This document shows, one piece after another, positions 1 to 64,000 of a stretch of 64,000 nucleotides of DNA. Origin of the DNA: a virus. The stretch spans positions 1-64,000 of the IMG/VR virus record IMGVR_UViG_3300023110_000023; one strand, given 5' to 3'. Made by a program: the position numbers and the translations under genes. How positions within the stretch are numbered: position 1 is the first letter of the stretch; every line of letters starts with the position of its first letter. The notes below the pieces were generated by a model that was not told the origin of the DNA, did no database searches, and saw nothing but the letters and a program-made list of their open reading frames with translations.

Positions 1-107
1 CGACCACCATCTCTTCTTACAGCCGTTCCGCCCCTGTGGACATGAAGGCCGTTTGGGACACCTGCACCCAATACGCATACCGCTTCAACATGGGCAAGAT
101 GTATTGA
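1..107 (+). CDS. 3' end of hypothetical protein (partial)
   Basis: Open frame ...TTISSYSRSAPVDMKAVWDTCTQYAYRFNMGKMY* ending TGA at 107; codon style matches neighbours. Confidence 0.5.
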   Translation, partial: TTISSYSRSAPVDMKAVWDTCTQYAYRFNMGKMY

Positions 108-143
108 TTCCAACCAAAGACGAAAACAAAGGAAGTGAAAGAA

Positions 144-1049
144 ATGACAACAACACCGAAACCCTGCAAAGCACCCGACTGCGTGAACGGCAAGTGGAAG
201 GGCAAGTCCCGCTACAATTGCTTTACCTGTGGAGGCACAGGCGAGTTCAAGCAAGTCGCATCAGCCGAACATCAAGCGATGGTGGACACGATTCGTGAAT
301 ACCTGCCCAAGCGTTCCTTCGCGGTCAGCCTGTGCAACCAAATGGAGAGCAAAGGAAGCCTCTCGCCCAAGCAGATGCCGTTCTTCAACGACCTCTATGC
401 ACAGGCGGTCAAGGTGTCCTCTCGCCCTGCCCCTGTCGCTGTCGCTGTCCCTCCACTCCAACCCGACAACACGGGCTGGGATGCTGTCGTTGAGATGATG
501 AACTCCGCCAACGAGAACGGACTCAAGGTGGCTCGCATTCGCCTCAACGGTGTCGTCTTCAAGGGCTCTCAAGACCGAAGGACAGGCAAGTTCAACAACA
601 TCGCTGTCGTGTCCCGACACGGCAACACCTTGCTCGCTACGCTTGACCGCACCAGCGGAGTGTTGAGCCCACGCAACAACCGAGTGGACTTCTCCGAGAA
701 GGCATGGGAAGACTTCAAACTCAACCCTGTCCAAACCCTTGCTGAAATCGGCAAGAAGGAAGGGAACTGTTGCTTCTGTGCAAGGGACTTGACCGACCAT
801 CGCTCAACCGCACATGGCTACGGTGCTATCTGTGCAAAGAAGTTCGGCTTGGCTTGGGGCAAGGAAACCGCTGACGCTATTGAAGCCAATATCGCTGACC
901 GTGTTCAAGAAGTCGTGCTGGAACTCACCGATGCTGGCGAATATCTCGTCAAGGACTCCGAGAGTGGTGAGGTTATCGCAACCTTCACCAGCCGACGCGA
1001 TGCACTCAAGTTCGCAGACCAATTCAGCGTGGTGGAGGAAGTCCAATGA
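144..1049 (+). CDS. Zn-finger protein with C-terminal DUF6011-like domain
   Basis: N-terminal Cys cluster; CCFCARDLTDHRSTAHGYGAICAKK matches the DUF6011 pattern; GGAAGTGA RBS before ATG 144. Confidence 0.7.
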   Translation: MTTTPKPCKAPDCVNGKWKGKSRYNCFTCGGTGEFKQVASAEHQAMVDTIREYLPKRSFAVSLCNQMESKGSLSPKQMPFFNDLYAQAVKVSSRPAPVAVAVPPLQPDNTGWDAVVEMMNSANENGLKVARIRLNGVVFKGSQDRRTGKFNNIAVVSRHGNTLLATLDRTSGVLSPRNNRVDFSEKAWEDFKLNPVQTLAEIGKKEGNCCFCARDLTDHRSTAHGYGAICAKKFGLAWGKETADAIEANIADRVQEVVLELTDAGEYLVKDSESGEVIATFTSRRDALKFADQFSVVEEVQ

Positions 1050-1198
1050 TTCCAATGGTCATCATCAACGAAGACAGCACGAAGCAGTCCATCTGCGAGC
1101 GTGTGATGCTACAACACGCCATGATGCTCATGGCGATGGCTGACGACTCCCCGATTCCATCCCCCATCGTGCTGACACGCAAGGGGTTGATGGGATGA
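1046..1198 (+). CDS. small hypothetical protein (50 aa, not in ORF track)
   Basis: MIPMVIINEDSTKQSICERVMLQH...LMG*; ATGA overlaps with both flanking genes; GGAGG upstream. Confidence 0.65.
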   Translation: MIPMVIINEDSTKQSICERVMLQHAMMLMAMADDSPIPSPIVLTRKGLMG

Positions 1199-1737
1199 AC
1201 GCGTACCCGCTGGAATACGATGATGACGGCACTCCCTGTCCGATTCGGTCTGCACTCTCGCTGTGCGATGAACACATCAACAAAATGGGGTTGGAAGGGA
1301 TGCAAGTCCTGTCCACAGCCCTCATCCTCAACGGATGCCCCGAAGAACTGCTTCCACGCACGAAGGCTGGGACTCCATACAAAAAGACGCACCAACACCA
1401 CCCTGTCGTCAAATGGGCGAGCGAGAGCGTTGTCAATTGGCTTTGGCTGGTGAATCACGCTCTCACCATCTGTATCATGAAAGACGAGAGGATGGACACC
1501 AAATACGCCTGTTTGAAATCGTTCCAAGAGTGGAATTATGCCGAGTGCCTCAAATACCTTCCCCAAACCGCCATGACCCCATTTGCACTCGCTATGGATG
1601 ACGAGTTCAAGACGGATGACCCTGTGGAAGCATACAGGGCGTTTTACAACGACAAACGCTTCAAGAACGGTCATAGACCCTCTTGGACTCATTCCTCGCC
1701 ACCAGCGTGGTTTAAACAGCAACAGGAGTGGTTTTGA
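1195..1737 (+). CDS. pyrimidine-dimer DNA glycosylase / endonuclease V-like family protein
   Basis: Motifs LCDEHINKMGLEGMQVLSTA, YKKTHQHHPVVKWASES, DPVEAYRAFY typical of the Pyr_excise family. Confidence 0.75.
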   Translation: MNAYPLEYDDDGTPCPIRSALSLCDEHINKMGLEGMQVLSTALILNGCPEELLPRTKAGTPYKKTHQHHPVVKWASESVVNWLWLVNHALTICIMKDERMDTKYACLKSFQEWNYAECLKYLPQTAMTPFALAMDDEFKTDDPVEAYRAFYNDKRFKNGHRPSWTHSSPPAWFKQQQEWF

Positions 1738-2099
1738 TGCCGAAGGGTGCATACAGAAGGTTGGATTGGGACAGCATGGAACGAGCCGTTGCTGGTGTTC
1801 TGCAAACATACGAGGAACAGGGCGTTCAAATCGTGGAGTGGGATTCGTTCCGCCTCGCAGTCAAGGAACTCTATGTCATCATGGCTGAACACCAGCAAGG
1901 GCGAAACTACGGTCGTGGTCGCAACGCTCTCAACAGGTTATCAGCCCCGATAAGCCTCTATTTCAAGAATCACACGAATTGGAAGAGAGGCAAGCAAGTG
2001 TATCAGCGACCTGTGATTTGGGAAGACGGCACTCGCGATTCAGTTCGCGACCAACGCCATGTCATCCGATGGGTCGGAAGTCCAACGCAGACGCGCTGA
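1737..2099 (+). CDS. hypothetical protein, possibly DNA-binding
   Basis: TGATG coupling to upstream gene; basic 120-aa protein. Confidence 0.6.
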   Translation: MPKGAYRRLDWDSMERAVAGVLQTYEEQGVQIVEWDSFRLAVKELYVIMAEHQQGRNYGRGRNALNRLSAPISLYFKNHTNWKRGKQVYQRPVIWEDGTRDSVRDQRHVIRWVGSPTQTR

Positions 2100-2180
2100 C
2101 ATCCTATAAACATATTGATATTCCAATGTCTTGAGATTGGTGGGCAATTCTTCAAAAACCACAGCACACCAGCGTGGTGC

Positions 2181-3698
2181 GTGGTGGAAGACTTCCAACG
2201 GCTCTCACAGCAACAGGCGAGGGAGATTGCCCTGTTCCCCGACCGCTGGAGTTCGTATTTTCGCACGATTGACGGGAAGGCGTTCCGCTTGGATGCTCGC
2301 CCATACCTTGAGGAAGTGTATCGCCACTTCTCCGCCACCAGCAAGAACTCCGCCACGAAGGTCATCGTGTTGAAGTGTTCTCGGAAGGTTGAGAAGACCG
2401 AAACCATCTGCAACATTCTGCTGTACGCGTTGCTCAATATCCCGTATTTCAACGCAGTCTATACCGCGCCCCGCCAGCCCCAAGTGAGCCGATTCGTTGA
2501 GGAACGATTCAACGGTGCGATGATGTCCAGCGTGAACAACGGATGCCTGTTGAAGCAACGAGTCAAGTCATCTGTGAGCCACCAAACCTTTGATGTCGGT
2601 GCAAGGTCGCTGAACCACTTCTATGCCTATTCCAATTGGGGAGATGCTCACGGTCTGCTGGGGATTGAGGCTGACCTGTGTTGCATTGACGAATATCAAG
2701 ACAGCGACCCCGATGTGCTTCCGATGCTGATGGAGATGCTCGCTCAATCGGACTACAAATGGGTCATCGTCAGCGGGACAGCCCGTGAGCAAGGCTCGGA
2801 GTTTTGGAGGCTGTGGAACACCTCCACGCAAGCCGAGTGGGATGGTGAGAAGTGGATTCACAAAGAGGCAGAAGCCCCGAACATCATCGGGTATCACATC
2901 ACCCAATTGATGCACCCCGACATCACGACCGAAGACATTGAACAAAAGCGAATCACATACACGCCCCGCAGATTCGCGAACGAGGTTCTCGGTGAGTTCT
3001 TTTCGGGTTCAGCCAAACCGCTGACTCTTGACCAAGCCTTGACGATTATTGAGCCCGATATGGACATCGTGGATTCAGTCGTTCCACCCAGCGAATCGTT
3101 CATCGGAATTGATTGGGGGTTGGCGACAACCATCGTGGTCATGGACAAAGACGGCAACATTCTCAACGCCATGAAGGTGGAATCGCGTGGAGAAGACGAC
3201 TTTGATGAAGTCGCCATCATCAAGGACATCATTCTCCGATACAACGCTGTCCAAGTGGTCTGCGACATCGGCTACGGTGCGAGGCAAGTCCGTGAACTCC
3301 AGCGTGAGTTCGGAGAGCGTGTGAAGTCGTGCTATTATGCGAGCCGACCGATGACTCCGTTTGAATATAAGAAACGGGACTCCAATCGCAACCTCATTTT
3401 CATGGCTGTCGTGGACAGAACCACATACCTTGAGCAAACGATTGAGGCAATCAAGAACGGTGAGATTCGCTTGCCTTTCAAGGACAGAAGGCTGGAGTGG
3501 GTGCTGGATGAGTTCTGTGCAATCAATTCGTCAGCCGAAGCAGATATGCGGTCGGGTCGGCAGATTCGTGGACAGCAATTGACCAAATACGGTCGCGATG
3601 GCGATGACCACGCTCTCCACGCTCTCCTGTATGCGAGGCTTGCCCATGAGATGAATGACGATGGTGGGCTTCCGACCATGCGAACCTTCGGAGTTTGA
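2181..3698 (+). CDS. terL: terminase large subunit (lambda GpA-like)
   Basis: PYLEEVY, variant Walker A KCSRKVEKTE, Walker B CCIDEYQD, coupling SGTA, nuclease GIDWG and DGDDHALHA; GTG 30 nt after TTCAAAAACC box (2151). Confidence 0.9.
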   Translation: MVEDFQRLSQQQAREIALFPDRWSSYFRTIDGKAFRLDARPYLEEVYRHFSATSKNSATKVIVLKCSRKVEKTETICNILLYALLNIPYFNAVYTAPRQPQVSRFVEERFNGAMMSSVNNGCLLKQRVKSSVSHQTFDVGARSLNHFYAYSNWGDAHGLLGIEADLCCIDEYQDSDPDVLPMLMEMLAQSDYKWVIVSGTAREQGSEFWRLWNTSTQAEWDGEKWIHKEAEAPNIIGYHITQLMHPDITTEDIEQKRITYTPRRFANEVLGEFFSGSAKPLTLDQALTIIEPDMDIVDSVVPPSESFIGIDWGLATTIVVMDKDGNILNAMKVESRGEDDFDEVAIIKDIILRYNAVQVVCDIGYGARQVRELQREFGERVKSCYYASRPMTPFEYKKRDSNRNLIFMAVVDRTTYLEQTIEAIKNGEIRLPFKDRRLEWVLDEFCAINSSAEADMRSGRQIRGQQLTKYGRDGDDHALHALLYARLAHEMNDDGGLPTMRTFGV

Positions 3699-3823
3699 TA
3701 CACCACGAAGTTCAAGTTTATCAATGTTTGTTTATCTCACCATTTTTGCATATCAATATATTTATATGCTGACATGATTTGGGACATGGTGAAGCGGGTA
3801 TGACCCGCTGACATGGTGATAAC

Positions 3824-4093
3824 ATGGAAGAAAAACAGGAAAAGGTCGCAACGCTTCACAAGCGATGCGAGGATTGCGAAAAATACCCCCGATTCGCTTC
3901 GGCGGTCGGGTGCTGGAACAGGGACTTCGTGTGCAATTGCACCGAAGGCAATATGCTCATGAATGGGCGACGCGTACACCGAGTTCATATCGGGCGATAC
4001 GAAGACTTCGTTGGGCAACCTCCACGCAGGGCGATTGACGACCCCGATGTTGCTGACCCGCTTCCACCGAGAAAACCCTCGCTCTTTGAGTGA
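3824..4093 (+). CDS. small Cys-rich hypothetical protein
   Basis: GGTGA RBS; CEDC...CNC motifs. Confidence 0.6.
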   Translation: MEEKQEKVATLHKRCEDCEKYPRFASAVGCWNRDFVCNCTEGNMLMNGRRVHRVHIGRYEDFVGQPPRRAIDDPDVADPLPPRKPSLFE

Positions 4094-4135
4094 AAAAGCG
4101 GTTCTGTGATAAACCCCCTTTGTGATGGTTGAGGC

Positions 4136-4342
4136 ATGGAAGCCTCCACGCTCTTGCTCATTCTCACGGCAGTCGCAGTCCCAACAGCCCTTTGGCTGTT
4201 TGAACGCTACAAGCGTGTCATGGCTGACGGCAAAATCACCCTTGACGAAGTGCTTGAGGAAGGCAAAGCCCTCCTTGACAAAGCAGAAGAAGTCAAGGAA
4301 GCCGTTGAAGACATCGTGGAAGAATCCGAGAAGACGGAGTGA
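4136..4342 (+). CDS. small single-TM membrane protein (holin-like candidate)
   Basis: N-terminal hydrophobic helix, acidic tail; ATG 30 nt after GTGATAAACC box. Confidence 0.6.
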   Translation: MEASTLLLILTAVAVPTALWLFERYKRVMADGKITLDEVLEEGKALLDKAEEVKEAVEDIVEESEKTE

Positions 4343-4812
4343 TTCATCACATGGCTCGCATGACAGACCCGCTTGCCCCTGCTCGCAGGGGGAACTCGTT
4401 CAACGACCGCTTGATGTTGATAGTCGGTGTCCCTGTGGTTCTGTGCTGGGTTGCTTTCGCTTGCTTGGTCATTTGGAACGGACTTCGTGATGACGCTGTG
4501 CTTGACCGTGTTGAAGAATACGGTCTGTTGCTCGCCATCATCGCCACGCCAGCCATGCTGATTCTCAATTCCATCGTGGAACTGTGGAAGACCGAGCAAG
4601 GCAACGAGATTCAAATGCAACCCGACCAAATCCGCGCGGCGATTGAGCAAGGAATCGCACAGGCTGAACACAAGCGTATGCTGGCTATCAAAGACCAAGA
4701 ACACGCTCAAGTTCTCGCTATTGAGAAGGCTCGCCACGAACTGACGGGTCGTATTGATGGACAGCATCAAGACTGTGCTTTGGAAGACGACCCATCCGAA
4801 TCGGAGGAATGA
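4339..4812 (+). CDS. two-TM membrane protein with coiled-coil tail
   Basis: Hydrophobic segments LMLIVGVPVVLCWVAFACLVIW and YGLLLAIIATPAMLIL; exact start uncertain. Confidence 0.65.
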   Translation: MIHHMARMTDPLAPARRGNSFNDRLMLIVGVPVVLCWVAFACLVIWNGLRDDAVLDRVEEYGLLLAIIATPAMLILNSIVELWKTEQGNEIQMQPDQIRAAIEQGIAQAEHKRMLAIKDQEHAQVLAIEKARHELTGRIDGQHQDCALEDDPSESEE

Positions 4813-5084
4813 GCATGACCGAGAAAGACCCAACGCTCGCTTGGGTTCAAGCCATCCATCGCGACCTCACTACGCTCAAGGACAACCACTTGGCTCATGT
4901 GGATGCTGACCTCCAAATGATGAAGCGGGACATCGCTGAAATCAAGGAAGACTTGGCCGAAGTCAAGCCAATGATGGACAACATTCGTGTGTTCTCCAGC
5001 AAGTTCGGTCGGAAGATGCTCATGGTCTTATTGATTTCAATATCATTCACCATCGGCGCACCGATAGGAATGGAAACGCTTTGA
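4809..5084 (+). CDS. coiled-coil protein with C-terminal TM (XhlA-like architecture)
   Basis: Heptad region then MLMVLLISISFTIGA; ATGA overlap. Confidence 0.6.
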   Translation: MSMTEKDPTLAWVQAIHRDLTTLKDNHLAHVDADLQMMKRDIAEIKEDLAEVKPMMDNIRVFSSKFGRKMLMVLLISISFTIGAPIGMETL

Positions 5085-5108
5085 AACCCAACCGCACATT
5101 GACGGTTC

Positions 5109-5336
5109 ATGCCTCGCAAGTTCGTTGAGTGTCCCGTGTGCAAACATCAACGCTGGACAGTCGCTAAACGACCCAAGTGCAAACGGGAACTACACAAAGG
5201 AACACTTGACCCCGAACCACGAATGTTTGAAGTCCCGTTCAACGAAACGCCCGATGAATACACCATCTCGGACACCCCGCCAGCACGAAAATCACCAAAT
5301 TGGTGGGAAAATCATCTTGATAGACCGAAGCATTGA
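5109..5336 (+). CDS. Zn-ribbon hypothetical protein
   Basis: CPVC...C...H; ATG 30 nt after CTTTGAAACC box. Confidence 0.6.
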   Translation: MPRKFVECPVCKHQRWTVAKRPKCKRELHKGTLDPEPRMFEVPFNETPDEYTISDTPPARKSPNWWENHLDRPKH

Positions 5337-5345
5337 TATACCCCC
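5317..5345 (+). promoter_or_regulatory. class-E tandem-box promoter (drives putative ncRNA)
   Basis: TTGATAgaccgaagcaTTGATATACCCCC; boxes 16 bp apart. Confidence 0.75.
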
Positions 5346-5362
5346 ACCTGCTGTCATGGATT

Positions 5363-5807
5363 GTTGGGGCAACAACCCCGACCGAAGCGATACCTCCCGA
5401 TGCGAGTCGGGGGGTGAATTGGAAACACAGGATGGCGAGCAACGCCCCTTAGCAGACAGGTGCAACGCACCTTGCAGACAGGGACAACGCTCTCATCCCA
5501 TACGATACAGGTTGAATGTTAGCCCTGCCCGACCCCAATGTTTTGATGCGACACTCGCTTCGGTGAGTCCCTCCACACTTCTTGGGCATACGGTAAGAAT
5601 CCCCTTGCCTCCCTGTCGTGTGTCATCGGCTCAATCGGTCGGGGAAACCCGACTCCCTCAAGAGTGTGGCTGTGGCTGACCAAGTGTAAGGGCGGGGAGA
5701 GATACCCCGTGAACCTGCTTGCGAAGGTAAAGGCTCGTAAGGCAAGGCTAAGGTGATATTAGTGCTGGGAAGGTTCGCCCCAGCCCGATGTTGTGTTTCC
5801 TCCCAAC
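5363..5807 (+). ncRNA. putative large structured non-coding RNA (~445 nt)
   Basis: Starts at +30 of class-E promoter; 5' GTTGGGG pairs with TCCCAAC (5801-5807); many long-range helices, UUCG and GAAA tetraloops; no credible ORF. Confidence 0.7.
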
Positions 5808-5899
5808 CGCCCAAACATACACTCAAAGTCAATTCAAGAGCGTAGTGGGAAAACGAGTCATGTCGTTCTTAACCGCTTGGATGGAGAGGAAGGAGGTTC

Positions 5900-5998
5900 A
5901 TAGCCCGCCAATCCCGAAAAGGTTGGATGGGGGTTGGTTTCGCAGTCCCACCCCAATGCCTTTGGGCAATACGGTGGTTTCGGTCGGCTGTTGCCTCA
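5900..5998 (+). ncRNA. putative small three-hairpin RNA upstream of portal
   Basis: Late-type box GTTCTTAACC at 5865; three consecutive hairpins with G-U pairs. Confidence 0.35.
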
Positions 5999-6033
5999 AC
6001 ATCGTTAAAAACGGCACAGCCCAACGAACATTC

Positions 6034-8424
6034 ATGTCGGAGAGGCGTAGCCGTTTTCCATTTTGGCGAAGGCGAGGTTCGCCCGAAGACGCTAACCGCA
6101 TGACCGAGATGTTCAACCAGCCCGAATCGGAGTTCCGCTGGGATGGGAAGACGCTCGCATCAATGTCCCGAATCGGCAATTCCACGAAGACGGGCAAGAG
6201 CGTGAACGGCTTTGAACCGATTGGCGACATGGACTTGATTCGTGAAATCTCGCTCAAGAACGAGGTGGTCAATGCGATTCTCCGCAGAACCGTTGATGAC
6301 ACGCTGGGCAACGGCTACGAGTTTGTTCTGCCCGATGGGAAGGAGGAAGGAGATGCTGGTCAATTGGCGAGGGTGCGTGAGTTCTTCCGAGCCCCCAACC
6401 CCGATGACAACGGGGATGAGTGGCTTGAATCCCTCATCTATGACCTCCAATTGTTCGGTGATGCCTATTTGGAACTTGACGGCTCGGAAGACAAACAGAT
6501 GAGCGATGACGGAACGAAGTGGACATACGGTGGCGAATTGGTGTCAATATGGAACATTCCCACCGAAACGATGAAACTGCTTCCAGCGAACAAACGCCCA
6601 GCCCCACCAGCGATGGCGTATGTGCAGAAAATTGACGGCTTGAAGCGTGAGTTCTCATCCAGCAAAATCCTCCATGTGTCCAAGTTCAAGCATGGCCGAG
6701 CATACGGCACATCGCCCATCGTTCCCCTGCTGAATGTGATTGCTGGGCATCTCAACCTGTCAAATTATCTCAACGAACTCTATACGGGAACGCTTCCCAA
6801 GACCATCCTCAATGTCGGGGACATCTCCAATGGCGAGATGAAAGCGATGCTCTCACTCCTTGAACAGCAATTGGCTGGAGGCAAGTCGCCCTTCGGTTTG
6901 GTCGCTGTGAACGGAGGAACGGGGTTCAATATGCACAAACTGTTGGACTCAACGAGGGAAGGCGCGCAATTGGACTTGATTCACTATTATCGCGAGGAAA
7001 TCTGTGCGGTCTTCGGCATCCCACCCATGAAATTGGGCTGGGTGCAGACGGGGAAGATGTCCAACCCCGAACAGCAATTGGATGCGTGGTATGATGTCAT
7101 TGAATCCTTCCATAACCGAATTGAATCGCTCATTAACAACCGTATTCTTCCCCTATTGGACATCACCGATTGGGTCTTCAAGTTCGTGTCCATCCGACCA
7201 AAGCGGGACAATGAGATAGCCGAAACGCAATCGCGTCAAGCACAGGCAATCTCCAATCTCCGACAGGAAGGTGTCATCTCCATCAACGAGGCTCGGAACT
7301 TCTTGGGTCTTGAGCGACTTGACTTGGCTGACGCAGACGACCCGATGTTCCTGTCGCCCAAGTTATCCATCAACAAAGGCAAGGTCAATGGCGGTGGCGA
7401 GGAAACGGCGGATTCCAATGACTCATCTCCATTGACACCTCCATCTCTTGCTGAATTGTTCCCCCCACCCGAAGCACCCGACAACGAAGGTGCGAAACTT
7501 GGCGGGATTCCTCCATGCACCGTTCCTGTTGATATTGAACTCAATAGCAACACAACGGGGCTCATGGCGAATCGGAGAATGAAGCAGAACGATGAATACG
7601 AGGCTCTCATCACCACGAACTCGCTGGAACTTCTCGCTCAATTCACCGACCTTCAAAGTCAGTTCGCCGTTGATGTCTTGGATGCCCTTGACAAAATGTT
7701 CGCAGACGGAGATGAAGCGGTGCAGATGCCGAATGTGGATTTGAAGTCGGTGCGAGCATACAGACGCAAGGCGGATATTGACCTCAATCAAATTGAATCA
7801 GCCATCGTTGAGATTGACACCCGAATCGCTGACACGATTGGTCGTCAAAACTTGATGGCGACAGCGGTTTTGACCGATTCGTTTGGCGAGTCGCTGGAAC
7901 TGACGCTGGGTGGAACTGCGATTGATGTTGCACTCAACGCAGACGACCTCTCGGCCATCGCTTATTGGAATGGTCGCTGGACACTCCCTGCCTTAAGAAA
8001 CACGCTGGGGGCTCACAGGAACGCCCTGCTCGGTGTCTTTGAGGCTATGGTGGGTCAAGGGCAGTCTTGGCGATGGGCGAAGACGGAGATGCGTTCTTTG
8101 ATTGACCCAACGGGGTCGCGATACCCAGCATATTGGTATGAACGCATCGCCCGAACCGAAACCCGAAGGGTCGTGGAGAACGCTCACCTATCGGGCTTGA
8201 GGAAGGCTGGCTTCCAAAAGGTTGAGCGAATCGTGGTCGTTGATGAACGAACCGACCGTGATTTGTGCGCGCCCTTTGAGAACGCCATTTACCCAATCGC
8301 TGAATCGCGAAGTGTTGTTCCAGCACACCCGAATTGCCGATGCACATTCGTTGCGTATGCTGGCGACAAAGAGCCTATTGACTCCGATACGATTCTCGTT
8401 CCCGATGTGGAGGGCTCGGAATGA
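6034..8424 (+). CDS. portal protein fused to MuF/SPP1 gp7-like head morphogenesis domain
   Basis: Portal motifs LQLFGDAYLE, YGTSPI, ICAVFGIPPMKLG, SINEAR; C-terminal RIARTET...HPNCRC (MuF); ATG 30 nt after GTTAAAAACGG. Confidence 0.9.
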   Translation: MSERRSRFPFWRRRGSPEDANRMTEMFNQPESEFRWDGKTLASMSRIGNSTKTGKSVNGFEPIGDMDLIREISLKNEVVNAILRRTVDDTLGNGYEFVLPDGKEEGDAGQLARVREFFRAPNPDDNGDEWLESLIYDLQLFGDAYLELDGSEDKQMSDDGTKWTYGGELVSIWNIPTETMKLLPANKRPAPPAMAYVQKIDGLKREFSSSKILHVSKFKHGRAYGTSPIVPLLNVIAGHLNLSNYLNELYTGTLPKTILNVGDISNGEMKAMLSLLEQQLAGGKSPFGLVAVNGGTGFNMHKLLDSTREGAQLDLIHYYREEICAVFGIPPMKLGWVQTGKMSNPEQQLDAWYDVIESFHNRIESLINNRILPLLDITDWVFKFVSIRPKRDNEIAETQSRQAQAISNLRQEGVISINEARNFLGLERLDLADADDPMFLSPKLSINKGKVNGGGEETADSNDSSPLTPPSLAELFPPPEAPDNEGAKLGGIPPCTVPVDIELNSNTTGLMANRRMKQNDEYEALITTNSLELLAQFTDLQSQFAVDVLDALDKMFADGDEAVQMPNVDLKSVRAYRRKADIDLNQIESAIVEIDTRIADTIGRQNLMATAVLTDSFGESLELTLGGTAIDVALNADDLSAIAYWNGRWTLPALRNTLGAHRNALLGVFEAMVGQGQSWRWAKTEMRSLIDPTGSRYPAYWYERIARTETRRVVENAHLSGLRKAGFQKVERIVVVDERTDRDLCAPFENAIYPIAESRSVVPAHPNCRCTFVAYAGDKEPIDSDTILVPDVEGSE

Positions 8425-8831
8425 AACCCGATGACAACCCGTTCCTCAAAGCAAGTGCATGGTGGAGGCAACGAACCAAACCATCCATCGTTGATTCCAA
8501 GACCACGCGAGAACTTGACAGGCTCGCACATCTCATTCTCACAGATGCGGTTAAACGAGCCCCTGTGCTGACGGGCGCGCTTCGTGCTTCGGGTCGTGTG
8601 AGGCGAATCAACAAATACCGCAGGGCGATTGAGTTCGGTGGTGCTGGAACAGGCGTGGACTACGCTTCGTATGTTGAGTTTGGGACAATGCGTACGCGCC
8701 CCCAACCGTTCTTGCGACCAGCGTTGGAACGAAACAAAAAAGCCATCGCGAAGGGCATGGGCAAGTCTGCCCAACGAGTCTTCGGTGGGGCTGTTTTCAA
8801 CATCATGGGAACAATCAAGGTGGGTGAATGA
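8421..8831 (+). CDS. HK97 gp10-like tail/neck component
   Basis: APVLTGALRAS, YASYVEFGT, PQPFLRPA. Confidence 0.85.
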   Translation: MKPDDNPFLKASAWWRQRTKPSIVDSKTTRELDRLAHLILTDAVKRAPVLTGALRASGRVRRINKYRRAIEFGGAGTGVDYASYVEFGTMRTRPQPFLRPALERNKKAIAKGMGKSAQRVFGGAVFNIMGTIKVGE

Positions 8832-8980
8832 ATGGATGGATTTGGCGAGGCTGTTGCTATTTTGCTGACGAAGTGTTCCCACATGGATTTTGTCGCAAGT
8901 GCTGGATTGCACACGGAATGCCGAAGGCGATGAACATGATTCAATACCCCGAAGCACAGGAGATGATTGACAATGGCTGA
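8828..8980 (+). CDS. small Cys/His-rich protein (50 aa, not in ORF track)
   Basis: MNGWIWRGCCYFADEVFPHGFCRKCWIAHG...; ATGA overlap, GGTGA RBS. Confidence 0.5.
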   Translation: MNGWIWRGCCYFADEVFPHGFCRKCWIAHGMPKAMNMIQYPEAQEMIDNG

Positions 8981-10004
8981 CAGCGTGGACAAGGGGCAAT
9001 TCGTATCGTGGACAACCGAGAAGGGTCGCTATGTCGGTCAAGTGCTGTCCGTTATCACATCGGGGCGCGTTGCTGTGGTGTCGGCATCGGGCGGTCAAGA
9101 AACCATTGAAGCCAGCACCGAGAACGCGGTCGCGAATGTTCGCATCTATGTGAACAACGAAGACGGCACATTCAGCAGAAGCGACAGGAACGCCCCTGTG
9201 CGTGTCGCCATGCTTCGCATCATCTCCGAGCCCGAAACCAAAGCGGTGTCGGCTGGAGTGCGAAAGACGCTCAAGCAGAAGGCAGAAGACCATAACGAGA
9301 AGGTGAACAACGCATCATCCAAGAAAACCACTACACGCACCCTCGTAGCCGTGTTTGAACGCGGTGTGGGCGCGTATCAAACGAATCCTCAATCGGTGCG
9401 ACCAACCGTGTCCAGCGCGGAACAATGGGCATACGCAAGAGTGAACTCGTTCCTGTACGCGTTGAGGAATGGTCGCTTTCGTGGAGGCAAGCACGACACC
9501 GACCTGTTGCCCAAAGGTCATCCCCAATCCTCCAAGAGCGTGGATGACGAACCCGAACTTCCTGTGGAAGAATCGGTATTGGATTCAATAACCAAAGCAC
9601 CGAAGACCAATTTTCCGAAGCGCGGTGATGACAAAAAGGTGAGTCTGCGAAACTCGCAATACGACCAATTCCCGCTGGCCGAAGCCGAAAAACTGCGAAC
9701 TGAATGGCCGATGATTTGGAGGCGTGGAGGCAACATTCTCGGCAACACTCAATTTCAACGATTGAAGAAGGTTCACGAACAGATGGGCGAAGTCAAGACC
9801 CCAACAGATGAGAAGGCTGTGCGTCTGCGTGAGGCTTGGTCTGCTCGGCACTACAAAGACTTCCGACTCGCTGGAGTCGTGGCTCAAATCAAGTGGCTCA
9901 TGGTCGGCAGTCGTGGGCTGTCGTTCATGCGAAAAGTCATCTCCGATGAGAAGAAACGCCTTCGGGACAGGGAGAAGAACGGAGATTCTGACCAAAACCA
10001 TTGA
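8973..10004 (+). CDS. multi-domain head-associated protein with DUF5824-like domain
   Basis: VFERGVGAY...EQWAYARVNSF motif; lies between portal and protease. Confidence 0.6.
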   Translation: MADSVDKGQFVSWTTEKGRYVGQVLSVITSGRVAVVSASGGQETIEASTENAVANVRIYVNNEDGTFSRSDRNAPVRVAMLRIISEPETKAVSAGVRKTLKQKAEDHNEKVNNASSKKTTTRTLVAVFERGVGAYQTNPQSVRPTVSSAEQWAYARVNSFLYALRNGRFRGGKHDTDLLPKGHPQSSKSVDDEPELPVEESVLDSITKAPKTNFPKRGDDKKVSLRNSQYDQFPLAEAEKLRTEWPMIWRRGGNILGNTQFQRLKKVHEQMGEVKTPTDEKAVRLREAWSARHYKDFRLAGVVAQIKWLMVGSRGLSFMRKVISDEKKRLRDREKNGDSDQNH

Positions 10005-10030
10005 TATTCACCGAACCATTGATATAGGGG
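10001..10030 (+). promoter_or_regulatory. class-E tandem-box promoter
   Basis: TTGATATTcaccgaaccaTTGATATAGGGG; ATG at +30 (10049). Confidence 0.75.
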
Positions 10031-10048
10031 ATGCGACTACGACCAACC

Positions 10049-10270
10049 ATGCCCAACAAAGCATGGATTAGAGAAACCCCCGCCGATGTGATGAACCGAC
10101 TCGCTGGAGAAGCCCGTCTTCACCGCATTCGTCGCCAACAGGAGATTGCTGTTGAAACGCCCGAACCAACCACTCTCGCAGACACGATGATGTCCGTGAT
10201 GGAAGGCATGACCCCCGAAGAAGTCGTTTCACTTCTCCGAAAGGTCGTCAGCACCTTGAACCAAGAGTGA
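10049..10270 (+). CDS. small accessory protein (class-E cassette)
   Basis: Leaderless ATG 30 nt after promoter box. Confidence 0.65.
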   Translation: MPNKAWIRETPADVMNRLAGEARLHRIRRQQEIAVETPEPTTLADTMMSVMEGMTPEEVVSLLRKVVSTLNQE

Positions 10271-10310
10271 ACCGCTTTCGTCATAAACCCCTTCGCTCAA
10301 GGAGGGGGGC

Positions 10311-11852
10311 ATGGACAAGGTTCTCAACGCTCGCTACATTGAGTCCGAAGAGGACTTCGCCAGCAAGTCGGGCGAGGTCAAGGAATATCAAGTGGAGATT
10401 CGTGTGAACACTCCGTTCACGGTCATGAAGCAAGCCCATGACGAGCCAATGGACACGGGCGAATACGAGATGGCTGATGATGATGTCATGATTCGTGGTG
10501 CTGTGTATGTCGGCAACGAAGCCATGCTGGACAGGCATGGAGAACTCGTTGATATGGGTGCAATCATGAACGCATGGGACAAATATCGGCAGAACCCCGT
10601 CATCCTGTATAACCACTCCAAGACCAATGGTGTCATCGGTCGTATGGTTGATGTCAGCATGGAAAAAATGGATGGGATGGATGAAGAAGTCCCCTTCGGG
10701 CGAGCCATCATTGACGGTGGCGAGAAGGACATCGTGAGGAAGATTCGGAAGGGTCTTCTGCGAGCGTTTTCAATCGGTTTCATAGCCCGCGCGGCGGTTA
10801 AGGAGTGCAAGGATGAGGACTCATGTTATGTGCGATTCACCGAGATTGAGTGGCTTGAAACCAGCGTTGTTGATGTTCCAGCCAGCCCCAACGCTTTGTT
10901 CAGCGTGGAGAAGCACATCATTGGCTACGAAGACATGGGCGACCGAATCGCGATTCTGTTTGAGAAGCCAGCCAGCGAAGAAGCCCCAGCGGAATCGCCA
11001 GCACAGGAGAACTCCGTGATTGACTCCGATACGGAAGTGAAGGCTCACGATGGCTGTGGCTGTCAATCCGAAAAATCCGACTTGGAGGAAGAAGCGGAGG
11101 AAGTGGAGGAATCCGAAGAGATTTCACCTGTTGGAACATTTGACAGCGACTTGGTTGGCCGTTTAGAACTCTTGGAAGCCTATGTTGAAGCCCTTGAGAG
11201 CAAGGGTATTGAGCCCGATACGCTTAATACCCCTCTCGCTCAACCTGCTGGGCAACGAGGGAACGAAATGACCCAAGAAGAAATCATCGCATCCGAGAAG
11301 GAAGCAGAAGAAGTCGTTGTCAAGACGGAGGAAGAAGCCTCCGAAGAACCTGTGCTTGAAGAGGCTGTCAGCGAGGAAGTCGTTGAAGAAGTCGCAGAAG
11401 CAACCGAAGAAGAATCCTTTGAGGAAGAAGTCGTGGTCAAGGAGGCAGACGAGCCTTCCACCAACGACATTCTCATTGAAGTCGTCAAGACCCTCGCTGG
11501 AATTGACGCACGAATCGCTGGCTTGGAAGAGAAAATGGTCGTTGAAGACCTCTCCGATGAAGTCGCATCCCTCAAGGCTGAACTTGAAGCCAAAGACGCT
11601 GAACTTGCCGAGTTCAAGGCAAAGGCAGAAGAGATGGCTAAGGAAGCCGAGATTGAGGCAGAAGTCAGCAAGCGAATCGCAGAACGCATTGGCGATTCCC
11701 CAGCAGTCGTGAAGACCGCTGACCCCAAATCCCTTTCACCTGTGGTCAAGGAAGACATCACCCGCCATGACCCACAGCCAAATGTCAGCAAAGGCATGAA
11801 CGGCCTTGCTGTGTGGCTGGAACAGCAATTGATTAGCAAGAGGGGTGCATAA
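10311..11852 (+). CDS. prohead protease (HK97/S78-like) fused to acidic coiled-coil scaffold
   Basis: LDRHGE, PVILYNH, AFSIGF, ETSVVDVPASPNA; Glu-rich coiled-coil C-terminal half. Confidence 0.9.
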   Translation: MDKVLNARYIESEEDFASKSGEVKEYQVEIRVNTPFTVMKQAHDEPMDTGEYEMADDDVMIRGAVYVGNEAMLDRHGELVDMGAIMNAWDKYRQNPVILYNHSKTNGVIGRMVDVSMEKMDGMDEEVPFGRAIIDGGEKDIVRKIRKGLLRAFSIGFIARAAVKECKDEDSCYVRFTEIEWLETSVVDVPASPNALFSVEKHIIGYEDMGDRIAILFEKPASEEAPAESPAQENSVIDSDTEVKAHDGCGCQSEKSDLEEEAEEVEESEEISPVGTFDSDLVGRLELLEAYVEALESKGIEPDTLNTPLAQPAGQRGNEMTQEEIIASEKEAEEVVVKTEEEASEEPVLEEAVSEEVVEEVAEATEEESFEEEVVVKEADEPSTNDILIEVVKTLAGIDARIAGLEEKMVVEDLSDEVASLKAELEAKDAELAEFKAKAEEMAKEAEIEAEVSKRIAERIGDSPAVVKTADPKSLSPVVKEDITRHDPQPNVSKGMNGLAVWLEQQLISKRGA

Positions 11853-11900
11853 TCACAGTCCACCGATGATTCGGAAGACAAAACAAGGAAGTGAAGAAAA

Positions 11901-12950
11901 ATGGATAACTTTGAGTTCAACGAAGTCGTAGCAAGAGTGAAGGATGCTCTCGGTGGTGCAGGTTCATCAACGGGTTCAACCTTCTTCCCAACAGAAACCA
12001 GCGATGAAATCATCCAAATCGTGTATGAGCAGAACTTCATGCGAAGTCTGTTCCCAGCGATGCCGATGTCCACTCGCACCGTGAATGTCCCAAAACTGTC
12101 GGGAAGCGTGAACTTCCACGCTCACACCCTTTCGGCTGTTGAGTCGGGAACGGAAGCAACCGAGTCCCGCCAAGCAACGACTGAAATCACCCTCACCTTG
12201 AAGACGATGATTGCGAATGTCCCAATCGGGAACTACCTCATCGCGTACGGTGTGGAAGGTCTTCTCACCGTTCTCCGTGATGACATCGCCTCTCGCCTCG
12301 CATACAACGAAGCGAACTTGATGATTAACGGGGACACCGAAACGGGTTCGTCATACGCTGACAACATCATGGGTGCTTACAACGCATCCACCAACCCAAC
12401 AGGCGTGAACGCAACCAACAACGACTACCTGCTTGAGATGGATGGCCTTCGCAAGTCGGCCTCCGCCACCGCAGTCAGCGTCAGCGGAACTTTCGCCCTG
12501 TCCCACCTTCGTCAAGCCATCGCCACTCTCGGAGTGTATGCTGACAACCGTGATGACCTTGCCCTCATCGTTCCTCGCAACCTTGAGGTTCAATTGCTCG
12601 GCATCACCGAATTGCAGACGGTGGACAAATACGGTGCTGGTGCAACCATCCTGTCGGGTGAGATTGGCCGAATCTACGGTGTCCGTGTCTTCGGAACGGG
12701 TGTCATCCCAACGAACTTGAACTACGCTGGTGTGTATGACGGTTCAACGACCACGCAGACCCAAGCCATCTTGACCCACATTCGTTCCCCACTCATCGGC
12801 AACCCAACGCAAGCGGAACGCCGATTCAGCATGGGCTTTGAAGACGAGCCTCAACGCGACCGATTCGTGTTGATTCCTCGCCAAGACATCGCCTTCGGAA
12901 TCCGATACAGCGACGCAATCTGCCTCTTGAACGGAATTGACACCGTTTGA
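11901..12950 (+). CDS. major capsid protein (HK97 fold)
   Basis: Follows protease/scaffold; FFPTETSDEII, VNVPK, MINGDT, GRIYGVRV patterns; 349 aa. Confidence 0.9.
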   Translation: MDNFEFNEVVARVKDALGGAGSSTGSTFFPTETSDEIIQIVYEQNFMRSLFPAMPMSTRTVNVPKLSGSVNFHAHTLSAVESGTEATESRQATTEITLTLKTMIANVPIGNYLIAYGVEGLLTVLRDDIASRLAYNEANLMINGDTETGSSYADNIMGAYNASTNPTGVNATNNDYLLEMDGLRKSASATAVSVSGTFALSHLRQAIATLGVYADNRDDLALIVPRNLEVQLLGITELQTVDKYGAGATILSGEIGRIYGVRVFGTGVIPTNLNYAGVYDGSTTTQTQAILTHIRSPLIGNPTQAERRFSMGFEDEPQRDRFVLIPRQDIAFGIRYSDAICLLNGIDTV

Positions 12951-13064
12951 GGCTGAACGCTGACCGCTGATGCGAACACAGGCAAGTGCCGTGAGGCTTT
13001 GAGGGCTTGACCCTCACACACCCTCTCGGAATGGCTGATAAACCGCTTCGGGAATGTTCATCTC

Positions 13065-13721
13065 ATGACGGCAGAAGACTATTGCACAGTCGCAGAAGTC
13101 CGAAACTACATCGGGATTGCATCGGGCGATTCCTTTGGTGCAGATGACACGGCAATTGAAGGGTTCATCACCAACGCCTCTCGCATCGTGGATGCGTATG
13201 CCCTCCGACAATTTGCTTCAACGGAGAGTGTGGTTGAGTGGTTTGATGTGTCATACGGCCTCCAACACTTGACTTTATCCAAAAGACCTGTCGCTTCCTT
13301 GACATCTGTGGAAGAGGCTGATGGCGAAGGGTCGCTCACCGCACTCACCATTGGGCGAGCAAGAGGAACTGACCATGCGTATTTGGAAGACGGTGATGCT
13401 GGAATCGTGTCGTTCCACTATCCGTTCACAGAAACGCTGAAACAACGAGTCAAAATCACATACACCACAGGAGTCGTATTGGGGTCAATACCCGCAGAAG
13501 TCAAAATGGCGACCGTCATGATGGCTGGTCGTTCAGCAATCCGAAGTGCATTGACTGACGAAAACTGTCCCGACAGGCTCAAGGAGATGTGGATTCCTTT
13601 GCTCAAGTCCACCGATTCGGAAGTCAAGGAGATGCTGGAACTCGTCAAGCGTCATCGCAGTCTTGATGTCGCTGTGTTCGGAACGCACATCACGGATGGT
13701 GTGGTTTGGAGAACGGGGTGA
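13065..13721 (+). CDS. head-tail connector (gp6/gp15-like)
   Basis: YCTVAEVRNYIG, IPAEVKMA; position after MCP. Confidence 0.75.
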   Translation: MTAEDYCTVAEVRNYIGIASGDSFGADDTAIEGFITNASRIVDAYALRQFASTESVVEWFDVSYGLQHLTLSKRPVASLTSVEEADGEGSLTALTIGRARGTDHAYLEDGDAGIVSFHYPFTETLKQRVKITYTTGVVLGSIPAEVKMATVMMAGRSAIRSALTDENCPDRLKEMWIPLLKSTDSEVKEMLELVKRHRSLDVAVFGTHITDGVVWRTG

Positions 13722-13725
13722 TTGA

Positions 13726-14217
13726 GTGGCGAAGACCGACAGGGGCGTTCCCGACAAAGACCCTCACACGATGCTCAAGGATTTTATTGAAGCCAATATG
13801 GATTCACCCGATGGCTCTTGGACTCCAGCGGTCAATTCGGGTTGGCTCAAGGCCAAGAAGCAGAAGACATTCCAAATCGCGATTCAGCACATCTATGGCG
13901 AATCGGAGATGGCTCACTTTGGGCTCGGAACGCAGGTCGCCATGACCTCACGGCAGTTCCTCCAAATCACCCTATTCGCACCGACCCGCACAGGCGTGTG
14001 GAGTCTGTTCCAAAAACTCAAACTCGCTCTCAACAACGGAACGCTGGCGTACGCGCCCGATGGGATTGACGACTATCACTACATCATCATCCGAAGGACT
14101 GAACTCTCCAAACCCATGACCATCTCCGAGCCCGACTGCGACTTCGGTGGGAATAACGATGACAATTGCATCGGCTATCGCATTGATGTGTCCGTTGAGG
14201 TTCGCTGGGAAGAGTGA
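13726..14217 (+). CDS. putative tail terminator / head-tail completion protein
   Basis: Size, QITLFAPT motif, synteny; GGTGA RBS. Confidence 0.55.
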   Translation: MAKTDRGVPDKDPHTMLKDFIEANMDSPDGSWTPAVNSGWLKAKKQKTFQIAIQHIYGESEMAHFGLGTQVAMTSRQFLQITLFAPTRTGVWSLFQKLKLALNNGTLAYAPDGIDDYHYIIIRRTELSKPMTISEPDCDFGGNNDDNCIGYRIDVSVEVRWEE

Positions 14218-14304
14218 TGCTGGGAACGCTGTGAGCCAACGCATAGAGCCCCGTAGCCACCCAAAACCAAACGACCACGCTGATGTGGGGTGGATTCCGA
14301 AACC

Positions 14305-14348
14305 CCTTGCTCATCATGTTGATATTGCGAAGCATTGATATACCCCCT
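14305..14348 (+). repeat. 44-bp exact direct repeat copy 1 (contains class-E promoter)
   Basis: CCTTGCTCATCATGTTGATATTGCGAAGCATTGATATACCCCCT identical to 14718-14761. Confidence 0.95.
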
Positions 14349-14364
14349 TCACTTCCCAATCATC

Positions 14365-14715
14365 ATGGCCGACCAATGCCCTATCAAGTGGTTCAATGCT
14401 GACGAGATGGTGGATGCAATCGCGTTCCCCGAAAACGAACAGCGTTCAATGACGATTCAAGAAGTCAAGGAGATGGCTTGGTCGGACATCATGGAACAGG
14501 TTGAGTTTGAGTGTGATATTGAAGTCAATGGCTCGTTCATCACCGATAAGTTCGGAGTTCAGTCGTTCATCGTTTCAAAGTTCAAAGACGGCATCTATGG
14601 CGAGGCAGTCATGTGCGTTGTTGGTTCTTACGATGTGGCTAAGGTTGTAGCCGACCGCCACGAAGGTGCTGGTGTAGTCCAATACGCAAGCAACGGCTTC
14701 GTCATCGTGTGCTGA
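14365..14715 (+). CDS. accessory hypothetical protein between the 44-bp repeats
   Basis: ATG 30 nt after box at 14335. Confidence 0.7.
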   Translation: MADQCPIKWFNADEMVDAIAFPENEQRSMTIQEVKEMAWSDIMEQVEFECDIEVNGSFITDKFGVQSFIVSKFKDGIYGEAVMCVVGSYDVAKVVADRHEGAGVVQYASNGFVIVC

Positions 14716-14717
14716 TT

Positions 14718-14761
14718 CCTTGCTCATCATGTTGATATTGCGAAGCATTGATATACCCCCT
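14718..14761 (+). repeat. 44-bp exact direct repeat copy 2 (contains class-E promoter)
   Basis: Identical to 14305-14348. Confidence 0.95.
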
Positions 14762-14777
14762 ATGCGTAGCACTCACC

Positions 14778-15449
14778 ATGACCCGACACACTCACATCGT
14801 TGAGTTCACGACCCCGATGACCGAGCGCGAACTGAAAGTCGCTATCGGCAAGGCCGTTTCCTTTGTCCAAGAAGAATCCAACACCATCGGGCGACAGGTT
14901 GCCGAAGCAGATGCGTTCCGCTGGGTCAAGCACCCATTCACCAACATCACATACGAGGACAAGCAAGTGGACAAGCCCACCAGCCTCCCCTTTTACACCA
15001 CGCACGACTTTCAGTTCCGCATGGTTGATGGAAAAATCCAGCAATACGCAGTTATCCACCTATCCATACAAGTCGGTGGACAGGTCAAGGGCGATTCAAT
15101 GACTCTTGACGAGATGCCCGAAGACTTGACAATTGAAGGCATCAAGTTCGGCAAGACCCGAAGCCGTCAAGGAACGGTTTGGATGGACTTCACGGGCGAT
15201 TCTCACGCCTTCGTCTTCTTCGTTGCCTTGAAGGACTGCATGACCTTTGAAACGCCCGATGAACTTCGTGAGGCTTATGTCGGCTACGGGCGACAACCCA
15301 CAGACTTCCAACGCATTGACTCGGCAAGGGGATTCGCACACGGGATTCAGCGAGTCAAGGAAGCAAACGGCATCACAGCCGTTTCGGATGAGAACACCAT
15401 CAAGGCCATCACGCTTCTCTATGAAGACCGCAAGGACAGGCAGGGTTGA
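14778..15449 (+). CDS. accessory hypothetical protein (class-E cassette)
   Basis: ATG 30 nt after box at 14748. Confidence 0.7.
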   Translation: MTRHTHIVEFTTPMTERELKVAIGKAVSFVQEESNTIGRQVAEADAFRWVKHPFTNITYEDKQVDKPTSLPFYTTHDFQFRMVDGKIQQYAVIHLSIQVGGQVKGDSMTLDEMPEDLTIEGIKFGKTRSRQGTVWMDFTGDSHAFVFFVALKDCMTFETPDELREAYVGYGRQPTDFQRIDSARGFAHGIQRVKEANGITAVSDENTIKAITLLYEDRKDRQG

Positions 15450-15450
15450 T

Positions 15451-15942
15451 TCACTCTTCCTCATCGGGATTGAGCCGACCGAACTTCCGCTGGATGCGTT
15501 TGCGTTGGCGACCTTCCGCCTTGCGTCTGCGAGTGTTGTCCTTGCGAGCCGATTCGTTGGGCAATCGGGTGTTGTAGTCATCGCCCTGTTCCTCAAACCG
15601 CTTGCGTTCACGGGCGCGATGACAATTGGAACACACGGGTTCGCACTTCTTGATTTCAGCGAGGACTCGCTTCCACGCGATTCCATCGGAGAGCATTCGT
15701 GAGATGGTTCGTTCCTTCGTATCGCGGTCAATATGGTCAAACTCCATCGCCCACACATTCCTGTGGCCTTCAAATCCACAGTCGGTGCAGACGAGTTCCT
15801 TTTTGTATTCCTCATATTGACGCTTGATTCTCTCTCGCCTTCGCTTCGCCTTCTCAAGATACATCTGCCTGTTGCTTGCGTAGTGCTGTGGGTTGTATCG
15901 CTTTTGATACGCCTTCCGCTTCGCAGGGTCTTTGTAAGGCAT
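15451..15942 (-). CDS. HNH endonuclease
   Basis: CTDCG...EFDHID...KCEPVCSNCHR; ATG 31 nt after TTCAATAACC box on minus strand. Confidence 0.85.
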   Translation of the reverse strand: MPYKDPAKRKAYQKRYNPQHYASNRQMYLEKAKRRRERIKRQYEEYKKELVCTDCGFEGHRNVWAMEFDHIDRDTKERTISRMLSDGIAWKRVLAEIKKCEPVCSNCHRARERKRFEEQGDDYNTRLPNESARKDNTRRRKAEGRQRKRIQRKFGRLNPDEEE

Positions 15943-15974
15943 TGAACCGCAATAGCGGTTCGCGGTTATTGAAT

Positions 15975-16098
15975 GAAAGGGTGGAGAGCAGGGGGTAGAA
16001 AGGGCATACCGACCCACCAGCGAGCCCCTGCCCTCCGTCATCACCGATGTGAGAGCCGAAACACAAGGAGGTGGTGATGAGAGGTGATTCCCGCTGGC
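15975..16098 (-). ncRNA. putative pseudoknotted small RNA upstream of HNH gene
   Basis: Begins exactly 30 nt after TTTAATAAGGTGGG box; 9-bp and 12-bp interleaved stems whose G-U pairs work only on the minus strand; 8-bp hairpin insert. Confidence 0.65.
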
Positions 16099-16150
16099 GA
16101 ATTGAAGACCAACCCCCACCTTATTAAACCAAGTGCGTGGTGGAAATTGC

Positions 16151-16558
16151 ATGAGCGACCTCATGGAACTCACCAAGAAGCAATTGATTGCCCTGTGCGA
16201 AGAAGCAGGGTTGGACACGGATGGAACGAAGGCTGACCTCGTTGCTCGTTTGGAAGCACCCGCAGAATCACCCGCAGAAGCCCCTGTGGAAGCCGTTGTT
16301 GAGGAAGTGGTGGAAGAACCCACCCCAGCCCCAACAAAGCCCAAGAAAGCCACGCAGAAGGGCTCTATGCCCGATGTGGAAGACGAGAGCCTCTCCAGCG
16401 AGGATTTTGTCAAGCAAGCATACCTCGCTATCCTCAAGCGTGAGGCTGACCCAAGTGGCCTCAAGCACTACACACGGGCATTGGATTTGCACCGAACCTT
16501 GACTCGCCAGCAGGTCTTGGACAAACTCTCCGATTCGGAAGAAGCCAAGTCCCTGTGA
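16151..16558 (+). CDS. SAP-domain + DUF4214-like protein
   Basis: LTKKQLIALCEEAGLDTDGTKADLVARL (SAP); FVKQAYLAILKREADPSGLKHY (DUF4214-like). Confidence 0.75.
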   Translation: MSDLMELTKKQLIALCEEAGLDTDGTKADLVARLEAPAESPAEAPVEAVVEEVVEEPTPAPTKPKKATQKGSMPDVEDESLSSEDFVKQAYLAILKREADPSGLKHYTRALDLHRTLTRQQVLDKLSDSEEAKSL

Positions 16559-16621
16559 TTTGAGCGATTAAGACATTGATACGACAAAGGTTTGATATAC
16601 CAGCATCGGCTGGTTCATATC

Positions 16622-16843
16622 ATGTCGGACAACCGAACACCGAAGAAGGGACACACCGAATGGGGAACAGGTCTTGGGCGAATCCACCTCGTTCATTCCA
16701 TGACAGGTCGCTGTATGGGATGCAAGAAGAAAGTCGCCAAGTGGGTCGGCCAGCAAGACATGACTGTTCAAGAAGTCAAGGAAACCGACTTCGGCCTTTG
16801 TTCCTTCGTGAGCGACTTTTGGCTTGACCAATTGACGAACTGA
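16622..16843 (+). CDS. small Cys/His accessory protein (class-E cassette)
   Basis: Boxes at 16576/16592; ATG at +30. Confidence 0.6.
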   Translation: MSDNRTPKKGHTEWGTGLGRIHLVHSMTGRCMGCKKKVAKWVGQQDMTVQEVKETDFGLCSFVSDFWLDQLTN

Positions 16844-16871
16844 AATAAACCCCACAGACCCATCGTGAAGC

Positions 16872-17300
16872 ATGGGTCGCAATTGGGGCGCGTCGGCACT
16901 CGCTCGGTCGGGCAGAACGATTCCATCGTGGAGTCCTCGCCCTCTCGCGTACGATGAAGACTATTTTTGGCTCACGCTACGCTGGGGTCAATGGGCTGGT
17001 GATGGTGCGACCATATCGGGAACAGTCGCTCTCGTATCGGGCGAGAGCATGGGTGAAATCGCCCCTGCCTTGCTTCCTTATCCGTTTGCTGGATGGGGCT
17101 ACAACACGGATTCGGCCATCGGATTCGGCACACGAACCGAACCCTATGTCGTGCCTGTCCTGTCGCAATCGGGGACTTTCCTGTTCCACGATTCCACCTT
17201 CTTGGACAGATGTTGGCTATCGGTTTCGGGGACTCTCCAGCGTGAACTTGACGAGCGTGAGAAGCGAACTTTTCGCCCAAACTTCGTCAAGCAGTCGTGA
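16872..17300 (+). CDS. hypothetical protein (late class)
   Basis: ATG 30 nt after GAAATAAACC box. Confidence 0.6.
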   Translation: MGRNWGASALARSGRTIPSWSPRPLAYDEDYFWLTLRWGQWAGDGATISGTVALVSGESMGEIAPALLPYPFAGWGYNTDSAIGFGTRTEPYVVPVLSQSGTFLFHDSTFLDRCWLSVSGTLQRELDEREKRTFRPNFVKQS

Positions 17301-17394
17301 TATTGACTCCGATAACAGCCTCGCTGTCCAAACCCAATCTCAAAACCATTGATATTCCGAAGGTATTATAGGGGGCAACCTGTTGGCTCACATC

Positions 17395-17586
17395 ATGCAG
17401 AAGCAACACTTCGTCAAAGTCCGAGAAGACGGCCAGCGATTCGTGGTCTATTGGTTCATCGTTGAGCCAACGCGAGCATACGGGGGCGACATCATCGGAA
17501 TCCAGCAAAGCCGATGCAACGCTATGGAGGTCGCATACAGCGTAGCCCAGCGACACGGCACTACGGTCGTCATGCACCAAGCGTGA
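17395..17586 (+). CDS. small accessory protein (class-E cassette)
   Basis: TTGATATTCCGAAGGTATTATAGGGG at 17349; ATG at +30 of second box. Confidence 0.6.
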   Translation: MQKQHFVKVREDGQRFVVYWFIVEPTRAYGGDIIGIQQSRCNAMEVAYSVAQRHGTTVVMHQA

Positions 17587-17625
17587 ACCAATTCCGTTAA
17601 GAACCGCATTGACCAACCAATCGGT

Positions 17626-18018
17626 ATGGCGGTTCACTCTTTCACAGGTGTCAGCGGAAAAATCACCGTGTCGGGAAGCATTGTCGGATTCGTTTCGGGC
17701 GACTTCTCAATGACTGCGACAACGGGCAAATACATCACACTCGGAACGAACTACAACACGGCACACACTCGCGGTGTGCGAACTGTGTCGGGCTCGCTCA
17801 AGAAAGCGTGGGGTGTCAGCGATGACGAACTCTTTGATTGGTTCAACAACGACACCGAACTTGACATTGAGTTTGACGCTGATGACGCTGGAACGCACAC
17901 ATACACCGTGTCGGGCTGTGTCTTGACCGACCTTGCGATTGAAGGACTTGAAGCAGGGAACGAGGGTGCGTTGATGATTAACGCTTCCTTTGAGGGCTTG
18001 ACTTGGGCTCGCGATTGA
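17626..18018 (+). CDS. tail tube protein
   Basis: 130 aa beta-rich, TVSGSLKKAW; upstream of chaperones and tape measure; no sheath gene seen. Confidence 0.75.
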   Translation: MAVHSFTGVSGKITVSGSIVGFVSGDFSMTATTGKYITLGTNYNTAHTRGVRTVSGSLKKAWGVSDDELFDWFNNDTELDIEFDADDAGTHTYTVSGCVLTDLAIEGLEAGNEGALMINASFEGLTWARD

Positions 18019-18029
18019 GGTGATTCACT

Positions 18030-18392
18030 TTGTCTTGGCTGGATTCAACATTGGATGCTCACTCTTCTGCTATTGAGGTCAATACCGCTGGTCTTGGGCT
18101 CAAGGGAGAAGACGGGAAGGAACTCAAGACGCTCATGGCGAAACCGCTGTCGGCTCACGAATATCAAGTTCTCAAGAACGAACCCGAACTCCGAACTCTC
18201 ATCGGCCAAGACAGAACCGAACTGCTTGGCCTTCGCATGACCTTTGAGATGCTCAAGAAGTGCGATGATTCGCTCAAGTGGGGCGTGTTCCGTCAATTGC
18301 CTCTCACCCTCATCGCTGAACTCGCCCAGCGTGTCAGCGAGGCTGTGGGCTCACCATCCGAGAACGGTGGTGGTGCGTTGGGGGAAGCGTGA
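18030..18392 (+). CDS. tail assembly chaperone (gpG-like)
   Basis: GAGGTGA RBS, TTG start; slippery G GGG GAA at 18380-18386. Confidence 0.75.
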   Translation: MSWLDSTLDAHSSAIEVNTAGLGLKGEDGKELKTLMAKPLSAHEYQVLKNEPELRTLIGQDRTELLGLRMTFEMLKKCDDSLKWGVFRQLPLTLIAELAQRVSEAVGSPSENGGGALGEA

Positions 18393-18577
18393 GGTTCGCC
18401 CGTTCCACAGAAGGACAGTTCTATTTTGAATTGCTGGCTAAGTTCGGGCTCACCCCTCAACAATGGAGGGAACTTGACCCCCGCGACACGACATTCTTAA
18501 CCCACGCATTCCTTGAACGGACTAAGCGTGAGCATGAGCAACAGAAGCGACTGCAAGCGAAGAACAGGAGGCGATGA
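18389..18577 (+). CDS. tail assembly chaperone extension (gpT-like, -1 frame)
   Basis: In the -1 frame of the upstream gene, directly before tape measure; FGLTPQQWREL. Confidence 0.7.
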   Translation: MRFARSTEGQFYFELLAKFGLTPQQWRELDPRDTTFLTHAFLERTKREHEQQKRLQAKNRRR

Positions 18578-20868
18578 GCGTGGCGATGGATAGCGTGGCT
18601 AAAATCACGGCCATCGTTGAAGCGCGTACGGCTGGCTTCAAGAAGGGAATGGCGGAGGTCGGAAGTGGGCTCACGGTTGCTGGTGGTCGTTTCAGCCGAT
18701 TCGGTGAAACGGCTCGCAAGTCCTTCGTGGCGGTTCAAATCGGTGCTGTGCTTGCAGGTCAAGCCCTCGTTGCTGGCTTCGCAGTCAAGGCTTCAAAGGC
18801 GTTCATTGAGTTTGAGGATTCACTCCTTCGGACTTCGGCTATCATGGGCGGGAAGTCCATCTCGGACATTCAACGAGTGGCTGACGAAGTGATGCACTTG
18901 GGTGCTACAACCCGTTCCACAGCCGTTCAAGTGGGCGAGGCGGCGCAGATTTTGGCGTTGGCTGGTTTGAAGGAAGAGGACTTGGTGGACAACAAGGCAC
19001 TTGAGCAATTGAACAACCTCGCAATCGCCGCTGGCGTTGATATGCCGACCGCCGCTGGCGTTGCGATTTCAGCCCTTAAAGGTATGGGAATGGAAACCAG
19101 CGAATTGGGTCGCGTGAACGATGTGATGATGCAAACAATGAGCAATTCGTTCACTACGGTTGAGTCGCTTGGGCAGACCATGAAGTTCCTTGCACCAACG
19201 GCTCGCGCGGCGGGCATTTCATTGGAAGAAGCATCCGCCGCGGCGGGTGCATTGGGCAACGCAGGGCTTCAAGGAACGATGGCTGGAACAGGTATGCGTA
19301 TGGCTATCAACAAACTCATCAAGCCGACTACGGAGGCTCGGAGGGTCATTGAAGACTTGAACCTCAATGTCTTCCGATTGACTCCAGCGGGTGAATCGGC
19401 TCGCAACAGTCTGCGAGGGGTTGAGGCTGGGTTGGAAGAAACTCGGCTTCAAGCGGAGGGCGTGAACCTTGAAATCAAGGCACTCAACAGCGAACTCAAC
19501 GACCTGTCCATTGACCAGCAGAAGAACAACCTTGAGATAGCCAAAATCCGCCAGCGAGCATCCAAGCAGGGTCGTGAATTGACCAAGCGTGAGATTGAAC
19601 AGATTGAGCGTTTGGAGATGGCGAATGATGACTTGAACATCACCATGCAAGAACGCAGTTTGGAACTGTCCATCCAGCGAAGAGAGCAGACGCAGTTATC
19701 GGAGTCAATAAGCAGTCAAGAATCGGAGATGAACTCGCTCAACCAAACCATCACCGACCAAACTCAAGGACTGACATCGCTGACCGATTTGTTCCAGCAA
19801 TTGCGCGATGCTGGTGCGACAACATCGCAGATTCTCCAAGTCTTCGGTGTGCGTGGTGGAAACGCAATCAACGCCATTTTGGGACAGGCCGATGCCTTTG
19901 AGGAATTGGTCGCCAAGAACGAGGATGCAAACGGCAGAACTGCGGAGTTCGTTCAAACCATGACAGGCTCAACGCAGAACGCCCTGTTTGAATTGCAGTC
20001 AGCCTTCACAGCGTTGATGATAACAGTCGGTGAACAGTTCGCCCCGATGATAAAGGACACACTCGTTCCAGCACTCATCTTGGCGACTGAAAAATTGGGC
20101 GATGAAGGCTTCGTGGAGGCGATGGGAGAAATCGCTGACAAATTGGTTGAGGTCTTGCCCCAATTGATTGATTCCTTCGTGCCTGTGCTGATTCAAATGG
20201 CGGAACAGTCGGATGACTTGATTTATGTCTTCGTGGCTCTCGCTCACGCTCTCCGATTCCTCATGGTTTTCATTGAGCCCATCTATGAATTGCTGGGCGG
20301 TATCGGGATGATATTTGAGGGAATCGCGACCCTAAATCCACAGATGATTTTTGAGGGGCTTGGAAAGGCGGCGGGTGGTCTTGCACTCATATTGATGCCG
20401 ATATACAGGCTGGTTGAAGCGATTGCTGATTTCTTGGGCATTATTGACGAGGAAGGAACGGGCGCGCAACGGGCTGGGTCGGGTGCTTTGAAGGGGGCGG
20501 CGGCTGGTGCGTTGGTCGGTTCTGCTGTCCCCGTTGTCGGAACGGCGGCGGGTGCTGTCGTGGGTGGAATCATCGGTGCTGGGCTCACGATGTTCGCAGA
20601 AGGTGGAATCGTGAACGAAGCCACGCTGGGTGTCTTCGGTGAGGCTGGTTCGGAGGCTGTGATTCCGCTGGACAGACTCCCTGCATTGATGAGCGAATCA
20701 ATGGGAGGGCAAGCCTCAAAGCCCGAAACCACAGTCGTTTTCAGCGGGGACATCATCATTGGCGAAGGCAACAACCTTTCAAAGCGCGATGTTGAGCAGA
20801 TAATGGTGGAAACGATGCCGAAGGTGTTCAACCGATTCGGAATGCAAGGTGCAAGGGGTGTGATTTGA
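18574..20868 (+). CDS. tape measure protein (TP901-family core)
   Basis: LGATTRSTAVQV, AAGALGNAGLQGTMAGT, FAEGGIV...GEAGSEAVIPL. Confidence 0.9.
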   Translation: MSVAMDSVAKITAIVEARTAGFKKGMAEVGSGLTVAGGRFSRFGETARKSFVAVQIGAVLAGQALVAGFAVKASKAFIEFEDSLLRTSAIMGGKSISDIQRVADEVMHLGATTRSTAVQVGEAAQILALAGLKEEDLVDNKALEQLNNLAIAAGVDMPTAAGVAISALKGMGMETSELGRVNDVMMQTMSNSFTTVESLGQTMKFLAPTARAAGISLEEASAAAGALGNAGLQGTMAGTGMRMAINKLIKPTTEARRVIEDLNLNVFRLTPAGESARNSLRGVEAGLEETRLQAEGVNLEIKALNSELNDLSIDQQKNNLEIAKIRQRASKQGRELTKREIEQIERLEMANDDLNITMQERSLELSIQRREQTQLSESISSQESEMNSLNQTITDQTQGLTSLTDLFQQLRDAGATTSQILQVFGVRGGNAINAILGQADAFEELVAKNEDANGRTAEFVQTMTGSTQNALFELQSAFTALMITVGEQFAPMIKDTLVPALILATEKLGDEGFVEAMGEIADKLVEVLPQLIDSFVPVLIQMAEQSDDLIYVFVALAHALRFLMVFIEPIYELLGGIGMIFEGIATLNPQMIFEGLGKAAGGLALILMPIYRLVEAIADFLGIIDEEGTGAQRAGSGALKGAAAGALVGSAVPVVGTAAGAVVGGIIGAGLTMFAEGGIVNEATLGVFGEAGSEAVIPLDRLPALMSESMGGQASKPETTVVFSGDIIIGEGNNLSKRDVEQIMVETMPKVFNRFGMQGARGVI

Positions 20869-23800
20869 TGGCTTCAACCAAACAAAGCATCACACAGACC
20901 TTCTCACGCATGAAGAACGGCCTTGCTGAACTCCAGCGGTGGTTTCCAGCCTTCATCAAGAACGATGGCGTTGGAGGGCTCTCCATTGACCCTGTGCTGT
21001 ATCGCACAAACTTCTCCGCCAAGACCCCAGCCCAAACGGGTGGCTACGATGACGAAGCCAGCCAAGCAGGGATTCGGGTGGAGGCAATCAACGATGACGG
21101 CACAGATGTCAGCAACAACCCAACCATCGTCATATCGGGAAGCGGAACACTCAACGCCAAATGCACCATCAACCATGATGATGGAAGTGGCTCAACCGTC
21201 ATTCGCTTGATTGCACCATCGGGCGACTTGACAGGAAGTGGAACAAAAACACGCTCGCATGAGGGAATCGGGGATGCGACTTCCGACACGACCACGACCG
21301 CGCCCTTCCCCGTGTTCATGACGATTCAAGAACTGACCGAGATGCTTGACACCTATCGGCACATCGGAGATGGTGATGAAAACAAAAAGGCATGGCTTCC
21401 ACATGGGTTGGAAGGCGGAGGGCAACACGGCCACTCATCAGCATCGGCTTTGCCTTCGCTCGCTGGAGGCGACCCTCGCGAACCCACATCGGTTGCGTTC
21501 CCCACAGCCTCTCCGTATCGCGCAACCGTGTTCATGCCGATGATGCTGGACAACAACCAATTTGACAAACGAATCACGGGTGCGAGCAACGAGGTTGCTG
21601 ACTATACCTACCTCCTTGCGAACTTCGGTGGGGGCTACGATGTTCTTGACATTGACCGATACGACCCCGACCCCGAAGGCGAAGACTCGGCCACGATTCG
21701 CTACAAAACGGTGGGGTATTCGGGCGACCATTTGCTTGGGAAGAACACAGCACAGCAAGCATACAAAACCGCGCCCAGCGGAACGGCACACAACACAATG
21801 ACACACAACAACCCCGACTTATCGTTTGATGGAAGTGCAAGCCACTTCCCCAAATACCGAACCCGCTGTGCTTTGGCGATGTTCCTCAAAGACGGGACAT
21901 ACACGCTCAAGGGCGGGACTCTCATTCCATACATCTATGACACGAATCGCGAGATTGGGGGCAACCAAACCAGCACAGTCCACGCGATTTGGGATGGGCT
22001 TGATGGAGAAGGCGACTTTGACATGACCGCTTCGGGCATTGAAAAACAATGCTCGGCTCAAATCACTCCGATGTTTGACTTCCTCCAGCCACCCATCACA
22101 ACCTCCGCACAGGGAGGCAATTTTGACTACGAGGTGGTCAATGGGTCAGCCAAGTTCAATTGGGCAAACTACATCACAGATGTGCAGTCAATCCAAGCCA
22201 GCGATTCCAACCTGTTCACAGATGGTGATGGAACGGACTTAGACCACATCACTACGGCACGACCGTTCTTGGTTCGCAACAACCCAGCAAGCGTTCCTGT
22301 GCGATACATTCGGAGGAACAATCTCATCCTGTCCATTTGGCTTGACTACACGAATGTCAGCGGTATCAGCGGTTCAACGATTCCTCAATTCACAGTCGGA
22401 AGTCCGATTGAACTGTGGGGACTCACGGGCGCGTTGGGCAGGGACACCTCTCAAGGTCGGAACATTGGGCATAAGTTCGGCCTCTATGAGTTCGCACCAC
22501 GAAGCGAAGAAACGAATCCCGACACATATTCTTTGGGCGGGTTGAATCACAACGGATGGTGGATAATCAACGCGTACGATGACGATGGCGGTGGTCTTGA
22601 CGGAGAGTTTGTCGTGGATGACATTCTCGGCAACGGGGACTCAACCGAGTTCTATGGGGCTCGGATTGATATTCAAATCTATTCAAACGAAGCCCTTCCG
22701 AGTCAAGGGAATGTCAGCGCGTACGCGCCGACCAGCGGGTATGTTTGTCAAGGACTGATTGGAGGCGCGGAAAGCACTTCTTCTCACTATGGAACTGTTG
22801 CTTGGGCAACCAGCCAAAGCAATTCCCACCCCCAATTGCGACTCTTCGGTAGTGCGAGCGAGAAACTGTATGGAACGGGTGTTGGGTATATGGGCGGGGC
22901 AAACACCCCAGCGAACAATTTGCAGTCCCATGTTGGACATCGCTATTTTTACCCATCACGCATGGTTGATTCTTATGTTGATGAGGGAGAATGGGGTGCG
23001 ACAGGAAACACGGGGAATCTCAAGTTTTTCTTTGCCGATGACGCGACCGCGTTCCGTTCAATTGAATTGCAGAAGGCGACCGACTTGCTCTATTCCAATG
23101 GTGTTCCTGTTGTTCAAAGGGGAGATGGTTTGCTTCGGCTTCCAGCACCACAGGGCAAGGACATTGGTGCAAGGCGACTCTATTCCCTCACACAGACTCA
23201 CATCACAGGCACATTCGTGAGTGAAGAAACTGACTTTCGCGGGCTCGGTTCGGACTTGGTTGAAAGCCTCCCAGCAACATGGTTGTCAAGAGGGCTTCAC
23301 ATTCCCCTGTGGTCATACATTGACACGGCGAATGGCCGTCATGCTTGGGACTACATCAAGCCCATTGGTGCATCGGGAACATGGCTCTATGGGCGAAACC
23401 GACCATTCCCAGCCCATGAACGAACAGGAACGCGATTGGGCTACAACGGAGGCGTTGCTCTTGACACGACCAAATACGGCTTGAGCGAGATGGGATGCTC
23501 GCAGATGTGGCTGGATTGGGAGATGAAGGCCAAAATCCCATTCCGAACAAATCAAATGGTGCGAATCACCTTTGACACCAACGAGGAACACTATGTCTTT
23601 GGTCGCCACGCTTTGATGTTTGATGACTTTCAAGGAACGATGAGGGGTGGTGCTGGCTTTTTGCCCCTGTATGATGGGAAGACATCAGCATCACCACTCA
23701 CATTGAGTGCGTCATCATCGCCCGAAATCTATATTCGGGCTGGTGAAGGGTATTCAAATGGCTTCATAACGCACCCGTATGTGAACGGTGCGTTCACAGC

Positions 23801-25604
23801 ACCGCGTACGATAATTTGGTTCGGGGATGCTACATTCCTCAAGGATTCGGCTTGGTTGGGTGAGAAGGAATATCCGCTGGAGAACGCTGGTGGGAACTGT
23901 GGTTGGGGGTCAATGAACAACGGCTACGGCACAGGCACATCGTTCACCTATGCGGAAGGCTATCACACAGTCCGAGCAGTCTTCAACCAAGCAGGGATGA
24001 ACTTGCTCTTTGATGGTGTCAGTCAAGGCATTGACACCGAATCGGCCAAGACGGTGTATGGGCTGACGATTGAAAACTGCAAAATGGGCTTGTCCGTTTG
24101 GAATCAAAGCATCGGTGTTGATGAAAGCAGATTCCCCAAAGACGATGACGGCAACAGACTCGTTGCTGACAATCAAGCGTTGAGCAAGAATCAGTCCGAT
24201 TTGCAGATTGACGAGATGGTATTGAGGTCAATACCGACTTCTGCGATGTTGCCGTTCAAGGTTCACACGATGAAACAGGACTTCTCCAATGTGGCTCGCT
24301 ATACCTCATTGACGGTTGAGGCTGACAACATTGACACCAAGAAGGGAATGAATGTCAAGGCGACCTTGATGACTCCATCCACCACGACCGTTGAGAACGA
24401 GGGGCAAGCCGTCATCAGCGGGTTTGAGAATGTGGATTTGGCGTTCAGCGGTGGCGTTGGTTCAATGGACTTGACCGACCTTCCAGCGTCAGCAATCGCA
24501 GATGGGTTTGTGATTCGGTTTGACTTCTTCATCCCTAACAACACACAGACCGAATATCACCCGATTGATTGGTCAAAATTGCCCATCATTCGCTCTTGGA
24601 CTGTGGAATACGATGAGAAGCCAACGGCTTCGCTGGCGGTCATTGGGAACACATTCAACGGGGACATCACAGGAACAATCAACACCCGTGTTGGACACAT
24701 CATCTCGTTGCGTGGAACAGGCACGACAACCGATGTGGACAGAACCATCTCGGAGGTCAAGTTTGACTTCGGTGATGGGGCTTCAACGGGCTGGATAAAG
24801 TTCGCAGACCAAACGACTCAAAGCACGACATACGACATCGCTCACTCGTATTTGGCGAGTGGAACATACACCGTCAAGTGCTATTCTCGCGATGACTCCA
24901 ACAACGAATCGCTGGAATCAAACAACATCACCATCGTGGTCGCTAACGCGCCCCCTGTCGCCATCCTTCGTGCTGTGCCTTCAATGGTTCGTGCTGGGCA
25001 AGCAATCACCTTTGACGGCTCGGCATCGTATGACATCAACGCTGGTGGAACGCTGACGACATACACCTTCACCTTCGGAGATGGGTCGTCATCTGTGTCG
25101 GGTGCTTCGTCTTCGGTCAGCCACACATACGCCAACGGTGGTGAATATCAAGCCACGCTGGTCGTGGTTGATTCCGATGGGGCGACATCGCAGACTGCGA
25201 GCGTTGTTGTCAAGGTGCTTCCAGCGACCCTCGTTGTTCCGCTGGTTTTGAACACCAAGCCGAGAGCGTTCAGCCGAACTCGGTCAGCGAATCTCACTCA
25301 AACGCCCGTATTGGACTCAATATACCCCGAACTCACAGACATGGGACAGCGAACTGACGAGTTCAAATTGGAAGGTTCGTTCCTCAAGCACACGGCCAAT
25401 GCCGACATTGAGTTCATGGAAGAACTTCACCTGTCGGGCGCGCTGGTTGAAATCGTGTGGGAAGAGGTGAACTTCACAGGAACGCCAACGGGCAAGACAT
25501 TCGTTGGTCGCATGACTTCGTTTGACTATCAGCGCGAGGGCGGTCGTCATGGCGAAACGCCATACACAGCGGTGTTCGTGAGGGAGGCTGGGCTCGGTGC
25601 TTGA
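20868..25604 (+). CDS. large tail/adhesion protein with two PKD domains
   Basis: FDFGDG...HSYLASGTYTV and FTFGDG...HTYANGGEYQATLVVVD; ~1580 aa after tape measure. Confidence 0.75.
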   Translation: MASTKQSITQTFSRMKNGLAELQRWFPAFIKNDGVGGLSIDPVLYRTNFSAKTPAQTGGYDDEASQAGIRVEAINDDGTDVSNNPTIVISGSGTLNAKCTINHDDGSGSTVIRLIAPSGDLTGSGTKTRSHEGIGDATSDTTTTAPFPVFMTIQELTEMLDTYRHIGDGDENKKAWLPHGLEGGGQHGHSSASALPSLAGGDPREPTSVAFPTASPYRATVFMPMMLDNNQFDKRITGASNEVADYTYLLANFGGGYDVLDIDRYDPDPEGEDSATIRYKTVGYSGDHLLGKNTAQQAYKTAPSGTAHNTMTHNNPDLSFDGSASHFPKYRTRCALAMFLKDGTYTLKGGTLIPYIYDTNREIGGNQTSTVHAIWDGLDGEGDFDMTASGIEKQCSAQITPMFDFLQPPITTSAQGGNFDYEVVNGSAKFNWANYITDVQSIQASDSNLFTDGDGTDLDHITTARPFLVRNNPASVPVRYIRRNNLILSIWLDYTNVSGISGSTIPQFTVGSPIELWGLTGALGRDTSQGRNIGHKFGLYEFAPRSEETNPDTYSLGGLNHNGWWIINAYDDDGGGLDGEFVVDDILGNGDSTEFYGARIDIQIYSNEALPSQGNVSAYAPTSGYVCQGLIGGAESTSSHYGTVAWATSQSNSHPQLRLFGSASEKLYGTGVGYMGGANTPANNLQSHVGHRYFYPSRMVDSYVDEGEWGATGNTGNLKFFFADDATAFRSIELQKATDLLYSNGVPVVQRGDGLLRLPAPQGKDIGARRLYSLTQTHITGTFVSEETDFRGLGSDLVESLPATWLSRGLHIPLWSYIDTANGRHAWDYIKPIGASGTWLYGRNRPFPAHERTGTRLGYNGGVALDTTKYGLSEMGCSQMWLDWEMKAKIPFRTNQMVRITFDTNEEHYVFGRHALMFDDFQGTMRGGAGFLPLYDGKTSASPLTLSASSSPEIYIRAGEGYSNGFITHPYVNGAFTAPRTIIWFGDATFLKDSAWLGEKEYPLENAGGNCGWGSMNNGYGTGTSFTYAEGYHTVRAVFNQAGMNLLFDGVSQGIDTESAKTVYGLTIENCKMGLSVWNQSIGVDESRFPKDDDGNRLVADNQALSKNQSDLQIDEMVLRSIPTSAMLPFKVHTMKQDFSNVARYTSLTVEADNIDTKKGMNVKATLMTPSTTTVENEGQAVISGFENVDLAFSGGVGSMDLTDLPASAIADGFVIRFDFFIPNNTQTEYHPIDWSKLPIIRSWTVEYDEKPTASLAVIGNTFNGDITGTINTRVGHIISLRGTGTTTDVDRTISEVKFDFGDGASTGWIKFADQTTQSTTYDIAHSYLASGTYTVKCYSRDDSNNESLESNNITIVVANAPPVAILRAVPSMVRAGQAITFDGSASYDINAGGTLTTYTFTFGDGSSSVSGASSSVSHTYANGGEYQATLVVVDSDGATSQTASVVVKVLPATLVVPLVLNTKPRAFSRTRSANLTQTPVLDSIYPELTDMGQRTDEFKLEGSFLKHTANADIEFMEELHLSGALVEIVWEEVNFTGTPTGKTFVGRMTSFDYQREGGRHGETPYTAVFVREAGLGA

Positions 25605-25722
25605 TTGGCTGACTTGGCTCATCCTCTTGGAACTGATTTGGTGGGCATTCATTGGATTCGTGGGGCGGGAACTGTTGTCCCTGTGGCGAATGATTCGTGA
25701 AATCCCGATTGAATACAATTGA
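25597..25722 (+). CDS. small Trp-rich membrane peptide (41 aa, not in ORF track)
   Basis: GGGAGG RBS, GTG start, MLDWLTWLILLELIWWAFIGFVGRELLSLWRMIREIPIEYN*. Confidence 0.5.
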   Translation: MLDWLTWLILLELIWWAFIGFVGRELLSLWRMIREIPIEYN

Positions 25723-25822
25723 TTCCAAAACGGGCTTCGGCTCATCGCGATTTGGCGATTTTAGGGGTGAAAACCATTGATATTGTGAAAACATTGATAT
25801 ACCCCACCCCTAATGCCTAACC

Positions 25823-26200
25823 ATGAGCCCAACCATGAGCCCCCACGCACTCCAGCGCGTTGATGAGCGACTTGTCGGTGCAGAAGCCGAGAAGGTCGCC
25901 AACGCTGTCAAGTCTGCCTGTGCAAAGCATGGAAGCCGAAGCATCGGAATCATCGCTCACCGATTGAACGGTCAGCGTGGTCAAGCATGGGGCGAGAAGT
26001 CCAATGGCGACTGCGTTGTTGTCATCGTGCGAAACAACCAAGTCAAGACCACATACCTCCGCCGAGCCACTCAAACCTTTGACCTCTCCGTGTCCCGCAC
26101 CGATGTGCTGGTGGACATGACGGGAACTGTCCTCAAGTCCGTCATGACCAAGAACGGTGGCGGTCGTGGTGCTGACTTCAACCCATTCAACATGAACTGA
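25823..26200 (+). CDS. accessory protein, possibly RelE/ParE-like fold (class-E cassette)
   Basis: SPHALQRVDER...VVVIVRNNQVKTTY pattern; boxes 25777/25794. Confidence 0.55.
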   Translation: MSPTMSPHALQRVDERLVGAEAEKVANAVKSACAKHGSRSIGIIAHRLNGQRGQAWGEKSNGDCVVVIVRNNQVKTTYLRRATQTFDLSVSRTDVLVDMTGTVLKSVMTKNGGGRGADFNPFNMN

Positions 26201-26213
26201 ACAGGTGATACAG

Positions 26214-26336
26214 ATGAAAGCAGAAGGAAGACCCAACAAGCGACACAGCCGAGATAAGCGAGGCTTCACAGGAAAATACAACAAAGGCGGGAAGCGAATG
26301 TCGGGGGCTCGCCCTCTTCACCAATGCCGTCTGTGA
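26214..26336 (+). CDS. small basic peptide (40 aa, not in ORF track)
   Basis: AGGTGA RBS; MKAEGRPNKRHSRDKRGFTGKYNKGGKR... Confidence 0.5.
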   Translation: MKAEGRPNKRHSRDKRGFTGKYNKGGKRMSGARPLHQCRL

Positions 26337-26579
26337 ATGGAGATGATGAACATGACGAATCTAAGCGAGATGGACATACCCGAAAACTACGAGTTTCGTG
26401 GCTACGAATACGACCTGTGGAAAGCATACACCGAAGAAGGCATGGCTCGCATTGAAGCCAGCGGTGTCCGTGATGGCTATGCCGAGCGAATGTATGGCGT
26501 GAACCGAGCCTGTGTCAAGCGATGGGTCATTGACGGGGTTGAGGTTTGGTGCGTGTATGCTCGCTATTCCTCATGGTGA
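26337..26579 (+). CDS. hypothetical protein
   Basis: ORF in accessory operon; start could be 26346 or 26352. Confidence 0.55.
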   Translation: MEMMNMTNLSEMDIPENYEFRGYEYDLWKAYTEEGMARIEASGVRDGYAERMYGVNRACVKRWVIDGVEVWCVYARYSSW

Positions 26580-26611
26580 TGCTCTTAAACCAGCGTTGGA
26601 CTGCCTAAAGC

Positions 26612-29600
26612 ATGGTCGTCAGCACAGGGGGGCTTCCAGCCACCCATTCCGAACTGACCCAGCCTCTTGGGTCAAAAGGACTGCCCATGACGCTCGTTTT
26701 TGCTGACCACTACGATGACACCATCGGGAACACTCCTGTGGACAGGAAGGTGCTTTTTGACACCTCCCTGCACCAACCTCGCCCCACAGGGTCGGGGACT
26801 TCCATCGTTGCCCCAATCGCGCCCAGCGTGATTCTCACGAACATGAGTGGGACAACCCTCGCATACCCGACCAGCGATTCAACCAATCACACGATGAGCC
26901 CTCGCAACGCTGGACTGACCACGAACCTCTCCCCACCGTCTTTGAATCACGAATCGGGCGCGTTGGAGTTCGGTCAAATCGTTCACGATGTCAGTCGCTC
27001 GCACCACGATGCGACAGAATTGCGTTCAAGCGTTCCATTTGCTCGCCTTTCACTCTCGGAGGTGGGTCGGTTCACCGCGTACGAAAGAAGGCGATACGCA
27101 AGCGGAAGACCAGCAAATCACACATTCCAACAGACCAAGACGACCGATGACGATGTGGTGGGTTCAATTGACATGGGCTGGGGTGCTTATGCGGGAAGTG
27201 GGACATTCAATTGCGAAGTCCCAGCGTTCACACAGGGAGGGCGTGTGGAGGCAATCACACACTACGCTAAGGCAGACTTGCCCAGCAACGCTATGGGTGT
27301 GTCGTGGGGCGATGCTCACAACGCCACATTCCTCACCACGCTGGGTTCAGCACCCATCGCTCAAACGGGGGCTTCCAGCATGGGCATCGCAGTCCAAGAC
27401 GATGACAAACTCTTCTCATCCCATTGGAACTTGAATCTCGGAGTTCGCCAACCGATTCTCGCTTCGGGAACTTCAATCTCCAGCCCCGATGGTTCGCCCG
27501 TATCGGTGTCAATATCCGAAGACGCAGATTCCGTGAATCTGCTGACATCTGTTGAAACGATTCAATCCATTTTGGTGGCCGACCGCTTCTCCGATGGAAC
27601 TGCCTCGCCCAGCGATGAAGACAACATGACGCTGGGGCGCGTTGATTTGGGCAACCACACCGTTGCCGATTCGTGCGGTTTGATTGGCTACGAGGGCGTT
27701 ATCACGGCCACAGCCTTCTTCTCCATCTCCAAGAACTCCGACCCCTCACAGACGCAAGGGGCGGTCAGTTTCACCGATGACATGACCTATGCTGGACTGA
27801 ACATTCAAGTCCATTCGGGAACGACTGTGCGAAGGAATGGCGACCCAAACAAACAGGGCGGGTATGGACTGACTCCATTCGCCCCATACCGATACGGAAG
27901 CGATGGAACGAGCGTTGATGTCATGACCGATGCAATCACGACCTCCGCACACCGAACAGGAAGCGGGTCGTTCTCCACCAGCGATGCAAACCGCACCGTC
28001 TTCTCAACGAGGCGAGATACCCACTACAACACGGATGCAACGCAGGTGCTTCCGCTGGGTGCTGGCGAGAGTGAAATCAACGCTGGTTCGGGCGTGTTCC
28101 GACAGCAACACCAAGCAACCGACCGACTGTTTGGCGACACAGCGAAGGCTGGCGATTCTTGGGCTGGGACACAGACCTTGAGTTCGGGCTGGCTATCGGA
28201 CTCAATACCGACCAAAGTGCAAATCATTCCACAGGTCATCGGCTACACCAATGTCCAAGTGTCAGTCGGGGAATTGAAAACAGCCACTCATCCATCGGCT
28301 CAACCCATCACATTCCGCAAGCCAATCGTGGACTATCATGTGCTGGTTTCAGTCGCAGACCGAAGTGAATTGGTCGTCAAATCCGACACCAGCGTGGGCA
28401 ACGATTCGGTTGGCGACCCAACCTCTCGGAACGACCCGAATCCAAACCGACTCCACGCCAACATGGACTTGAGCGACCTGCCTTGCACCATTTATCACGG
28501 AATCGTGCGTATCAATCCCGATACGCTGGAACAGATTTACCTTGACCCAGCCGACCTTCCAGCAGGGTATGATGCGATTTCAGCAGACTGTCCATTTTCA
28601 GTCATGCCTCGCCACCGAAAAATGTCGGTGGATGGGAAGGTGTCAATGGGCTGGGGATTGCATCAAATCACTCCATTCCGACCTCTCGCATCACGCCAAT
28701 GGGTGCGTGTTCCCAAACTGTGTTCAGCCATCCAATCGGGCGGATTTTATCAGCGAGGGGGCGTATCTCATCTGTGGGATGCTGATGTGTATGGTGGCGA
28801 ACTCTTCGTGGGTGCTGACATCATTGACGCAACCGACTTCGCTGTTGAAACGACCAAAGACGGCAAGCCGTATTTTGGGCTGTGGGGCAACGGCCAAATC
28901 GTTCCAAATGGAAGCCATGACCCAGCCATGCCTCAAGGCTGTGAACTGATGGTGTTCCGCTATTCTCCGAAGAAAGACCCGTATCACCCATCCACCAAAA
29001 ACACATCACCGAGCGACAATCCGATTCGGGATGCACTCGGAACGAATGCTTCTGCGGTGAGTGGAACGACCACTTATTCGGCTCAATATAAGACAGGGTT
29101 CACCATCACCGATGAACGACTTCTCGCTGATTCGGCTTGGGAAGTTCACGATTGGGTGATTCCCCAATTGGAACTCATGCGGTATCTCGGCAAGGAAGAA
29201 AAGTCATCCATGCGACACCCGAAGCACTCGGAGAGCGATGGAACAGAAGTCATCCTTCACCCGACTGTGCATTGTTCCAGCCTTCGCATCATGGATGATG
29301 GAAGGATGCTGATGGCGATGGTTCATAGGGACTACATTGAAGATGTCAGCGAGTTCCCGTCTGCTGATATTGGCTATCCAGCGAACCCCGATTTGAGCAT
29401 CGGTTCGTGTCCCGTTGGCTATGTTTATTCGGATGGTCAATGCGTTCCAATCACATCGCTGGGCGCGTCTGCCGATTCGGGTTTCCACATTGACCCAACC
29501 AGCGGAGATGAGATGGAGGGGAGTGGCGACCCACAGGCGTTGTCGGCTGGGACAGGAGTGCAACCATCGGGCGACAATTTCAGCCAATACCCAACATGGA

Positions 29601-32600
29601 ACAAACTCATCGCTGACACATCAGCAAGGTCGCTCATCCTCGCCTTCTCCGATGCACCAGCCAATGACAACGGACAGGTCGCTCGCGGTCGCGTGGGCTT
29701 CGCTCTCAAGTGGGAACTCGTTCCTGTGGGCGATGAATCCACGCAAGAACTCGCCATCCAAACATGGACACACGAAGATACATGGTGGAGTGGTGCAAGA
29801 ATCGCATATTGGTTTGATGAGTCGGGTCAGCGAGCCATCCCAATGACCTATGGCTCATACCCCGAATGTCGCATGAGTCATGCGAACTTGCCTCGCTCTT
29901 TGGCTTGGCTTGATTCCGACTTGAACATTCATCACGGCCTTCCATTCCGTCAGCCAGCAACCATGTCAGCACCACACCCATCCTTGCCCGATTTGATGGG
30001 CAGGTTGAGCCCTGTGGATGAGTGGTATCGCAACCGATACGACTTCCTCAAATATACCCGTTTCGTTCCTACTACGATTGGATTTGCTGACTTTGGTGCT
30101 GGGGCGAATCCATTCCAAGAACTTGGGTGGTCGGGTTGGTCGTTCCCAGCAGACCTGTATGACCCAATTTCATACGGTGATGGAACAGCGTTCTTCCGCG
30201 ATTCCACGACACCTCATGCTTGGAAGAACATGGGCGACAACCAAAACTACGATGCGACAGGTGGCGACTACAATCCGTATTCAGCGGTCGTGTATGACCT
30301 CACAGGCATCACCCTTCCAGCCATCATCCTTTCTTGGACTGTGGGCGGGGTCAATGTGGCCGAGAATATCCCCGTTGTCGGCACTACGGTCGCAGACCTC
30401 GTTTCAACGGTCAAATCCCCACCAGCCCTGTATGACCCTTTGGTTGATGGAATGTATATCCCACATGGCGGTGCTTTGACATCATCGGGCGACCTCATGA
30501 TTCGCAAGTTTGAAGACACTCCATCGTTCCTTCCAGCACAGGTTTTCAACGAAGGAGTGCTTGAGTTCGGAGATTTGGTGATGGACACGGGTGAAACATT
30601 CTCACCGACAATCGCTTGGTCAAACGCTGGGCGAAGCACCATGCTGGGCTCGTTCTCATCGTGGTCGCATCACGGCTCGCTTCACTACGGCCTCTCGGCA
30701 ACCCATCACCCATATCGTGTGGACAGGGTGTTCAAGCAGGTTCACGCTGGACTTGGCTACGATGTTCCTCTCCACTTGCTGATTCCCCCCGAAGTCCATG
30801 TGCGAGCGAGAGCAGGGGGCAACGGGCAGATTGACTTGGAGATGGAAACGCCATTCCATCGCACCGATTATCAGCACTTGATTGGGGCTTCGTTGTTTGA
30901 ATCGGGCTTTGAACTCGGTGGTGCATCACCATCCGAAGCAAGTCAAAACCCGCTGGGTCAATGGTATCTCCGAACAAATCTGTGGGACTCACCGATGCAC
31001 ACGACTTCTGCGAATGTCAGCGGAATCAGCCTGTTCAATCAGCGAATCAAGGGTGCAATCGTATCGGGCTCAATAGGGCTTGAAGCGTATTGGACAGACC
31101 ATCCGACCGACCACTTCCACGCTGGTGCGATGCCGATTCTTCCAAACAACGACTACGACCTCGCCATGATTGAAACAAATCGCTACGCGCCCGTCATGTT
31201 GGCGAGAGCATCCGAGATGCACGACCTTGATGTGCTGGCGACCAGCGAGCAATTGCTCTCCAGCGTTGATGTTCATGTCAGTCAAACAGCGAAGGCATAT
31301 TGGGATTCGGGGGCAATCGTGTCGGCTCAAGGTGTCGGACAATACGACAACAATCCCGCTGGCGGTGGAACAAACGACCTCGCCATGACTGAAACTTGGC
31401 TTGGTGAGGTGAACGAGGCAAACGGTGGTGGACTCACGGGGTTCACGATGGCGAGGGGAAGCACTCCGTTTGGAATGGGCAAGGGTCAGCGAGTGATACG
31501 AACACCCGAAGGCACACTCCACCATTTCATCATCAAGCGTTCCATTGTGAGTGGCTACGCCAACCAACCGACATGGGCTCACATGAAGAAGCCGTTGCAC
31601 AGCGACCTGTTTTGGTCAAGGAGGGCTACGACAACAGCACCCGACACGCAGACGGGTGCTGGTGCTGACGAGTGCGGTGCGAAGTTCTCCAGCATCGCAA
31701 CCGTTTATGGTGGCGAAACCATACACCGAGTCTGCGGTGCATCGTTTTGTAGCGATTCCAAAGGCACGATTCACGCAGTTCTTGAATATCATCTCAACCC
31801 CGAAGACGAAGGCTCACATCGCGCCCATTCGCTCTATTATCACAAAGCAGACCGAGTGCAAATTGCTTCCAACCCCGAACCCGTGTATGATTGGGATTGG
31901 ACAGTTCACACGCCCGTTCTCATCAACAGTTCGGTTGATGCGTTCACCCCATCGGGAACGATATACGACTTCCGCCAGCCATCACTCGTCTGCGATTCCA
32001 AAGACCGATTGCACTTGACTGTGGCTCGCCCAACGGTTGAAACGCAAGTCAGCGGTTGGACATCTCCAGCAAGCACCAACCCCGTGAGCGTGTTTTACAC
32101 GATGAAGGAGGCTGACGAGGCATCATTCCCAACCCCATCATTTGAATCAACATACGGGGATTCCAACGACACGCTATGGTCATGTGTCAGCCGACCATCA
32201 ACGGACACCACAGACGATGAAATGAACAACCCAGCGAACTCAAATCACATCGTCAGCGTAGCATCCCATCCGAAAGTTTGCCTTCGTTCCGATGATGTTC
32301 CTGTCGTCTTTTTCTTGGGTTGGGCGGGGTCATCCATTCATAGCGGAACACGAAACAAGACTGCGGTGTACGCGAACATCGGTGAGGTTGGTGTTGGGGG
32401 GCGTATTCAGTTCAATACGGGCAAGTGCTGTCATGTTCTCGGACTTCCACCCAATTCCAAAAACACGATGGCGAGCAAAAACATCTCACACTACGATTCC
32501 ATCATTGACGAGAACGACCGAGCAATCACGGTCGGCATCAAAGACGACAGGGACAGCGTGAATGGTCAAACATGGGCAAGTCGCCACACGCTCATCAATA

Positions 32601-33409
32601 AGTTCAACACACGGATTCCATTTGCTGAACAATATACAGCGACCGATGGACTCGGAGATACGAGAACGCTGTTCAAAGCCCCTCAATACGATGGAACGAC
32701 TGAACTGCGGTATGTGGACACCTATCTCCAAGAGCCCACGCTCACGACCAATGGGAAGGGTGAATATCACCTCGTCATGCGTTTCACCATGACGGGTCAA
32801 GACGAAGGGCGCGTTGGTGCGACCTTCCGCGACCAAGACCTCGCGATTGAATCGGCTGTGCATCCTCTCCAATGGGCTGGAACTCCGCTGACGGGTTCGG
32901 GCAACACGCTTTACACAGGAGGCTACGCTTCGGTGTCGGGAAGCATGGATTGGACAGGGCGATACGGTGGAGGAAGGAATCCGATTTACACCAACAGCAC
33001 CACGAACACCCACACCCACTTGATGCACATTTGGTTTCCATCATACGAGTTTGATGACGATGTGAGTGCTGACGACCGTGTGATTCGCTCAATCAATCTC
33101 CGATGGCTGTCAGTCCCATCCTTGCGATACGATGCAACGCTGGGCTTCCAGCCCGTTGGTTCTGCCCAAACGATTGCTGGACAGGAAGACTTCCCTCACC
33201 TATACCCTCAAATCCGCTATCAACGGTTTTGGGGCTACGATGCTTCGGAGATTGACTTGACATGGAAGACCAACGAGATGTCGTGGTATCGCACTCCGCA
33301 CTACGCTTCCTCGTTGTATCTGCCGAATCTCGGCGGGGCAGGTATGAGTCCAGCGGGTGATATTGGGACAGTCGGCATGGGCTTGCAGGGCTTCCCGAAT
33401 GGTGAATAA
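26612..33409 (+). CDS. giant virion/tail protein (2265 aa)
   Basis: S/T/G/D-rich; propeller-like DSKGTIHAV, DSKDRLHL motifs; late-class box; tail region. Confidence 0.7.
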   Translation: MVVSTGGLPATHSELTQPLGSKGLPMTLVFADHYDDTIGNTPVDRKVLFDTSLHQPRPTGSGTSIVAPIAPSVILTNMSGTTLAYPTSDSTNHTMSPRNAGLTTNLSPPSLNHESGALEFGQIVHDVSRSHHDATELRSSVPFARLSLSEVGRFTAYERRRYASGRPANHTFQQTKTTDDDVVGSIDMGWGAYAGSGTFNCEVPAFTQGGRVEAITHYAKADLPSNAMGVSWGDAHNATFLTTLGSAPIAQTGASSMGIAVQDDDKLFSSHWNLNLGVRQPILASGTSISSPDGSPVSVSISEDADSVNLLTSVETIQSILVADRFSDGTASPSDEDNMTLGRVDLGNHTVADSCGLIGYEGVITATAFFSISKNSDPSQTQGAVSFTDDMTYAGLNIQVHSGTTVRRNGDPNKQGGYGLTPFAPYRYGSDGTSVDVMTDAITTSAHRTGSGSFSTSDANRTVFSTRRDTHYNTDATQVLPLGAGESEINAGSGVFRQQHQATDRLFGDTAKAGDSWAGTQTLSSGWLSDSIPTKVQIIPQVIGYTNVQVSVGELKTATHPSAQPITFRKPIVDYHVLVSVADRSELVVKSDTSVGNDSVGDPTSRNDPNPNRLHANMDLSDLPCTIYHGIVRINPDTLEQIYLDPADLPAGYDAISADCPFSVMPRHRKMSVDGKVSMGWGLHQITPFRPLASRQWVRVPKLCSAIQSGGFYQRGGVSHLWDADVYGGELFVGADIIDATDFAVETTKDGKPYFGLWGNGQIVPNGSHDPAMPQGCELMVFRYSPKKDPYHPSTKNTSPSDNPIRDALGTNASAVSGTTTYSAQYKTGFTITDERLLADSAWEVHDWVIPQLELMRYLGKEEKSSMRHPKHSESDGTEVILHPTVHCSSLRIMDDGRMLMAMVHRDYIEDVSEFPSADIGYPANPDLSIGSCPVGYVYSDGQCVPITSLGASADSGFHIDPTSGDEMEGSGDPQALSAGTGVQPSGDNFSQYPTWNKLIADTSARSLILAFSDAPANDNGQVARGRVGFALKWELVPVGDESTQELAIQTWTHEDTWWSGARIAYWFDESGQRAIPMTYGSYPECRMSHANLPRSLAWLDSDLNIHHGLPFRQPATMSAPHPSLPDLMGRLSPVDEWYRNRYDFLKYTRFVPTTIGFADFGAGANPFQELGWSGWSFPADLYDPISYGDGTAFFRDSTTPHAWKNMGDNQNYDATGGDYNPYSAVVYDLTGITLPAIILSWTVGGVNVAENIPVVGTTVADLVSTVKSPPALYDPLVDGMYIPHGGALTSSGDLMIRKFEDTPSFLPAQVFNEGVLEFGDLVMDTGETFSPTIAWSNAGRSTMLGSFSSWSHHGSLHYGLSATHHPYRVDRVFKQVHAGLGYDVPLHLLIPPEVHVRARAGGNGQIDLEMETPFHRTDYQHLIGASLFESGFELGGASPSEASQNPLGQWYLRTNLWDSPMHTTSANVSGISLFNQRIKGAIVSGSIGLEAYWTDHPTDHFHAGAMPILPNNDYDLAMIETNRYAPVMLARASEMHDLDVLATSEQLLSSVDVHVSQTAKAYWDSGAIVSAQGVGQYDNNPAGGGTNDLAMTETWLGEVNEANGGGLTGFTMARGSTPFGMGKGQRVIRTPEGTLHHFIIKRSIVSGYANQPTWAHMKKPLHSDLFWSRRATTTAPDTQTGAGADECGAKFSSIATVYGGETIHRVCGASFCSDSKGTIHAVLEYHLNPEDEGSHRAHSLYYHKADRVQIASNPEPVYDWDWTVHTPVLINSSVDAFTPSGTIYDFRQPSLVCDSKDRLHLTVARPTVETQVSGWTSPASTNPVSVFYTMKEADEASFPTPSFESTYGDSNDTLWSCVSRPSTDTTDDEMNNPANSNHIVSVASHPKVCLRSDDVPVVFFLGWAGSSIHSGTRNKTAVYANIGEVGVGGRIQFNTGKCCHVLGLPPNSKNTMASKNISHYDSIIDENDRAITVGIKDDRDSVNGQTWASRHTLINKFNTRIPFAEQYTATDGLGDTRTLFKAPQYDGTTELRYVDTYLQEPTLTTNGKGEYHLVMRFTMTGQDEGRVGATFRDQDLAIESAVHPLQWAGTPLTGSGNTLYTGGYASVSGSMDWTGRYGGGRNPIYTNSTTNTHTHLMHIWFPSYEFDDDVSADDRVIRSINLRWLSVPSLRYDATLGFQPVGSAQTIAGQEDFPHLYPQIRYQRFWGYDASEIDLTWKTNEMSWYRTPHYASSLYLPNLGGAGMSPAGDIGTVGMGLQGFPNGE

Positions 33410-33470
33410 TCACCAAAACCATTGAGATTTAGCAAAGCATTGATATAGGGGATGCCTTTCATCTCGTATC

Positions 33471-33971
33471 ATGCAATCCGCACAAACCCAAGCCCGACCC
33501 GTCAAGTTTGTCCACGATGACCACTTGAAGACCGAAGAAGACCTGCCTTACCTTGACGGCTCATGTGCCGTTGTGGTTCACCAGCGAAACGAGCCTTCGT
33601 TCTTCGTGAACGCTGGCGACAAAATTGACCTTGACAACGACTTCACCGAAGTCGGAACTTTCGCCATCGGCACATACGGAGAAGGCGATGCAATCTCCGC
33701 CATGCCTGTGTTCAGCCATGTCTTCTTCCGCACCAACCACATTGAGTCCGATTGGACACAGGCTGACTCCATGAGCGACATCTCATGCGAAGGCCACACC
33801 GAAGTCTTCGTGCAGATGCTCAACGCTTCTTCCAACGCTCGCTCAACCTCCGTTGGCGATGTGTATGAAGTCGTGTGGACAGGCTACGAAGGCGAAACCG
33901 TCAGCGACTTTTACATCGTGGATGGCTGTGGCTGGAAAACCGTCAGCGGTGCTGGCGACCACATTTGGTGA
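33471..33971 (+). CDS. accessory protein with YodL-like RSTSVGDV motif (class-E cassette)
   Basis: ARSTSVGDVY...FYIVDGCGWK; boxes 33422/33440. Confidence 0.65.
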   Translation: MQSAQTQARPVKFVHDDHLKTEEDLPYLDGSCAVVVHQRNEPSFFVNAGDKIDLDNDFTEVGTFAIGTYGEGDAISAMPVFSHVFFRTNHIESDWTQADSMSDISCEGHTEVFVQMLNASSNARSTSVGDVYEVVWTGYEGETVSDFYIVDGCGWKTVSGAGDHIW

Positions 33972-33975
33972 GTCC

Positions 33976-35787
33976 TCAATTGGACAGCCCAGCGGCGACT
34001 CGTAGTGTAGCAAGTGGGTCGGGTGCTTGTCGCCCGACTGACAGGCTCATCTCCGTTCCGTTGGTGTCCATTGTCCACTTGACATCAAAGACCCTGTGGC
34101 GACCCGACAGGCCAGCATCACGGGATGCGAACTCCATCACATCACCAACCGAGATGTCCAGCCTTTCGGGGATTCCCTCAACGACCCAGCGAGCAAGCGA
34201 CGCGCCCTGCGAAGCCAGCATGGTTTCACCGACCAATATGGCTTGATGCTCGTCTGCGATGAAATCCTCACGAACCACACGCTCAACGGGCTTGGTTGGG
34301 TATCGTGCCGAGCCGATTGCTGGAACGGACACGGAGATGCCTTTGCTGTCGTTCTTGACCTTGACCACATTGAAGCGGTGGGTATCACCCTCTTCACGCT
34401 GAATCATCGTTGGATAGAAGTCCTGTGGGACAGCGGTGCGTGGAATCCTTCCAGCGACCAGCGGGACAACCGTTGCATCATCCACCTCACGCAGTCGTTC
34501 CATGACGAGATACCCGTGAGAATCGGCCTTCAACACGACCAAGTTCGGTGTTGAATTGATGATGGACAGGATGGACTGAATCGCGTTCAATCGCGTCTTC
34601 CCCACGAAGTCCATGTCGGCTGGAAGAATCACAAACGACTCGTTGAGGATGCGACCGATTGGCGGTGTGTATGCCGAATTGCTGATGATGTCTTTGATGA
34701 CGGTTGCCGAGTCCGACTCATAATACCCAACAGGAGAGTCCAACACTTCCCGTGTGAGATAGCCGAGCGAATCCAAAGCGATGAGTTCCAAACTCGTATT
34801 GGACTCAATAACCTCCGAAACGAATCCTGTGAACACCAGCGGTGGATTTGCCCAATGTCGTGGCGAAGCATACACTTGGACAACATCACCTTCTCGGATT
34901 GTCCCCGACCTTCGCCCTGCTGTGTTGTTGATGTCAATGTTCATTCGTGCTGGGGCGTTCATGGATTGGGTGAACGACACGGACTTCACGCCCTGCAAGT
35001 TCGTCATGCCGTTGATGACGACCACAGGGGCGCGTGGAGTCGCTTCATCCCTCGCCAGCCGACCATACAGGTTGCGATTCATGACCCTCCGAGAGCGAGC
35101 GAAGAATACCTTGTGAGCCCATCCGTTGCGAAGACCCGTGAGGCTCATTCGCTTTGGTCGGTTTGTCCATTGAAGCCCTTCGGGATTCCAGCCTCCATCG
35201 GAGAAGCCAAGACGACCGAGATTGAATGTTGGCTGGGGCAGAATGGAAGTCGGGTACGCGCCCTCCGTTGCACCTGTGGTCATGGCGAATCCACCACGAC
35301 CTCCACCTCCACGCCTGTTCACGATGTCGTATTTGTCGGGGAAGCCCGATTCGGACAGGTAGTGATACCCGAAGCCCAGCGTTTCTGCCGACAGGTCGCC
35401 ATGCAAGTGTGGGTCAAACGGTCGTGGTGTGGTCAAAGAAGTGTAGCAAGCGGTGGATAGGCGGTCAAGTTCCCAACCATCGTCAAGGTCGGTCGGGTGC
35501 GGGATGAAATCAATGCCCCAATCGGTCGGATAATGCGATGGCCGTTCCATGACTTCCTTCTCGTAGTGGAACGCATCCAGCGTTGGTGCTGGCTCGTTGC
35601 GTATGGCTTCGTGAGTGTTCTCCAGCCATGTCTTTGACACCCACCGAGCGATTGCCGTTCTCGGTCGTCTTGGGTCGCTTCCAAGCCGTTCAATCTCATC
35701 CAGCAGGGGTTGGGAAGGGTTGATGACGATTTGAGCGTCAGCAGGGGCTCTCACAAGCCTGTGGAAGCGTTCCGTTTGGCTGTCCAT
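33976..35787 (-). CDS. baseplate hub / late-control gpD-like tail protein
   Basis: VFTGFVSEV, LIALDSLGYL, ISVGDV...HRVFDVKW; ATG 30 nt after CAATTAAACC box. Confidence 0.7.
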   Translation of the reverse strand: MDSQTERFHRLVRAPADAQIVINPSQPLLDEIERLGSDPRRPRTAIARWVSKTWLENTHEAIRNEPAPTLDAFHYEKEVMERPSHYPTDWGIDFIPHPTDLDDGWELDRLSTACYTSLTTPRPFDPHLHGDLSAETLGFGYHYLSESGFPDKYDIVNRRGGGGRGGFAMTTGATEGAYPTSILPQPTFNLGRLGFSDGGWNPEGLQWTNRPKRMSLTGLRNGWAHKVFFARSRRVMNRNLYGRLARDEATPRAPVVVINGMTNLQGVKSVSFTQSMNAPARMNIDINNTAGRRSGTIREGDVVQVYASPRHWANPPLVFTGFVSEVIESNTSLELIALDSLGYLTREVLDSPVGYYESDSATVIKDIISNSAYTPPIGRILNESFVILPADMDFVGKTRLNAIQSILSIINSTPNLVVLKADSHGYLVMERLREVDDATVVPLVAGRIPRTAVPQDFYPTMIQREEGDTHRFNVVKVKNDSKGISVSVPAIGSARYPTKPVERVVREDFIADEHQAILVGETMLASQGASLARWVVEGIPERLDISVGDVMEFASRDAGLSGRHRVFDVKWTMDTNGTEMSLSVGRQAPDPLATLRVAAGLSN

Positions 35788-35838
35788 ACCCAACCCACTA
35801 CGCATTCGGTTTAATTGGCTGACGAATGATGGGGACTG

Positions 35839-35907
35839 TTGAGATTCCGAGCAGGGCATTGACTTGATATTGCGAGCATTGACTTGAGATTCCGACATCG
35901 TATCAAT
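35839..35907. repeat. iterated TTGA(G/T)ATT(C/G)CGA boxes; candidate origin or regulatory hub
   Basis: Copies at 35839, 35864, 35884, inverted TATCAAT at 35901; 20-bp tandem unit. Confidence 0.6.
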
Positions 35908-35933
35908 GAACGAAGTGTTTTTATTCCAATCAT

Positions 35934-35954
35934 TTGTGTGCCTTCGGCACACAA
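35934..35954. other. perfect UUCG-loop hairpin
   Basis: TTGTGTGCC TTC GGCACACAA. Confidence 0.6.
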
Positions 35955-36095
35955 CCCCAAAGAATCAAACGAACAGGGGTGCTGAAAGACATACACTTTG
36001 GTCAATATGTGTGTGTTCTAAGGAAGGTGCAATTCCAATCATTTAGGACATTGATGAAGCAAAGCATTGATAAGGTAGTGTGTGCTGGGCAGGGC

Positions 36096-36440
36096 ATGAC
36101 CAGCCAACACGGTGAGAAGTCGTATCACACGACTACGACCAAAACCCCGAAGGGTGATGTGTCGTATGGTCGCATCAAGTTCGCTGACTGCGTTCACCAC
36201 TACACCCTCAAAGACCAATACCACACTTTTGTCGTTGAAATCTATGACCTCAAGGGCAACCTCATCACGATAGGCGATGAAATGGACATCATGCCCAAAG
36301 AACGCCACCAGCACCGACCAACACGAAGCCATGCAATCATGATGGCGAAGTCAATGGTGGAATATCACCTCAATGACGATTATCCTCTTTGGACACCAAG
36401 CGGTTGGACAACCGACCCAACGGCATACGGAATTGAATGA
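36096..36440 (+). CDS. accessory hypothetical protein (class-E cassette)
   Basis: Boxes 36051/36067; ATG at +29. Confidence 0.65.
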   Translation: MTSQHGEKSYHTTTTKTPKGDVSYGRIKFADCVHHYTLKDQYHTFVVEIYDLKGNLITIGDEMDIMPKERHQHRPTRSHAIMMAKSMVEYHLNDDYPLWTPSGWTTDPTAYGIE

Positions 36441-36453
36441 AGGAGATGAGAAC

Positions 36454-36738
36454 ATGGGCAAGACGCACAGGTATCACGGAAGGGAAAATGGAAATGATGC
36501 GAAGTTCCACCGATGGTGGCGAAAGGTTGAGGGGCGGGTCTTCCGAAAGGACAACGACCGAATCCGAACTGCCCAACACGCATCTGCGACCGCGAACGAG
36601 GAAGGAATCCGACTCAAGAGCCGAAACCTCCGTGTGCCTCGCAGACCAAAGACTCACGGCTACGGCTTTACGCCACACCCGTTCCCCCTTGACCAATACG
36701 CAGATGGCTGTTTGATAACGGTGGGCGAACCTCGCTGA
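36454..36738 (+). CDS. basic hypothetical protein
   Basis: GGAGATGA RBS; Arg/Lys-rich. Confidence 0.55.
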   Translation: MGKTHRYHGRENGNDAKFHRWWRKVEGRVFRKDNDRIRTAQHASATANEEGIRLKSRNLRVPRRPKTHGYGFTPHPFPLDQYADGCLITVGEPR

Positions 36739-36741
36739 CAC

Positions 36742-38493
36742 ATGGCGGTCGTGCAAATCAACATTCCGAGCAAGGCGACCTTGCCGAATGAGTGGGAAAA
36801 AATCCGACCTCACTTCCCCCTGCCCTCGCCACGAAGGTATCAAGACGATGCCCTCTCGGTCGTGTGGTGGGCGTTGGACAACGATGACTTTGACAATGTG
36901 GTGATTGAAGCACCGACAGGAATCGGCAAGTCAGCGATTGCGATGACGGTGCAAGCACGATTTCAGTCAGCATATTTGCTGTCCCCATCGCTCGGACTGA
37001 CCGACCAATATAAACGGGACTACGGCTCGGTTCTCAAAGAGGTTCGTGGTCGTGGGAACTTTCCATGCTGGGTGCGTGAAGGCACAGCAACCAACGCGCC
37101 CTGCTATTCGGCCAAGAGCAAGCAGAAGTGCGTTCATGCGAAGGAAGCCGACCCCTGCCCGTATTATGCACAGAAGTTTGAGGCGAGGGATGCGAGGCTC
37201 ACGCTGTCCAATCCATCGTATCTGTTCCGTGTGATTCAATCGCCCGATGGGACATTTGACCAGCGGGACTTCGCCATCATTGACGAGGCTCACCAATTAG
37301 AACCGTTCTTCATGGACTTGATGGAAGTCGTCATCAACCACGCTGACTTCACCAGCGTCTTCGGGGCGCGCTATCCGTTCCCCATGCACTATCACCCAGC
37401 CGATTGGAAGGATTCGGTCAGCAAACTCTTGGAGGGCGCGATGGGAACATTGGAGAAGGCTGAATCGGACAAAGACGAGAATGTGATTGATGCGATGCGA
37501 ACCATCATTGACAAATGCGCGACCTTGCTGGAACTGTTGGAGAATCCAAACGATGTGGTTATTGAGTCCGATACGGACAAACGAGGCAAGCAACGGATGG
37601 TGGCGAAACCTGTCCGAGTGAACAAAATCGCGCCCGACCGATTGGAAGCAATATCGCGAAAGCGGATTCTGCTGTCAGCCACCATCTTGGACATTGACAC
37701 ATACCTCAAGTCGCTGGGGCTGGAGAATCACAAAACGCTGTATGTGAAAATCACGCAATCACCCTTCCCGAAGGAGAACTTCAATGTGTATGTCGCGCCC
37801 TGCGGGGAGATGTCATACAGCCGAAGGGAGAAGTCCCTGCCTCGTCAAATCAAAGCCATCTCCGCCATCATGGAACGATTCCCGAACAAGCGGGGAGTCA
37901 TCCTCCCTCACACCCACGCCATTCGCAAGACCATCGTGGAGGGTCTGCAAGCGAGAGGATTGGGCGACCGCATCATCACCCACGACAGCAACGGAATCGG
38001 GCGACAACACGCCCTTGACGAGTTCTTTTCATCCAAGCGAGATGACTTGGTGCTTATCTCCACCTATGTGGGCGAGGGCTTTGACTTCAAAGGTCGGCTG
38101 GCGGAATGGCTGGTCATCTCCAAAGTCCCGTTCCCGTTCACGCCCGACCCTCAAATCGCACAGCGAATGGAACAGGATGAACACCAATGGCGAAGGGAAC
38201 ACGAAGGCACACCAGCGTGTCCGTATATGCCTCCGAACAAATACAGCGGGAATCTGTGTTCAAACCGCTGGGGATGCAACCAGCCGTGTCAAAATTGGTT
38301 CAACCTCCAAGTCGCCCTGCGACTGATTCAAGGGGCAGGGAGAATCAACAGAACGCCCGATGATGTCGGCCACCTGTTCATCTTGGATGGGTCGTTCCAG
38401 CGATATTTCAACACGAATGCTCACCTATTCCCTGCGTGGTTTCACAACGCCAAACAGGATGCACCGTCATGGTTGAAAAGACACTTGAAATGA
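36742..38493 (+). CDS. XPD/Rad3/DinG-family SF2 helicase
   Basis: EAPTGIGKS, FeS-type Cys ...CPYY, IIDEAH, SAT, EGFDF, QGAGRINR. Confidence 0.9.
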   Translation: MAVVQINIPSKATLPNEWEKIRPHFPLPSPRRYQDDALSVVWWALDNDDFDNVVIEAPTGIGKSAIAMTVQARFQSAYLLSPSLGLTDQYKRDYGSVLKEVRGRGNFPCWVREGTATNAPCYSAKSKQKCVHAKEADPCPYYAQKFEARDARLTLSNPSYLFRVIQSPDGTFDQRDFAIIDEAHQLEPFFMDLMEVVINHADFTSVFGARYPFPMHYHPADWKDSVSKLLEGAMGTLEKAESDKDENVIDAMRTIIDKCATLLELLENPNDVVIESDTDKRGKQRMVAKPVRVNKIAPDRLEAISRKRILLSATILDIDTYLKSLGLENHKTLYVKITQSPFPKENFNVYVAPCGEMSYSRREKSLPRQIKAISAIMERFPNKRGVILPHTHAIRKTIVEGLQARGLGDRIITHDSNGIGRQHALDEFFSSKRDDLVLISTYVGEGFDFKGRLAEWLVISKVPFPFTPDPQIAQRMEQDEHQWRREHEGTPACPYMPPNKYSGNLCSNRWGCNQPCQNWFNLQVALRLIQGAGRINRTPDDVGHLFILDGSFQRYFNTNAHLFPAWFHNAKQDAPSWLKRHLK

Positions 38494-38553
38494 CATTGAT
38501 ACAGCGAAGCATTGATAAGGGGGTTTTGCATGGGAGGGTTGAGGCGAACCAAT

Positions 38554-38733
38554 ATGTTCCGAGCAGACGCAATCATGGAAGAGATTTTGACCTTGCAGAA
38601 GAAACTTGACACTTGCACCCGCAGTCAAGCACACTCCATCTGCAAGAAAATCACGAAACTTGAAGCCGAATACGACCGCTTGACCGCATCCCCATTTGAG
38701 ATGCTGTTGAAGAAACAAAAGGAGATGAACTGA
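38554..38733 (+). CDS. small coiled-coil accessory protein
   Basis: First gene after class-E boxes 38496/38512. Confidence 0.55.
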   Translation: MFRADAIMEEILTLQKKLDTCTRSQAHSICKKITKLEAEYDRLTASPFEMLLKKQKEMN

Positions 38734-39033
38734 ATGACCGCACCGATTTACATTGAATACGGCGACTGCGACGAGAACCTTGAGAGGTTTGACAGCATCG
38801 TGCAAGCAACCAAGCGAGCGAAGGATTTGAAGGCACAGGGACACGCCCGTGTTTGCATTTTCAACGAGAGCGATTCCCACTACACCGATTGGTGTGCAAC
38901 CGTTGTCATCCGTGAGGATGGTTTGGTTGAACTCAACCACTTCAACGACATGAGCAAATCGCTCTATGAATCCGACTACGCCAACCACATGGCTAAGGCC
39001 ATTGACTTTGTTATCAATCGGGGGATGAACTGA
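38734..39033 (+). CDS. hypothetical protein
   Basis: Coupled ORF flanked by near-identical 18-bp junctions. Confidence 0.65.
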   Translation: MTAPIYIEYGDCDENLERFDSIVQATKRAKDLKAQGHARVCIFNESDSHYTDWCATVVIREDGLVELNHFNDMSKSLYESDYANHMAKAIDFVINRGMN

Positions 39034-40125
39034 ATGACGAATGAAATCCTAAGACGACAGGCAATCCGCTGGAAGAAGCAAGAGGCGAAGGGCGAGATGC
39101 CCTCCGAACTGTATGACGCACTCTCCGAAGGCACAGCCTCCGCGTACGAGAAGCGAATCGTTGTGAACCTCGCCAAAATCTCACGCATCGTGTCCGACAC
39201 GGGCGCGATTCGCCCGTATTCCGAGTTCAGCAAGGATTGGAACTACGAGGGCTCGGTGTATGGACACACCGACAATTGCGAACTGTGCGGTGCATCCATC
39301 AAGGAGAACTGCAAACTCAAGAATGACGACACAGGCGACCAAATCCTCATCGGGAATGTGTGCGTGTATCGCTACATTGAGATTCGTGATTCGCTCGGTC
39401 GTGTGCTGTCGGATGAAGAAAAGAAGGAGTTCTTGAAGTCCGAGATGACCGAAGCCAAGAAGGAGTTCCTTCGGGCTGACTTCGCCACGCGATTCCCAAC
39501 GGCACTTGCTGACCTTCAACGCTGGAAGCCGTTCATGACACGCAAGTGGTCGCCACACGCATCGCTATACCGCACAGTCGTCAAGAGGCTGGCTACACAC
39601 GGCTATTTGGGTGCGAAGACCATGAAGGCGTGGGAAGACTTCTGCCTCAACGCTGAACAGGAGATGCAAGCATGGGAACGAAGGAACGAATTAGTCGCTC
39701 TCCAGCGACACGCTAACCTTGAGGCTGACATTGAACGCAAGAAGGCGTTCCTCGCTCAAATCAACGAGAAGCGAAACCAATTCAACCGTGAGGCTGACGA
39801 GTGGCGAGAATCCGTCAAGGACTTGGAACTCAACCGCTGGGAACGGGACATGGTGAGCCGTGTAGCAACCAAAATCAGCACATCGGGCAAGGATTCGTTG
39901 GTCGGTGGCTATCTCCGATTCACACAGGAGTGCAAGGCTCGCACCAACATCAACAGCGATGACCTGCCTCCTGTCGCAGTCAAACTCCAAGCCCGTCTTG
40001 ATGACGGCTCGCTCAACGAGTGGGAACAGTCCTTCGTGGCTTCTGTGATTCCTCGCATCGCTACGGGTCGCTCGCTGTCCAGCAAGCAACAGCAGGTCGT
40101 GGACAGGCTCTTGAAGAAGGTGTGA
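39034..40125 (+). CDS. Zn-finger hypothetical protein
   Basis: CELCG...IGNVC; C-terminal LNEWEQSFVAS...LSSKQ motif. Confidence 0.7.
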   Translation: MTNEILRRQAIRWKKQEAKGEMPSELYDALSEGTASAYEKRIVVNLAKISRIVSDTGAIRPYSEFSKDWNYEGSVYGHTDNCELCGASIKENCKLKNDDTGDQILIGNVCVYRYIEIRDSLGRVLSDEEKKEFLKSEMTEAKKEFLRADFATRFPTALADLQRWKPFMTRKWSPHASLYRTVVKRLATHGYLGAKTMKAWEDFCLNAEQEMQAWERRNELVALQRHANLEADIERKKAFLAQINEKRNQFNREADEWRESVKDLELNRWERDMVSRVATKISTSGKDSLVGGYLRFTQECKARTNINSDDLPPVAVKLQARLDDGSLNEWEQSFVASVIPRIATGRSLSSKQQQVVDRLLKKV

Positions 40126-40130
40126 GCATC

Positions 40131-40394
40131 ATGGAACGAGAACCCCACTATCCCAGCCATGTCGTTGCACCAGCATTGGATGGCTCAACGGGCGCGGTCA
40201 AGGAAGTCATCCAAGTCATCCAAAACCAAACCTGTCGGAAGTGCGGTGAACAGGGTCAGCACATCGTTGCCTTCGTATTGAAGCCAATAGAGTCCTATCC
40301 CAACCATGTCATCTGTCATCAAGGCTGTTCGGCTCATTGGTCAATGCGTGAAATCGGTTTCTTGGACATCGCTGGCTCATCCGAATCGGAGTGA
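40131..40394 (+). CDS. Zn-ribbon hypothetical protein
   Basis: CRKC...CHQGC. Confidence 0.55.
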   Translation: MEREPHYPSHVVAPALDGSTGAVKEVIQVIQNQTCRKCGEQGQHIVAFVLKPIESYPNHVICHQGCSAHWSMREIGFLDIAGSSESE

Positions 40395-40458
40395 AAAGTG
40401 GTCAAAACCATTGATATTCTGCAAAGCATTGATATACCCCCGCTTGCTACCATTGACC

Positions 40459-40839
40459 ATGACCCAAGCACAAAACCATGACGGACACTACCTTGACCTC
40501 ATCACCCACAAGGGACTTGACCACTTCGTTTGGAAGAACAAGGAACACAAAATTGTCGCTCACGACAAGCACATCGTTGGTCATGTGTTCCAAAGCGGAA
40601 CGGTCAAAATCCACGCTCGCTCTTGCCGAGCCGTCAAAATGGAACGCCGAGGAACTGCCCCTCGCTGTCAGCGTGAAGGGAATGTGGACTATGTGTTTCA
40701 CGGCATGACCGTTGCCGAGATTGCACACGAACACTTCCAAGACATCATCAGCGAGAACATGACCGCAGAAGAAGCAATCGGATTCATGGACAAAGAAGCC
40801 GTGTGCAATTGTGTTCGCAAGCACTACAACATGGCTTGA
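40459..40839 (+). CDS. accessory hypothetical protein (class-E cassette)
   Basis: Boxes 40411/40429; ATG at +30; HARSC...CNC. Confidence 0.65.
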   Translation: MTQAQNHDGHYLDLITHKGLDHFVWKNKEHKIVAHDKHIVGHVFQSGTVKIHARSCRAVKMERRGTAPRCQREGNVDYVFHGMTVAEIAHEHFQDIISENMTAEEAIGFMDKEAVCNCVRKHYNMA

Positions 40840-40882
40840 GCCCACACCGACTTCATAATGGTGGGGCGACTCCCCACCAGCC

Positions 40883-42913
40883 ATGAGTGAGAGCGAAGCA
40901 CCCATTGAAGTCCGACAGTCAGCGACATCGGCACAGCGATACGAGGCGACCGTCTGTGGTCGCAACATCAACATGACCTTCCTCTCCGCTGGGAAGGGTC
41001 GCATGGACTTCACGGTGGACTTTGATGACAAACCGCTGGGCAAGTTCAACCTGTTGAGCCAGCACTCCATCAGTCGCCTGTCCAAAGCGGTGGGCATTCC
41101 CGATTCGGAGAAGGATGACTTCAAGACAGCGATGCTTCAAGTCGGTATCTGCCTTCGTGATGGGAACTTCATCCCCGCGCCCGTTGCTGACAAAATTGAA
41201 CGAGAGGCGAGCGAATACGAGGGCTTGCCTTCCTCCTTCGGTGTTATTGAGTCCGATACGATGAACCTGTTCCTCCAGCAACCGAATCTGCTTGACCGAA
41301 TCAACGAGATTCTCCACCAATCGCGCCCGACCCCGTTTGTCGGTGATGATGCGAACCTGCTCTTGACCTTCCTCGTTTTCATGTCGTGCAAGACGGACAA
41401 CCCACTCAACCTTGAGATGATTGGTGCGTCTTCCAGCGGGAAGACATACATGACGCTCACAGCACGAAACGGGATGCCCAAGTCAATGGTCATGGTCTTG
41501 GCTGGTGCATCCAAAGAGGCACTCAAATACGACTACGATGAAGTCAGCGATGAGGGTCATTTCATCGTGAATGTTCACAACCGTTGCATCGTCATCTTGG
41601 AGAAGGATGAATCGTTCTCATTCATCAAGCGAATGAAACCGCTGATGTCGGGCGATGATGACGAACTCGTTTGGAAGACCCCAATCAAGAACGAACTGAC
41701 GGGCGAGATTGAAACACGGGACTTCATCATTCGTGGTCGCCCATCGTTCATCACGCTGACCACACGCAATCCCAGCGAGGCTGAACAAATCACACGGCAA
41801 TTGCTGATGACACCCGATACGACACCCGACAAAGTGGAGGCTGTGGTGTCCAATTCCCTGCTGGCGAAGGCGCGCCCCGAACTGCTTCAAATCCACCCCG
41901 ACTTGAAACTGCTTCAAGCATCCATGCTCAACCTCAAGCAACACAAAGTTCGCAACATTTTCGCACCGTTGATGGCCGAGTTCTTCCCATCTCGGAACGC
42001 ACAGCACCAGCGTGATATTCACAAAGTCCTGTCCATCATTGATGCGGTGGCTCTCATCCACCAGCAACAACGACCGATTCAAACCATCGGGGAAGACGAA
42101 TACCTGCTGGCTTCGGTGGAAGACAATGTGATTGGGCTGTTGCTGTGCGACCTCGTTCTCCGAGCCAGCCTGTCGGGTGTTCCCGATGATTCGTGGATGG
42201 TGTTCCGCCAAATGCAAGAGATGGAAGCCAGCACACGCTCGCTGTCCGAAGACAACATTCTCCAATGGTTGCACATTCACGCCTTCTCCGTGTCCAAGAA
42301 CGCCCTCCAGCAGAAGCATTTGCCCACGCTGGAGGATGCTGGCCTAATTGAAGTCAAGAGGCGTGGAGGCGGTCGTGGAGGCGGTCGCAAGACATGGGCA
42401 ATCGTCAAGACGCGTACGGGCTTGATGGAAACCCACGCACTCGCACCACTCTTCGTTGAGTCTGCTCGCAGGGCGATTCCCGATTTGATGAAGGAGTTCA
42501 GCGATGTGCTGGAAACCAGCAATCCACCACAGGCTCGTATTCGCCCCAATAAGCAAGACCCGAAACTTCTCCAGCGAATCGGCTGTCCCTCCAAAGCCCA
42601 AGCACCGATTTGGTCGGGGCTGATTCTTCCTCACTATCTCACGGAGGGGCGCGAGTCCAGCATGATTTACGACATCGTTGGCGAAACCAAGTTCCGTGAT
42701 GACCTCTTCAACACCCGATGTGGATGGCTCAACAAAGGACAGGATTCTGCAACCGCTGAACTCCAAAAGAAGCGTGAAGTTCGTGAGAAGGTCAAGGAGG
42801 CTGTGCGAACATTTTCGTTGGACAGCGAGGATGATGACGCTTGGGAATCGCTGGCTAATGCCCACCTCTCACACCTTGATGATGGCGACTCCTTTGATAA
42901 GGGTGGGGAATGA
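40883..42913 (+). CDS. AAA+ ATPase, putative replicative helicase (MCM-like)
   Basis: Walker A GASSSGKT, atypical Walker B IVILEKDE, winged-helix-like segment; first gene of replication block. Confidence 0.6.
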   Translation: MSESEAPIEVRQSATSAQRYEATVCGRNINMTFLSAGKGRMDFTVDFDDKPLGKFNLLSQHSISRLSKAVGIPDSEKDDFKTAMLQVGICLRDGNFIPAPVADKIEREASEYEGLPSSFGVIESDTMNLFLQQPNLLDRINEILHQSRPTPFVGDDANLLLTFLVFMSCKTDNPLNLEMIGASSSGKTYMTLTARNGMPKSMVMVLAGASKEALKYDYDEVSDEGHFIVNVHNRCIVILEKDESFSFIKRMKPLMSGDDDELVWKTPIKNELTGEIETRDFIIRGRPSFITLTTRNPSEAEQITRQLLMTPDTTPDKVEAVVSNSLLAKARPELLQIHPDLKLLQASMLNLKQHKVRNIFAPLMAEFFPSRNAQHQRDIHKVLSIIDAVALIHQQQRPIQTIGEDEYLLASVEDNVIGLLLCDLVLRASLSGVPDDSWMVFRQMQEMEASTRSLSEDNILQWLHIHAFSVSKNALQQKHLPTLEDAGLIEVKRRGGGRGGGRKTWAIVKTRTGLMETHALAPLFVESARRAIPDLMKEFSDVLETSNPPQARIRPNKQDPKLLQRIGCPSKAQAPIWSGLILPHYLTEGRESSMIYDIVGETKFRDDLFNTRCGWLNKGQDSATAELQKKREVREKVKEAVRTFSLDSEDDDAWESLANAHLSHLDDGDSFDKGGE

Positions 42914-42924
42914 ACGGTGATGAC

Positions 42925-44136
42925 ATGGCGAGCAATAAGACCTCCAAGACCAGCACGAAGACGAACCTCCCCCCTATCGCATCCAAGCGATTGAAGCCGT
43001 TCATTGAGCGAGGAATCGCGAACGGCATCTTCTCGGATGACTCCAGCGTGGTTGCTATGTTCAAAGCAAAAGCAACCGACCCATCGTTGAAAGAAACCCT
43101 TGATTCGCTCGGTGGCTTGAAGTCCGAGATTGGTCAAGCATTCATCACGGACATCGTTCTCACCGACCTCACCAGCATTCTCCGACAGAAGCGATACACG
43201 GCTCACATGAAAGTGTGGGACATCTCGCACAACACGGTTGGCGTTGCTTCGGGCAACCCACGCCAAGTCTGCAACATCTTCGGCCAAGTGGTCATGGAAG
43301 ACGGTGATGAAGTCATGGACTCCGCCATGTTCTCCATGTCCCTGTGGGATGCTGACGCTTCCATCGGTGATGATGTTGAGGCTGACGGTGTGTATGTCGC
43401 TTCGGTGTCATGCAAGAACCTCAACAATTCCACCCTTGACCTGCGACCGCTGGCTGGTTTGACGGCATTCAAGCCCGAAGACTACGACCACGAATCCGCC
43501 ATTGAACTGCTCAAGGACACATACGAAGTCAGCCCCATCGCTGACTTGGAAGACGACATCTCACGGGGTCGCACCGACTACCGTTTGGTTGAGGCAACCG
43601 TGTCATTCAGCGGTGTTCAAAACTCCAAGTCGGGCAACCAATTTGGGAAGATGCTCTTGAAGGATGACTCCACGATGACGCTGGAAGCGATTGAATCGGG
43701 CGAGAACCTCCTGTTGAACTGCATCTGTTCACCCGAAATCGCGACCCGCTTCGGCAAATACAGCAAAATCCTCGCTCTCATCACCACGAAGGTGCAAGGC
43801 GAGTGGGGACTGTCGGCCAACATCGCTGTCGCAATCCCTGTGATTCTCGTTGCACCACCACAGCCCGAAGTCAGTTCCAAAGACGACAAAGAGGATGATG
43901 CCTCTTCGTATTTCAAGAACGCAATCTCCCTTGACGATGACGAGGATGATGACGATGCCGAAGAAACTCCACAGGAAGCCCCTGTGAGCGAAGAAACGGC
44001 TGAACCCTCCGATGACACCTCCGATGAGGAAGAAGGCGAGGAAGACACCTCCAACGGCTCGGAATCGGCATCTGCTGACGAAGGCTGGGTTGATGGCGAC
44101 TCCGAAGGCGATGACGAGTGGGGAGATTGGGAATAA
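42925..44136 (+). CDS. putative ssDNA-binding protein (OB folds, acidic tail)
   Basis: MSLWD OB-like motif, long D/E tail ending WGDWE; context. Confidence 0.55.
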   Translation: MASNKTSKTSTKTNLPPIASKRLKPFIERGIANGIFSDDSSVVAMFKAKATDPSLKETLDSLGGLKSEIGQAFITDIVLTDLTSILRQKRYTAHMKVWDISHNTVGVASGNPRQVCNIFGQVVMEDGDEVMDSAMFSMSLWDADASIGDDVEADGVYVASVSCKNLNNSTLDLRPLAGLTAFKPEDYDHESAIELLKDTYEVSPIADLEDDISRGRTDYRLVEATVSFSGVQNSKSGNQFGKMLLKDDSTMTLEAIESGENLLLNCICSPEIATRFGKYSKILALITTKVQGEWGLSANIAVAIPVILVAPPQPEVSSKDDKEDDASSYFKNAISLDDDEDDDDAEETPQEAPVSEETAEPSDDTSDEEEGEEDTSNGSESASADEGWVDGDSEGDDEWGDWE

Positions 44137-44199
44137 GACCGACCACCCCACCATTCCAATTCCAGCCCTTTGATAAGGGTGGGACAATAGGTGATTGAC

Positions 44200-45093
44200 A
44201 TGGCGAAATCAGCAACCAAGAAGAAGGCAAACTACGCAGACCTCATCGCTTCGTGCGATACGGGTGTCAGCATGGTGAACAACCGAACCAAGCACATGAA
44301 ACTGCAAGGTTTCAGCGGTGCTGGGAAGACCCACTTTTACCTCACGATGTTCACGGACATGGCGAGTGGGCTCAAGCCCGAAGAAGCCCTTCTGTGCATC
44401 ATTGACTGCGACCTTGAAGGTCAAGCCGACCTCATCGCTCGCGATTCCATCGTTCCAGCGGAACTACGACCTCGCATTCTGCGAAAGGTCTGCTCTCGCC
44501 CCGATGATGTCAATGACATGGTGCTGGCGTTCCTTGACTTGATGATGCAACACAAAGAGGAACACCCCGATGGTGTTCGCATGGTCGTCTTGGAGAACGA
44601 GGGTGCATTTTACATGGGCTGTCGCAACCACTACGCTGAATCCGTTCACGGCATGACCGAGGCAGACTTGCTTCTGTCCCGTCAGCAACAGGCACTCCGA
44701 GAAGGCAAGAAGACCCTTCCGACCTTTGAAGAGGGGCAGATGCACTCATACAAAGTCATCAACAAACTGTTCTCCACACCATACGAGCGACTCAAGATGG
44801 GCGCGGAGATGTGTGGGGCTCACTTCATCGGCACGACCCTCATGAAGACACGAACCGAAGGCTTCGGAACAAACGATGCGAAGGAGATAACCGTGTCTGC
44901 TGGGCGACCCGACATGACCGACCCACTCTTTGATTGGATTCTTGAGTTCTCCAGCCAGCAACGAATCAAGGCTGGCGAACTGCAAGTGCGTCATCAAGTG
45001 ATGGTCAAGAAGTCCCGTTCATGCAAGCCATTCCTGTTGGACAACCCAACGCAAGAACGATTCGCACAAGCGGTTGAAAAGTCGTCTGCTTGA
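44200..45093 (+). CDS. P-loop ATPase (RecA/Sak4-like recombination protein)
   Basis: GFSGAGKT, IIDCD; adjacent to PD-(D/E)xK nuclease and SSB. Confidence 0.65.
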   Translation: MAKSATKKKANYADLIASCDTGVSMVNNRTKHMKLQGFSGAGKTHFYLTMFTDMASGLKPEEALLCIIDCDLEGQADLIARDSIVPAELRPRILRKVCSRPDDVNDMVLAFLDLMMQHKEEHPDGVRMVVLENEGAFYMGCRNHYAESVHGMTEADLLLSRQQQALREGKKTLPTFEEGQMHSYKVINKLFSTPYERLKMGAEMCGAHFIGTTLMKTRTEGFGTNDAKEITVSAGRPDMTDPLFDWILEFSSQQRIKAGELQVRHQVMVKKSRSCKPFLLDNPTQERFAQAVEKSSA

Positions 45094-45119
45094 TAAACCA
45101 ACAGCGTGGTGAGTGCAAC

Positions 45120-46307
45120 ATGAAAGCCCCGTATCTCTCGGCAACACGGCTCAAAATGGCGAAGGACTGCTCGTTCGCGTACGAGCAACACTACGACCCC
45201 AAGAGCGACACTCCGCGCACCTTGAAGAAACTCGCTAACTCACCGTCAAAAACACAGGCGGCGAGAATGGGGAATGTGGTTCACGGTGCGTTGGAGGATT
45301 GGCGTATGCCCGATGAAAACGGCAAAGTCCCAGCACCGAAGTTCGGTCGGCTGATGAAACTCTATGACGAGTGGGCATCCAAGCCACAGTTCGCATTGGA
45401 ATACGAGATGTATGAAGACGGCAAGAACCTCTTGAAGCGATGGTTTGACAGGCGAGGCAAAATGCCGATTCGTGTTGTCGCCACCGAGCAACAAATGGGT
45501 CGCCACGATGCACCGTATGTCCTTGACAACGGTGTGCCGATTTTCGGTTTCATTGACCTCATCGTTGAACACAAAGACGGCACGATTGAATTGGTGGACT
45601 ACAAATCCAATCGCGCCCCGAAGACGCAAGACGAGGCTGACAACGATGTGCAAGCAGGGATTTATCTGTCGTGGGCGAAGGAGAACTTCCCCGACAAACC
45701 CCTGCTGTTCTCGTTTGAGATGCTTCGGTTTGGCGTGGTTTCAACCGTGTGGACTGACAAAAAAATTGAGAACTTCAAGGGCTGGCTCAAGACCCAATTC
45801 AACATGATTGAATCGCTCACAGAAGGCATCCCATCCATCGGTGATTCGTGTCGCTGGTGTGCATACACCTCCATCTGCCCATCGGCTCAAGACTTGATTC
45901 ACAAAGGTGCATTTGACTTGGTGGAACATGAGTTCGGCTCGGATGACGAAGCGTTGGATGCTCTCGCCAAAGTCAAGGCTGGGCAGGGAATCCTCAATCG
46001 CGTACGCAAGTCCATTGAAGACGACTTCAAGGGGCGACTTGACCCACTCAACATCTCCGAAACGATTCAAACGCAAGGCTGGGAAGTGTCCTTCAACCAG
46101 CGTGAGCGAACCGAGTTCATTCCATCGGAAGTGCAACGGCTCGTTCCTCCAGCGGTGTTTGGACAAATGGTGTCGCTCACCAAGACAGCGGTGGACAAAG
46201 TGTTGCCGATTCTGCCCGAAGACACGGCTCAAGCCATCAAGGATTCGGCAATCAAGAAGCCATACAACGCATTCACGGTGAAGAAGGCTGACAAGTTCAA
46301 AGAGTGA
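45120..46307 (+). CDS. PD-(D/E)xK RecB/Cas4-like exonuclease
   Basis: GNVVHGALE, GFIDL, VDYKS, QAGIY, CRWCAYTSIC. Confidence 0.85.
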   Translation: MKAPYLSATRLKMAKDCSFAYEQHYDPKSDTPRTLKKLANSPSKTQAARMGNVVHGALEDWRMPDENGKVPAPKFGRLMKLYDEWASKPQFALEYEMYEDGKNLLKRWFDRRGKMPIRVVATEQQMGRHDAPYVLDNGVPIFGFIDLIVEHKDGTIELVDYKSNRAPKTQDEADNDVQAGIYLSWAKENFPDKPLLFSFEMLRFGVVSTVWTDKKIENFKGWLKTQFNMIESLTEGIPSIGDSCRWCAYTSICPSAQDLIHKGAFDLVEHEFGSDDEALDALAKVKAGQGILNRVRKSIEDDFKGRLDPLNISETIQTQGWEVSFNQRERTEFIPSEVQRLVPPAVFGQMVSLTKTAVDKVLPILPEDTAQAIKDSAIKKPYNAFTVKKADKFKE

Positions 46308-46364
46308 AACCTCCCTGCTTTGAGGGAGAGGGCTCATAAACCTTCATGACCAGCCTCCATCACA

Positions 46365-46709
46365 ATGGGCGAGCCCGAAGACGAAACAAACGATGACGAA
46401 CTCGTTCCTTCCAGCAAATACGGAACGAGGCGAAAGGGTCGTCTTGGTCGTCATGACGGTCGCAACATCAAGCGTCTGTGGAAGGCGATGATAAAGGCGG
46501 GTGCGACCTTCCCCGATGGAACTCCCCTGTCATCAACCGAAGTGTGTCATCTGCCGAATCAGCCGTTCTCCATGAACGCACTCACCAACCACTTGGCGAA
46601 CAAACCATACCTCTTCTCCGAGCAAGGCAGGGTCAAGGTGCAAACCCTTGACGGTCGCTCATCGTATCAACAATCCACTTGGCTGGCCTATCCCGATGCC
46701 TTTGATTGA
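46365..46709 (+). CDS. putative winged-helix DNA-binding protein
   Basis: Helix-helix-wing-like pattern ending YQQSTW; own promoter box. Confidence 0.45.
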   Translation: MGEPEDETNDDELVPSSKYGTRRKGRLGRHDGRNIKRLWKAMIKAGATFPDGTPLSSTEVCHLPNQPFSMNALTNHLANKPYLFSEQGRVKVQTLDGRSSYQQSTWLAYPDAFD

Positions 46710-46862
46710 TGTCAAGTTTGACAGATTTTTGGAATCTCAAACCGATTCGGATTCCCATGCTGTTGCGTATTGAGCCCGATAAGCAGGGGTGCTGAACAAC
46801 AAGTTCGCTGAAACCATTGATATTCCGACACATTGATATACACCCGTGTCGTGCGAAGGGAC

Positions 46863-47408
46863 ATGACCGCCCAAAGTCTAACCACGATGCTGACACAAAT
46901 GATGAACCGCGACCTCGTTGAAGGTGCAACCTTTTGGATTGACCACGACACGCTCTATGCAACGGCATTCCCACAGGGATGCTACAATCATGGAAGCGGA
47001 GATGGTCGTGGCTACGATGAAGCCAACCTCTTTGAGATTGAAGACATGGAAGCATTCACCGAATGGGCTGAAAGAACCATCGCAGTCTTGGAAGACGAAG
47101 TGTTCGCAGACACCGTTGCTCGCCAAGTGGAAGAAGTCTTCTTCCAATTCCTGTCCAACGAATCGGATGAGATGTTGGAAGACATGGAACGCAAGTTCGC
47201 TTGGGATGCAGAACACGCAATCCAGCGAGCATTCAACCGACCCCGTGTTGATGAGCGTCTTGCTTCCTTCGGTGTGAGCCGTGAGCAATACGAAGCCCAA
47301 TCCCAACACGAATGGGACAACCTCTTTGACGAAACCCCTTCACCCGATTGGATGGAATCAGTCCGTTGGATGAGCCACCCCAAGTGGAACGCTGAATTGG
47401 CCTGTTGA
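46863..47408 (+). CDS. acidic accessory protein (class-E cassette)
   Basis: Boxes 46817/46833; ATG at +30. Confidence 0.65.
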   Translation: MTAQSLTTMLTQMMNRDLVEGATFWIDHDTLYATAFPQGCYNHGSGDGRGYDEANLFEIEDMEAFTEWAERTIAVLEDEVFADTVARQVEEVFFQFLSNESDEMLEDMERKFAWDAEHAIQRAFNRPRVDERLASFGVSREQYEAQSQHEWDNLFDETPSPDWMESVRWMSHPKWNAELAC

Positions 47409-47448
47409 GGACAGCCCCTTGATAACGGTGGGGGGCGAAAGCCCCCCT

Positions 47449-48258
47449 ATGAGCGAGGAATTGACTCCGAACAGCGATGTGTCCCGAACCGTCAAAGCAC
47501 AGTTTGATGCTGGACAGTTCTCCGAATTGATGACCACTTTGGTGATGGATGGAAGCACCCAATCACCTGTGCGTGTTCTGCTCACGGAGGATGGTGTCAG
47601 CGTGTGGACTCACGACAACGCCAAGACGATTCAAGCGTTGGTGTCCAATCGCGATATTGACGGCTTGACCGTTGATGAGCCATGCGTCTTGCTGGTTGAG
47701 CCCAAGTCATTCTCGGAACTGCTGTCGGCCAAGTTCGGTGGACACACGGTTCGCGTACAGACTGACGCAGGGAAGCCAATCACGATTCGCTCAAAAGACG
47801 GCTCACAGGCGGTGTATCACGCCAGCGATGAAGACGACTGCAACATTGTCCCCGACCATTGGGTTCTGCCCGTGAACGACAAAGGAGAGCGTCTATTCCC
47901 GATGTTTGACAACCAGCCAGCAACCAGCGTGGTGCAATTGACCCGAAGCGAACTGAATCGGGGCATCACCGACATGAAGGTGGCGAAAGCCCCGTATGCT
48001 GTGTTCTCGTTCAACGCCAAGAAGTCCGAATGTCAATCGGGTCATTGGGGCGCGAAGACCAATCGTTCAGCCTCTCCAATCGTGGCGACTCTCACGGGTG
48101 AACCTGTGGAAGTCTGCTTCACGAACAACCTCTCCACGATTCTGTCCGTCTTGGATGGCGACCTCATCACGATTCACAAACACAAAGACGGTGGGTTCGC
48201 TGTCTTGGAAGGTGCGACCACTACGGTCGTCAGCACCGAAGCAACGAGGGAGGCTTGA
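47449..48258 (+). CDS. pcn: DNA sliding clamp (PCNA-like)
   Basis: ~270 aa two-domain alpha/beta pattern (LTEDGVSVWTHD); RFC and PolB nearby. Confidence 0.6.
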   Translation: MSEELTPNSDVSRTVKAQFDAGQFSELMTTLVMDGSTQSPVRVLLTEDGVSVWTHDNAKTIQALVSNRDIDGLTVDEPCVLLVEPKSFSELLSAKFGGHTVRVQTDAGKPITIRSKDGSQAVYHASDEDDCNIVPDHWVLPVNDKGERLFPMFDNQPATSVVQLTRSELNRGITDMKVAKAPYAVFSFNAKKSECQSGHWGAKTNRSASPIVATLTGEPVEVCFTNNLSTILSVLDGDLITIHKHKDGGFAVLEGATTTVVSTEATREA

Positions 48259-48260
48259 CC

Positions 48261-48485
48261 ATGCACGACCCAAACGCCAACCGATTCAATTTGAACGAAG
48301 CAGAAGAGATGCTGGGCATTGACGAGGAAACGAGAGCGCGGATTCAAACCGTCATCAGCATTGACCTCTTGCTTGCCCACGCTGGAATCACCAAAGACCA
48401 AGTGGCGAAGGCATACGCTGAACGAGTCAAGAACGATTTGAAGGACTTGGTTCAAGACCTCAACGGTGTCATCGGAGATGAGTGA
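48261..48485 (+). CDS. hypothetical protein
   Basis: GGGAGG RBS; coupled in replication operon. Confidence 0.6.
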   Translation: MHDPNANRFNLNEAEEMLGIDEETRARIQTVISIDLLLAHAGITKDQVAKAYAERVKNDLKDLVQDLNGVIGDE

Positions 48486-48495
48486 GTGAGGCTGT

Positions 48496-49671
48496 ATGCT
48501 TCCGTCAGTTCAGCAGTTTGACGAACTGTGCGAGCATCTCGGATTCGGCCATTGTCCCCGTTCCATCGGCAATCCACGACAGGAGTTCGTGCTGGCGAGC
48601 GAGAGCGTCTTCCAGCGGTTCAGCAAGTGGGATGGGCAGAAGTCGTGCTTCATCTCCACACAGGGCTACGAGAACCTGCAATACGAGGCTGGTGGAAGGC
48701 AAGTCCCCAAGTCCATCATCTATGGCTTGACCTTCTTTGACTTTGACCATGACACCAAGCCCGAAAACGCATTCGCTGATGTCCAGCGGTTGTCCGAGTT
48801 TTTGACCAGCATCAAGGTGGCTCATTGGGTGCAATATAGCGGTGCTAAGGGGTATCACCTCCACATCAAGCACATTCCAACACGATTCAAGTTTGACCAC
48901 CGAGATGGGTCAAGTGAGGCTCTCCGTGAAATTGTTCACCAAGTCCAAGCCCATCTCAAGACCTCGCTGGGATTGAACACCCTTGACGCACAGACGATGG
49001 GCGACCCAAAGCGACTGTGCCGATTCCCGTTCACTCGCCATGTGAACCGATTCGGAACTGTCAGCGGTCGTTATGCGACACCTATTGAAGTCAATACGCT
49101 GGCGACAGCAGACCACAGCGAGATTGAACGCTCGTCATACCGACCGAGATTTTTCATGCCCACGATTGAGGGCGATGTGCTGACATTGAAGCAATTCATT
49201 GACCGCATTGGCGTGGAACTCCACGCGCCCGAAACGAGAATCAAACCAATGATTGACGCTGACTTCGGGTTCACCGATGCGGAGGAATCAACGGCTCGGT
49301 TCATCGCCAGCCTTGACTTCAAGTGCATGGGCGTGGTGAACGAACTCAAGCGAAGAAACCCCTCACACAAAGCGAGGGTTCACGCCTGTATGTTCGCCAA
49401 GAGCATCGGCTTGAATCAGCAGGGCTTTGAGGCGATATGGATGGAACTCGGAACGAAGGTTGGCTATGTGGATTTACACAACCACGAATACCGCGCCTTC
49501 CAAATGGCGAGCATTTTTGACAACGAGAGGATGACCACCCCAGCGAACTGCTCAACGCTCAAGCGTGATGGTTGCTGTGTCGGTGAAGTCTGCCCCAAGT
49601 TCGTGGACTCGGAGGCATTCTTTGAAGAGTTCCAAATGCCCCAAAAGCAACGCAGATGGAGGAAGAAGTGA
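48496..49671 (+). CDS. archaeo-eukaryotic primase, PriS with PriL-like C-terminal domain
   Basis: FFDFD, YSGAKGYHL, DPKRLCRFP; C-terminal KC...SHKAR...NCSTLKRDGCCVGEVCP. Confidence 0.85.
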   Translation: MLPSVQQFDELCEHLGFGHCPRSIGNPRQEFVLASESVFQRFSKWDGQKSCFISTQGYENLQYEAGGRQVPKSIIYGLTFFDFDHDTKPENAFADVQRLSEFLTSIKVAHWVQYSGAKGYHLHIKHIPTRFKFDHRDGSSEALREIVHQVQAHLKTSLGLNTLDAQTMGDPKRLCRFPFTRHVNRFGTVSGRYATPIEVNTLATADHSEIERSSYRPRFFMPTIEGDVLTLKQFIDRIGVELHAPETRIKPMIDADFGFTDAEESTARFIASLDFKCMGVVNELKRRNPSHKARVHACMFAKSIGLNQQGFEAIWMELGTKVGYVDLHNHEYRAFQMASIFDNERMTTPANCSTLKRDGCCVGEVCPKFVDSEAFFEEFQMPQKQRRWRKK

Positions 49672-50534
49672 TGGCTAAAGAACGCGTACACAGGAAGAAG
49701 GATTTGCTCGCAGATGATGACGAAGTGCAACGAAGAGTCCAATCGGGCAATCGTGCCGAGAGGCTGTCGCTGATTCGGATTTGGCTGGAATCGGAGGGAT
49801 TGACTCCAGCGGATATTGAACCCAATATGGAGTCCAAACCGAATATGCGGTTTGGCTTGGAATCCGTCAAGGAATTGTCGCTGGCTTTGCTGGTTGAAGA
49901 CCTTGAAAAACTGAAACGGATTGACCACCGTGAACATTGGCTGATGCGTCAATACCTCGCTGAACTTGGGTTTGAAATCGTGCATCTCAACACGGGAAGC
50001 GGGGACATGGCGAGTCGCAAGGTCAGCATTGAACGCAAGGAAGACGACCTTCTTCCATCACTCTTTGACCAACGCAGACTGCGACAATTGAGTGCGATGC
50101 GTGAGGAAGCCGAACACTCGTTCCTCGTCATCACGAAGGATTGGGAAGACATCAAGGTGGAGGCTGGGAAGAAAGGCATGAGCATTCGCACCCTGCTGGG
50201 CTACATCGCCAGCCTGTGTGCTGTCGGCTATCCACCCATATTCATGCCCGACAAATACGATGCAAGCGACCTCATTGAGCGAATCGTGGACAAAATTGAG
50301 GATGACAACCACAGGCTATTCGTGGCTCGCCCCAGCAAAGCGAAGCCACAGGCGTATCGCGATGCGTTGATTGAGGGGTTGCCGAAGGTCGGGGCATCCA
50401 CCCGAAGAAAATTGGTGGCGAAGTTCAAGACGCTGGCGGAATTGACACAGGCCAGCGTTGAGGATTTGATGGAAGTGGATGGTGTCGGCAAGGTGCTTGC
50501 TGAACGCATACACTCGGTTTTTCATGCAAAATGA
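49671..50534 (+). CDS. ERCC4/XPF (Hef-like) nuclease with tandem HhH
   Basis: IDHRE, GD, IERKEEDDL, GLPKVG, VDGVGKVLAERI. Confidence 0.85.
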   Translation: MAKERVHRKKDLLADDDEVQRRVQSGNRAERLSLIRIWLESEGLTPADIEPNMESKPNMRFGLESVKELSLALLVEDLEKLKRIDHREHWLMRQYLAELGFEIVHLNTGSGDMASRKVSIERKEDDLLPSLFDQRRLRQLSAMREEAEHSFLVITKDWEDIKVEAGKKGMSIRTLLGYIASLCAVGYPPIFMPDKYDASDLIERIVDKIEDDNHRLFVARPSKAKPQAYRDALIEGLPKVGASTRRKLVAKFKTLAELTQASVEDLMEVDGVGKVLAERIHSVFHAK

Positions 50535-50573
50535 ACAAAGCATTGATATAGGGAAGCCGACCGTCTTGACACC

Positions 50574-50975
50574 ATGAGCCAATACATCGGAACACTCCCT
50601 GTCCCAACCGCAGATACCCGCCTTGTCATCAAGAAGGGCGTGGATTCCTCTCGCCAGCCAACATACGAACTCCGTCTTGGTGGCGAATGGGATTGGAACT
50701 CCTATGTCATCGGAGTCATCGGCAAAGGTGTTCGTGGAAAATCCGCAGTCAGCGGAATCGCCACCTCTCGCATTGACCTGTGGCGAACTCCTTCCGATGT
50801 CAAGAAGGGCATCAAGACCCTCGCAGACTTCTCGGCTCTCACCGAAACCCACTTTTATGTTGATGAGAACGACACCGTGTTCATCGGCTCGGAGTTTTGG
50901 GCAAAGCCGATTGACCGAGCAACCGACACATACACCAACGCCACACGCGCAGAAGACCTCACCCTCATCTGCTGA
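50574..50975 (+). CDS. accessory hypothetical protein (class-E cassette)
   Basis: AAAGCATTGATATAGGG at 50537-50553; ATG at +31. Confidence 0.65.
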   Translation: MSQYIGTLPVPTADTRLVIKKGVDSSRQPTYELRLGGEWDWNSYVIGVIGKGVRGKSAVSGIATSRIDLWRTPSDVKKGIKTLADFSALTETHFYVDENDTVFIGSEFWAKPIDRATDTYTNATRAEDLTLIC

Positions 50976-51009
50976 ACTGTTCATAAAGGTGGGACACGAC
51001 CCACCGAGC

Positions 51010-52308
51010 ATGGCGAGAATCCTTTGGGGCTCGGAACAACCCACACGACCGACAGGCTACGGTGTTGTCAGCCGTGAAATCATCAGCAGACTCATCAAGA
51101 CACACGGGCATGAAGTGTTCGTGATGGGCTGGGACTACAACGGAGAACCATTCCCCCACCCCGATGGCTGGACACTCGTTCACGCTGGGCTCAACCGATT
51201 CGGTGGCGACCCGCTGAATCCCGCTGACCCGAACTCCCCAACGGTCTTGGATATGCACTTGGCCGAACTCAAGCCCGACCTGTATCTGTCTTTGATTGAT
51301 TGCTGGTTCATCGGTCATGCTGTCCTTTCAACGAACAGGGCGCGCATTCCATACATCGCCTATACCCCGATTGACGGCTTCCCAATCGCGTACGCTTGGG
51401 CGAAAATCTTGGGGAATGTCCACACTCCACTCTTCATGGCTGACTACGGCAAGCAGGTCTTCCAAGACTTCGTGGCCGAATACAACAGCGAGAACGGCAC
51501 AGCACCGAAGGAGATGCTCTTAGACGACCTTGACCGCTACAACAACGCAGAACTGCCGAGAATCCATCATGGCGTGGATGAGAAGGTCTTCCGACCACGA
51601 AGCCTTGCCGAGAAGGAATCAGCACGACAGGCATTGGGAATCACTTGGGACACCGTGTTCCTGTCCGTTGGTCGCAACGGGAACAGGAAGCAAATCCCTC
51701 GTCTGCTGGATGCCTTCAAACTCTTCATTGAACGCAATCCCAAAGCCAACGCTGGACTCATCATCCATTGTGGCGACCCGACTGACAACATGAGTCTTGG
51801 TGGCTGGAACTTGCCCGAATTGGTCAAGCAGAAGGGCTTGGAGAGCCATGTTCGCTTCTCCGACATGAGTGCTAATCCGCTTCATGGATTGAGCCGTGAA
51901 GACCTCTCCACGCTCTATGGCCTGTCCGATGTCCATGTCCTCGCAACAGGAGGCGAAGGATTCGGGATTCCATCGGTGGAAGCCATGTCCTGTGGCGTTC
52001 CAATCATCCTCCCCGATAACTCAACCGCGCCCGAACTGATTGGCGAGGATGACGAGAGGGGCTGGCTCGTTCCACTTGCGACCACCATCACGGGTGCGAA
52101 GTGGGGCGTGAACATGGGCTTGGTTGATGTTGAAGCACTCGCTGATGCGATTGCAGATGCTCACCATGATGTCAAAGGTCGCAAGGCCAAAGGCAAGAAG
52201 GCTCGCCAATTTATTGAGGCGAATATGACATGGGACATCATCGCCCAGCAATTCCACGACCTCATTGAAGCAACGATTGACCGACAAAAACCGCTGGGGA
52301 TGGAATGA
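51010..52308 (+). CDS. GT-B (GT4-like) glycosyltransferase
   Basis: PTGYG, HGVD, GRNGNRK, EGFGIPSVEAMSCG; ATG 30 nt after TTCATAAAGGTGGG. Confidence 0.9.
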   Translation: MARILWGSEQPTRPTGYGVVSREIISRLIKTHGHEVFVMGWDYNGEPFPHPDGWTLVHAGLNRFGGDPLNPADPNSPTVLDMHLAELKPDLYLSLIDCWFIGHAVLSTNRARIPYIAYTPIDGFPIAYAWAKILGNVHTPLFMADYGKQVFQDFVAEYNSENGTAPKEMLLDDLDRYNNAELPRIHHGVDEKVFRPRSLAEKESARQALGITWDTVFLSVGRNGNRKQIPRLLDAFKLFIERNPKANAGLIIHCGDPTDNMSLGGWNLPELVKQKGLESHVRFSDMSANPLHGLSREDLSTLYGLSDVHVLATGGEGFGIPSVEAMSCGVPIILPDNSTAPELIGEDDERGWLVPLATTITGAKWGVNMGLVDVEALADAIADAHHDVKGRKAKGKKARQFIEANMTWDIIAQQFHDLIEATIDRQKPLGME

Positions 52309-52709
52309 TGGCCGAAGACACAGGCAAGAAGCAACGCAAGCGATTCAAACCAGCCAAGACCGAGAAGGTCAAGGCGACCCCGAAGAAGCGTGAGTTCCCG
52401 AACAAACCGAAGACCTGTCATCAAATCCACAGGGGCAAGTGCGAGATTCACGACAAGCCATGCAAAATCATCGTGGCTTATCCACGCAAGGACTCAAGGA
52501 ACGCATGGCGTTCACGGCTGGAGAGGATGGGTGCTGAACGACACGGCAAGGAATCGGAACACCGATGCGTTGAGTGCGAGAACGAGCGTCAAGCCGACTC
52601 TCCGTTCAAGGAACTCCATGTGGAAGGATTGGATGCAATTCAGTCAGCCCGCTTGAAGCGAGAATCGGAAGAGTGGACAAGGCGATTTATTGAGGAAGAT
52701 TCGTCTTGA
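52305..52709 (+). CDS. basic Cys/His hypothetical protein
   Basis: ATGA overlap; CHQIH, CEIH, HRCVEC. Confidence 0.6.
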   Translation: MMAEDTGKKQRKRFKPAKTEKVKATPKKREFPNKPKTCHQIHRGKCEIHDKPCKIIVAYPRKDSRNAWRSRLERMGAERHGKESEHRCVECENERQADSPFKELHVEGLDAIQSARLKRESEEWTRRFIEEDSS

Positions 52710-52750
52710 TATGACGAAGCATTGATAAGGGGGAACTCCTTCGTCTGTTC

Positions 52751-53140
52751 ATGACCGCACCAGCGACCACCAACCAATACGCAGACGACACGACCGTTGT
52801 TTTCACGACCAACGCTGTTTTACCAGCCGATGTTGCAGAAGCATACATGGACTATCAAGCCCGTGTTCGTGCTGAAACCGCACCTTCGCCAACCAGCACC
52901 TTCGCCAAGACCCACGAATTGTCCTTCTCGGCAACCGTTGAGGAAGTCGCAGAAGCATACACCGCTGGCTACGAGCAAGCCCACCGAGCAATCGTGAACG
53001 GATGCAACCCACAGTCGTGGAACGCAATCGGCACTCGCTCAATCACGGGCATCCGATTCCCTTCCAAAGCCATGTGCGTCAAGGCGTTCCAAGCGGGCAT
53101 CCAAGCCCGCATGAATGCTGACCAAGTGGCTTGGTTTTGA
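52751..53140 (+). CDS. accessory hypothetical protein (class-E cassette)
   Basis: Boxes 52706/52722; ATG at +29. Confidence 0.65.
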   Translation: MTAPATTNQYADDTTVVFTTNAVLPADVAEAYMDYQARVRAETAPSPTSTFAKTHELSFSATVEEVAEAYTAGYEQAHRAIVNGCNPQSWNAIGTRSITGIRFPSKAMCVKAFQAGIQARMNADQVAWF

Positions 53141-53178
53141 GCCTGTCTTCATAACGGTGGGGCGACCCAGCCCTGTTC

Positions 53179-54216
53179 ATGCTGTGGGCAGAATCATACA
53201 GACCAGCCACGCTGGATGATGTGATTGGACAACCACACATCACGAAGCGACTCGCGTACATGGTGGACATTCTTCACCAGCAGGGTGGCGATGGTGGATT
53301 CCCACATCTCATGTTCATCGGCAAGGCTGGAACGGGCAAGACCTCGCTGGCGATGGCGTTGATGAAGACGATGTTCGGTGATGATTGGGATGCGAACTTC
53401 GTGGAGATGAACGCCAGCGATGAGCGAAGCATCTCGGTCGTGAGAACCAAAGTCAAGGAGTTCGCAAGGCGAGGCGTGATTGGCTCATACAAAGCACCCA
53501 ACGGGGAAGTCCGAAGCATCCCGTTCAATGTCGTGTTCCTTGACGAATGCGACCAATTGACACCCGATGCACAGGGCGCGTTGAGGCGAATCATGGAACA
53601 ATACGCCAAGACCACGCGATTCATCCTGTCGTGCAATTATCCGCACCGCATCATAGACCCGATTAAAGACCGCTGTGCGTTCTCCGACACCCGATTCCGA
53701 CCGATACCCCCAGCGACTACAAAGGAGGCTCTCCAGCGTGTCGTGGGGCGTGAAAAACTGACCATCACCGATGAGGCTGTGGAACTGATTGCCGAGATGT
53801 GCAACGGCTCTATGAGGAAGGCTCTCAACACGCTGTTCGCAACGACCCGTGTTCCCGATGAGGCGACCGTTGATGATGTCCGAGATGTGATTGCCGAGAT
53901 GAGCCCGAAGGCTCGTACGCGATTGCTGGCGACCGCTTTTCAATTGGGGCAGACCGATGATGTTGAGCAATACGCCAAACTGTGTCAGCGGATTGACAAA
54001 CAGGTTGAATCGTTGGCGGAACGAGGTTTCAGCGGAACGGATATTTTGGAATCCGTGTTCAAATCCACTTCGGAAGACGAGCGAATGCCTGTGGCTGTCA
54101 AGAGGCAGATATTCGGCTCAATAGGGGATGCCCTGTATCACGCATCCATCGCTCAAGACGACATTCTTGTAGTCAAGTCATGGTTGAGGAAAATCGGTGA
54201 GGGTCATGGTGGCTAA
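53179..54216 (+). CDS. rfcS: replication factor C small subunit
   Basis: WAESYRP, GKAGTGKTS, EMNASDER, LDECD, AQGALRRIME, DRC. Confidence 0.92.
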   Translation: MLWAESYRPATLDDVIGQPHITKRLAYMVDILHQQGGDGGFPHLMFIGKAGTGKTSLAMALMKTMFGDDWDANFVEMNASDERSISVVRTKVKEFARRGVIGSYKAPNGEVRSIPFNVVFLDECDQLTPDAQGALRRIMEQYAKTTRFILSCNYPHRIIDPIKDRCAFSDTRFRPIPPATTKEALQRVVGREKLTITDEAVELIAEMCNGSMRKALNTLFATTRVPDEATVDDVRDVIAEMSPKARTRLLATAFQLGQTDDVEQYAKLCQRIDKQVESLAERGFSGTDILESVFKSTSEDERMPVAVKRQIFGSIGDALYHASIAQDDILVVKSWLRKIGEGHGG

Positions 54217-54583
54217 GGACAACGACCGCATCGCTGGCGACAACGATGAAATCCTCGCCCTCATCCGTGAACGGCTGGACATCGGGCTCAAGACATACGG
54301 GCATGGAATCAATGTCCATGACGACACACGGGAATGGGGAACGAAGGAGAACTCATGGGTTGAGATGGGGCTGGAAGAGATGCTTGACCTCGCCCTGTAT
54401 CTCGGTGCATCGTGCATACGCATCCGACACATTGAGGCGGAATGCGAGGCGATTCGTGAGGAACTCAAAGCCAAGCGGAAGGAACTCAACGAGCGTGAAG
54501 TCAAGGTGTCGGTCAAGGAGAAGCGTCTTGCTGATAAGGGTGGGGACAATTGGTGGAAACGATGGCGTGGAAACCGTTCTTAA
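54206..54583 (+). CDS. putative all-alpha (MazG-like) nucleotide pyrophosphohydrolase
   Basis: ERLDIGLKTYG...W...EEMLDLALYL. Confidence 0.55.
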   Translation: MVAKDNDRIAGDNDEILALIRERLDIGLKTYGHGINVHDDTREWGTKENSWVEMGLEEMLDLALYLGASCIRIRHIEAECEAIREELKAKRKELNEREVKVSVKEKRLADKGGDNWWKRWRGNRS

Positions 54584-57255
54584 TTGTCGCTGTGGAATAT
54601 CACGAAGACCGCGATTTGACGGTTAGGCTACGGGTGAAGTCGCTGGATGGCGACTCGTTGGTGCTGAATGTTGGAGGCTGTGTGCCTCGCTTTTGGACTG
54701 AAAAAGACCCCAGCAAACTGCGTCTGCCGAAGGGAATCAAGTTCAAGGCATCCGACTACACCTCCATTGAGGGCGCGCCCCTGTGGGAAGTGCGAGCCAA
54801 ACTTCCATCGGAACTCCGTGAGATTCGTGAGGTTCTGTTCCCATCGTATTGCGCCGATGTTCCCTTCGCCAATTTGGTTCGCTGGATTTACGATTGGACT
54901 GCGGTTATTGAAGTCAATACCGATGTTCTGCACCAGCCACAGATTCGCCCGATTCACATTCGCCCCAGCGATGAAGACCCAGCGAACTTCAAACTCAATC
55001 CGCTTTATTTTGACATTGAAACCGCTGATTCGCTGGACACCGAGAACACGCCCGAACGCGTGGTGTCCATCGCCATCTATGACCAACGCACAGATACCCA
55101 CGAATGTGCGACAATTCGCCATACGAGCGAGCGACAGGTCAAGCGGTTCTTATCCAGCCAAGAGGCGTTGCACAGCGTTGTTGAGCATGAGAACGACATT
55201 CCACCGCTGAACTCCGACCGCATCAAAGTCTTCAACATTGAAGGCGATGACGATGACGAGCGAGAGGCTGGATTGCTGTGGTGGTTTCATCACAGGCTTG
55301 AACACTACGACCCCGACCTCATCGCTGGGCAGAACATCATTGACTACGACATACCGTATCTCCGAAACCGTTGCCGAATCCAACGCAACAACATGGAACG
55401 GCTTCACATGGGCAGTCCACCCGTGTGGGCGACCTATCCGAAACTGTTCCGAAAGAGGCGTGGATTGATGCCTCCGTTTGACACGAAAAAGGTGTATGCC
55501 GAGCAAGTTCAAGGCTCGGCGGCGACTACGGGGCAAGCGAGTCTTGGATGGATGGGGGCGACCACGCTGGGCTACGGCAAAGTTCCACGCACCTCAATCA
55601 AGGAGATGATGGACAGCGACCCGCTGATGCTGGTCATTTACAACATTTGGGACAATGTGGTGGCTCATCGTTGCATGGACACGCTGGACTTGGTGGCGTT
55701 TTATCAAGCGAAGGTGGCGTTTCACAATTCCACGATTCACCACGCTCACAGCAACATGATGCTCATTGAGGACATGATGGGACACCTGCTCAAAGAACGC
55801 AAGGTCGTGATGCCCTCGCTGGACACCGTGAGGGCGCGATTGACGGGCGAAGGGATTGAGCAAGGTGGATTCGTGATGGAAGCACCATCGGGCATTTGGA
55901 GGAACGCTATTGAATTGGATAACTCAATGGAATACCCCAGCGTCATCATCTCATGCAACGCAGACCTGTCCACGAAGGTTCGTGAGGAAGACTATCCCGA
56001 TGGCTTCCCATTCCCTGTGGCTCGCACTCCAGCGGGTCGCATTTACCGACAGGACATTGAGGGACTGATGCCCGCGTTCCTTCGCAGACTCGCCAGCGAG
56101 CGTGAGATTCTGCGAGCCAACATGAGCGAAGCCGAAGACAAAGGCGACCACGCTCTTGCTGACAAACTCAACAAAAAGCAACGGGTCATGAAGGAGAACA
56201 TGAACTCTTGGTATGGTGTGCTGGGTTCGGGCAGAACCGAGAAGACAGCCCAACGACCGTTCCGCATGACCGACCCCGAAATCGGCTCGGACATCACCGA
56301 GATTGCGAGGCTACACAACGATTGGAACAAACAGATGATTGAGAAGACAACCATGTGGTTTCACGATGACGGAGTGTTCCCCGAACCATTGATACCCCAT
56401 AACATTGATAAACCGTCAGCCCCCCGTGTATCGGAGTCCGAGTCGGGCGGGTGGCTGGAACTCCGCTTCCGTGTGCTGTATCAAGACACCGATTCGTGTA
56501 AAATGTGCATAGAGAATCATGACGAGGCTGAACAGGCCATCCGACCATTCACCGAACAGGACATCTATTCCATCGGCAATATGCTGACGGTGATGCTCAA
56601 CGATTCGTTCCATGAGTTCGTGCAGACGACCATCGGCATCCCACGAAACGAGTTCTTCAAGGTCAAGCCCGATGCCTATTATTCTCGCTATTTTCAATGG
56701 GGAGTCAAGAAGCGATACGCGTACATGGACTTCAACGGGAAGAAGGGCTATCGTGGCGTGGAGATGCGAAGAAGTTCCTCCCCTCAAATCGTAAAAGACG
56801 CACAGCAAGCCATTTTTGACAGCATCCTCAACGGGTGTTCCAAGACCGAATTGAACTCAATTATCCGCGATATTGAAGCCAATATGCTGGATGAAACCAA
56901 GACTCCAGCGTTGAACTTCGGTCAGCCAATGGGAATCAAGAAAGAAGGAACGATGGCTCACAAATCAGCGATGTGGACAAACACCAATCTCGGAACTCAA
57001 TTCGCTTTGGGCGATAAGCCGATGTTGTTCATCGCATCCAACACACCCGCTGGAACGCCCTCAAACCGTGTCGTTGCTGTGGAGTGGGGAGATGACCCAG
57101 CAAGTCTTGGCGTAGTCGTGGACAGGAAGGCAAGCATCACGAAGTTCTTCAACGATTCAAACTCGTTCTCGCAGATATTGGGGGCGATGGGGACATCGTG
57201 GGAACAGGCGATTCTCGGCATCGGCAAGACCTCAATGGGTGATTGGTTCAAATGA
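54562..57255 (+). CDS. polB: family B DNA polymerase
   Basis: FDIET, NIIDYDIPYL, YNIWD, DNSMEYPS, KENMNSWYG, YQDTDS, KKRY, RGVEMRRS. Confidence 0.95.
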   Translation: MAWKPFLIVAVEYHEDRDLTVRLRVKSLDGDSLVLNVGGCVPRFWTEKDPSKLRLPKGIKFKASDYTSIEGAPLWEVRAKLPSELREIREVLFPSYCADVPFANLVRWIYDWTAVIEVNTDVLHQPQIRPIHIRPSDEDPANFKLNPLYFDIETADSLDTENTPERVVSIAIYDQRTDTHECATIRHTSERQVKRFLSSQEALHSVVEHENDIPPLNSDRIKVFNIEGDDDDEREAGLLWWFHHRLEHYDPDLIAGQNIIDYDIPYLRNRCRIQRNNMERLHMGSPPVWATYPKLFRKRRGLMPPFDTKKVYAEQVQGSAATTGQASLGWMGATTLGYGKVPRTSIKEMMDSDPLMLVIYNIWDNVVAHRCMDTLDLVAFYQAKVAFHNSTIHHAHSNMMLIEDMMGHLLKERKVVMPSLDTVRARLTGEGIEQGGFVMEAPSGIWRNAIELDNSMEYPSVIISCNADLSTKVREEDYPDGFPFPVARTPAGRIYRQDIEGLMPAFLRRLASEREILRANMSEAEDKGDHALADKLNKKQRVMKENMNSWYGVLGSGRTEKTAQRPFRMTDPEIGSDITEIARLHNDWNKQMIEKTTMWFHDDGVFPEPLIPHNIDKPSAPRVSESESGGWLELRFRVLYQDTDSCKMCIENHDEAEQAIRPFTEQDIYSIGNMLTVMLNDSFHEFVQTTIGIPRNEFFKVKPDAYYSRYFQWGVKKRYAYMDFNGKKGYRGVEMRRSSSPQIVKDAQQAIFDSILNGCSKTELNSIIRDIEANMLDETKTPALNFGQPMGIKKEGTMAHKSAMWTNTNLGTQFALGDKPMLFIASNTPAGTPSNRVVAVEWGDDPASLGVVVDRKASITKFFNDSNSFSQILGAMGTSWEQAILGIGKTSMGDWFK

Positions 57256-57713
57256 CGCGCCCCAGCGACTACACGAAGGCGTGGAGGATTCTCCGCACGA
57301 ACTGTGGCTTGAGCCACTATCAAGTGCGAGCGATATTCAGCGAGCATCTCGGAGGGCTCGGTGTCCATAAGAACCTCGCTGGTCGTGAACTTCGCAGGGA
57401 AGAAGCCCTGTGGGAACAGGAAGCCGAAGCATTCGCTTTGATGCTGAATGACCCCGACCCCACCAAGTTCGCTGACAGGCTGTATCAAGCCGTGTGGGAA
57501 GGTGATGAACCCCAATTGGCGTATGTGCTGGTTCGGCTGGTGGAGAAGCGTGTCCGAGAATGGAATGGCTGGGGCGAGGAAGAACGCCAGCGAATCAAGG
57601 AACGGGTGCTTCGGAGGCTGTCGCGATACGAGAAGCGAACAGGGCTTCAAGCGTGGACTGACCGCCACTTGCTGACCTATCTCCACATCAACGATGTCCA
57701 CTTTGAATCATGA
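57252..57713 (+). CDS. hypothetical protein
   Basis: ATGA overlap with polB; GGTGA RBS. Confidence 0.6.
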   Translation: MTRPSDYTKAWRILRTNCGLSHYQVRAIFSEHLGGLGVHKNLAGRELRREEALWEQEAEAFALMLNDPDPTKFADRLYQAVWEGDEPQLAYVLVRLVEKRVREWNGWGEEERQRIKERVLRRLSRYEKRTGLQAWTDRHLLTYLHINDVHFES

Positions 57714-57832
57714 CCACTCAAATATCAATGGTTGAGATTTGTAAGTGGAAAGGTATATATGCAACCGCTGTATCACAATGGTTTGTCGGACTACGAGCCG
57801 ACACCCAAACCGAAACACAGGAGATGAAAAAT

Positions 57833-59002
57833 ATGGGAATGATTGAGAATATGCGAGATGCCGTTGAAATCAACGGTGGCCGATTGAGCGAAGAACGATA
57901 CCTTGAGGAAGTGCTACGACTGACCGAGAGCGAAGGGGGTTCAACCACCATCGCTTCCTTGAAGTCCAATGCTTTCAACAGCAAGCGAATGGAATCAGCG
58001 GGAATCACCCGTGTGTCCATCGGTGCTGACAAAATGGTGTGGACTGTGAGCCTTGCAGAAGACATGATGAACGGCAACACCAGCACCCTTCAAACGAACT
58101 TCGTTCAGCGCGACACCAGCCAAGACTTCAACACGGATGAAGGATGCTTCTATGGCGTTCCACGACGCTCGCCATCGGACTATCCCGACTTCCTCCAGCA
58201 ATACATCATCCCACGCGGAACTCTCCAATACGAAGAGTCCGACCGCAACGAGATGCGTCTGTTTGCTGTTGCATTCAAGAACGGCTGGAATGTCGCCATT
58301 GACGGTGCAAAGGGCTGTGGGAAGACGATGGGCATTCGTGCCTTCGCTTCCGAAGTCGGTATGCCTGTCCTTCGTGTGAACTGTTCCGAAGGCTTCACCG
58401 AAGAGTCCTTCATCGGCTACAACACGCTCAAGAACGGTGAGATGACTTGGATTGACGGGATGCTTCCAATCGCCATGCGATACGGTTGCCTTCTCATCTT
58501 TGACGAGTTCCGTTCCGCACGACCCGAAATCATGACCGCATGGAACGCTGTCGGTGATTCGGGACAATTGCTCTTGACGGACAACAACAACGAAGTCGTG
58601 TCGGCTCACGCTGACTTCCGCACCTTCGCCACCATGAACCCGCTTGATGGGTATTCGGGTGGACAGGACATCAACCAAGCAACCCTTGACCGCTTTGACC
58701 TCAACATGAAGGTGGACTACCTTCCCGAAGAGAAGGAAATCAAGGTCATCTGTCAGCAGTCGGGCGTGAACAACATCGCCCTCGCTCGCCAATTGGTGTC
58801 CTTCTCCAACGACCTCCGCCGAATGAAGAAGGAAGGCACTCTTGAGTCCGACACCAGCACTCGTATGCTGGTTGCGATGATGGAAGCCAGCCTTGACTTC
58901 AACATGACCGAGATGGTTGAGTTCGTGATGCTTGGTCGCTATCAGCCCCATGAGATTGATGAAATCAAGGCTGTGGCTCGCGCTCGCTTGAGCGATTATT
59001 GA
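57833..59002 (+). CDS. MoxR/CbbQ/CobS-like AAA+ ATPase
   Basis: GAKGCGKT, LIFDE, FATMNP, ATLDRF, STRML. Confidence 0.88.
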   Translation: MGMIENMRDAVEINGGRLSEERYLEEVLRLTESEGGSTTIASLKSNAFNSKRMESAGITRVSIGADKMVWTVSLAEDMMNGNTSTLQTNFVQRDTSQDFNTDEGCFYGVPRRSPSDYPDFLQQYIIPRGTLQYEESDRNEMRLFAVAFKNGWNVAIDGAKGCGKTMGIRAFASEVGMPVLRVNCSEGFTEESFIGYNTLKNGEMTWIDGMLPIAMRYGCLLIFDEFRSARPEIMTAWNAVGDSGQLLLTDNNNEVVSAHADFRTFATMNPLDGYSGGQDINQATLDRFDLNMKVDYLPEEKEIKVICQQSGVNNIALARQLVSFSNDLRRMKKEGTLESDTSTRMLVAMMEASLDFNMTEMVEFVMLGRYQPHEIDEIKAVARARLSDY

Positions 59003-59012
59003 GGCTCACACA

Positions 59013-59073
59013 CGCTGGGAGATTGGGTCGGGCTGGGGGGTTCTCCCAGCGGGGTGTTTCTGCCCCCCAGCCC
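59013..59073 (+). other. H-type pseudoknot-forming intergenic element
   Basis: CGCTGGGAGA/TCTCCCAGCG (10 bp) interleaved with GGGCTGGGGGG/CCCCCCAGCCC (11 bp). Confidence 0.6.
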
Positions 59074-59124
59074 ACACCCTGTCCATCCCTGTGCTTGATA
59101 ACGGTGGGGGCTGAACTCCAGCCC

Positions 59125-59286
59125 ATGTCCTCCGTTGAAGACCTCATCAGCAAGCAAGCCGACCAAATCCGTGAACTCCAATCCAAAGTGGAACGCCTTG
59201 AGCGAATCATTGACGGATTCGGTGAGATGTTGCGACCTTCTCCGAAGGAAAACAACGCACGACTGACCCGATGGATGAACGACTGA
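59125..59286 (+). CDS. small coiled-coil protein
   Basis: ATG 30 nt after TTGATAACGGTGGG; MSSVEDLISKQADQIRELQSKVERLE. Confidence 0.6.
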   Translation: MSSVEDLISKQADQIRELQSKVERLERIIDGFGEMLRPSPKENNARLTRWMND

Positions 59287-60140
59287 TGTTGATTGGTGCG
59301 AAGAGGAACTTCTCGCCCATCAAAGCATGGTTTGAGGCATTCCAACACGGCAAGCCATCGCAATACCCACTCATCGTGGTGGGCGATGCTGGCGTGGGGA
59401 AGACGACCGTTGTGAAGCACTACGCGACCGCGAACGGATTTGATGTCATCTCCAGCGAGGGCGGTGAATCGCGTACGGCTTCGGACTTGAAGCGTCTGTT
59501 CAGCGATGCGAGGATGCCGACTTTCTTTGGACAACGCAGGGCTGTCATCCTTGAGGATGCCGACCTGCTGGGGAAGAAGGAATGGAAGGAGGTTGCCGAG
59601 CCGATTGGAAGCAAGGCATTCCCGTTGGTCATTATCGCGCCCAGCGTGTCGTCTGTGGCGTGGAATTATCGCAGGGGTGCATTGGTGCATCACCTTCCGA
59701 ATCCTTCGCACAGCGACCTCACAGCGTATCTCACGGGGATTGCTGACGATTCCGACCCAGCCCACTTGGATTGGATTGCATCCAACGCATCCACATGGCG
59801 ACAGGCTGAACACCTTCTCCGAACCACGCCCGTTGGATTCCAAGACGAGATTGGAGATTGGAAGCCCAGCCGACACGGACACGATGAAGTCGTGGCGTTG
59901 CTCGCTGGAGATGGTGGCGAATCATTCTCATCCCATCCACTCGCTGTGATTTCATGTGCCGAGTTCAACGGGTGCGACCCCGATGTTGTGTTGAAGGCGA
60001 TGGATTTGCACAGCAAGTCTTGGTCAGCCGACCTATTGAGTCCGATAAGCCGAGCATACATCTCCACGATGCGAACCCAAACGCAGAACCGACCGCCATT
60101 CCGTCAGCGTCAAGCCCAAACCCGATTCCTCAACAAATGA
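59271..60140 (+). CDS. rfcL: replication factor C large subunit-like (short)
   Basis: GDAGVGKTT, TFFGQRRAVILEDAD. Confidence 0.7.
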   Translation: MDERLMLIGAKRNFSPIKAWFEAFQHGKPSQYPLIVVGDAGVGKTTVVKHYATANGFDVISSEGGESRTASDLKRLFSDARMPTFFGQRRAVILEDADLLGKKEWKEVAEPIGSKAFPLVIIAPSVSSVAWNYRRGALVHHLPNPSHSDLTAYLTGIADDSDPAHLDWIASNASTWRQAEHLLRTTPVGFQDEIGDWKPSRHGHDEVVALLAGDGGESFSSHPLAVISCAEFNGCDPDVVLKAMDLHSKSWSADLLSPISRAYISTMRTQTQNRPPFRQRQAQTRFLNK

Positions 60141-60206
60141 CTCAACCATCAATGGTTCAGTTCCATAAGTGGAAGTGTTTATATGGTGCAACGGGCTGGG
60201 AGGGGT

Positions 60207-62411
60207 ATGAGCCGAGCAATATCGCCACGACTACGAGCCCAAGCCCGTGTCCGAACCTTGACCCGTGTAGCCCGTGTGCTATCGGGCGAATTGGAGAAGG
60301 TTGGAACGCCTGTCAAGCAAGTCATCCTGTGTCCACAGGGTCGTGCTTGCACAGACGGACAACGAGTGTGGATTCCCGAAACCATGAGCGAAGACCCACG
60401 ACAGAACTTGATGATGCAAGAAGCCATCCTCGCACATGAGGCGGCGGGTCATCTCCGCTACACCGACTTCGGTGCATGGAAGCGTGTTGGCGACAAAATC
60501 AAGGCTGGCGAGGAAGACCGCTTGCTTCACGACTTCGTGAACATTCTTGAGGATGCCCGTGTGAACCACTTGCTCGCACAGGACTTCGCTGGAAGCGGGA
60601 AGCGTCTTGACGCAACCCAAGAGATTTTCATGGTCAAGCACCGTGAGATGTGGGCAACCAAAACCATTGACGAGTCCAACGCTGGTCGTGCTTCCATCGT
60701 AGCCATGATGACCGAAGCCATCAGCCGTGAAGCACACTTCTTCCCTCACTCCCCATTGGTCTGCGACTACATGGATGAGGTTCGCACTCACATGGTCAAT
60801 GCTATCAGCCAACCAACGACCGATTCGGTCATCAAGTCAGCCAAGAAGGTCTTGGCCGTGTTCCGTGAACACTTCCCAGCAACCGCTGGTGATGACGACA
60901 TGACGGGCATCCCACAGGGCGAAGACGGTGAAGGCATGATGATGGATGACATGAGCCCCGAAGAGATTGAACGCATGGCTCAAGAGCAGAAGAAGCGAGA
61001 GGCGAAGGTGGAAGAAGCACCTCGCCAACGATTCAAGGAACTCAAGGAACAGGCCGAGAAAATGGCTCAAGAGTCCAAGAAGGCACAGGAAGACGCACAG
61101 AACGCACAGGAGAGCGAAGAAAACGCTGGGGAGGGTCAAGACACCACCGAAGGCGAGGAAGACGCTGGAGAGGGCGAGAACGGCCAAAACAGCGATGCTG
61201 GCGATGACGCTGGTGCTGGCGATTCCTTCGTTGAAGACGAGGATGGCGACATTGAAGGCGAGATTGAGGGCGAGGGAAGCGATGGTGAAGGCATGGACAT
61301 CAACATGGACATGGACACCGATGGCGACTCCGATTCCGATTGCGACAACGGCTCTCCTTCCGATGCTGACGCTGACGCTGACGCTCAAGAGGGCGATGCT
61401 CAAGACGGCACTCCACAGAACTCCGATGAAGGTGGCGAGCATGAAGGCGAAACCCCATACGATGACGACTTGGGTGTTGAACTCCAAGACCTCCTTGAAG
61501 CCGAAGAACTTGAAGCACTCAAGTCCGAAGCACAGGAGGCTGGCGAATTGGATGCAGTCAGTTCCGCAGACATTGAAGGCTCATACGATGAGAATGACCG
61601 ATACAGCCTCGTCAAAGTCATCGGTGCTTCCGAGTTCATGGCTGAATATGAAGAACGCAACATCGCTACATACAACATTCACTACGATGTGGTCAAGGGA
61701 CAGAACCGAGCCCAAATCACCACCATGAGCAACCAAATGAAGAGGCTCTTGAAAGACCCACAGGGCAAGTGGGAACGAGCAACCAAGAAGGGTCGCATTG
61801 ACTCTCGCAGACTCTCATACAGCCAAACCAGCAACCGTGTCTTCCGCAAGCGAAACGAAGAGTCCGATGCACAGGTGAACGCACTCATCCTCATTGACGC
61901 AAGCGGTTCAATGAGTGGACACCGCGCACAGATGGCTTCGGAGGCTGGCGTGGTCTTGACCGAAGTGATGGATTCAATCGGCTGGAATGTTGAAGTCGTG
62001 GACTTCCACTCTTCCTTCTCCGACACCACCATCCGTGTTCGCAAGCCAATGATGTCCCCCATCAACCAATTCAGCAAGTCGGCAATCGCTATGCCGTTCA
62101 CGGGTTCATCCAACGGTGATGGCTACGCTGTTGAGTGGTGCTTGAACCGCTTGATGCAATTCAACGGCAAGAAGGTGCTGTTCGTCATCTCCGATGGACA
62201 ACCAAGTGGGGCTCACCCAGCCGACATGAACGAGGAAGAACACTTGCTCAAGGTCGTTGCAGAAGCACCAAAGGAAGTCGGTCTGTTCTCCATCGGCATT
62301 GACGGCATGGACACCAGCAAGTTCTATCCTCACTCCGCATCCTGTGATGCAAGCGACTTGGCGAAGGCTGTGTTGCCTGTGTTCAAGCAAATGGTTCGCG
62401 CCATGCGATGA
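60207..62411 (+). CDS. CobT-like VWA protein with N-terminal metallopeptidase-like motif and acidic linker
   Basis: HEAAGH, NILEDARV, D/E-rich linker, MIDAS LIDASGSM, ISDGQP. Confidence 0.85.
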   Translation: MSRAISPRLRAQARVRTLTRVARVLSGELEKVGTPVKQVILCPQGRACTDGQRVWIPETMSEDPRQNLMMQEAILAHEAAGHLRYTDFGAWKRVGDKIKAGEEDRLLHDFVNILEDARVNHLLAQDFAGSGKRLDATQEIFMVKHREMWATKTIDESNAGRASIVAMMTEAISREAHFFPHSPLVCDYMDEVRTHMVNAISQPTTDSVIKSAKKVLAVFREHFPATAGDDDMTGIPQGEDGEGMMMDDMSPEEIERMAQEQKKREAKVEEAPRQRFKELKEQAEKMAQESKKAQEDAQNAQESEENAGEGQDTTEGEEDAGEGENGQNSDAGDDAGAGDSFVEDEDGDIEGEIEGEGSDGEGMDINMDMDTDGDSDSDCDNGSPSDADADADAQEGDAQDGTPQNSDEGGEHEGETPYDDDLGVELQDLLEAEELEALKSEAQEAGELDAVSSADIEGSYDENDRYSLVKVIGASEFMAEYEERNIATYNIHYDVVKGQNRAQITTMSNQMKRLLKDPQGKWERATKKGRIDSRRLSYSQTSNRVFRKRNEESDAQVNALILIDASGSMSGHRAQMASEAGVVLTEVMDSIGWNVEVVDFHSSFSDTTIRVRKPMMSPINQFSKSAIAMPFTGSSNGDGYAVEWCLNRLMQFNGKKVLFVISDGQPSGAHPADMNEEEHLLKVVAEAPKEVGLFSIGIDGMDTSKFYPHSASCDASDLAKAVLPVFKQMVRAMR

Positions 62412-62417
62412 GGTGAG

Positions 62418-63719
62418 ATGATGAAGCGAAAAGTGTTGATTCCGATTGGCGATGACGATGAGAACTCCACCGAGCATTCCCTGTTCGGAGGCGTTCACTC
62501 AAGTCTGCTGGGCTGGAATGTGGATGATTCTCATTGGAGAGCCACGCAAGCATCGCTGTCCCATCGCGTACAGATGGGGGCTTTCACCGAGATGACCCGA
62601 CTGATGACTGACCAACGAACCGCACGACCCGATGGTGAAATCACGCTGGAGGATTTTGGTCGGGCTGTCAAGGTCGTGGATGACACATACGATGATGTCC
62701 GAGAAGCAAAGGGTCGGGTTGAGAACACGGACTGTGAACTGACCTTCACTTCACCACAGCAGATGCTTGAGGCTGACAGTCAGCGAGGCTATCCCAACGC
62801 CCCTTCATTCAGCGACCCAACCAATTTGGGTGAGGCTAACCAATATCCGTTTGACTTCGGCTGTCCCGTCTTCGTTGTGAGGCAGGGGTGGGGAACTCCC
62901 TTCCCCGTGTTCTCCGAGTTTCAATATCTCGTTGAAGCCAACACAGCATTCAATGACGACCGTAGTGGTGCGTATTCGTGGGTCGGCAATCGCATCAAGA
63001 GCCTTCGGACTATGCCCACCGACCAATACGGCCACATCAATGCAATTGATGTGCCGATGGTGCTGATTCCACTCCCCGACCATGAACCGTATCTCGTTGG
63101 GAAGGTCGCCATGTTGAACACGAATCGCTTCTCGGTCGTGGGCAACATCGCTGACCCGATTCGCACAGGAGTGAACGCTGGGAAGCCCCTTATTCGCCCC
63201 GATATATCGTTTGATGTGTTCCGCTGGCTTCGCCAAAACTATCAGCCACAACACCCACAGGAAACGGCTTGGACTGACATTCGCATCATGGCGTTGGAGA
63301 AGACGCTCAACGGCTTCATTCGCTCGGATGGAGAGCGACTCAATGACTACATCAACAATGCTGGCTATCTCCAATCGTCAGCCATGCTGTTGAAGCACCT
63401 GTCAGCCGTGAACGCGCTGGCGGAGGAAAACACCGAAACGCCTGTCGTGCAAGAGCGAGTGGGGGACTTCATCCCGTCTTGGAAGGATAAGCGAAAGCCC
63501 ATCCTCATTGACCGAGCATTCCCCCAATACCCCGTCTTCCATGACGAGATTCGCTGTGCTGGATGCAACGGCAGGGTGCTGATGAAACTCCCTGCTGGGA
63601 ACACCCTCTCATCGCTTCCATGCCCACACGATTCGTGCGAAAGCACCCTCCAATTCACCCACCTTCTCGGCAACCAAAACGGTCAAAAAGGTGGGACTGA
63701 AAATGAAATTGCGAAGTGA
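62418..63719 (+). CDS. hypothetical protein with C-terminal Zn ribbon
   Basis: GAGGTGA RBS; CAGC...CPHDSC. Confidence 0.7.
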   Translation: MMKRKVLIPIGDDDENSTEHSLFGGVHSSLLGWNVDDSHWRATQASLSHRVQMGAFTEMTRLMTDQRTARPDGEITLEDFGRAVKVVDDTYDDVREAKGRVENTDCELTFTSPQQMLEADSQRGYPNAPSFSDPTNLGEANQYPFDFGCPVFVVRQGWGTPFPVFSEFQYLVEANTAFNDDRSGAYSWVGNRIKSLRTMPTDQYGHINAIDVPMVLIPLPDHEPYLVGKVAMLNTNRFSVVGNIADPIRTGVNAGKPLIRPDISFDVFRWLRQNYQPQHPQETAWTDIRIMALEKTLNGFIRSDGERLNDYINNAGYLQSSAMLLKHLSAVNALAEENTETPVVQERVGDFIPSWKDKRKPILIDRAFPQYPVFHDEIRCAGCNGRVLMKLPAGNTLSSLPCPHDSCESTLQFTHLLGNQNGQKGGTENEIAK

Positions 63720-63724
63720 TTGAC

Positions 63725-64000
63725 ATGGCGAAGAAAATCCCCAAGAGTTTGAAGCGAAGCATCGTGAAGGCGTTGCTGAATGAAGAAGAATTGACACCAG
63801 CACAGGTCAGCGAGCGAGTGAACGCTGACCCCGAACTGCCCGAAAACTATCGGAAGACTCCGAAGCAGATGGCGTTTGTGATGAACCAAGTGGTCAAAGA
63901 ACTGAATGGCGTTGAGATGGTCGTGCTGTCCCGAAACGGTGTCAGCCATCATGGGAACGAGCGATTCCGAAAGGCGTATCGTGCAACATACGAAACGCTG
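63725..64000 (+). CDS. putative winged-helix protein (partial)
   Basis: MAKKIPKSLKRSIVKALLNEEELTPAQVSERV... open to window end. Confidence 0.55.
   Translation, partial: MAKKIPKSLKRSIVKALLNEEELTPAQVSERVNADPELPENYRKTPKQMAFVMNQVVKELNGVEMVVLSRNGVSHHGNERFRKAYRATYETL

Follow-up and report, generated by a model that had tools for sequence, protein, structure and literature searches.

GTAC survives only in overlap with CGCG in the genome of an uncultured tailed virus from salt-marsh and marine water

The virus studied here is an uncultured tailed virus of salt-marsh and marine water, whose genome comprises 78,301 bp at 97% completeness. The window, the stretch of 64,000 nucleotides that was analysed, corresponds to bases 1-64000 of the contig, and hence positions carry the same numbers in window and genome. 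At least 12 sequencing runs from salt-marsh samples contain 96-99% of the words sampled from the genome, and comparison with Logan assembled contigs from four public runs confirmed the existence of strain variants of the virus. The genes that matter for what follows are these:

48496-49671: PrimPol and large-primase (weak matches only)
49656-50534: XPF/ERCC4-HhH2 nuclease, an archaeal-type replication gene
50623-52308: GT4 glycosyltransferase, a core gene of the virus family
53179-54216: RFC-like AAA+ protein, an archaeal-type replication gene
54550-57255: PolB, an archaeal-type replication gene
69,006-70,664, + strand, outside the window: P0001, an orphan beta-class DNA methyltransferase

An archaeal-type replisome (PolB, RFC-like clamp loader, archaeo-eukaryotic primase and nucleases) is a trait of Magrovirales and is present in this genome. 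Magrovirales, the viruses of Poseidoniales, have genomes of 90-110 kb (PMC12999244), a size range matched neither by this genome (78.3 kb) nor by its complete relatives (80.6-82.8 kb), two of which have terminal repeats. PolB is about 24% identical to that of haloviruses, and the nearest capsid protein in a collection of isolate phages, at 25% identity, is that of a Microcystis phage. A marine archaeon, such as one of the Poseidoniales, is the probable host.

Restriction bears very heavily on this virus, and its genome has been purged of almost every short target. ACGT, AGCT, CCGG, CTAG, GATC, TCGA, CCNGG, GGNCC, GTNAC, GCWGC and other words have a count of zero in the window. Six 4-bp palindromes, seven degenerate 5-mers and about a dozen type-IIS-like 5-mers are gone or nearly gone, as are 56 of the 64 6-bp palindromes; only 8 of the 64 have more than two copies, and five of these 8 contain or overlap CGCG. 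The purge reaches the proteins, with the dipeptides Gly-Pro, Pro-Gly and Val-Thr erased from the whole proteome, and the P0001 gene itself follows every avoidance rule of the genome. Palindrome avoidance was reportedly described already by Sharp and by Rocha et al. Avoidance of short palindromic restriction sites in the genomes of phages and archaeal viruses has been surveyed by Rusinov et al. 2018 (PMC6286503). As in those known cases, selection appears to have stripped the genome of host-enzyme targets, for the most part with synonymous changes; this virus goes much further, to the point of losing some dipeptides, and the avoidance of GTAC and GCGC is, unlike the known avoidance, conditional on overlap with another word.

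When all 4- and 5-mers were examined, the only ones found solely in overlap with CGCG were GTAC, GCGC and words containing them, even though CGCG covers only 1.05% of the genome. The preliminary description of this DNA, made by eye, had reported about 27 GTAC sites, each within CGCGTAC or GTACGCG; the exact count in the window is 27 of 27, at coordinates agreeing with those quoted there. These sites, called shielded from here on, are:

1200..1206, +, CGCGTAC (GTAC at 1203)
2423..2429, -, GTACGCG
3971..3977, +, CGCGTAC
8692..8698, -, GTACGCG
9455..9461, -, GTACGCG
12242..12248, +, CGCGTAC in the major capsid gene (ATC GCG TAC)
14049..14055, -, GTACGCG
16946..16952, +, CGCGTAC
18623..18629, +, CGCGTAC
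22571..22577, +, CGCGTAC
22718..22727, CGCGTACGCG, the sole GTAC with a shield on both sides
23803..23809, +, CGCGTAC
27076..27082, +, CGCGTAC
32368..32374, -, GTACGCG
35254..35260, -, GTACGCG
39141..39147, +, CGCGTAC
42411..42417, +, CGCGTAC
45176..45182, +, CGCGTAC
45999..46005, +, CGCGTAC
47752..47758, +, CGCGTAC
49683..49689, +, CGCGTAC
51387..51393, +, CGCGTAC
53253..53259, +, CGCGTAC
53915..53921, -, GTACGCG
56718..56724, +, CGCGTAC
59470..59476, +, CGCGTAC
62565..62571, +, CGCGTAC
64090, 66160, 68585, 71588, 72598, 74301, 76244 and 77957: eight shielded GTAC beyond the window

The rule thus extends to the whole 78,301-bp genome, in which 35 of 35 GTAC lie inside CGCGTAC or GTACGCG; each of the three reading frames and either orientation are represented. 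As the preliminary description had proposed, GTAC was counted by context against a codon-preserving shuffle. In 200 such shuffles 146.6 +/- 10 GTAC are expected and 35 are observed; outside the CGCG context the count is 0 against about 139 expected, and within it 35 against 7.3 +/- 2.8, the maximum of any shuffle being 20. Among about 110 other viral loci, 73 of 3,457 GTAC (2.1%) stand in this context, and the top fraction for a single locus is 17%. Codon choice reflects the same rule. After GTG, Tyr is written TAT 17 times and TAC once, this single TAC being shielded, and after GGG it is TAT in 10 cases and TAC in none, which bears out the earlier remark that Tyr after G is otherwise TAT. The codons of Ala-Tyr depend on the flanking context: after GCG, TAC and TAT stand at 12:1 if the preceding base is C and at 1:8 if it is not, and the lone GCG TAC that has no preceding C is followed by a 3' GCG. 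The Ala-Tyr encoded at 12242..12248 in the major capsid gene is also present in 84 relatives, which encode it without a GTAC.

The same rule fits three sites, GTAC, GCGC and GCNGC. GCGC is reduced to 106 copies against 332 +/- 13 in the codon-preserving shuffle, and 103 of the 106 overlap CGCG. Most GCGC had been said to do so, with exceptions near 5056 and 18943; in the window 83 of 86 overlap, and both exceptions are real, together with a third at 54851 that had been missed:

5054..5059: GCGC in CGGCGC, without CGCG overlap but overlapping CGGCG
18941..18946: GCGC in CGGCGC, without CGCG overlap but overlapping CGGCG
54851..54856: GCGCCG, without CGCG overlap but overlapping CGCCG
18937..20550: cluster of 11 of the 16 GCNGC survivors, in the tape-measure gene

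All 16 GCNGC that survive in the genome overlap CGGCG or CGCCG; they read GCGGCG or CGCCGC, or overlap CGGCG in some other way. In nearly every GCGC, GCNGC or GTAC case the first C of CG(S)CG is also a C of the purged site. CGCG and GTAC have just one base pair in common, the outer C:G pair of CGCG, and this same outer pair covers all 106 GCGC and the GCNGC survivors. The CGSCG exceptions would need a second or relaxed specificity beside CGCG.

We propose, with a probability of roughly 0.6, that CGCG carries a small protective modification which shields overlapping GTAC and GCGC, with P0001 as the candidate writer. In packaged DNA every CGCG would bear the mark on its outer C:G pair, the likeliest form being N4-methylcytosine on the first C, and the most likely writer would be the virus's own orphan beta-class TSPPY methylase P0001, at 69.0-70.7 kb. 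On the opposite strand of CGCGTAC the modified C would double as the C of GTAC, and in CGCGC it would be the inner C of GCGC. With a modified C inside their sites, putative RsaI-type (GTAC) and HhaI-type (GCGC) enzymes of the host would be blocked at the copies that overlap CGCG, as would enzymes cutting ACGCGT, TCGCGA and GCGCGC, and selection would have removed every unshielded copy of GTAC and GCGC. These three hexamers do stand at neutral levels (ACGCGT 15 observed against 21.5 in the codon shuffle, GCGCGC 11 against 17.3, TCGCGA 36 against 30.2). CCGCGG, however, is purged (1 against 14.3 expected), and CGCG itself is depleted (208 copies, where the codon shuffle gives 352 and a constrained model about 460), which suggests that the protection of CGCG is incomplete or not old.

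The preliminary description had suggested that the first C of CGCG is modified (m4C/m5C or larger) and that this blocks a GTAC-cutting enzyme. The geometry, the sparing of three CGCG hexamers and the presence of a viral m4C-type methylase all agree with it, except that a larger modification is disfavoured: overlap with CGCG does not rescue GATC, GGNCC, GTNAC or GCWGC (GATC joined to GCG, 0 against 14 expected; GGNCC joined to GCG, 0 against 8). Such selective rescue argues for a small mark, that is a methyl group with enzyme-specific effects, and against a bulky adduct. The genome encodes neither a C5-methylase nor TGT/DpdA nor a thymidylate-synthase-like hydroxymethylase, and so gives no sign of wholesale base replacement.

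The statement that no methyltransferase is recognisable in the window was correct, and the search of the remaining genome that it called for led to P0001, as a candidate only. The protein matches PF01555 (N6_N4_Mtase) at 8e-42 and 144 bits, against a curated cut-off of 26.7, and likely starts at Met76, at about 69,231. Its motifs follow the beta order, with motif IV (TSPPY, around residue 103), then the target-recognition region, then the SAM-binding motif I (FxGxG); motif IV reads CITSPPYF (residues 100-107) and is invariant in 10 homologues, motif I is intact (DPFGGSGTT, about residues 491-499), and a conserved Cys/His-rich insert lies between TSPPY and motif I. SPPY as opposed to DPPY in motif IV separates N4-cytosine from N6-adenine enzymes of the beta class, with some exceptions. 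P0001 is thus an intact gene for an m4C-type methylase. Its closest homologues are 57-93% identical, and PDB, NCBIfam and the other collections searched yielded no close homologue that is characterised. Searches of viral contigs and species genomes for relatives of P0001 matched almost only generic short beta-class methylases; the conditional GTAC pattern is absent from all loci carrying these, which therefore say nothing about the specificity of P0001. Two contigs found in metagenomes, L275 and L276, encode a 50%-identical homologue and contain zero CGCG, so that the P0001 subfamily is not uniformly CGCG-specific.

About 55 related loci were compared, and not one of them shows the conditional GTAC pattern. 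In G001, a complete relative that lacks a PF01555 methylase, CGCG occurs 431 times, GTAC and ACGCGT 0 times each and TCGCGA twice. Positions homologous to the shielded GTAC carry no GTAC in relatives; the sites are therefore new in this lineage, and retention of ancestral GTAC with converted flanks is ruled out. The GT4 glycosyltransferase was also considered as a cause and ruled out, since it matches in 38 relatives and a core gene of the family cannot account for a rule specific to this genome. L278, a sister strain that shares the methylase C-terminus and is 86% identical in nucleotides, has an unshielded AGTACT. The link between methylase and pattern comes from one genome.

Passive shielding predicts neither the abundance nor the spacing of the shielded GTAC. 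Their number, some 5-fold above the shuffle, also exceeds the approximately 13 expected from a constrained synonymous MCMC, 8 of which lie in unshuffled sequence, and the enrichment is found in both orientations of CGCGTAC. The gaps between them are too even (CV 0.51), since none of 20,000 random placements was as regular and none of nine control words behaves likewise; against a null with a minimum distance of 650 bp, p = 0.04. Enrichment near gene starts is marginal (10 against 4.9 within 120 nt, p = 0.017, with rough gene calls). A strand bias of CGCGTAC (20:7 in + genes) was set aside, as it does not differ significantly from the 3.4:2.2 predicted by codon usage. CGCGCCC and CGCGATT, too, exceed expectation about 2.3-fold, which indicates that the null models miss some constraints.

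Abundance, even spacing and the novelty of the sites would all suit a reading in which CGCGTAC is a positively selected functional word, for binding, nicking or initiation, with CGCG either as part of the site or as its shield. We consider this unlikely. The 7-mer has no longer consensus around it, and its copies lie within genes in all frames; one shielded site has been lost in a strain that is about 5% diverged; complete relatives are without any GTAC, so the function would not be common to the family; GCGC and GCNGC obey the same context logic without even spacing; and the enrichment of CGCGCCC and CGCGATT weakens the argument from abundance. A related possibility combines function with shielding. 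As only one strand would be methylated at each site, a GTAC enzyme of host or virus could nick there without cutting, and GTAC embedded in CGCG might be actively maintained, at about one per 2.2 kb, with the nicked sites serving replication, recombination or packaging. This is quite improbable in our estimation, but if true the virus would turn a host restriction enzyme to its own use instead of merely evading it; enrichment and even spacing do hint at a use for shielded GTAC, which would be of wider interest if confirmed.

The shield could also be real but written by the host, a host CGCG methylase, either orphan or part of a restriction-modification system, marking the progeny while P0001 targets something else. 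SMRT metagenomics has reported CGCG methylation in marine Caudovirales vMAGs and in MAGs of marine Euryarchaeota/MGIIa, and GTAC methylation in a single MAG of marine Euryarchaeota (PMC8919816, PMC9516812); these reports also count in favour of the shield proposed above. Furthermore, the 50%-identical homologue of P0001 co-occurs with total avoidance of CGCG, and the partial depletion of CGCG suits a protection that is valid in some hosts only. However, relatives with abundant CGCG and without the methylase gene exempt no GTAC, ACGCGT or TCGCGA; protection of this kind would fail on a jump to a host lacking the methylase, yet the purge outside CGCG is absolute; and an intact m4C-type enzyme is encoded by the virus itself. 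Together, these points make a host-written shield rather unlikely. Very improbable, in turn, is an account that needs no modification at all, in which the host GTAC and GCGC enzymes cut poorly next to a CGC flank, through flank preference or local DNA structure, and selection consequently ignores those copies. Flank effects on restriction rates are known, and a purine directly follows CGCGTAC at 34 of 36 sites, giving an alternating pyrimidine-purine tract, CGCGTAC(G/A). But stable Z-DNA requires tracts longer than 7-8 bp, flank effects tend to be graded while the effect here is all-or-none (0 of about 139), CGCG-rich relatives do not exempt GTAC, and one quirk would have to serve three sites (GTAC, GCGC and GCNGC) and three CGCG hexamers.

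Blocking by overlap, on which a small modification of CGCG would act, is known from Dam/Dcm overlap and from RsaI, which cannot cut some GTAC whose C is methylated within an overlapping CpG. The geometry is identical, a methyl group placed for one motif falling on a base of an overlapping second motif and blocking its enzyme; elsewhere this is a nuisance at the bench, whereas here it would have left an evolutionary footprint, deciding which sites are kept. The CGCG-methylated marine MAGs and vMAGs mentioned above share the motif and the type of habitat with this virus, which is apparently not among the genomes described in those studies, and these drew no link from CGCG methylation to the conditional survival of other sites. 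In the same work m4C-type genes are dominant among marine viral methylases (PMC8919816, PMC9516812). Orphan anti-restriction methyltransferases have been described in lactococcal 936-type phages (PMC4190342), and archaeal tailed viruses methylate their own DNA or purge motifs (PMC8651126). Like the phage orphan enzymes, P0001 is solitary, has no partner nuclease and is predicted to protect the genome; unlike them, its target is only predicted, an insert of about 150 residues precedes motif I, and its main visible effect would be the protection of overlapping sites of other systems. If this reading holds, plain sequence reveals part of an uncultured virus's own modification (the outer C of CGCG) and also part of the restriction repertoire of its hosts, with GTAC, GCGC, GCNGC and some fifty more words, and offers cheap and concrete predictions for salt-marsh virome methylomes together with a candidate enzyme, P0001.

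The virus belongs to a widespread family of marine viruses of about 80 kb, in which each lineage has its own all-or-none set of erased words. In two relatives, G002 and G006, GCGC survives only as TGCGCY, which is explained by the union of RGCGCY, TGCGCA and CGCG avoidance; a flank rule thus does not always mean shielding. TGCGCY is likewise purged in the genome studied here.

Every GTAC in this virus lies in CGCGTAC or GTACGCG, 27 of 27 in the window and 35 of 35 in the full genome, in agreement with the preliminary description, according to which GTAC survives only where it overlaps CGCG. In 200 within-gene synonymous codon shuffles, 146.6 ± 10 copies were expected, 7.3 ± 2.8 of them in this context, against the 35 observed, all in context. 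Among about 110 other viral loci the context fraction was 73 of 3,457 GTAC sites (2.1%), with a maximum of 17% in any one locus. The sites overlapping CGCG, here called shielded, are spread over all reading frames (GCG TAC, TAC GCG, CGT ACG CG, CGC GTA C) and both orientations, so that the rule acts on DNA and not on codons. Where Ala-Tyr is written with GCG and preceded by C, we counted 12 TAC and one TAT; with any other preceding base there were eight TAT and one TAC, the latter having GCG after it. GCGC is also found mostly in overlap with CGCG (103 of 106 sites in the genome), and CGCG covers 1.05% of the sequence. To the two exceptions already noticed, at 5056 and 18943, we add a third at 54851; all three overlap CGGCG or CGCCG, as do the 16 of 16 surviving GCNGC sites. 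When all 4- and 5-mers were scanned, only GTAC, GCGC and words containing them were found solely in overlap with CGCG.

This rule is one corner of a much larger avoidance pattern. The 4-mers ACGT, AGCT, CCGG, CTAG, GATC and TCGA are at zero across 78 kb, as are the 5-mers CCNGG, GGNCC, GTNAC, GCWGC, CASTG, CTSAG and TGSCA and many asymmetric 5-mers matching type IIS sites, e.g. ACTGG, GAGAC, CTCAG and GCAGC. Of the 64 6-bp palindromes, all but eight (CAATTG, TCATGA, TCGCGA, ACGCGT, GCGCGC, CGTACG, CGCGCG and ATATAT) occur at most twice. The purge of GGNCC, CCNGG, GTNAC and GCNGC explains why the proteome lacks Gly-Pro and Pro-Gly (0 versus 71 expected for each) and Val-Thr (0 versus 90), and why Ala-Ala is scarce (14 versus 134). 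The non-palindromic 4-mer AGTA/TACT is present once, at 30070, versus about 115 copies expected under a Markov model; we know of no common restriction site that a bare AGTA purge would match.

The relatives (loci L012-L091 and complete genomes G001, G002, G003 and G006) are a mosaic of all-or-none word purges with differing word sets. AGCT is missing from essentially all of them, none having more than a single copy, GATC is missing in most, and ACGT, CTAG, GTAC, CCGG, TCGA and CGCG are, by lineage, either at zero or at normal frequency. In four of the five complete genomes the surviving hexamer palindromes number only 6-8 of 64; CAATTG and TCATGA are kept by all five, and CAATTG is about 2-fold enriched. 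The conditional GTAC/CGCG rule was found in none of the related loci examined. A 1-kb sister-strain contig (L278; 86% nucleotide identity, with the same methylase C-terminus) keeps the shielded site at 71,588 and has an unshielded AGTACT where this genome has GAGGGC; the GTAC purge is therefore lineage-specific and probably recent. Genomes G002 (81.5 kb) and G006 (81.7 kb) each have their own, different TSPPY-type methylase gene, and G002 spares GTCGAC (48 copies) and TGGCCA (53), a hint that the link between methylase and spared word holds there too, for different targets.

As far as the sequence can tell, modification of CGCG is the best reading of the conditional survival of GTAC and GCGC. 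In CGCGTAC, the two words CGCG and GTAC have a single base pair in common, the outer C:G of CGCG, whose bottom-strand C is the C of GTAC; in CGCGC this C serves as the inner C of GCGC. Modification at that one position, the outer C of CGCG, would account for every surviving GTAC and GCGC that overlaps CGCG. Furthermore, ACGCGT, GCGCGC and TCGCGA are at codon-shuffle expectation in a genome that spares almost no hexamers, in contrast to the complete relative G001, which is without any PF01555 methylase and has 431 CGCG, no GTAC, no ACGCGT and two TCGCGA. The reading is weakened by the under-representation of CGCG itself and the purge of CCGCGG. Rescue is also selective: at CGCG overlaps there are no GATC (14 expected), GGNCC (8), GTNAC (4) or GCWGC (4), which a methyl group with an enzyme-dependent effect fits better than a bulky adduct. 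Marine SMRT surveys (PMC8919816, PMC9516812) have reported methylated CGCG in Euryarchaeota/MGIIa MAGs and Caudovirales viral MAGs. They also found GTAC to be methylated in one Euryarchaeota MAG of marine origin, and methylated GATC and AGCT throughout the marine archaea; these motifs match words avoided by this virus family.

No methyltransferase had been recognised in the window, and a candidate sits just beyond it:

69,006-70,664, plus strand: P0001, beta-class DNA methylase (PF01555, 144 bits)

It has an intact SAM-binding motif, DPFGGSGTT, and a catalytic motif, TSPPY, of the form typical of N4-cytosine enzymes. No partner nuclease of P0001 was found, nor did the genome yield a C5-methylase, TGT/DpdA or hydroxymethylase-like gene as an alternative modification gene. 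P0001 is a candidate CGCG writer whose supposed specificity is read solely off the pattern that it is meant to account for. CGCG is wholly missing from two metagenome contigs, L275 and L276, that encode a homologue at 50% identity, so the subfamily is not always CGCG-targeting. A host CGCG methylase is a live alternative as the writer. The preliminary proposal that CGCG modification blocks a GTAC cutter is upheld in its observation and supported in part in its interpretation: the geometry, the spared hexamers, the contrast with relatives and the candidate methylase favour it, and the modification itself we infer. The C-terminus of P0001 (70620-70664) reads ...DTQTFDDWFN and its homologues end ...QRTLFDW, ends that loosely resemble PCNA-binding tails; no PCNA gene was found in the genome. 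An FkbM-family methyltransferase (Methyltransf_21, 2.6e-10) at 75841-76485 (+), also outside the window, overlaps a 370-aa antisense ORF and is probably not a DNA methylase.

Shielding leaves the enrichment and even spacing of GTAC unexplained. Shielded GTAC is about 5-fold above the codon-shuffle prediction, and a synonymous-swap simulation in which 92 absent words were forbidden, GTAC, GCGC and GCSGC (GCGGC/GCCGC) were allowed only in shielded contexts and CGCG was capped at 208 gave about 13 shielded sites, 8 of them in unshuffled sequence. The gap coefficient of variation is 0.51, whereas 20,000 random placements never reached such regularity and the values for nine control words (CGCG, GCGC, GGCC, CAATTG, TCATGA, TCGCGA, ACGCGT, CGCGCCC and CGCGATT) were 0.76-1.08. 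Even when the null model kept sites at least 650 bp apart, the observed spacing was more regular (p = 0.04). A restriction enzyme requiring two sites in cis would select against close pairs and is a possible source of the spacing. That enrichment and spacing reflect a real function of hemi-methylated GTAC sites we consider unlikely. Enrichment of about 2.3-fold is also seen for CGCGCCC and CGCGATT, and CCC, ATT or TAC flanks 127 of the 208 CGCG sites, so the null models miss some constraints. The sites are not ancestral relics, since at homologous positions relatives have no GTAC in the codons for these residues. The most frequent CGCG-containing 10-mer, CGCGACCGCG/CGCGGTCGCG, was tallied 10 times per orientation (both strands scanned) and GGGCGCGTTG 8 times, and a palindrome, TGGAATCGCGATTCCA, recurs around AATCGCGATT; CGCGACCGCG/CGCGGTCGCG, GGGCGCGTTG and TGGAATCGCGATTCCA are possibly regulatory boxes.

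Viruses that avoid restriction sites, viruses with orphan methylases and sites blocked by an overlapping methyl mark are all well known separately; what sets this case apart is that the three combine into an absolute, context-conditional purge legible from sequence alone. To this the genome contributes an apparent CGCG shield with three rescued words, the contrast to relatives without the methylase, and an enrichment and spacing beyond what shielding explains.

The 78,301-bp IMG/VR record, which holds the window as bases 1-64,000, is rated 97% complete and encodes a tailed-virus gene set.

Genes recognised in the window
2115-3698: large terminase
5788-8424: portal fused to a Mu-F-like domain
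in window: prohead protease
11901-12950: major capsid protein
18574-20868: tape measure protein
in window, replication module: helicase, PD-(D/E)XK nuclease, XPF/ERCC4-HhH2 nuclease, RFC-like clamp loader
54550-57255, replication module: family-B DNA polymerase
replication module: MoxR-type AAA+ gene paired with a VWA gene

The replisome is of archaeal type, and the polymerases of haloarchaeal tailed viruses share only about 24% identity with this one. The encoded proteins are not acidic, so the virus is not a halovirus, and it was not filed under Magrovirales because its size does not fit their 90-110 kb (PMC12999244). A capsid protein 63-90% identical is encoded by 80 IMG/VR loci, complete relatives measure 80.6-82.8 kb, at least 12 salt-marsh metagenome runs contain 96-99% of sampled words, and parts of the virus are present in some aquatic, freshwater and marine runs; together, these point to an uncultured virus family that is widespread and has genomes of roughly 80 kb. 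Our best guess for the host is a marine archaeon such as Poseidoniales. Inside the replication module, 50623-52308 (+) encodes a protein of 561 aa whose C-terminal GT4 glycosyltransferase domain includes a match to the Pfam family for conflict-system GT4 enzymes; the protein is kept in 38 related loci. Three stretches, 3693-4097, 14306-14777 and 4682-4798, are skipped or replaced in contigs from other samples (about 391-398 bp, 413-429 bp and 115 bp, respectively) and look like small strain-variable accessory cassettes.

Follow-up and report, generated by a model that had tools for sequence, protein, structure and literature searches.

The DNA analysed here (the window) is a 64-kb part of a 78.3-kb IMG/VR record, estimated to be 97% complete, of a tailed virus from salt-marsh and marine samples. 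It raises the question of what is made from the interval in front of its portal gene, where a promoter whose other copies in the genome stand before leaderless orphan genes is followed by neither a start codon nor an open reading frame. A reading of the DNA letters by themselves (the sequence-only reading) had proposed an undescribed large non-coding RNA with its own promoter, in an archaeal-looking virus, and this proposal is supported, the RNA having no Rfam match and being strongly expressed. There is little doubt that the + strand from 5363 to about 6000 is a real, independent and structured RNA gene, and it is the extent, the fold and the role of its product that had to be worked out.

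The gene had been described as lying between terminase and portal, which is only loosely correct, because the terminase gene is followed by five small ORFs, the last of which (a zinc-ribbon-like ORF) and the portal gene flank the RNA gene (Table 1). The zinc-ribbon-like ORF has no Pfam or PHROG family and is kept in relatives with and without the RNA, its N-terminal half being conserved with codon-like variation. The host of the virus is probably an archaeon, because a TATA-like box stands 29-31 nt before the start of almost every gene examined, which is the leaderless archaeal pattern, and because the nearest counterparts of its family-B polymerase are those of haloarchaeal tailed viruses (about 24% identity). 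The capsid protein gave no hint of the host in the protein atlas, and no relatives were found in GTDB genomes when these were searched via the portal protein.

The interval before the portal gene and its promoter

Positions 5337-6033, from the zinc-ribbon-like ORF to the portal ATG at 6034, contain no reading frame that is common to the window and to the two related loci that carry the same RNA (L001 and L004), and the indels among these homologous sequences have lengths that are not multiples of three. A conserved protein frame, which the sequence-only reading had named as one result that would speak against an RNA, is thus not shared by the three sequences. An ATG equivalent to 6034 is kept in all relatives and, because the portal gene starts there and no frame is shared ahead of it, the gap of about 700 nt is considered non-coding. 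The portal start given by the ORF finder (5788) was rejected, since L001 and L004 have AAG in place of the in-frame ATG at 5860, and 1-nt indels occur upstream in L001. That start is 246 nt too early and the resulting extension (5788-6033) reads through the 3' part of the RNA gene, so that automatic annotation would be likely to hide it. An open frame of 184 codons (5125-5679) was attributed to chance, since L004 and L001 have no conserved counterpart.

Table 1. Features of the RNA gene, its neighbours and the contigs that cover it (positions in the window).
Feature	Position	Strand	Remarks
Large terminase gene	2115-3698		followed by five small ORFs, the portal-MuF fusion gene and, 3' of it, protease and capsid genes
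Zinc-ribbon-like ORF, 75 aa	5109-5336	+	last of the five small ORFs; directly 5' of the RNA gene
Tandem-box promoter	5317-5340	+	TTGATA-N10-TTGATATA, exact match; second box 5333
RNA gene, about 638 nt	5363 to about 6000	+	5' end from promoter spacing; 3' end from terminal helix and adapter-marked fragment end 5993
P1 hairpin	5363-5369 with 5376-5382	+	begins at the predicted first transcribed base
5' module, nearly invariant	5382-5421	+	CCGAAG segment, P2, then GUGAAUUG segment; identical in L001 and L004
P2 hairpin	5391-5401 with 5406-5416	+	GCGA loop; invariant
Central domain	5421-5800	+	closed by P3 (5421-5429 with 5792-5800)
P5	5430-5440 with 5489-5498	+	compensatory changes
P6	5499-5511 with 5612-5622	+	compensatory changes
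UUCG hairpin	5553-5568	+	stem differs in L004
P7	5592-5609	+	supported in the model
P8	5623-5627 with 5752-5756	+	supported in the model
GAAA hairpin	5638-5653	+	stem differs in L004
P9	5764-5784	+	compensatory changes
3' domain	5803-5937	+	P10 (5803-5813 with 5928-5937) encloses four hairpins, P11-P14; several loops invariant
Terminal helix, 3' strand	5940-6000	+	5940-5943 with 5387-5390; 5979-5987 with 5378-5386; 5989-6000 with 5363-5374
Portal TATA-like box	6005-6012	+	29 nt 5' of ATG 6034, spacing as in other promoters; conserved in L001 and L004
Portal-MuF fusion gene	6034-8424	+	true start ATG 6034; Pfam Phage_portal 1e-32
RNA contig, run X13	5396-5930		k-mer depth 311
RNA contig, run X16	5387-5930		k-mer depth 122
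RNA contig, run X20	5482-5930		k-mer depth 206
RNA contig, run X23	5396-5876		k-mer depth 348

There are 13 copies in the window of the tandem-box pattern seen before the RNA, where 0.28 would be expected; the best of them are without exception + strand matches, and in nearly all copies the second box is followed by an ATG at +29 to +31. At the copy in question position +30 is G5363, as the sequence-only reading had stated for this promoter, which it assigned to its class E. This base is the first of the P1 hairpin, and there is neither an ATG nor an ORF. The RNA gene has the two marks of the class E cassettes, the tandem box and a product whose first base lies at about +30; ten other tandem-box cassettes that were examined encode small proteins without a Pfam or PHROG family. 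The geometry is the same in a second group of RNAs (group B, see below), where the box at 2481 of L002 leads to G2511, likewise the first base of a hairpin, and the tandem box is conserved before the RNA in L001, L004, L002, L008 and L067.

Two further observations concern this promoter type. CGAAGC is found in the spacer of most tandem-box promoters, and the spacer motif GACCGAAGC of the promoter of the RNA gene (5323-5331) is present again inside the RNA just past P1 (5380-5388); this recurrence may reflect a protein-binding site that is used on both DNA and RNA, or may be the trace of a promoter duplication. Inside the polymerase ORF (56389-56460) there is a tandem-box-like promoter with one mismatch and no ATG at +30, followed by an inverted repeat starting GGAGTCC, an element that may represent a promoter within the ORF or a further small RNA.

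Transcripts in salt-marsh metatranscriptomes

Eight salt-marsh metatranscriptome runs, X13-X16 and X20-X23, contain part of the window, and four of them, perhaps from one campaign, were placed on 3500-9500. In all four the RNA contigs (Table 1) are identical to the window and far deeper than the separate contigs of the flanks (terminase-side ORFs and portal), which have depths of 2-11; depth is here one k-mer value per assembled contig, a crude measure that fixes neither ends nor strand. Across 5930-6050 the contig depth falls from more than 100 to less than 10. DNA carry-over would hardly account for the 30-100-fold excess of RNA depth, which was seen in each of the four runs. The excess also weighs against a DNA-level element (a packaging site, an origin or an array of protein-binding sites) or a decayed gene, a reading that is scarcely credible: packaging sites are frequent near terminase genes and the CGAAGC motif of the promoter spacer recurs within the element, but the compensatory changes described below pass through G-U intermediates, workable on one strand only, and the homologues share no ORF remnants.

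The drop in depth also bears on the possibility that the RNA is a long structured 5' leader which controls portal expression in cis. Such a leader would fit the position of the RNA, directly 5' of the portal gene and on the same strand, with no strong oligo-T terminator between the two. It is nevertheless very improbable, because depth decreases more than 10-fold before the portal gene, which has its own conserved TATA-like box at -29, because the two ends of the RNA pair together, and because homologous 5' modules are present at a locus that has no portal gene, so that module and portal gene are not linked.

With respect to strand and ends, a small contig of run X20 (5901-5993, depth 42) has Illumina adapter sequence immediately past 5993, and the other adapter stands at the 5482 end of the main X20 contig. 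This orientation puts read 1 on the minus strand, which is the signature of a + strand RNA if the library was dUTP-stranded. In one contig an adapter stands immediately ahead of 5387. A number of RNA contigs end at 5930 and no high-depth contig covers 5363-5386, features that were not counted as evidence for an end. The RNA most likely spans 5363 to about 6000, its 3' end being placed near 6000, just 5' of the portal promoter, because the terminal helix reaches there, and the fragment end at 5993 agrees with this. The sequence-only reading had ended the element at 5807 and had expected a discrete transcript of 5363-5807 in metatranscriptomes: deep contigs from 5387 or 5396 to 5930 between shallow flanks agree with a discrete transcript, but its span is longer, since conservation, the 3' domain and the terminal helix go on to about 6000. 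A multi-domain structured RNA of more than 500 nt, with covarying helices in three domains, is thus expressed as a discrete RNA from viral DNA.

Architecture and likeness to known RNAs

The full body of the RNA was compared in three sequences (the window, L004 and L001, the last two being close relatives). By simple count of the 113 modelled pairs, 89 do not vary, 14 vary with compensation, 4 vary on one side and 6 break in at least one sequence. For the covariation that the sequence-only reading had proposed to look for in homologues, there are thus 14 pairs in favour and six against, in only three full-body sequences. Compensatory changes affect P3 (at two positions), P5, P6, P8b and P9, and P3, P5 and P6 are retained in L001, which lacks about 220 nt of the central domain. 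For the 3' domain, RNAalifold gave 40 pairs on the three sequences, 4 of them compensatory, and a covariance model of this domain (R1) scores 173-185 bits in the same three sequences. MFE z-scores are modest for the window, both for 5363-5807 (-3.5 on the + strand versus -2.4 on the minus strand) and for the RNA over 631 nt (-1.8 with 20 shuffles, the strands not being separated), and they are -6.2 for L001 and -4.5 for L004.

This model departs in several respects from the fold that had been proposed from one sequence. All the complementary segments listed then do exist where they were placed, but L004, the full-length homologue, does not keep six of the eight long-range helices, namely the closing helix (5363/5801) and those at 5376/5406, 5477/5610, 5508/5712, 5573/5657 and 5603/5740. 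The helix at 5421/5791 stands as P3 and is the sole member of that list with compensatory changes (the two positions mentioned above), whereas at 5447/5747 the segments are complementary and the comparison with homologues is ambiguous. No proposed crossing helix survives, and the description as a multi-pseudoknot RNA is not supported. The UUCG and GAAA hairpins recur in L004 with different stem sequences, and the G-U bias in favour of the + strand was also found, with 14 of 118 modelled pairs being G-U and a folding energy of -130 kcal/mol on the + strand versus -116 for the mirror on the minus strand.

At the 5' end, P1 has five different sequences in five lineages, all of which form a hairpin; in four sequences of the A and G types it is 100% paired with variation in 4 of 6 pairs, a result that 118 of 500 shuffles equalled. 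The ends of the RNA are able to pair in a helix of 20-25 bp that appears in MFE folds, and the duplex between the first 30 nt and the 3' tail has an energy of -43 kcal/mol, against -24 +/- 3 with shuffled 5' ends. An equally strong duplex of partly different sequence is formed in L004 and L001, where the proximal helix of 9 bp is continuous; that of the window is divided by an inserted hairpin of 35 nt (5944-5978), absent from the other two. In the group B and G-type RNAs the 5'-3' terminal duplex was no better than shuffled. P1 and the distal terminal helix are mutually exclusive, the former being family-wide and the latter restricted to group A, and the two may represent alternative folds or a folding intermediate. 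A hairpin almost identical to P1 of the window (stem core and CAACAA loop) is found within the group B RNA at L002:2815-2832, a resemblance that suggests reuse of modules.

The extreme conservation of about 40 nt across otherwise unrelated RNA bodies, and the adapter that directly precedes 5387, inside this 5' module, in one contig, would suit a ribozyme or self-processing RNA with its catalytic part in the invariant module or in the core of the 3' domain. This explanation is regarded as quite improbable, since none of the known ribozyme models matches, one adapter junction in an assembled contig is no proof of cleavage, and 5387 sits within the terminal helix in group A.

Searches for known families gave no assignment. 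Rfam 15 (4227 families) at gathering thresholds found nothing in the whole window or in 15 related loci, nor did a scan of the RNA regions of L001, L002, L004 and L008, and with permissive E-values 5200-6000 gave only a chance-level snoRNA match on the minus strand. The set includes GOLLD, ROOL, pRNA, RNase P, SRP RNA, tmRNA, 6S, OLE, group I and II introns and small self-cleaving ribozymes, none of which matched, and this cmscan-type check agrees with the earlier failure to recognise RNase P, SRP, tmRNA or intron signatures. A tRNA/tmRNA scan found none, a DNA search of GenBank phages with 5300-5900 gave no match, and no such RNA is described in the searchable literature on magroviruses, on the transcriptome of a haloarchaeal tailed virus, on archaeal-virus transcriptomes or on viral structured RNAs. 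Structured-RNA candidates have been obtained from IMG/VR intergenic regions (8495 unnamed and uncharacterised, with a mean of 67 nt; PMC10690425); they were drawn from the data source used here and are objects of the same type as this RNA, but are short, and short pieces of this RNA could be among them.

The scale of the RNA had been compared with that of GOLLD and ROOL, and the comparison is sustained by its length (about 640 nt), its several domains, its location on viral DNA and its deep contigs in RNA libraries. ROOL and GOLLD are likewise multi-domain orphan RNAs of 550-800 nt, encoded by viruses or mobile DNA, patchy among relatives and with a function that is unknown or only structural. 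The differences are that their Rfam models do not match, that the host is here probably archaeal, and that this RNA has a dedicated promoter of the leaderless type, a 5' module common to different bodies and paired termini. Orphan RNAs on this scale, among them ROOL, GOLLD and OLE, are rare, and each has led to new RNA structural biology.

This likeness leads to the possibility of a self-assembling architectural RNA that would form homo-oligomeric particles through loop-loop contacts, as its similar size, viral origin, multi-domain build and invariant loops might suggest. A possible long-range contact bears on it: 5415-5421 is complementary to the P11 loop (5830-5836), the complementarity being retained in L004 via wobble changes and existing as a 9-bp version in the G002-type RNA (see below). 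A self-complementary AAUU core is present in both the junction (5417-5420) and the P11 loop (5831-5834), so that pairing could be intra- or intermolecular. Self-assembly appears unlikely, given that no ROOL or GOLLD covariance model matches and that the AAUU complementarity fits an intramolecular contact too.

Distribution among relatives and possible role

Portal-anchored searches recovered about 30 loci, and the zinc-ribbon protein as an anchor added no new ones. The same RNA (group A) is found in the window, L004 (on the same contig as L017) and L001. Group B, composed of L002 (also L009 and L031) and L008, has the same promoter, first hairpin and CCGAAG segment, and then largely different sequence. 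In other relatives the slot between the zinc-ribbon and portal genes holds other cassettes, some of them on the opposite strand with orphan proteins, and in L026 it is empty. Relatives without the RNA, complete genomes included, share portal proteins at 62-70% identity. The 3' domain is absent from the complete relatives G001, G002 and G004, and G001 and G004 lack the 5' module too. BLAST of the whole RNA against the complete relatives matched only the 5' module (5366-5424) in G002, at 88% identity with 40 nt at 97.5%, about 25 kb from the portal gene, with the same promoter ahead and about 760 nt of unrelated, strongly folding sequence behind. In the window, the slot equivalent to that of the G002 element is occupied by an orphan protein cassette.

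This second RNA cassette (L067:1440-2294, or G002:70832-71686 in a complete relative of 81.7 kb) is headed by the same promoter, a tandem box, and by an almost identical 5' module, and contains a 77-aa ORF (L067 1603-1836). The G002-type element is also present in L068-L071 and, as a variant, in L072, and its body has short exact blocks in common with group B. Model R1 matches group A only, apart from a weak minus-strand match in L005 (13.4 bits, E = 0.25); with filters off it gave only noise on the group B and G-type RNAs, and the 13.4 bits of L005 are only slightly above that noise. At L005:4440-4840, on the minus strand (the same contig as L003, L012 and L048), a leftward tandem-box promoter in the slot between the zinc-ribbon and portal genes has no ATG at +30, and the weak match lies in the roughly 300 nt that follow it; this element is perhaps a relative of the RNA that is short and inverted. 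Two other sets of matches were discarded: a degenerate P2-junction pattern gave four extra matches in viral contigs, all without the other parts of the module, and a 19-mer of the 3' domain gave four in GTDB genomes of unrelated bacteria, which the model attributed to chance.

The location of the RNA in the head-morphogenesis module, immediately 5' of the portal gene, and its abundance would be compatible with a packaging or assembly RNA that acts with the adjacent portal and terminase in head filling, in the manner of the phi29 pRNA, which is also virus-encoded, abundant and structured. That pRNA is, however, about 170 nt long and essential throughout its phage group, whereas the RNA of about 640 nt described here is missing in close relatives, among them the RNA-free genomes with 62-70% identical portals and the empty slot of L026, which is not the distribution expected of a pRNA. 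As the 5' module is also found at an unrelated locus and the pRNA covariance model gives no match, a role of this kind is very unlikely. Absence from complete relatives and presence of the 5' module at another locus indicate an accessory mobile cassette and not a core part of packaging. Protein cassettes of this type move as well. An orphan 73-aa protein encoded by a tandem-box cassette (window 16592-16843) is 59% identical to the slot protein of L010:2357-2630 and L018:2503-2764 (minus strand, inverted), and, because this protein occupies different slots in different genomes, promoter-bearing cassettes evidently move from slot to slot.

On balance, the locus probably encodes a stable, abundant, multi-domain RNA of about 640 nt which belongs to a new cassette-borne family of marine and salt-marsh tailed viruses and serves in trans as a scaffold or decoy, the last point, taken specifically, being possible but doubtful. 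The RNA is transcribed from the tandem-box promoter and most likely ends ahead of the portal gene's own promoter. A 5' hairpin comes first, then the module of about 40 nt that hardly varies, and the remainder folds into a central domain and a compact 3' domain, with ends able to pair; both the hairpin, placed at the predicted first transcribed base, and the pairing of the termini would protect the RNA from exonucleases. Contact sites or binding surfaces would be provided by the conserved 5' module and by those loops of the 3' domain that are purine-rich and invariant, and through them the RNA could bind a host or viral protein during infection, as its scaffold or decoy, in an accessory task of host takeover or counter-defence. 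A stoichiometric, trans-acting role is proposed because the RNA is both abundant and dispensable. Antisense regulation of viral genes was rejected, as complementary runs to other parts of the window reach at most 14 nt, against 11-15 nt in shuffled RNAs, no better than chance. The working model is closest to 6S and to protein-sponge RNAs (e.g., the CsrB type), which are stable and abundant and sequester proteins in trans, although no model of these matches and this RNA has neither a long double-stranded rod with a central bubble nor an evident array of repeated binding motifs.

A wider proposal, advanced only tentatively, is that these viruses carry modular RNA genes, in which a 5' head of about 60 nt (P1, CCGAAG, P2 and GUGAAUUG) is joined to interchangeable structured bodies of 300-700 nt, in promoter-bearing cassettes that move between slots and whose expression far exceeds that of viral mRNAs. 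No large structured non-coding RNA was found for archaeal tailed viruses in Rfam or in the searchable literature and, if such a class exists, it would be the first large structured RNA family described for them. The RNA is among the most abundant viral transcripts in public metatranscriptomes, and it offers handles for study in its defined promoter, its probable ends and the natural deletion variants that mark dispensable domains, and the near-invariance of its 5' module suggests a specific partner. It also shows that, in these viruses, mobile accessory cassettes can have RNA products besides proteins and, if the modular class is real, these RNAs would be the counterpart of accessory anti-defence or host-takeover genes.

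Follow-up and report, generated by a model that had tools for sequence, protein, structure and literature searches.

The window analysed here is a stretch of 64,000 nucleotides, positions 1 to 64,000 of IMG/VR record IMGVR_UViG_3300023110_000023. The record is that of a tailed virus of 78 kb, 97% complete, which encodes a terminase, portal, capsid, tail genes, a helicase and PolB. The locus of interest contains an HNH endonuclease gene, a divergent gene for a protein with SAP and DUF4214 domains and, between them, a predicted small RNA with two helices, P1 and P2:

15451..15942, minus strand: HNH endonuclease gene, 163 aa, matching PHROG HNH families and, weakly, Pfam
Between the HNH gene and the divergent SAP-DUF4214 gene: non-coding stretch of 208 nt, holding all RNA elements listed here
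15964..15973, minus strand: proximal HNH promoter box (TTCAATAACC), with the hexamer CAATAA starting 29 nt before the ATG
15972..16098, minus strand: predicted small RNA, with its 5′ end placed at G16098 (+/-3)
15983..15994, minus strand: P2 3′ arm CCCCUGCUCUCC, followed by a conserved ACC (15982-15980)
15995..16015, minus strand: loop 3, with an optional small hairpin (GGG...CCC)
16016..16024, minus strand: P1 3′ arm CUCGCUGGU, extendable to 16013
16025..16036, minus strand: P2 5′ arm GGAGGGCAGGGG of a 12-bp helix, directly abutting the P1 3′ arm
16038..16080, minus strand: inserted hairpin, UCAUCACC (16080-16073) with GGUGAUGA (16045-16038), 8 bp and a 27-nt loop
16065..16089, minus strand: start of loop 1, with the anti-Shine-Dalgarno-like motifs AAUCACCUC (16089-16081) and ACCUCCUU (16072-16065)
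16090..16098, minus strand: P1 5′ arm GCCAGCGGG, pairing with 16024-16016; its 7 inner positions covary (9 lineages)
16113..16128, minus strand: promoter box of the RNA (TTTAATAA + GGTGGGGG), with the hexamer TAATAA starting 28 nt before G16098
16151..16558, plus strand: SAP + DUF4214 gene, the divergent neighbour (Pfam SAP 3.6e-10, DUF4214 7.4e-11)

The box, both helices, the inserted hairpin and three G-U pairs described in the original prediction were all recovered at these positions on the minus strand. The HNH gene, which had been placed about 35 nt downstream of the RNA, has its ATG at 15942, 40 nt past P2. The core pseudoknot ends at 15983 and a pyrimidine-rich tail (ACCCUUUCAUUC) runs on to about 15971. 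P1 can be extended to 12 bp (16101-16090 with 16024-16013), and the second anti-Shine-Dalgarno-like motif, ACCUCCUU, falls within the inserted hairpin. The box TTTAATAAGGTGGG at 16128-16115 has no second exact copy within the window, and the same A/T box, read on the plus strand as TTATTAAA, precedes the ATG of the SAP gene by 30 nt. A 337-aa open reading frame in the HNH frame (15451..16464) was rejected as a gene, as it overlaps the SAP gene in antisense and relatives carry non-triplet indels in the RNA region.

Transcription signals in this virus follow a simple grammar. A hexamer of the TGATAA, TCATAA or TTAAGA type starts 27-30 nt, mostly 29 nt, 5′ of 31 ATGs in the window, against a chance expectation of about 4.5. 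The same arrangement of box and ATG is known from archaeal TATA-box promoters that give rise to leaderless mRNAs. Operon-internal genes carry a GAGGUGAU-type Shine-Dalgarno sequence at 12 of 41 starts versus 5.9% in the background. The virus fits a magrovirus-like, marine, archaeal tailed virus, because its promoter and leaderless architecture is of archaeal type, its gene content (terminase, portal, PolB) agrees, and those related contigs that can be placed come from marine or estuarine settings (a TARA ocean contig and salt-marsh runs). Magroviruses are abundant viruses of uncultured Marine Group II archaea. A search of a phage database returned no DNA match and a single distant capsid match.

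Read along the minus strand, the arms follow the order P1-5′, P2-5′, P1-3′, P2-3′, which is that of a classical H-type pseudoknot. Three G-U pairs fall within the two helices of the window, of 9 and 12 bp. Nested folding recovers the hairpin together with P2, with a z-score of -3.8 on the minus strand versus -2.6 on the plus strand.

Relatives were retrieved through their proteins, using HNH, SAP and capsid queries against viral contigs and HNH against metagenome contigs, to give about 1.5 Mb of related loci. Members of the RNA family were then identified with an anchored pseudoknot scanner and a covariance model, R2, built on P2 plus the tail; a single-sequence model, R1, had insufficient sensitivity. 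Ten distinct lineages carry the RNA: the window, L032, L079 (identical to L037), L059, L100, L207 (the TARA ocean contig), L081, L109, L326 and L055. When about 1 Mb of related sequence was scanned for anchored folding energy, members scored -38 kcal/mol or lower and the background -27 or higher. The eight training sequences of R2 gave E-values below 2e-12, and the two lineages outside the training set gave 7e-05 (L081) and 1e-10 (L326). To date the RNA family has been seen only in some of the magrovirus-like tailed viruses of marine archaea. Within the head-tail region its neighbour is the SAP-DUF4214 gene in all ten lineages, with the RNA divergent from this gene in nine and immediately downstream of it in L055.

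The helix sequences are almost wholly unlike across the lineages and their pairing is retained. Counts for P1 were taken from an anchored manual register in Python and those for P2 from the covariance-model alignment; MAFFT alignments of full-length members misplace the arms and were not used for this purpose. Across all ten lineages, 98.3% of the 120 cells of P2 are paired and 10 of its 12 pairs have changed on both sides. For the first nine lineages, the count in Python put P2 at 98.1% paired and showed double changes at 9 of 12 positions. None of 500 shuffles reached any of the five measures used, and slid registers were 52-63% paired. P1, aligned from its inner pair in nine lineages, is 100% paired, with compensatory change at 7 of 7 positions. 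Even between the close relatives L109 and L326, a P1 pair that is G-C in one is A-U in the other, a compensatory change on both sides. The fold exceeds chance, and its decisive support comes from these compensatory changes in 9-10 independent lineages. With interleaved helices that both covary, the element belongs to the H-type pseudoknot class, and on this comparative evidence it very probably represents a real structured RNA family.

All arms taken together contain 24 G-U pairs and no A-C pair; therefore the RNA is on the HNH-sense strand, since the complementary strand cannot form the helices. The lengths of loop 1 differ by non-multiples of three, and the region is therefore not coding. 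These counts carry an ascertainment bias, as members were found in part by a scanner that demands pairing. The bias is tempered because context, promoter spacing and motifs are independent features, and because L081 and L326 were found with the P2-only model and yet pair in P1 as well.

The anatomy of the RNA, which is about 80-130 nt long across the family, is well conserved. P1 spans 7-12 bp. Between 1 and 5 nt past its 5′ arm there is a CCUC(C), usually as (C)ACCUCC, which is present in 10 of 10 lineages and is the sole invariant single-stranded motif. A variable segment of 4-47 nt follows, often folded as a hairpin; L079 and L055 lack it. P2 measures 12 bp (13-14 in three lineages), opens with two G-C pairs and has a G-rich 5′ strand. 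A spacer of 0-2 nt separates its 5′ arm from the 3′ arm of P1. Loop 3 (13-30 nt) often contains (U)CCAUA(C/A), and after P2 come ACC and a tail rich in pyrimidines. The next gene has its promoter box 8-20 nt beyond the element and its start codon 39-53 nt beyond. As a side observation, a 12-bp helix plus ACC recalls tRNA, a likeness of interest as a lead only.

The topology S1-L1-S2-S1′-L3-S2′ is shared with the classical H-type pseudoknots of viral frameshift sites, telomerase and SAM-II, and the short distance of 0-2 nt between S2-5′ and S1-3′ implies coaxial stacking. In contrast to these, S2 is unusually long at 12 bp, and loop 1 holds the invariant CCUCC and often a hairpin. The fold also lies outside any coding region. 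A major-groove triplex of loop 1 with P2 was also considered; unlike in telomerase and SAM-II, such a pyrimidine-motif triplex would not be expected here, as the purine strand runs antiparallel to loop 1.

The promoter hexamer is found 28-29 nt before the first base of P1 in nine of the ten lineages, which equals the spacing before the leaderless ATGs of the virus. A second box is located 29-30 nt before the ATG of HNH or of whichever gene comes next, and a comparable proximal box also precedes HNH homologs that lack the RNA, such as L003. From these spacings, two transcription units are therefore predicted: the RNA, from the first P1 base, and an HNH mRNA without a leader, which would begin at its ATG or close to it. 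The start at the first base of P1, as originally proposed, agrees with the hexamer 28 nt upstream in the window, and the RNA probably does have its own transcription start there. The HNH gene is most likely a separate, leaderless unit with its own proximal promoter. The earlier description of the RNA as transcribed directly into HNH is therefore too simple, given the box 29 nt before the HNH ATG. Parts of the stretch were found in 11 RNA runs of salt-marsh metatranscriptomes, four of which were examined. The contigs obtained (low depth, 2-7x, with ends and strand not readable) cover HNH and SAP and leave out 15958-16083; one spans 16084-16387, and they are uninformative on expression of the RNA either way.

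The best reading of these data, at a probability of roughly 55%, is that the region encodes a small RNA which belongs to a new family, is transcribed independently and may act through its anti-Shine-Dalgarno-like loop. Transcription from its own archaeal-type promoter would yield a small RNA separate from the HNH unit. The stacked P1 and P2 helices would form a stable scaffold presenting the invariant loop motif, which may recognise a partner in trans, either GGAGG-type Shine-Dalgarno sequences on mRNAs or a protein. A trans-presenting scaffold is favoured, at low confidence, because the invariance of CCUC(C) is unexplained within the molecule. Pairing of CCUCC with the G-run of P2 was tried as an explanation and rejected as not conserved: it is possible in some lineages and impossible in L079 and L055.

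The CCUC(C) motif has the same sequence as the anti-Shine-Dalgarno core of 16S rRNA. As at the 3′ end of 16S rRNA, where helix 45 is followed by GAUCACCUCCU, (AU)CACCUCC comes 1-5 nt after a helix. Both AAUCACCUC and CACCUCCUU are present in the window, and the Shine-Dalgarno sequences of the virus complement a CACCUCC-type motif. The likeness is limited to 5-8 nt and, unlike in 16S rRNA, the motif occupies a pseudoknot loop and not a free 3′ end. Action through anti-Shine-Dalgarno-like pairing is accordingly a tentative proposal. Since loop 1 follows the groove of P2 in H-type pseudoknots, CCUCC may be hard to reach in the minimal members L079 and L055. Two further versions are rather doubtful: a mimic of the 16S 3′ end whose (CA)CCUCC loop sequesters Shine-Dalgarno sequences or a factor reading the anti-Shine-Dalgarno sequence, and an RNA subunit of a minimal, HNH-only ribonucleoprotein nuclease that travels with the SAP gene as a single cassette. 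The first of these would shift host translation toward the leaderless mRNAs that start viral operons.

Alternatively, the element might work in cis, as a 5′ leader or an attenuator. Transcripts begun at the distal promoter would run through the pseudoknot into HNH or whichever gene comes next, and the fold would control the termination, stability or translation of the longer transcript; in a variant, it may insulate the proximal leaderless promoter from upstream transcription. The fixed placement of the element, with a promoter box always 8-20 nt and a start codon 39-53 nt past its end, would suit such a role, as would the terminator-like succession of a GC-rich 12-bp hairpin, ACC and pyrimidines. 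The T-tract past P2 is weak, so read-through into HNH may occur, with the RNA as its 5′ leader. The distal (GGTGGGG type) and proximal (AACCGCG type) boxes belong to different promoter classes, so that dual timing is conceivable. Weaker pseudoknots of the same topology that lack CCUCC also lie just before promoters, at 59014-59080 of the window and in L292 and L294. However, the loop motif is invariant and the downstream genes vary (HNH, tail tube, unknown). Neither a Shine-Dalgarno sequence nor a start codon is sequestered, HNH has its own leaderless-type promoter, and the T-tracts are short for an archaeal terminator. Sequence just 5′ of the window promoters showed no enrichment of structure over the background (p = 0.87), by which the idea of a terminator before every promoter was also rejected. 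A cis-acting role is possible but on balance unlikely.

The neighbouring HNH protein was characterized through its sequence and a structure model. The protein begins with a helical region, continues with a CxxC...DH...N...CxxCH core and closes with a C-terminal helix that is rich in Arg and Lys and ends in DEEE. The profiles phrog_2255 (1e-22) and phrog_3106 (1.6e-22) match well and the Pfam HNH match is weak (E 0.016); motif and profiles place the protein among the HNH (beta-beta-alpha-Me) endonucleases. Residues C52, C55, H70, C100, C104 and H108 are invariant in the HNH alignment, and C107 is likewise invariant in five RNA-adjacent HNH proteins. The model (pLDDT 83) consists of helices and a single HNH core. 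Searches of PDB sequences and Foldseek with the HNH protein gave nothing significant, with weak HNH matches only. RuvC and other IscB domains are absent, in agreement with the original prediction as to RuvC, with Pfam and PHROG giving HNH only for the 163 aa.

The HNH gene is distributed in the manner of a homing cassette, with sporadic presence and variable position and orientation among syntenic relatives. Relative to the SAP gene it may be divergent, co-directional after SAP or absent, and the whole unit is inverted in some lineages. It resembles the free-standing HNH homing endonuclease genes of tailed phages in having its own promoter and in being inserted between conserved structural genes. 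Like the phage cassettes, it is present or absent in close relatives, with changing position and orientation. We know of no free-standing HNH homing cassette with a conserved upstream pseudoknot RNA gene.

The original prediction had offered three readings, namely a new RNA-associated nuclease, an RNA antitoxin or an independent small RNA, of which the last fits best. For the first, the RNA would be a partner of HNH, such as a cofactor, guide, targeting scaffold or antitoxin, bound for example through the Arg/Lys-rich C-terminal helix. The proposed RNA-nuclease module is supported in so far as HNH directly follows the RNA in seven of ten lineages. The distance from P2 to the HNH start is 39-42 nt in six lineages and 49 nt in L100, and this near-constant spacing together with the adjacency argues for some link to HNH. 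In addition, the SAP gene, RNA and HNH gene are found as a unit in both orientations between the same flanking genes (p163 and p142 homologs), as if the unit moves as one block; flanking inverted repeats that could explain the inversion were looked for and none were found. Every RNA-adjacent HNH has a basic C-terminal extension, and short forms of 117-128 aa lack both this tail and the RNA.

Against the module, RNA and HNH also occur apart. Co-occurrence with HNH homologs had been put forward as a check, and the upstream fold is lacking in about 30 magrovirus-type HNH lineages and in all 80 more distant HNH loci; the RNA is absent from the other 79 metagenome HNH loci. The RNA-less lineages, about 20 of which have the same basic tail, carry HNH in operons behind a Shine-Dalgarno sequence or behind its own promoter box. 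The basic tail was rejected as an RNA-binding signature, being widespread in these lineages. Conversely, the RNA has no adjacent HNH in L055 or in L109/L326. In L055 it lies between the SAP gene, upstream, and the tail-tube gene, downstream, with no HNH found in the 19-kb fragment; in L109/L326 it precedes an ORF of unknown function, and the HNH of L109 is about 2 kb away.

The inserted hairpin, for which a check of guide-like variation had been proposed, is a stem of variable length, is absent in L079 and L055, and has a loop without a complement elsewhere in the window. A single-stranded, hypervariable guide segment is not apparent: the RNA begins with the paired P1 arm and the sole variable insert is this stem-loop. 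The RNA is probably not a guide RNA, it is not an obligatory cofactor of the HNH nuclease, and the RNA-guided or RNA-dependent HNH module as proposed is not supported. A partnership with HNH is improbable, and the evidence leans towards an RNA that is independent of HNH for its function.

Comparison with known systems points in the same direction. The arrangement is similar to that of IscB with its omega-RNA (HEARO, RF02033) and to the HNH-only IshB of IS200/IS605, in which a pseudoknot RNA lies directly upstream of an HNH-type gene on the same strand. IscB, however, combines a split RuvC and an inserted HNH with PLMP/TID domains in about 400-500 aa, whereas the present protein consists of an HNH core in 163 aa. 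The RNA differs from omega-RNA in its length of 80-130 nt, in giving no match to the Rfam HEARO/omega-RNA model and in having no apparent guide-like variable 5′ segment. Also unlike IscB and omega-RNA, this HNH has its own promoter and the two genes occur apart. Type III toxin-antitoxin systems (ToxI/ToxN) likewise place a pseudoknotted RNA immediately 5′ of the gene for a nuclease, with both on one strand. Here the nuclease has an HNH DNase-type fold and not that of ToxN/AbiQ, and no terminator-controlled ratio is evident. The RNA is single copy, unlike the tandem array of these systems, and no direct repeats were found in 15900-16200 that would form a ToxI-like array.

A role as partner of the SAP-DUF4214 protein, or as a morphogenesis or packaging RNA of the head-tail module, is very unlikely. 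The RNA adjoins the SAP-DUF4214 gene in all ten lineages, the RNA and SAP promoters have one A/T box in common in the window, and SAP is a nucleic-acid-binding domain (Pfam PF02037). Yet many relatives have the SAP gene and no RNA (for example L033-L036, L040 and L003), and the adjacency may merely reflect a recombination hot spot that receives HNH cassettes. A DNA-level element (cruciform, origin or operator) or chance inverted repeats with no RNA, suggested by the position of the repeats in a divergent promoter region, is hardly conceivable given 24 G-U and no A-C pairs, a complementary strand unable to form the helices, interleaved arms that are incompatible with a cruciform, and covariation above every shuffle.

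The small RNA family is apparently previously undescribed. A cmscan search of Rfam 15 returned no family, HEARO included, at E-values up to 10 for 15300-16700 of the window and up to 1 for five relatives. ARAGORN reported no tRNA- or tmRNA-like fold in the window, and the magrovirus literature searched makes no mention of promoters, non-coding RNAs or pseudoknots. To our knowledge, very few structured RNA families of archaeal viruses exist in general.

The covariation is unusually clean for so few sequences, and the defined promoter and invariant motif make the RNA directly testable. The leaderless grammar of the virus, with a box 29 nt before the ATG, makes its non-coding transcription units predictable from sequence alone. 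If the anti-Shine-Dalgarno mimicry or the link to HNH or SAP is true, the RNA would represent a new mode of viral control in archaea.

The unit at window positions 15451-16558 is divergent, with the SAP gene on one side and the small RNA and HNH gene on the other. Across the window and the related loci L079, L081 and L100 both orientations were found, and the flanks are the same in either, namely two structural genes, the p163 and p142 homologs. A search of the window found no inverted repeats flanking the unit. A 337-aa ORF (15451-16464, minus strand), open in the HNH frame, crosses the RNA region and runs antisense to the SAP gene. It was judged spurious as a gene because relatives differ by indels that are not multiples of three and because the MPYKDP start at 15942 is conserved.

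Promoter hexamers (TGATAA, TCATAA, TTAAGA and similar) start 27-30 nt upstream of ATGs at 31 sites in the window, such as 10281, 13036, 36713 and 52723, and are followed by GGTGGGG-type or AACCCC/AACCGC-type bases. This spacing implies that the first genes are leaderless; internal genes have SD sequences of the GAGGUGAU type. A double promoter box is carried by a 66-nt direct repeat, the two copies of which share 86% identity, are identical over the first 44 nt and bracket gene 14365-14715. A third, looser copy of the box lies at 16576-16601.

14305-14370, first copy of the direct repeat
14718-14783, second copy of the direct repeat

Different strong structures are present in the long intergenic regions upstream of HNH genes of other lineages, in the related loci L086 and L078 (about 250 nt upstream in both), and also in L058 and L135. 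They include a long CCGGGG...CCCCCGG helix with CUUCUACAACCUCACUAAAUAACC after it, and R2, the covariance model of the main RNA's P2 and tail, detected none of them.

Five contigs contain a GC-rich structured region of about 230 nt directly 3′ of the SAP gene, followed by a 48-aa zinc-ribbon ORF. The region includes a perfect 12-bp helix, GGACGGTGGGGG/CCCCCACCGTCC, then ACC, and may represent an RNA that is related to, yet distinct from, the main RNA and occupies the same locus.

L049 7330-7560, plus strand, structured region
L298-L301, about 1950-2150, its counterparts

The window itself encodes another H-type pseudoknot, which shares the topology of the main RNA and is matched by R2 at 19 bits (E 0.003-0.03).

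59014-59080, plus strand, second pseudoknot

Its P1 is CGCTGGGAGA/TCTCCCAGCG and its P2 is GGGCTGGGGGG/CCCCCCAGCCC, followed by ACACC; CCUCC is absent. The stop of gene 57710-59002 directly adjoins it upstream, a 53-aa ORF at 59125 has its promoter box close downstream of the pseudoknot, and no promoter of the pseudoknot's own is evident.

Weaker R2 matches (18-30 bits) were obtained from the whole records of relatives G005, G004 and G002, at genome positions other than the main-RNA locus.

L290 1501-1582, R2 match
L291 1501-1570, R2 match
L292 1501-1571, R2 match
L294 1501-1575, R2 match

The ACC tail is kept in L290-L292 and replaced by AAAC in L294. A promoter box is located 28-31 nt upstream of the L290 and L291 pseudoknots, and loop 1 of the latter contains AUCUCCACC. 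Each of the four matches again forms a P1/P2 pseudoknot whose G-rich P2 has 10-12 bp; this suggests a broader class of pseudoknots in magroviruses.
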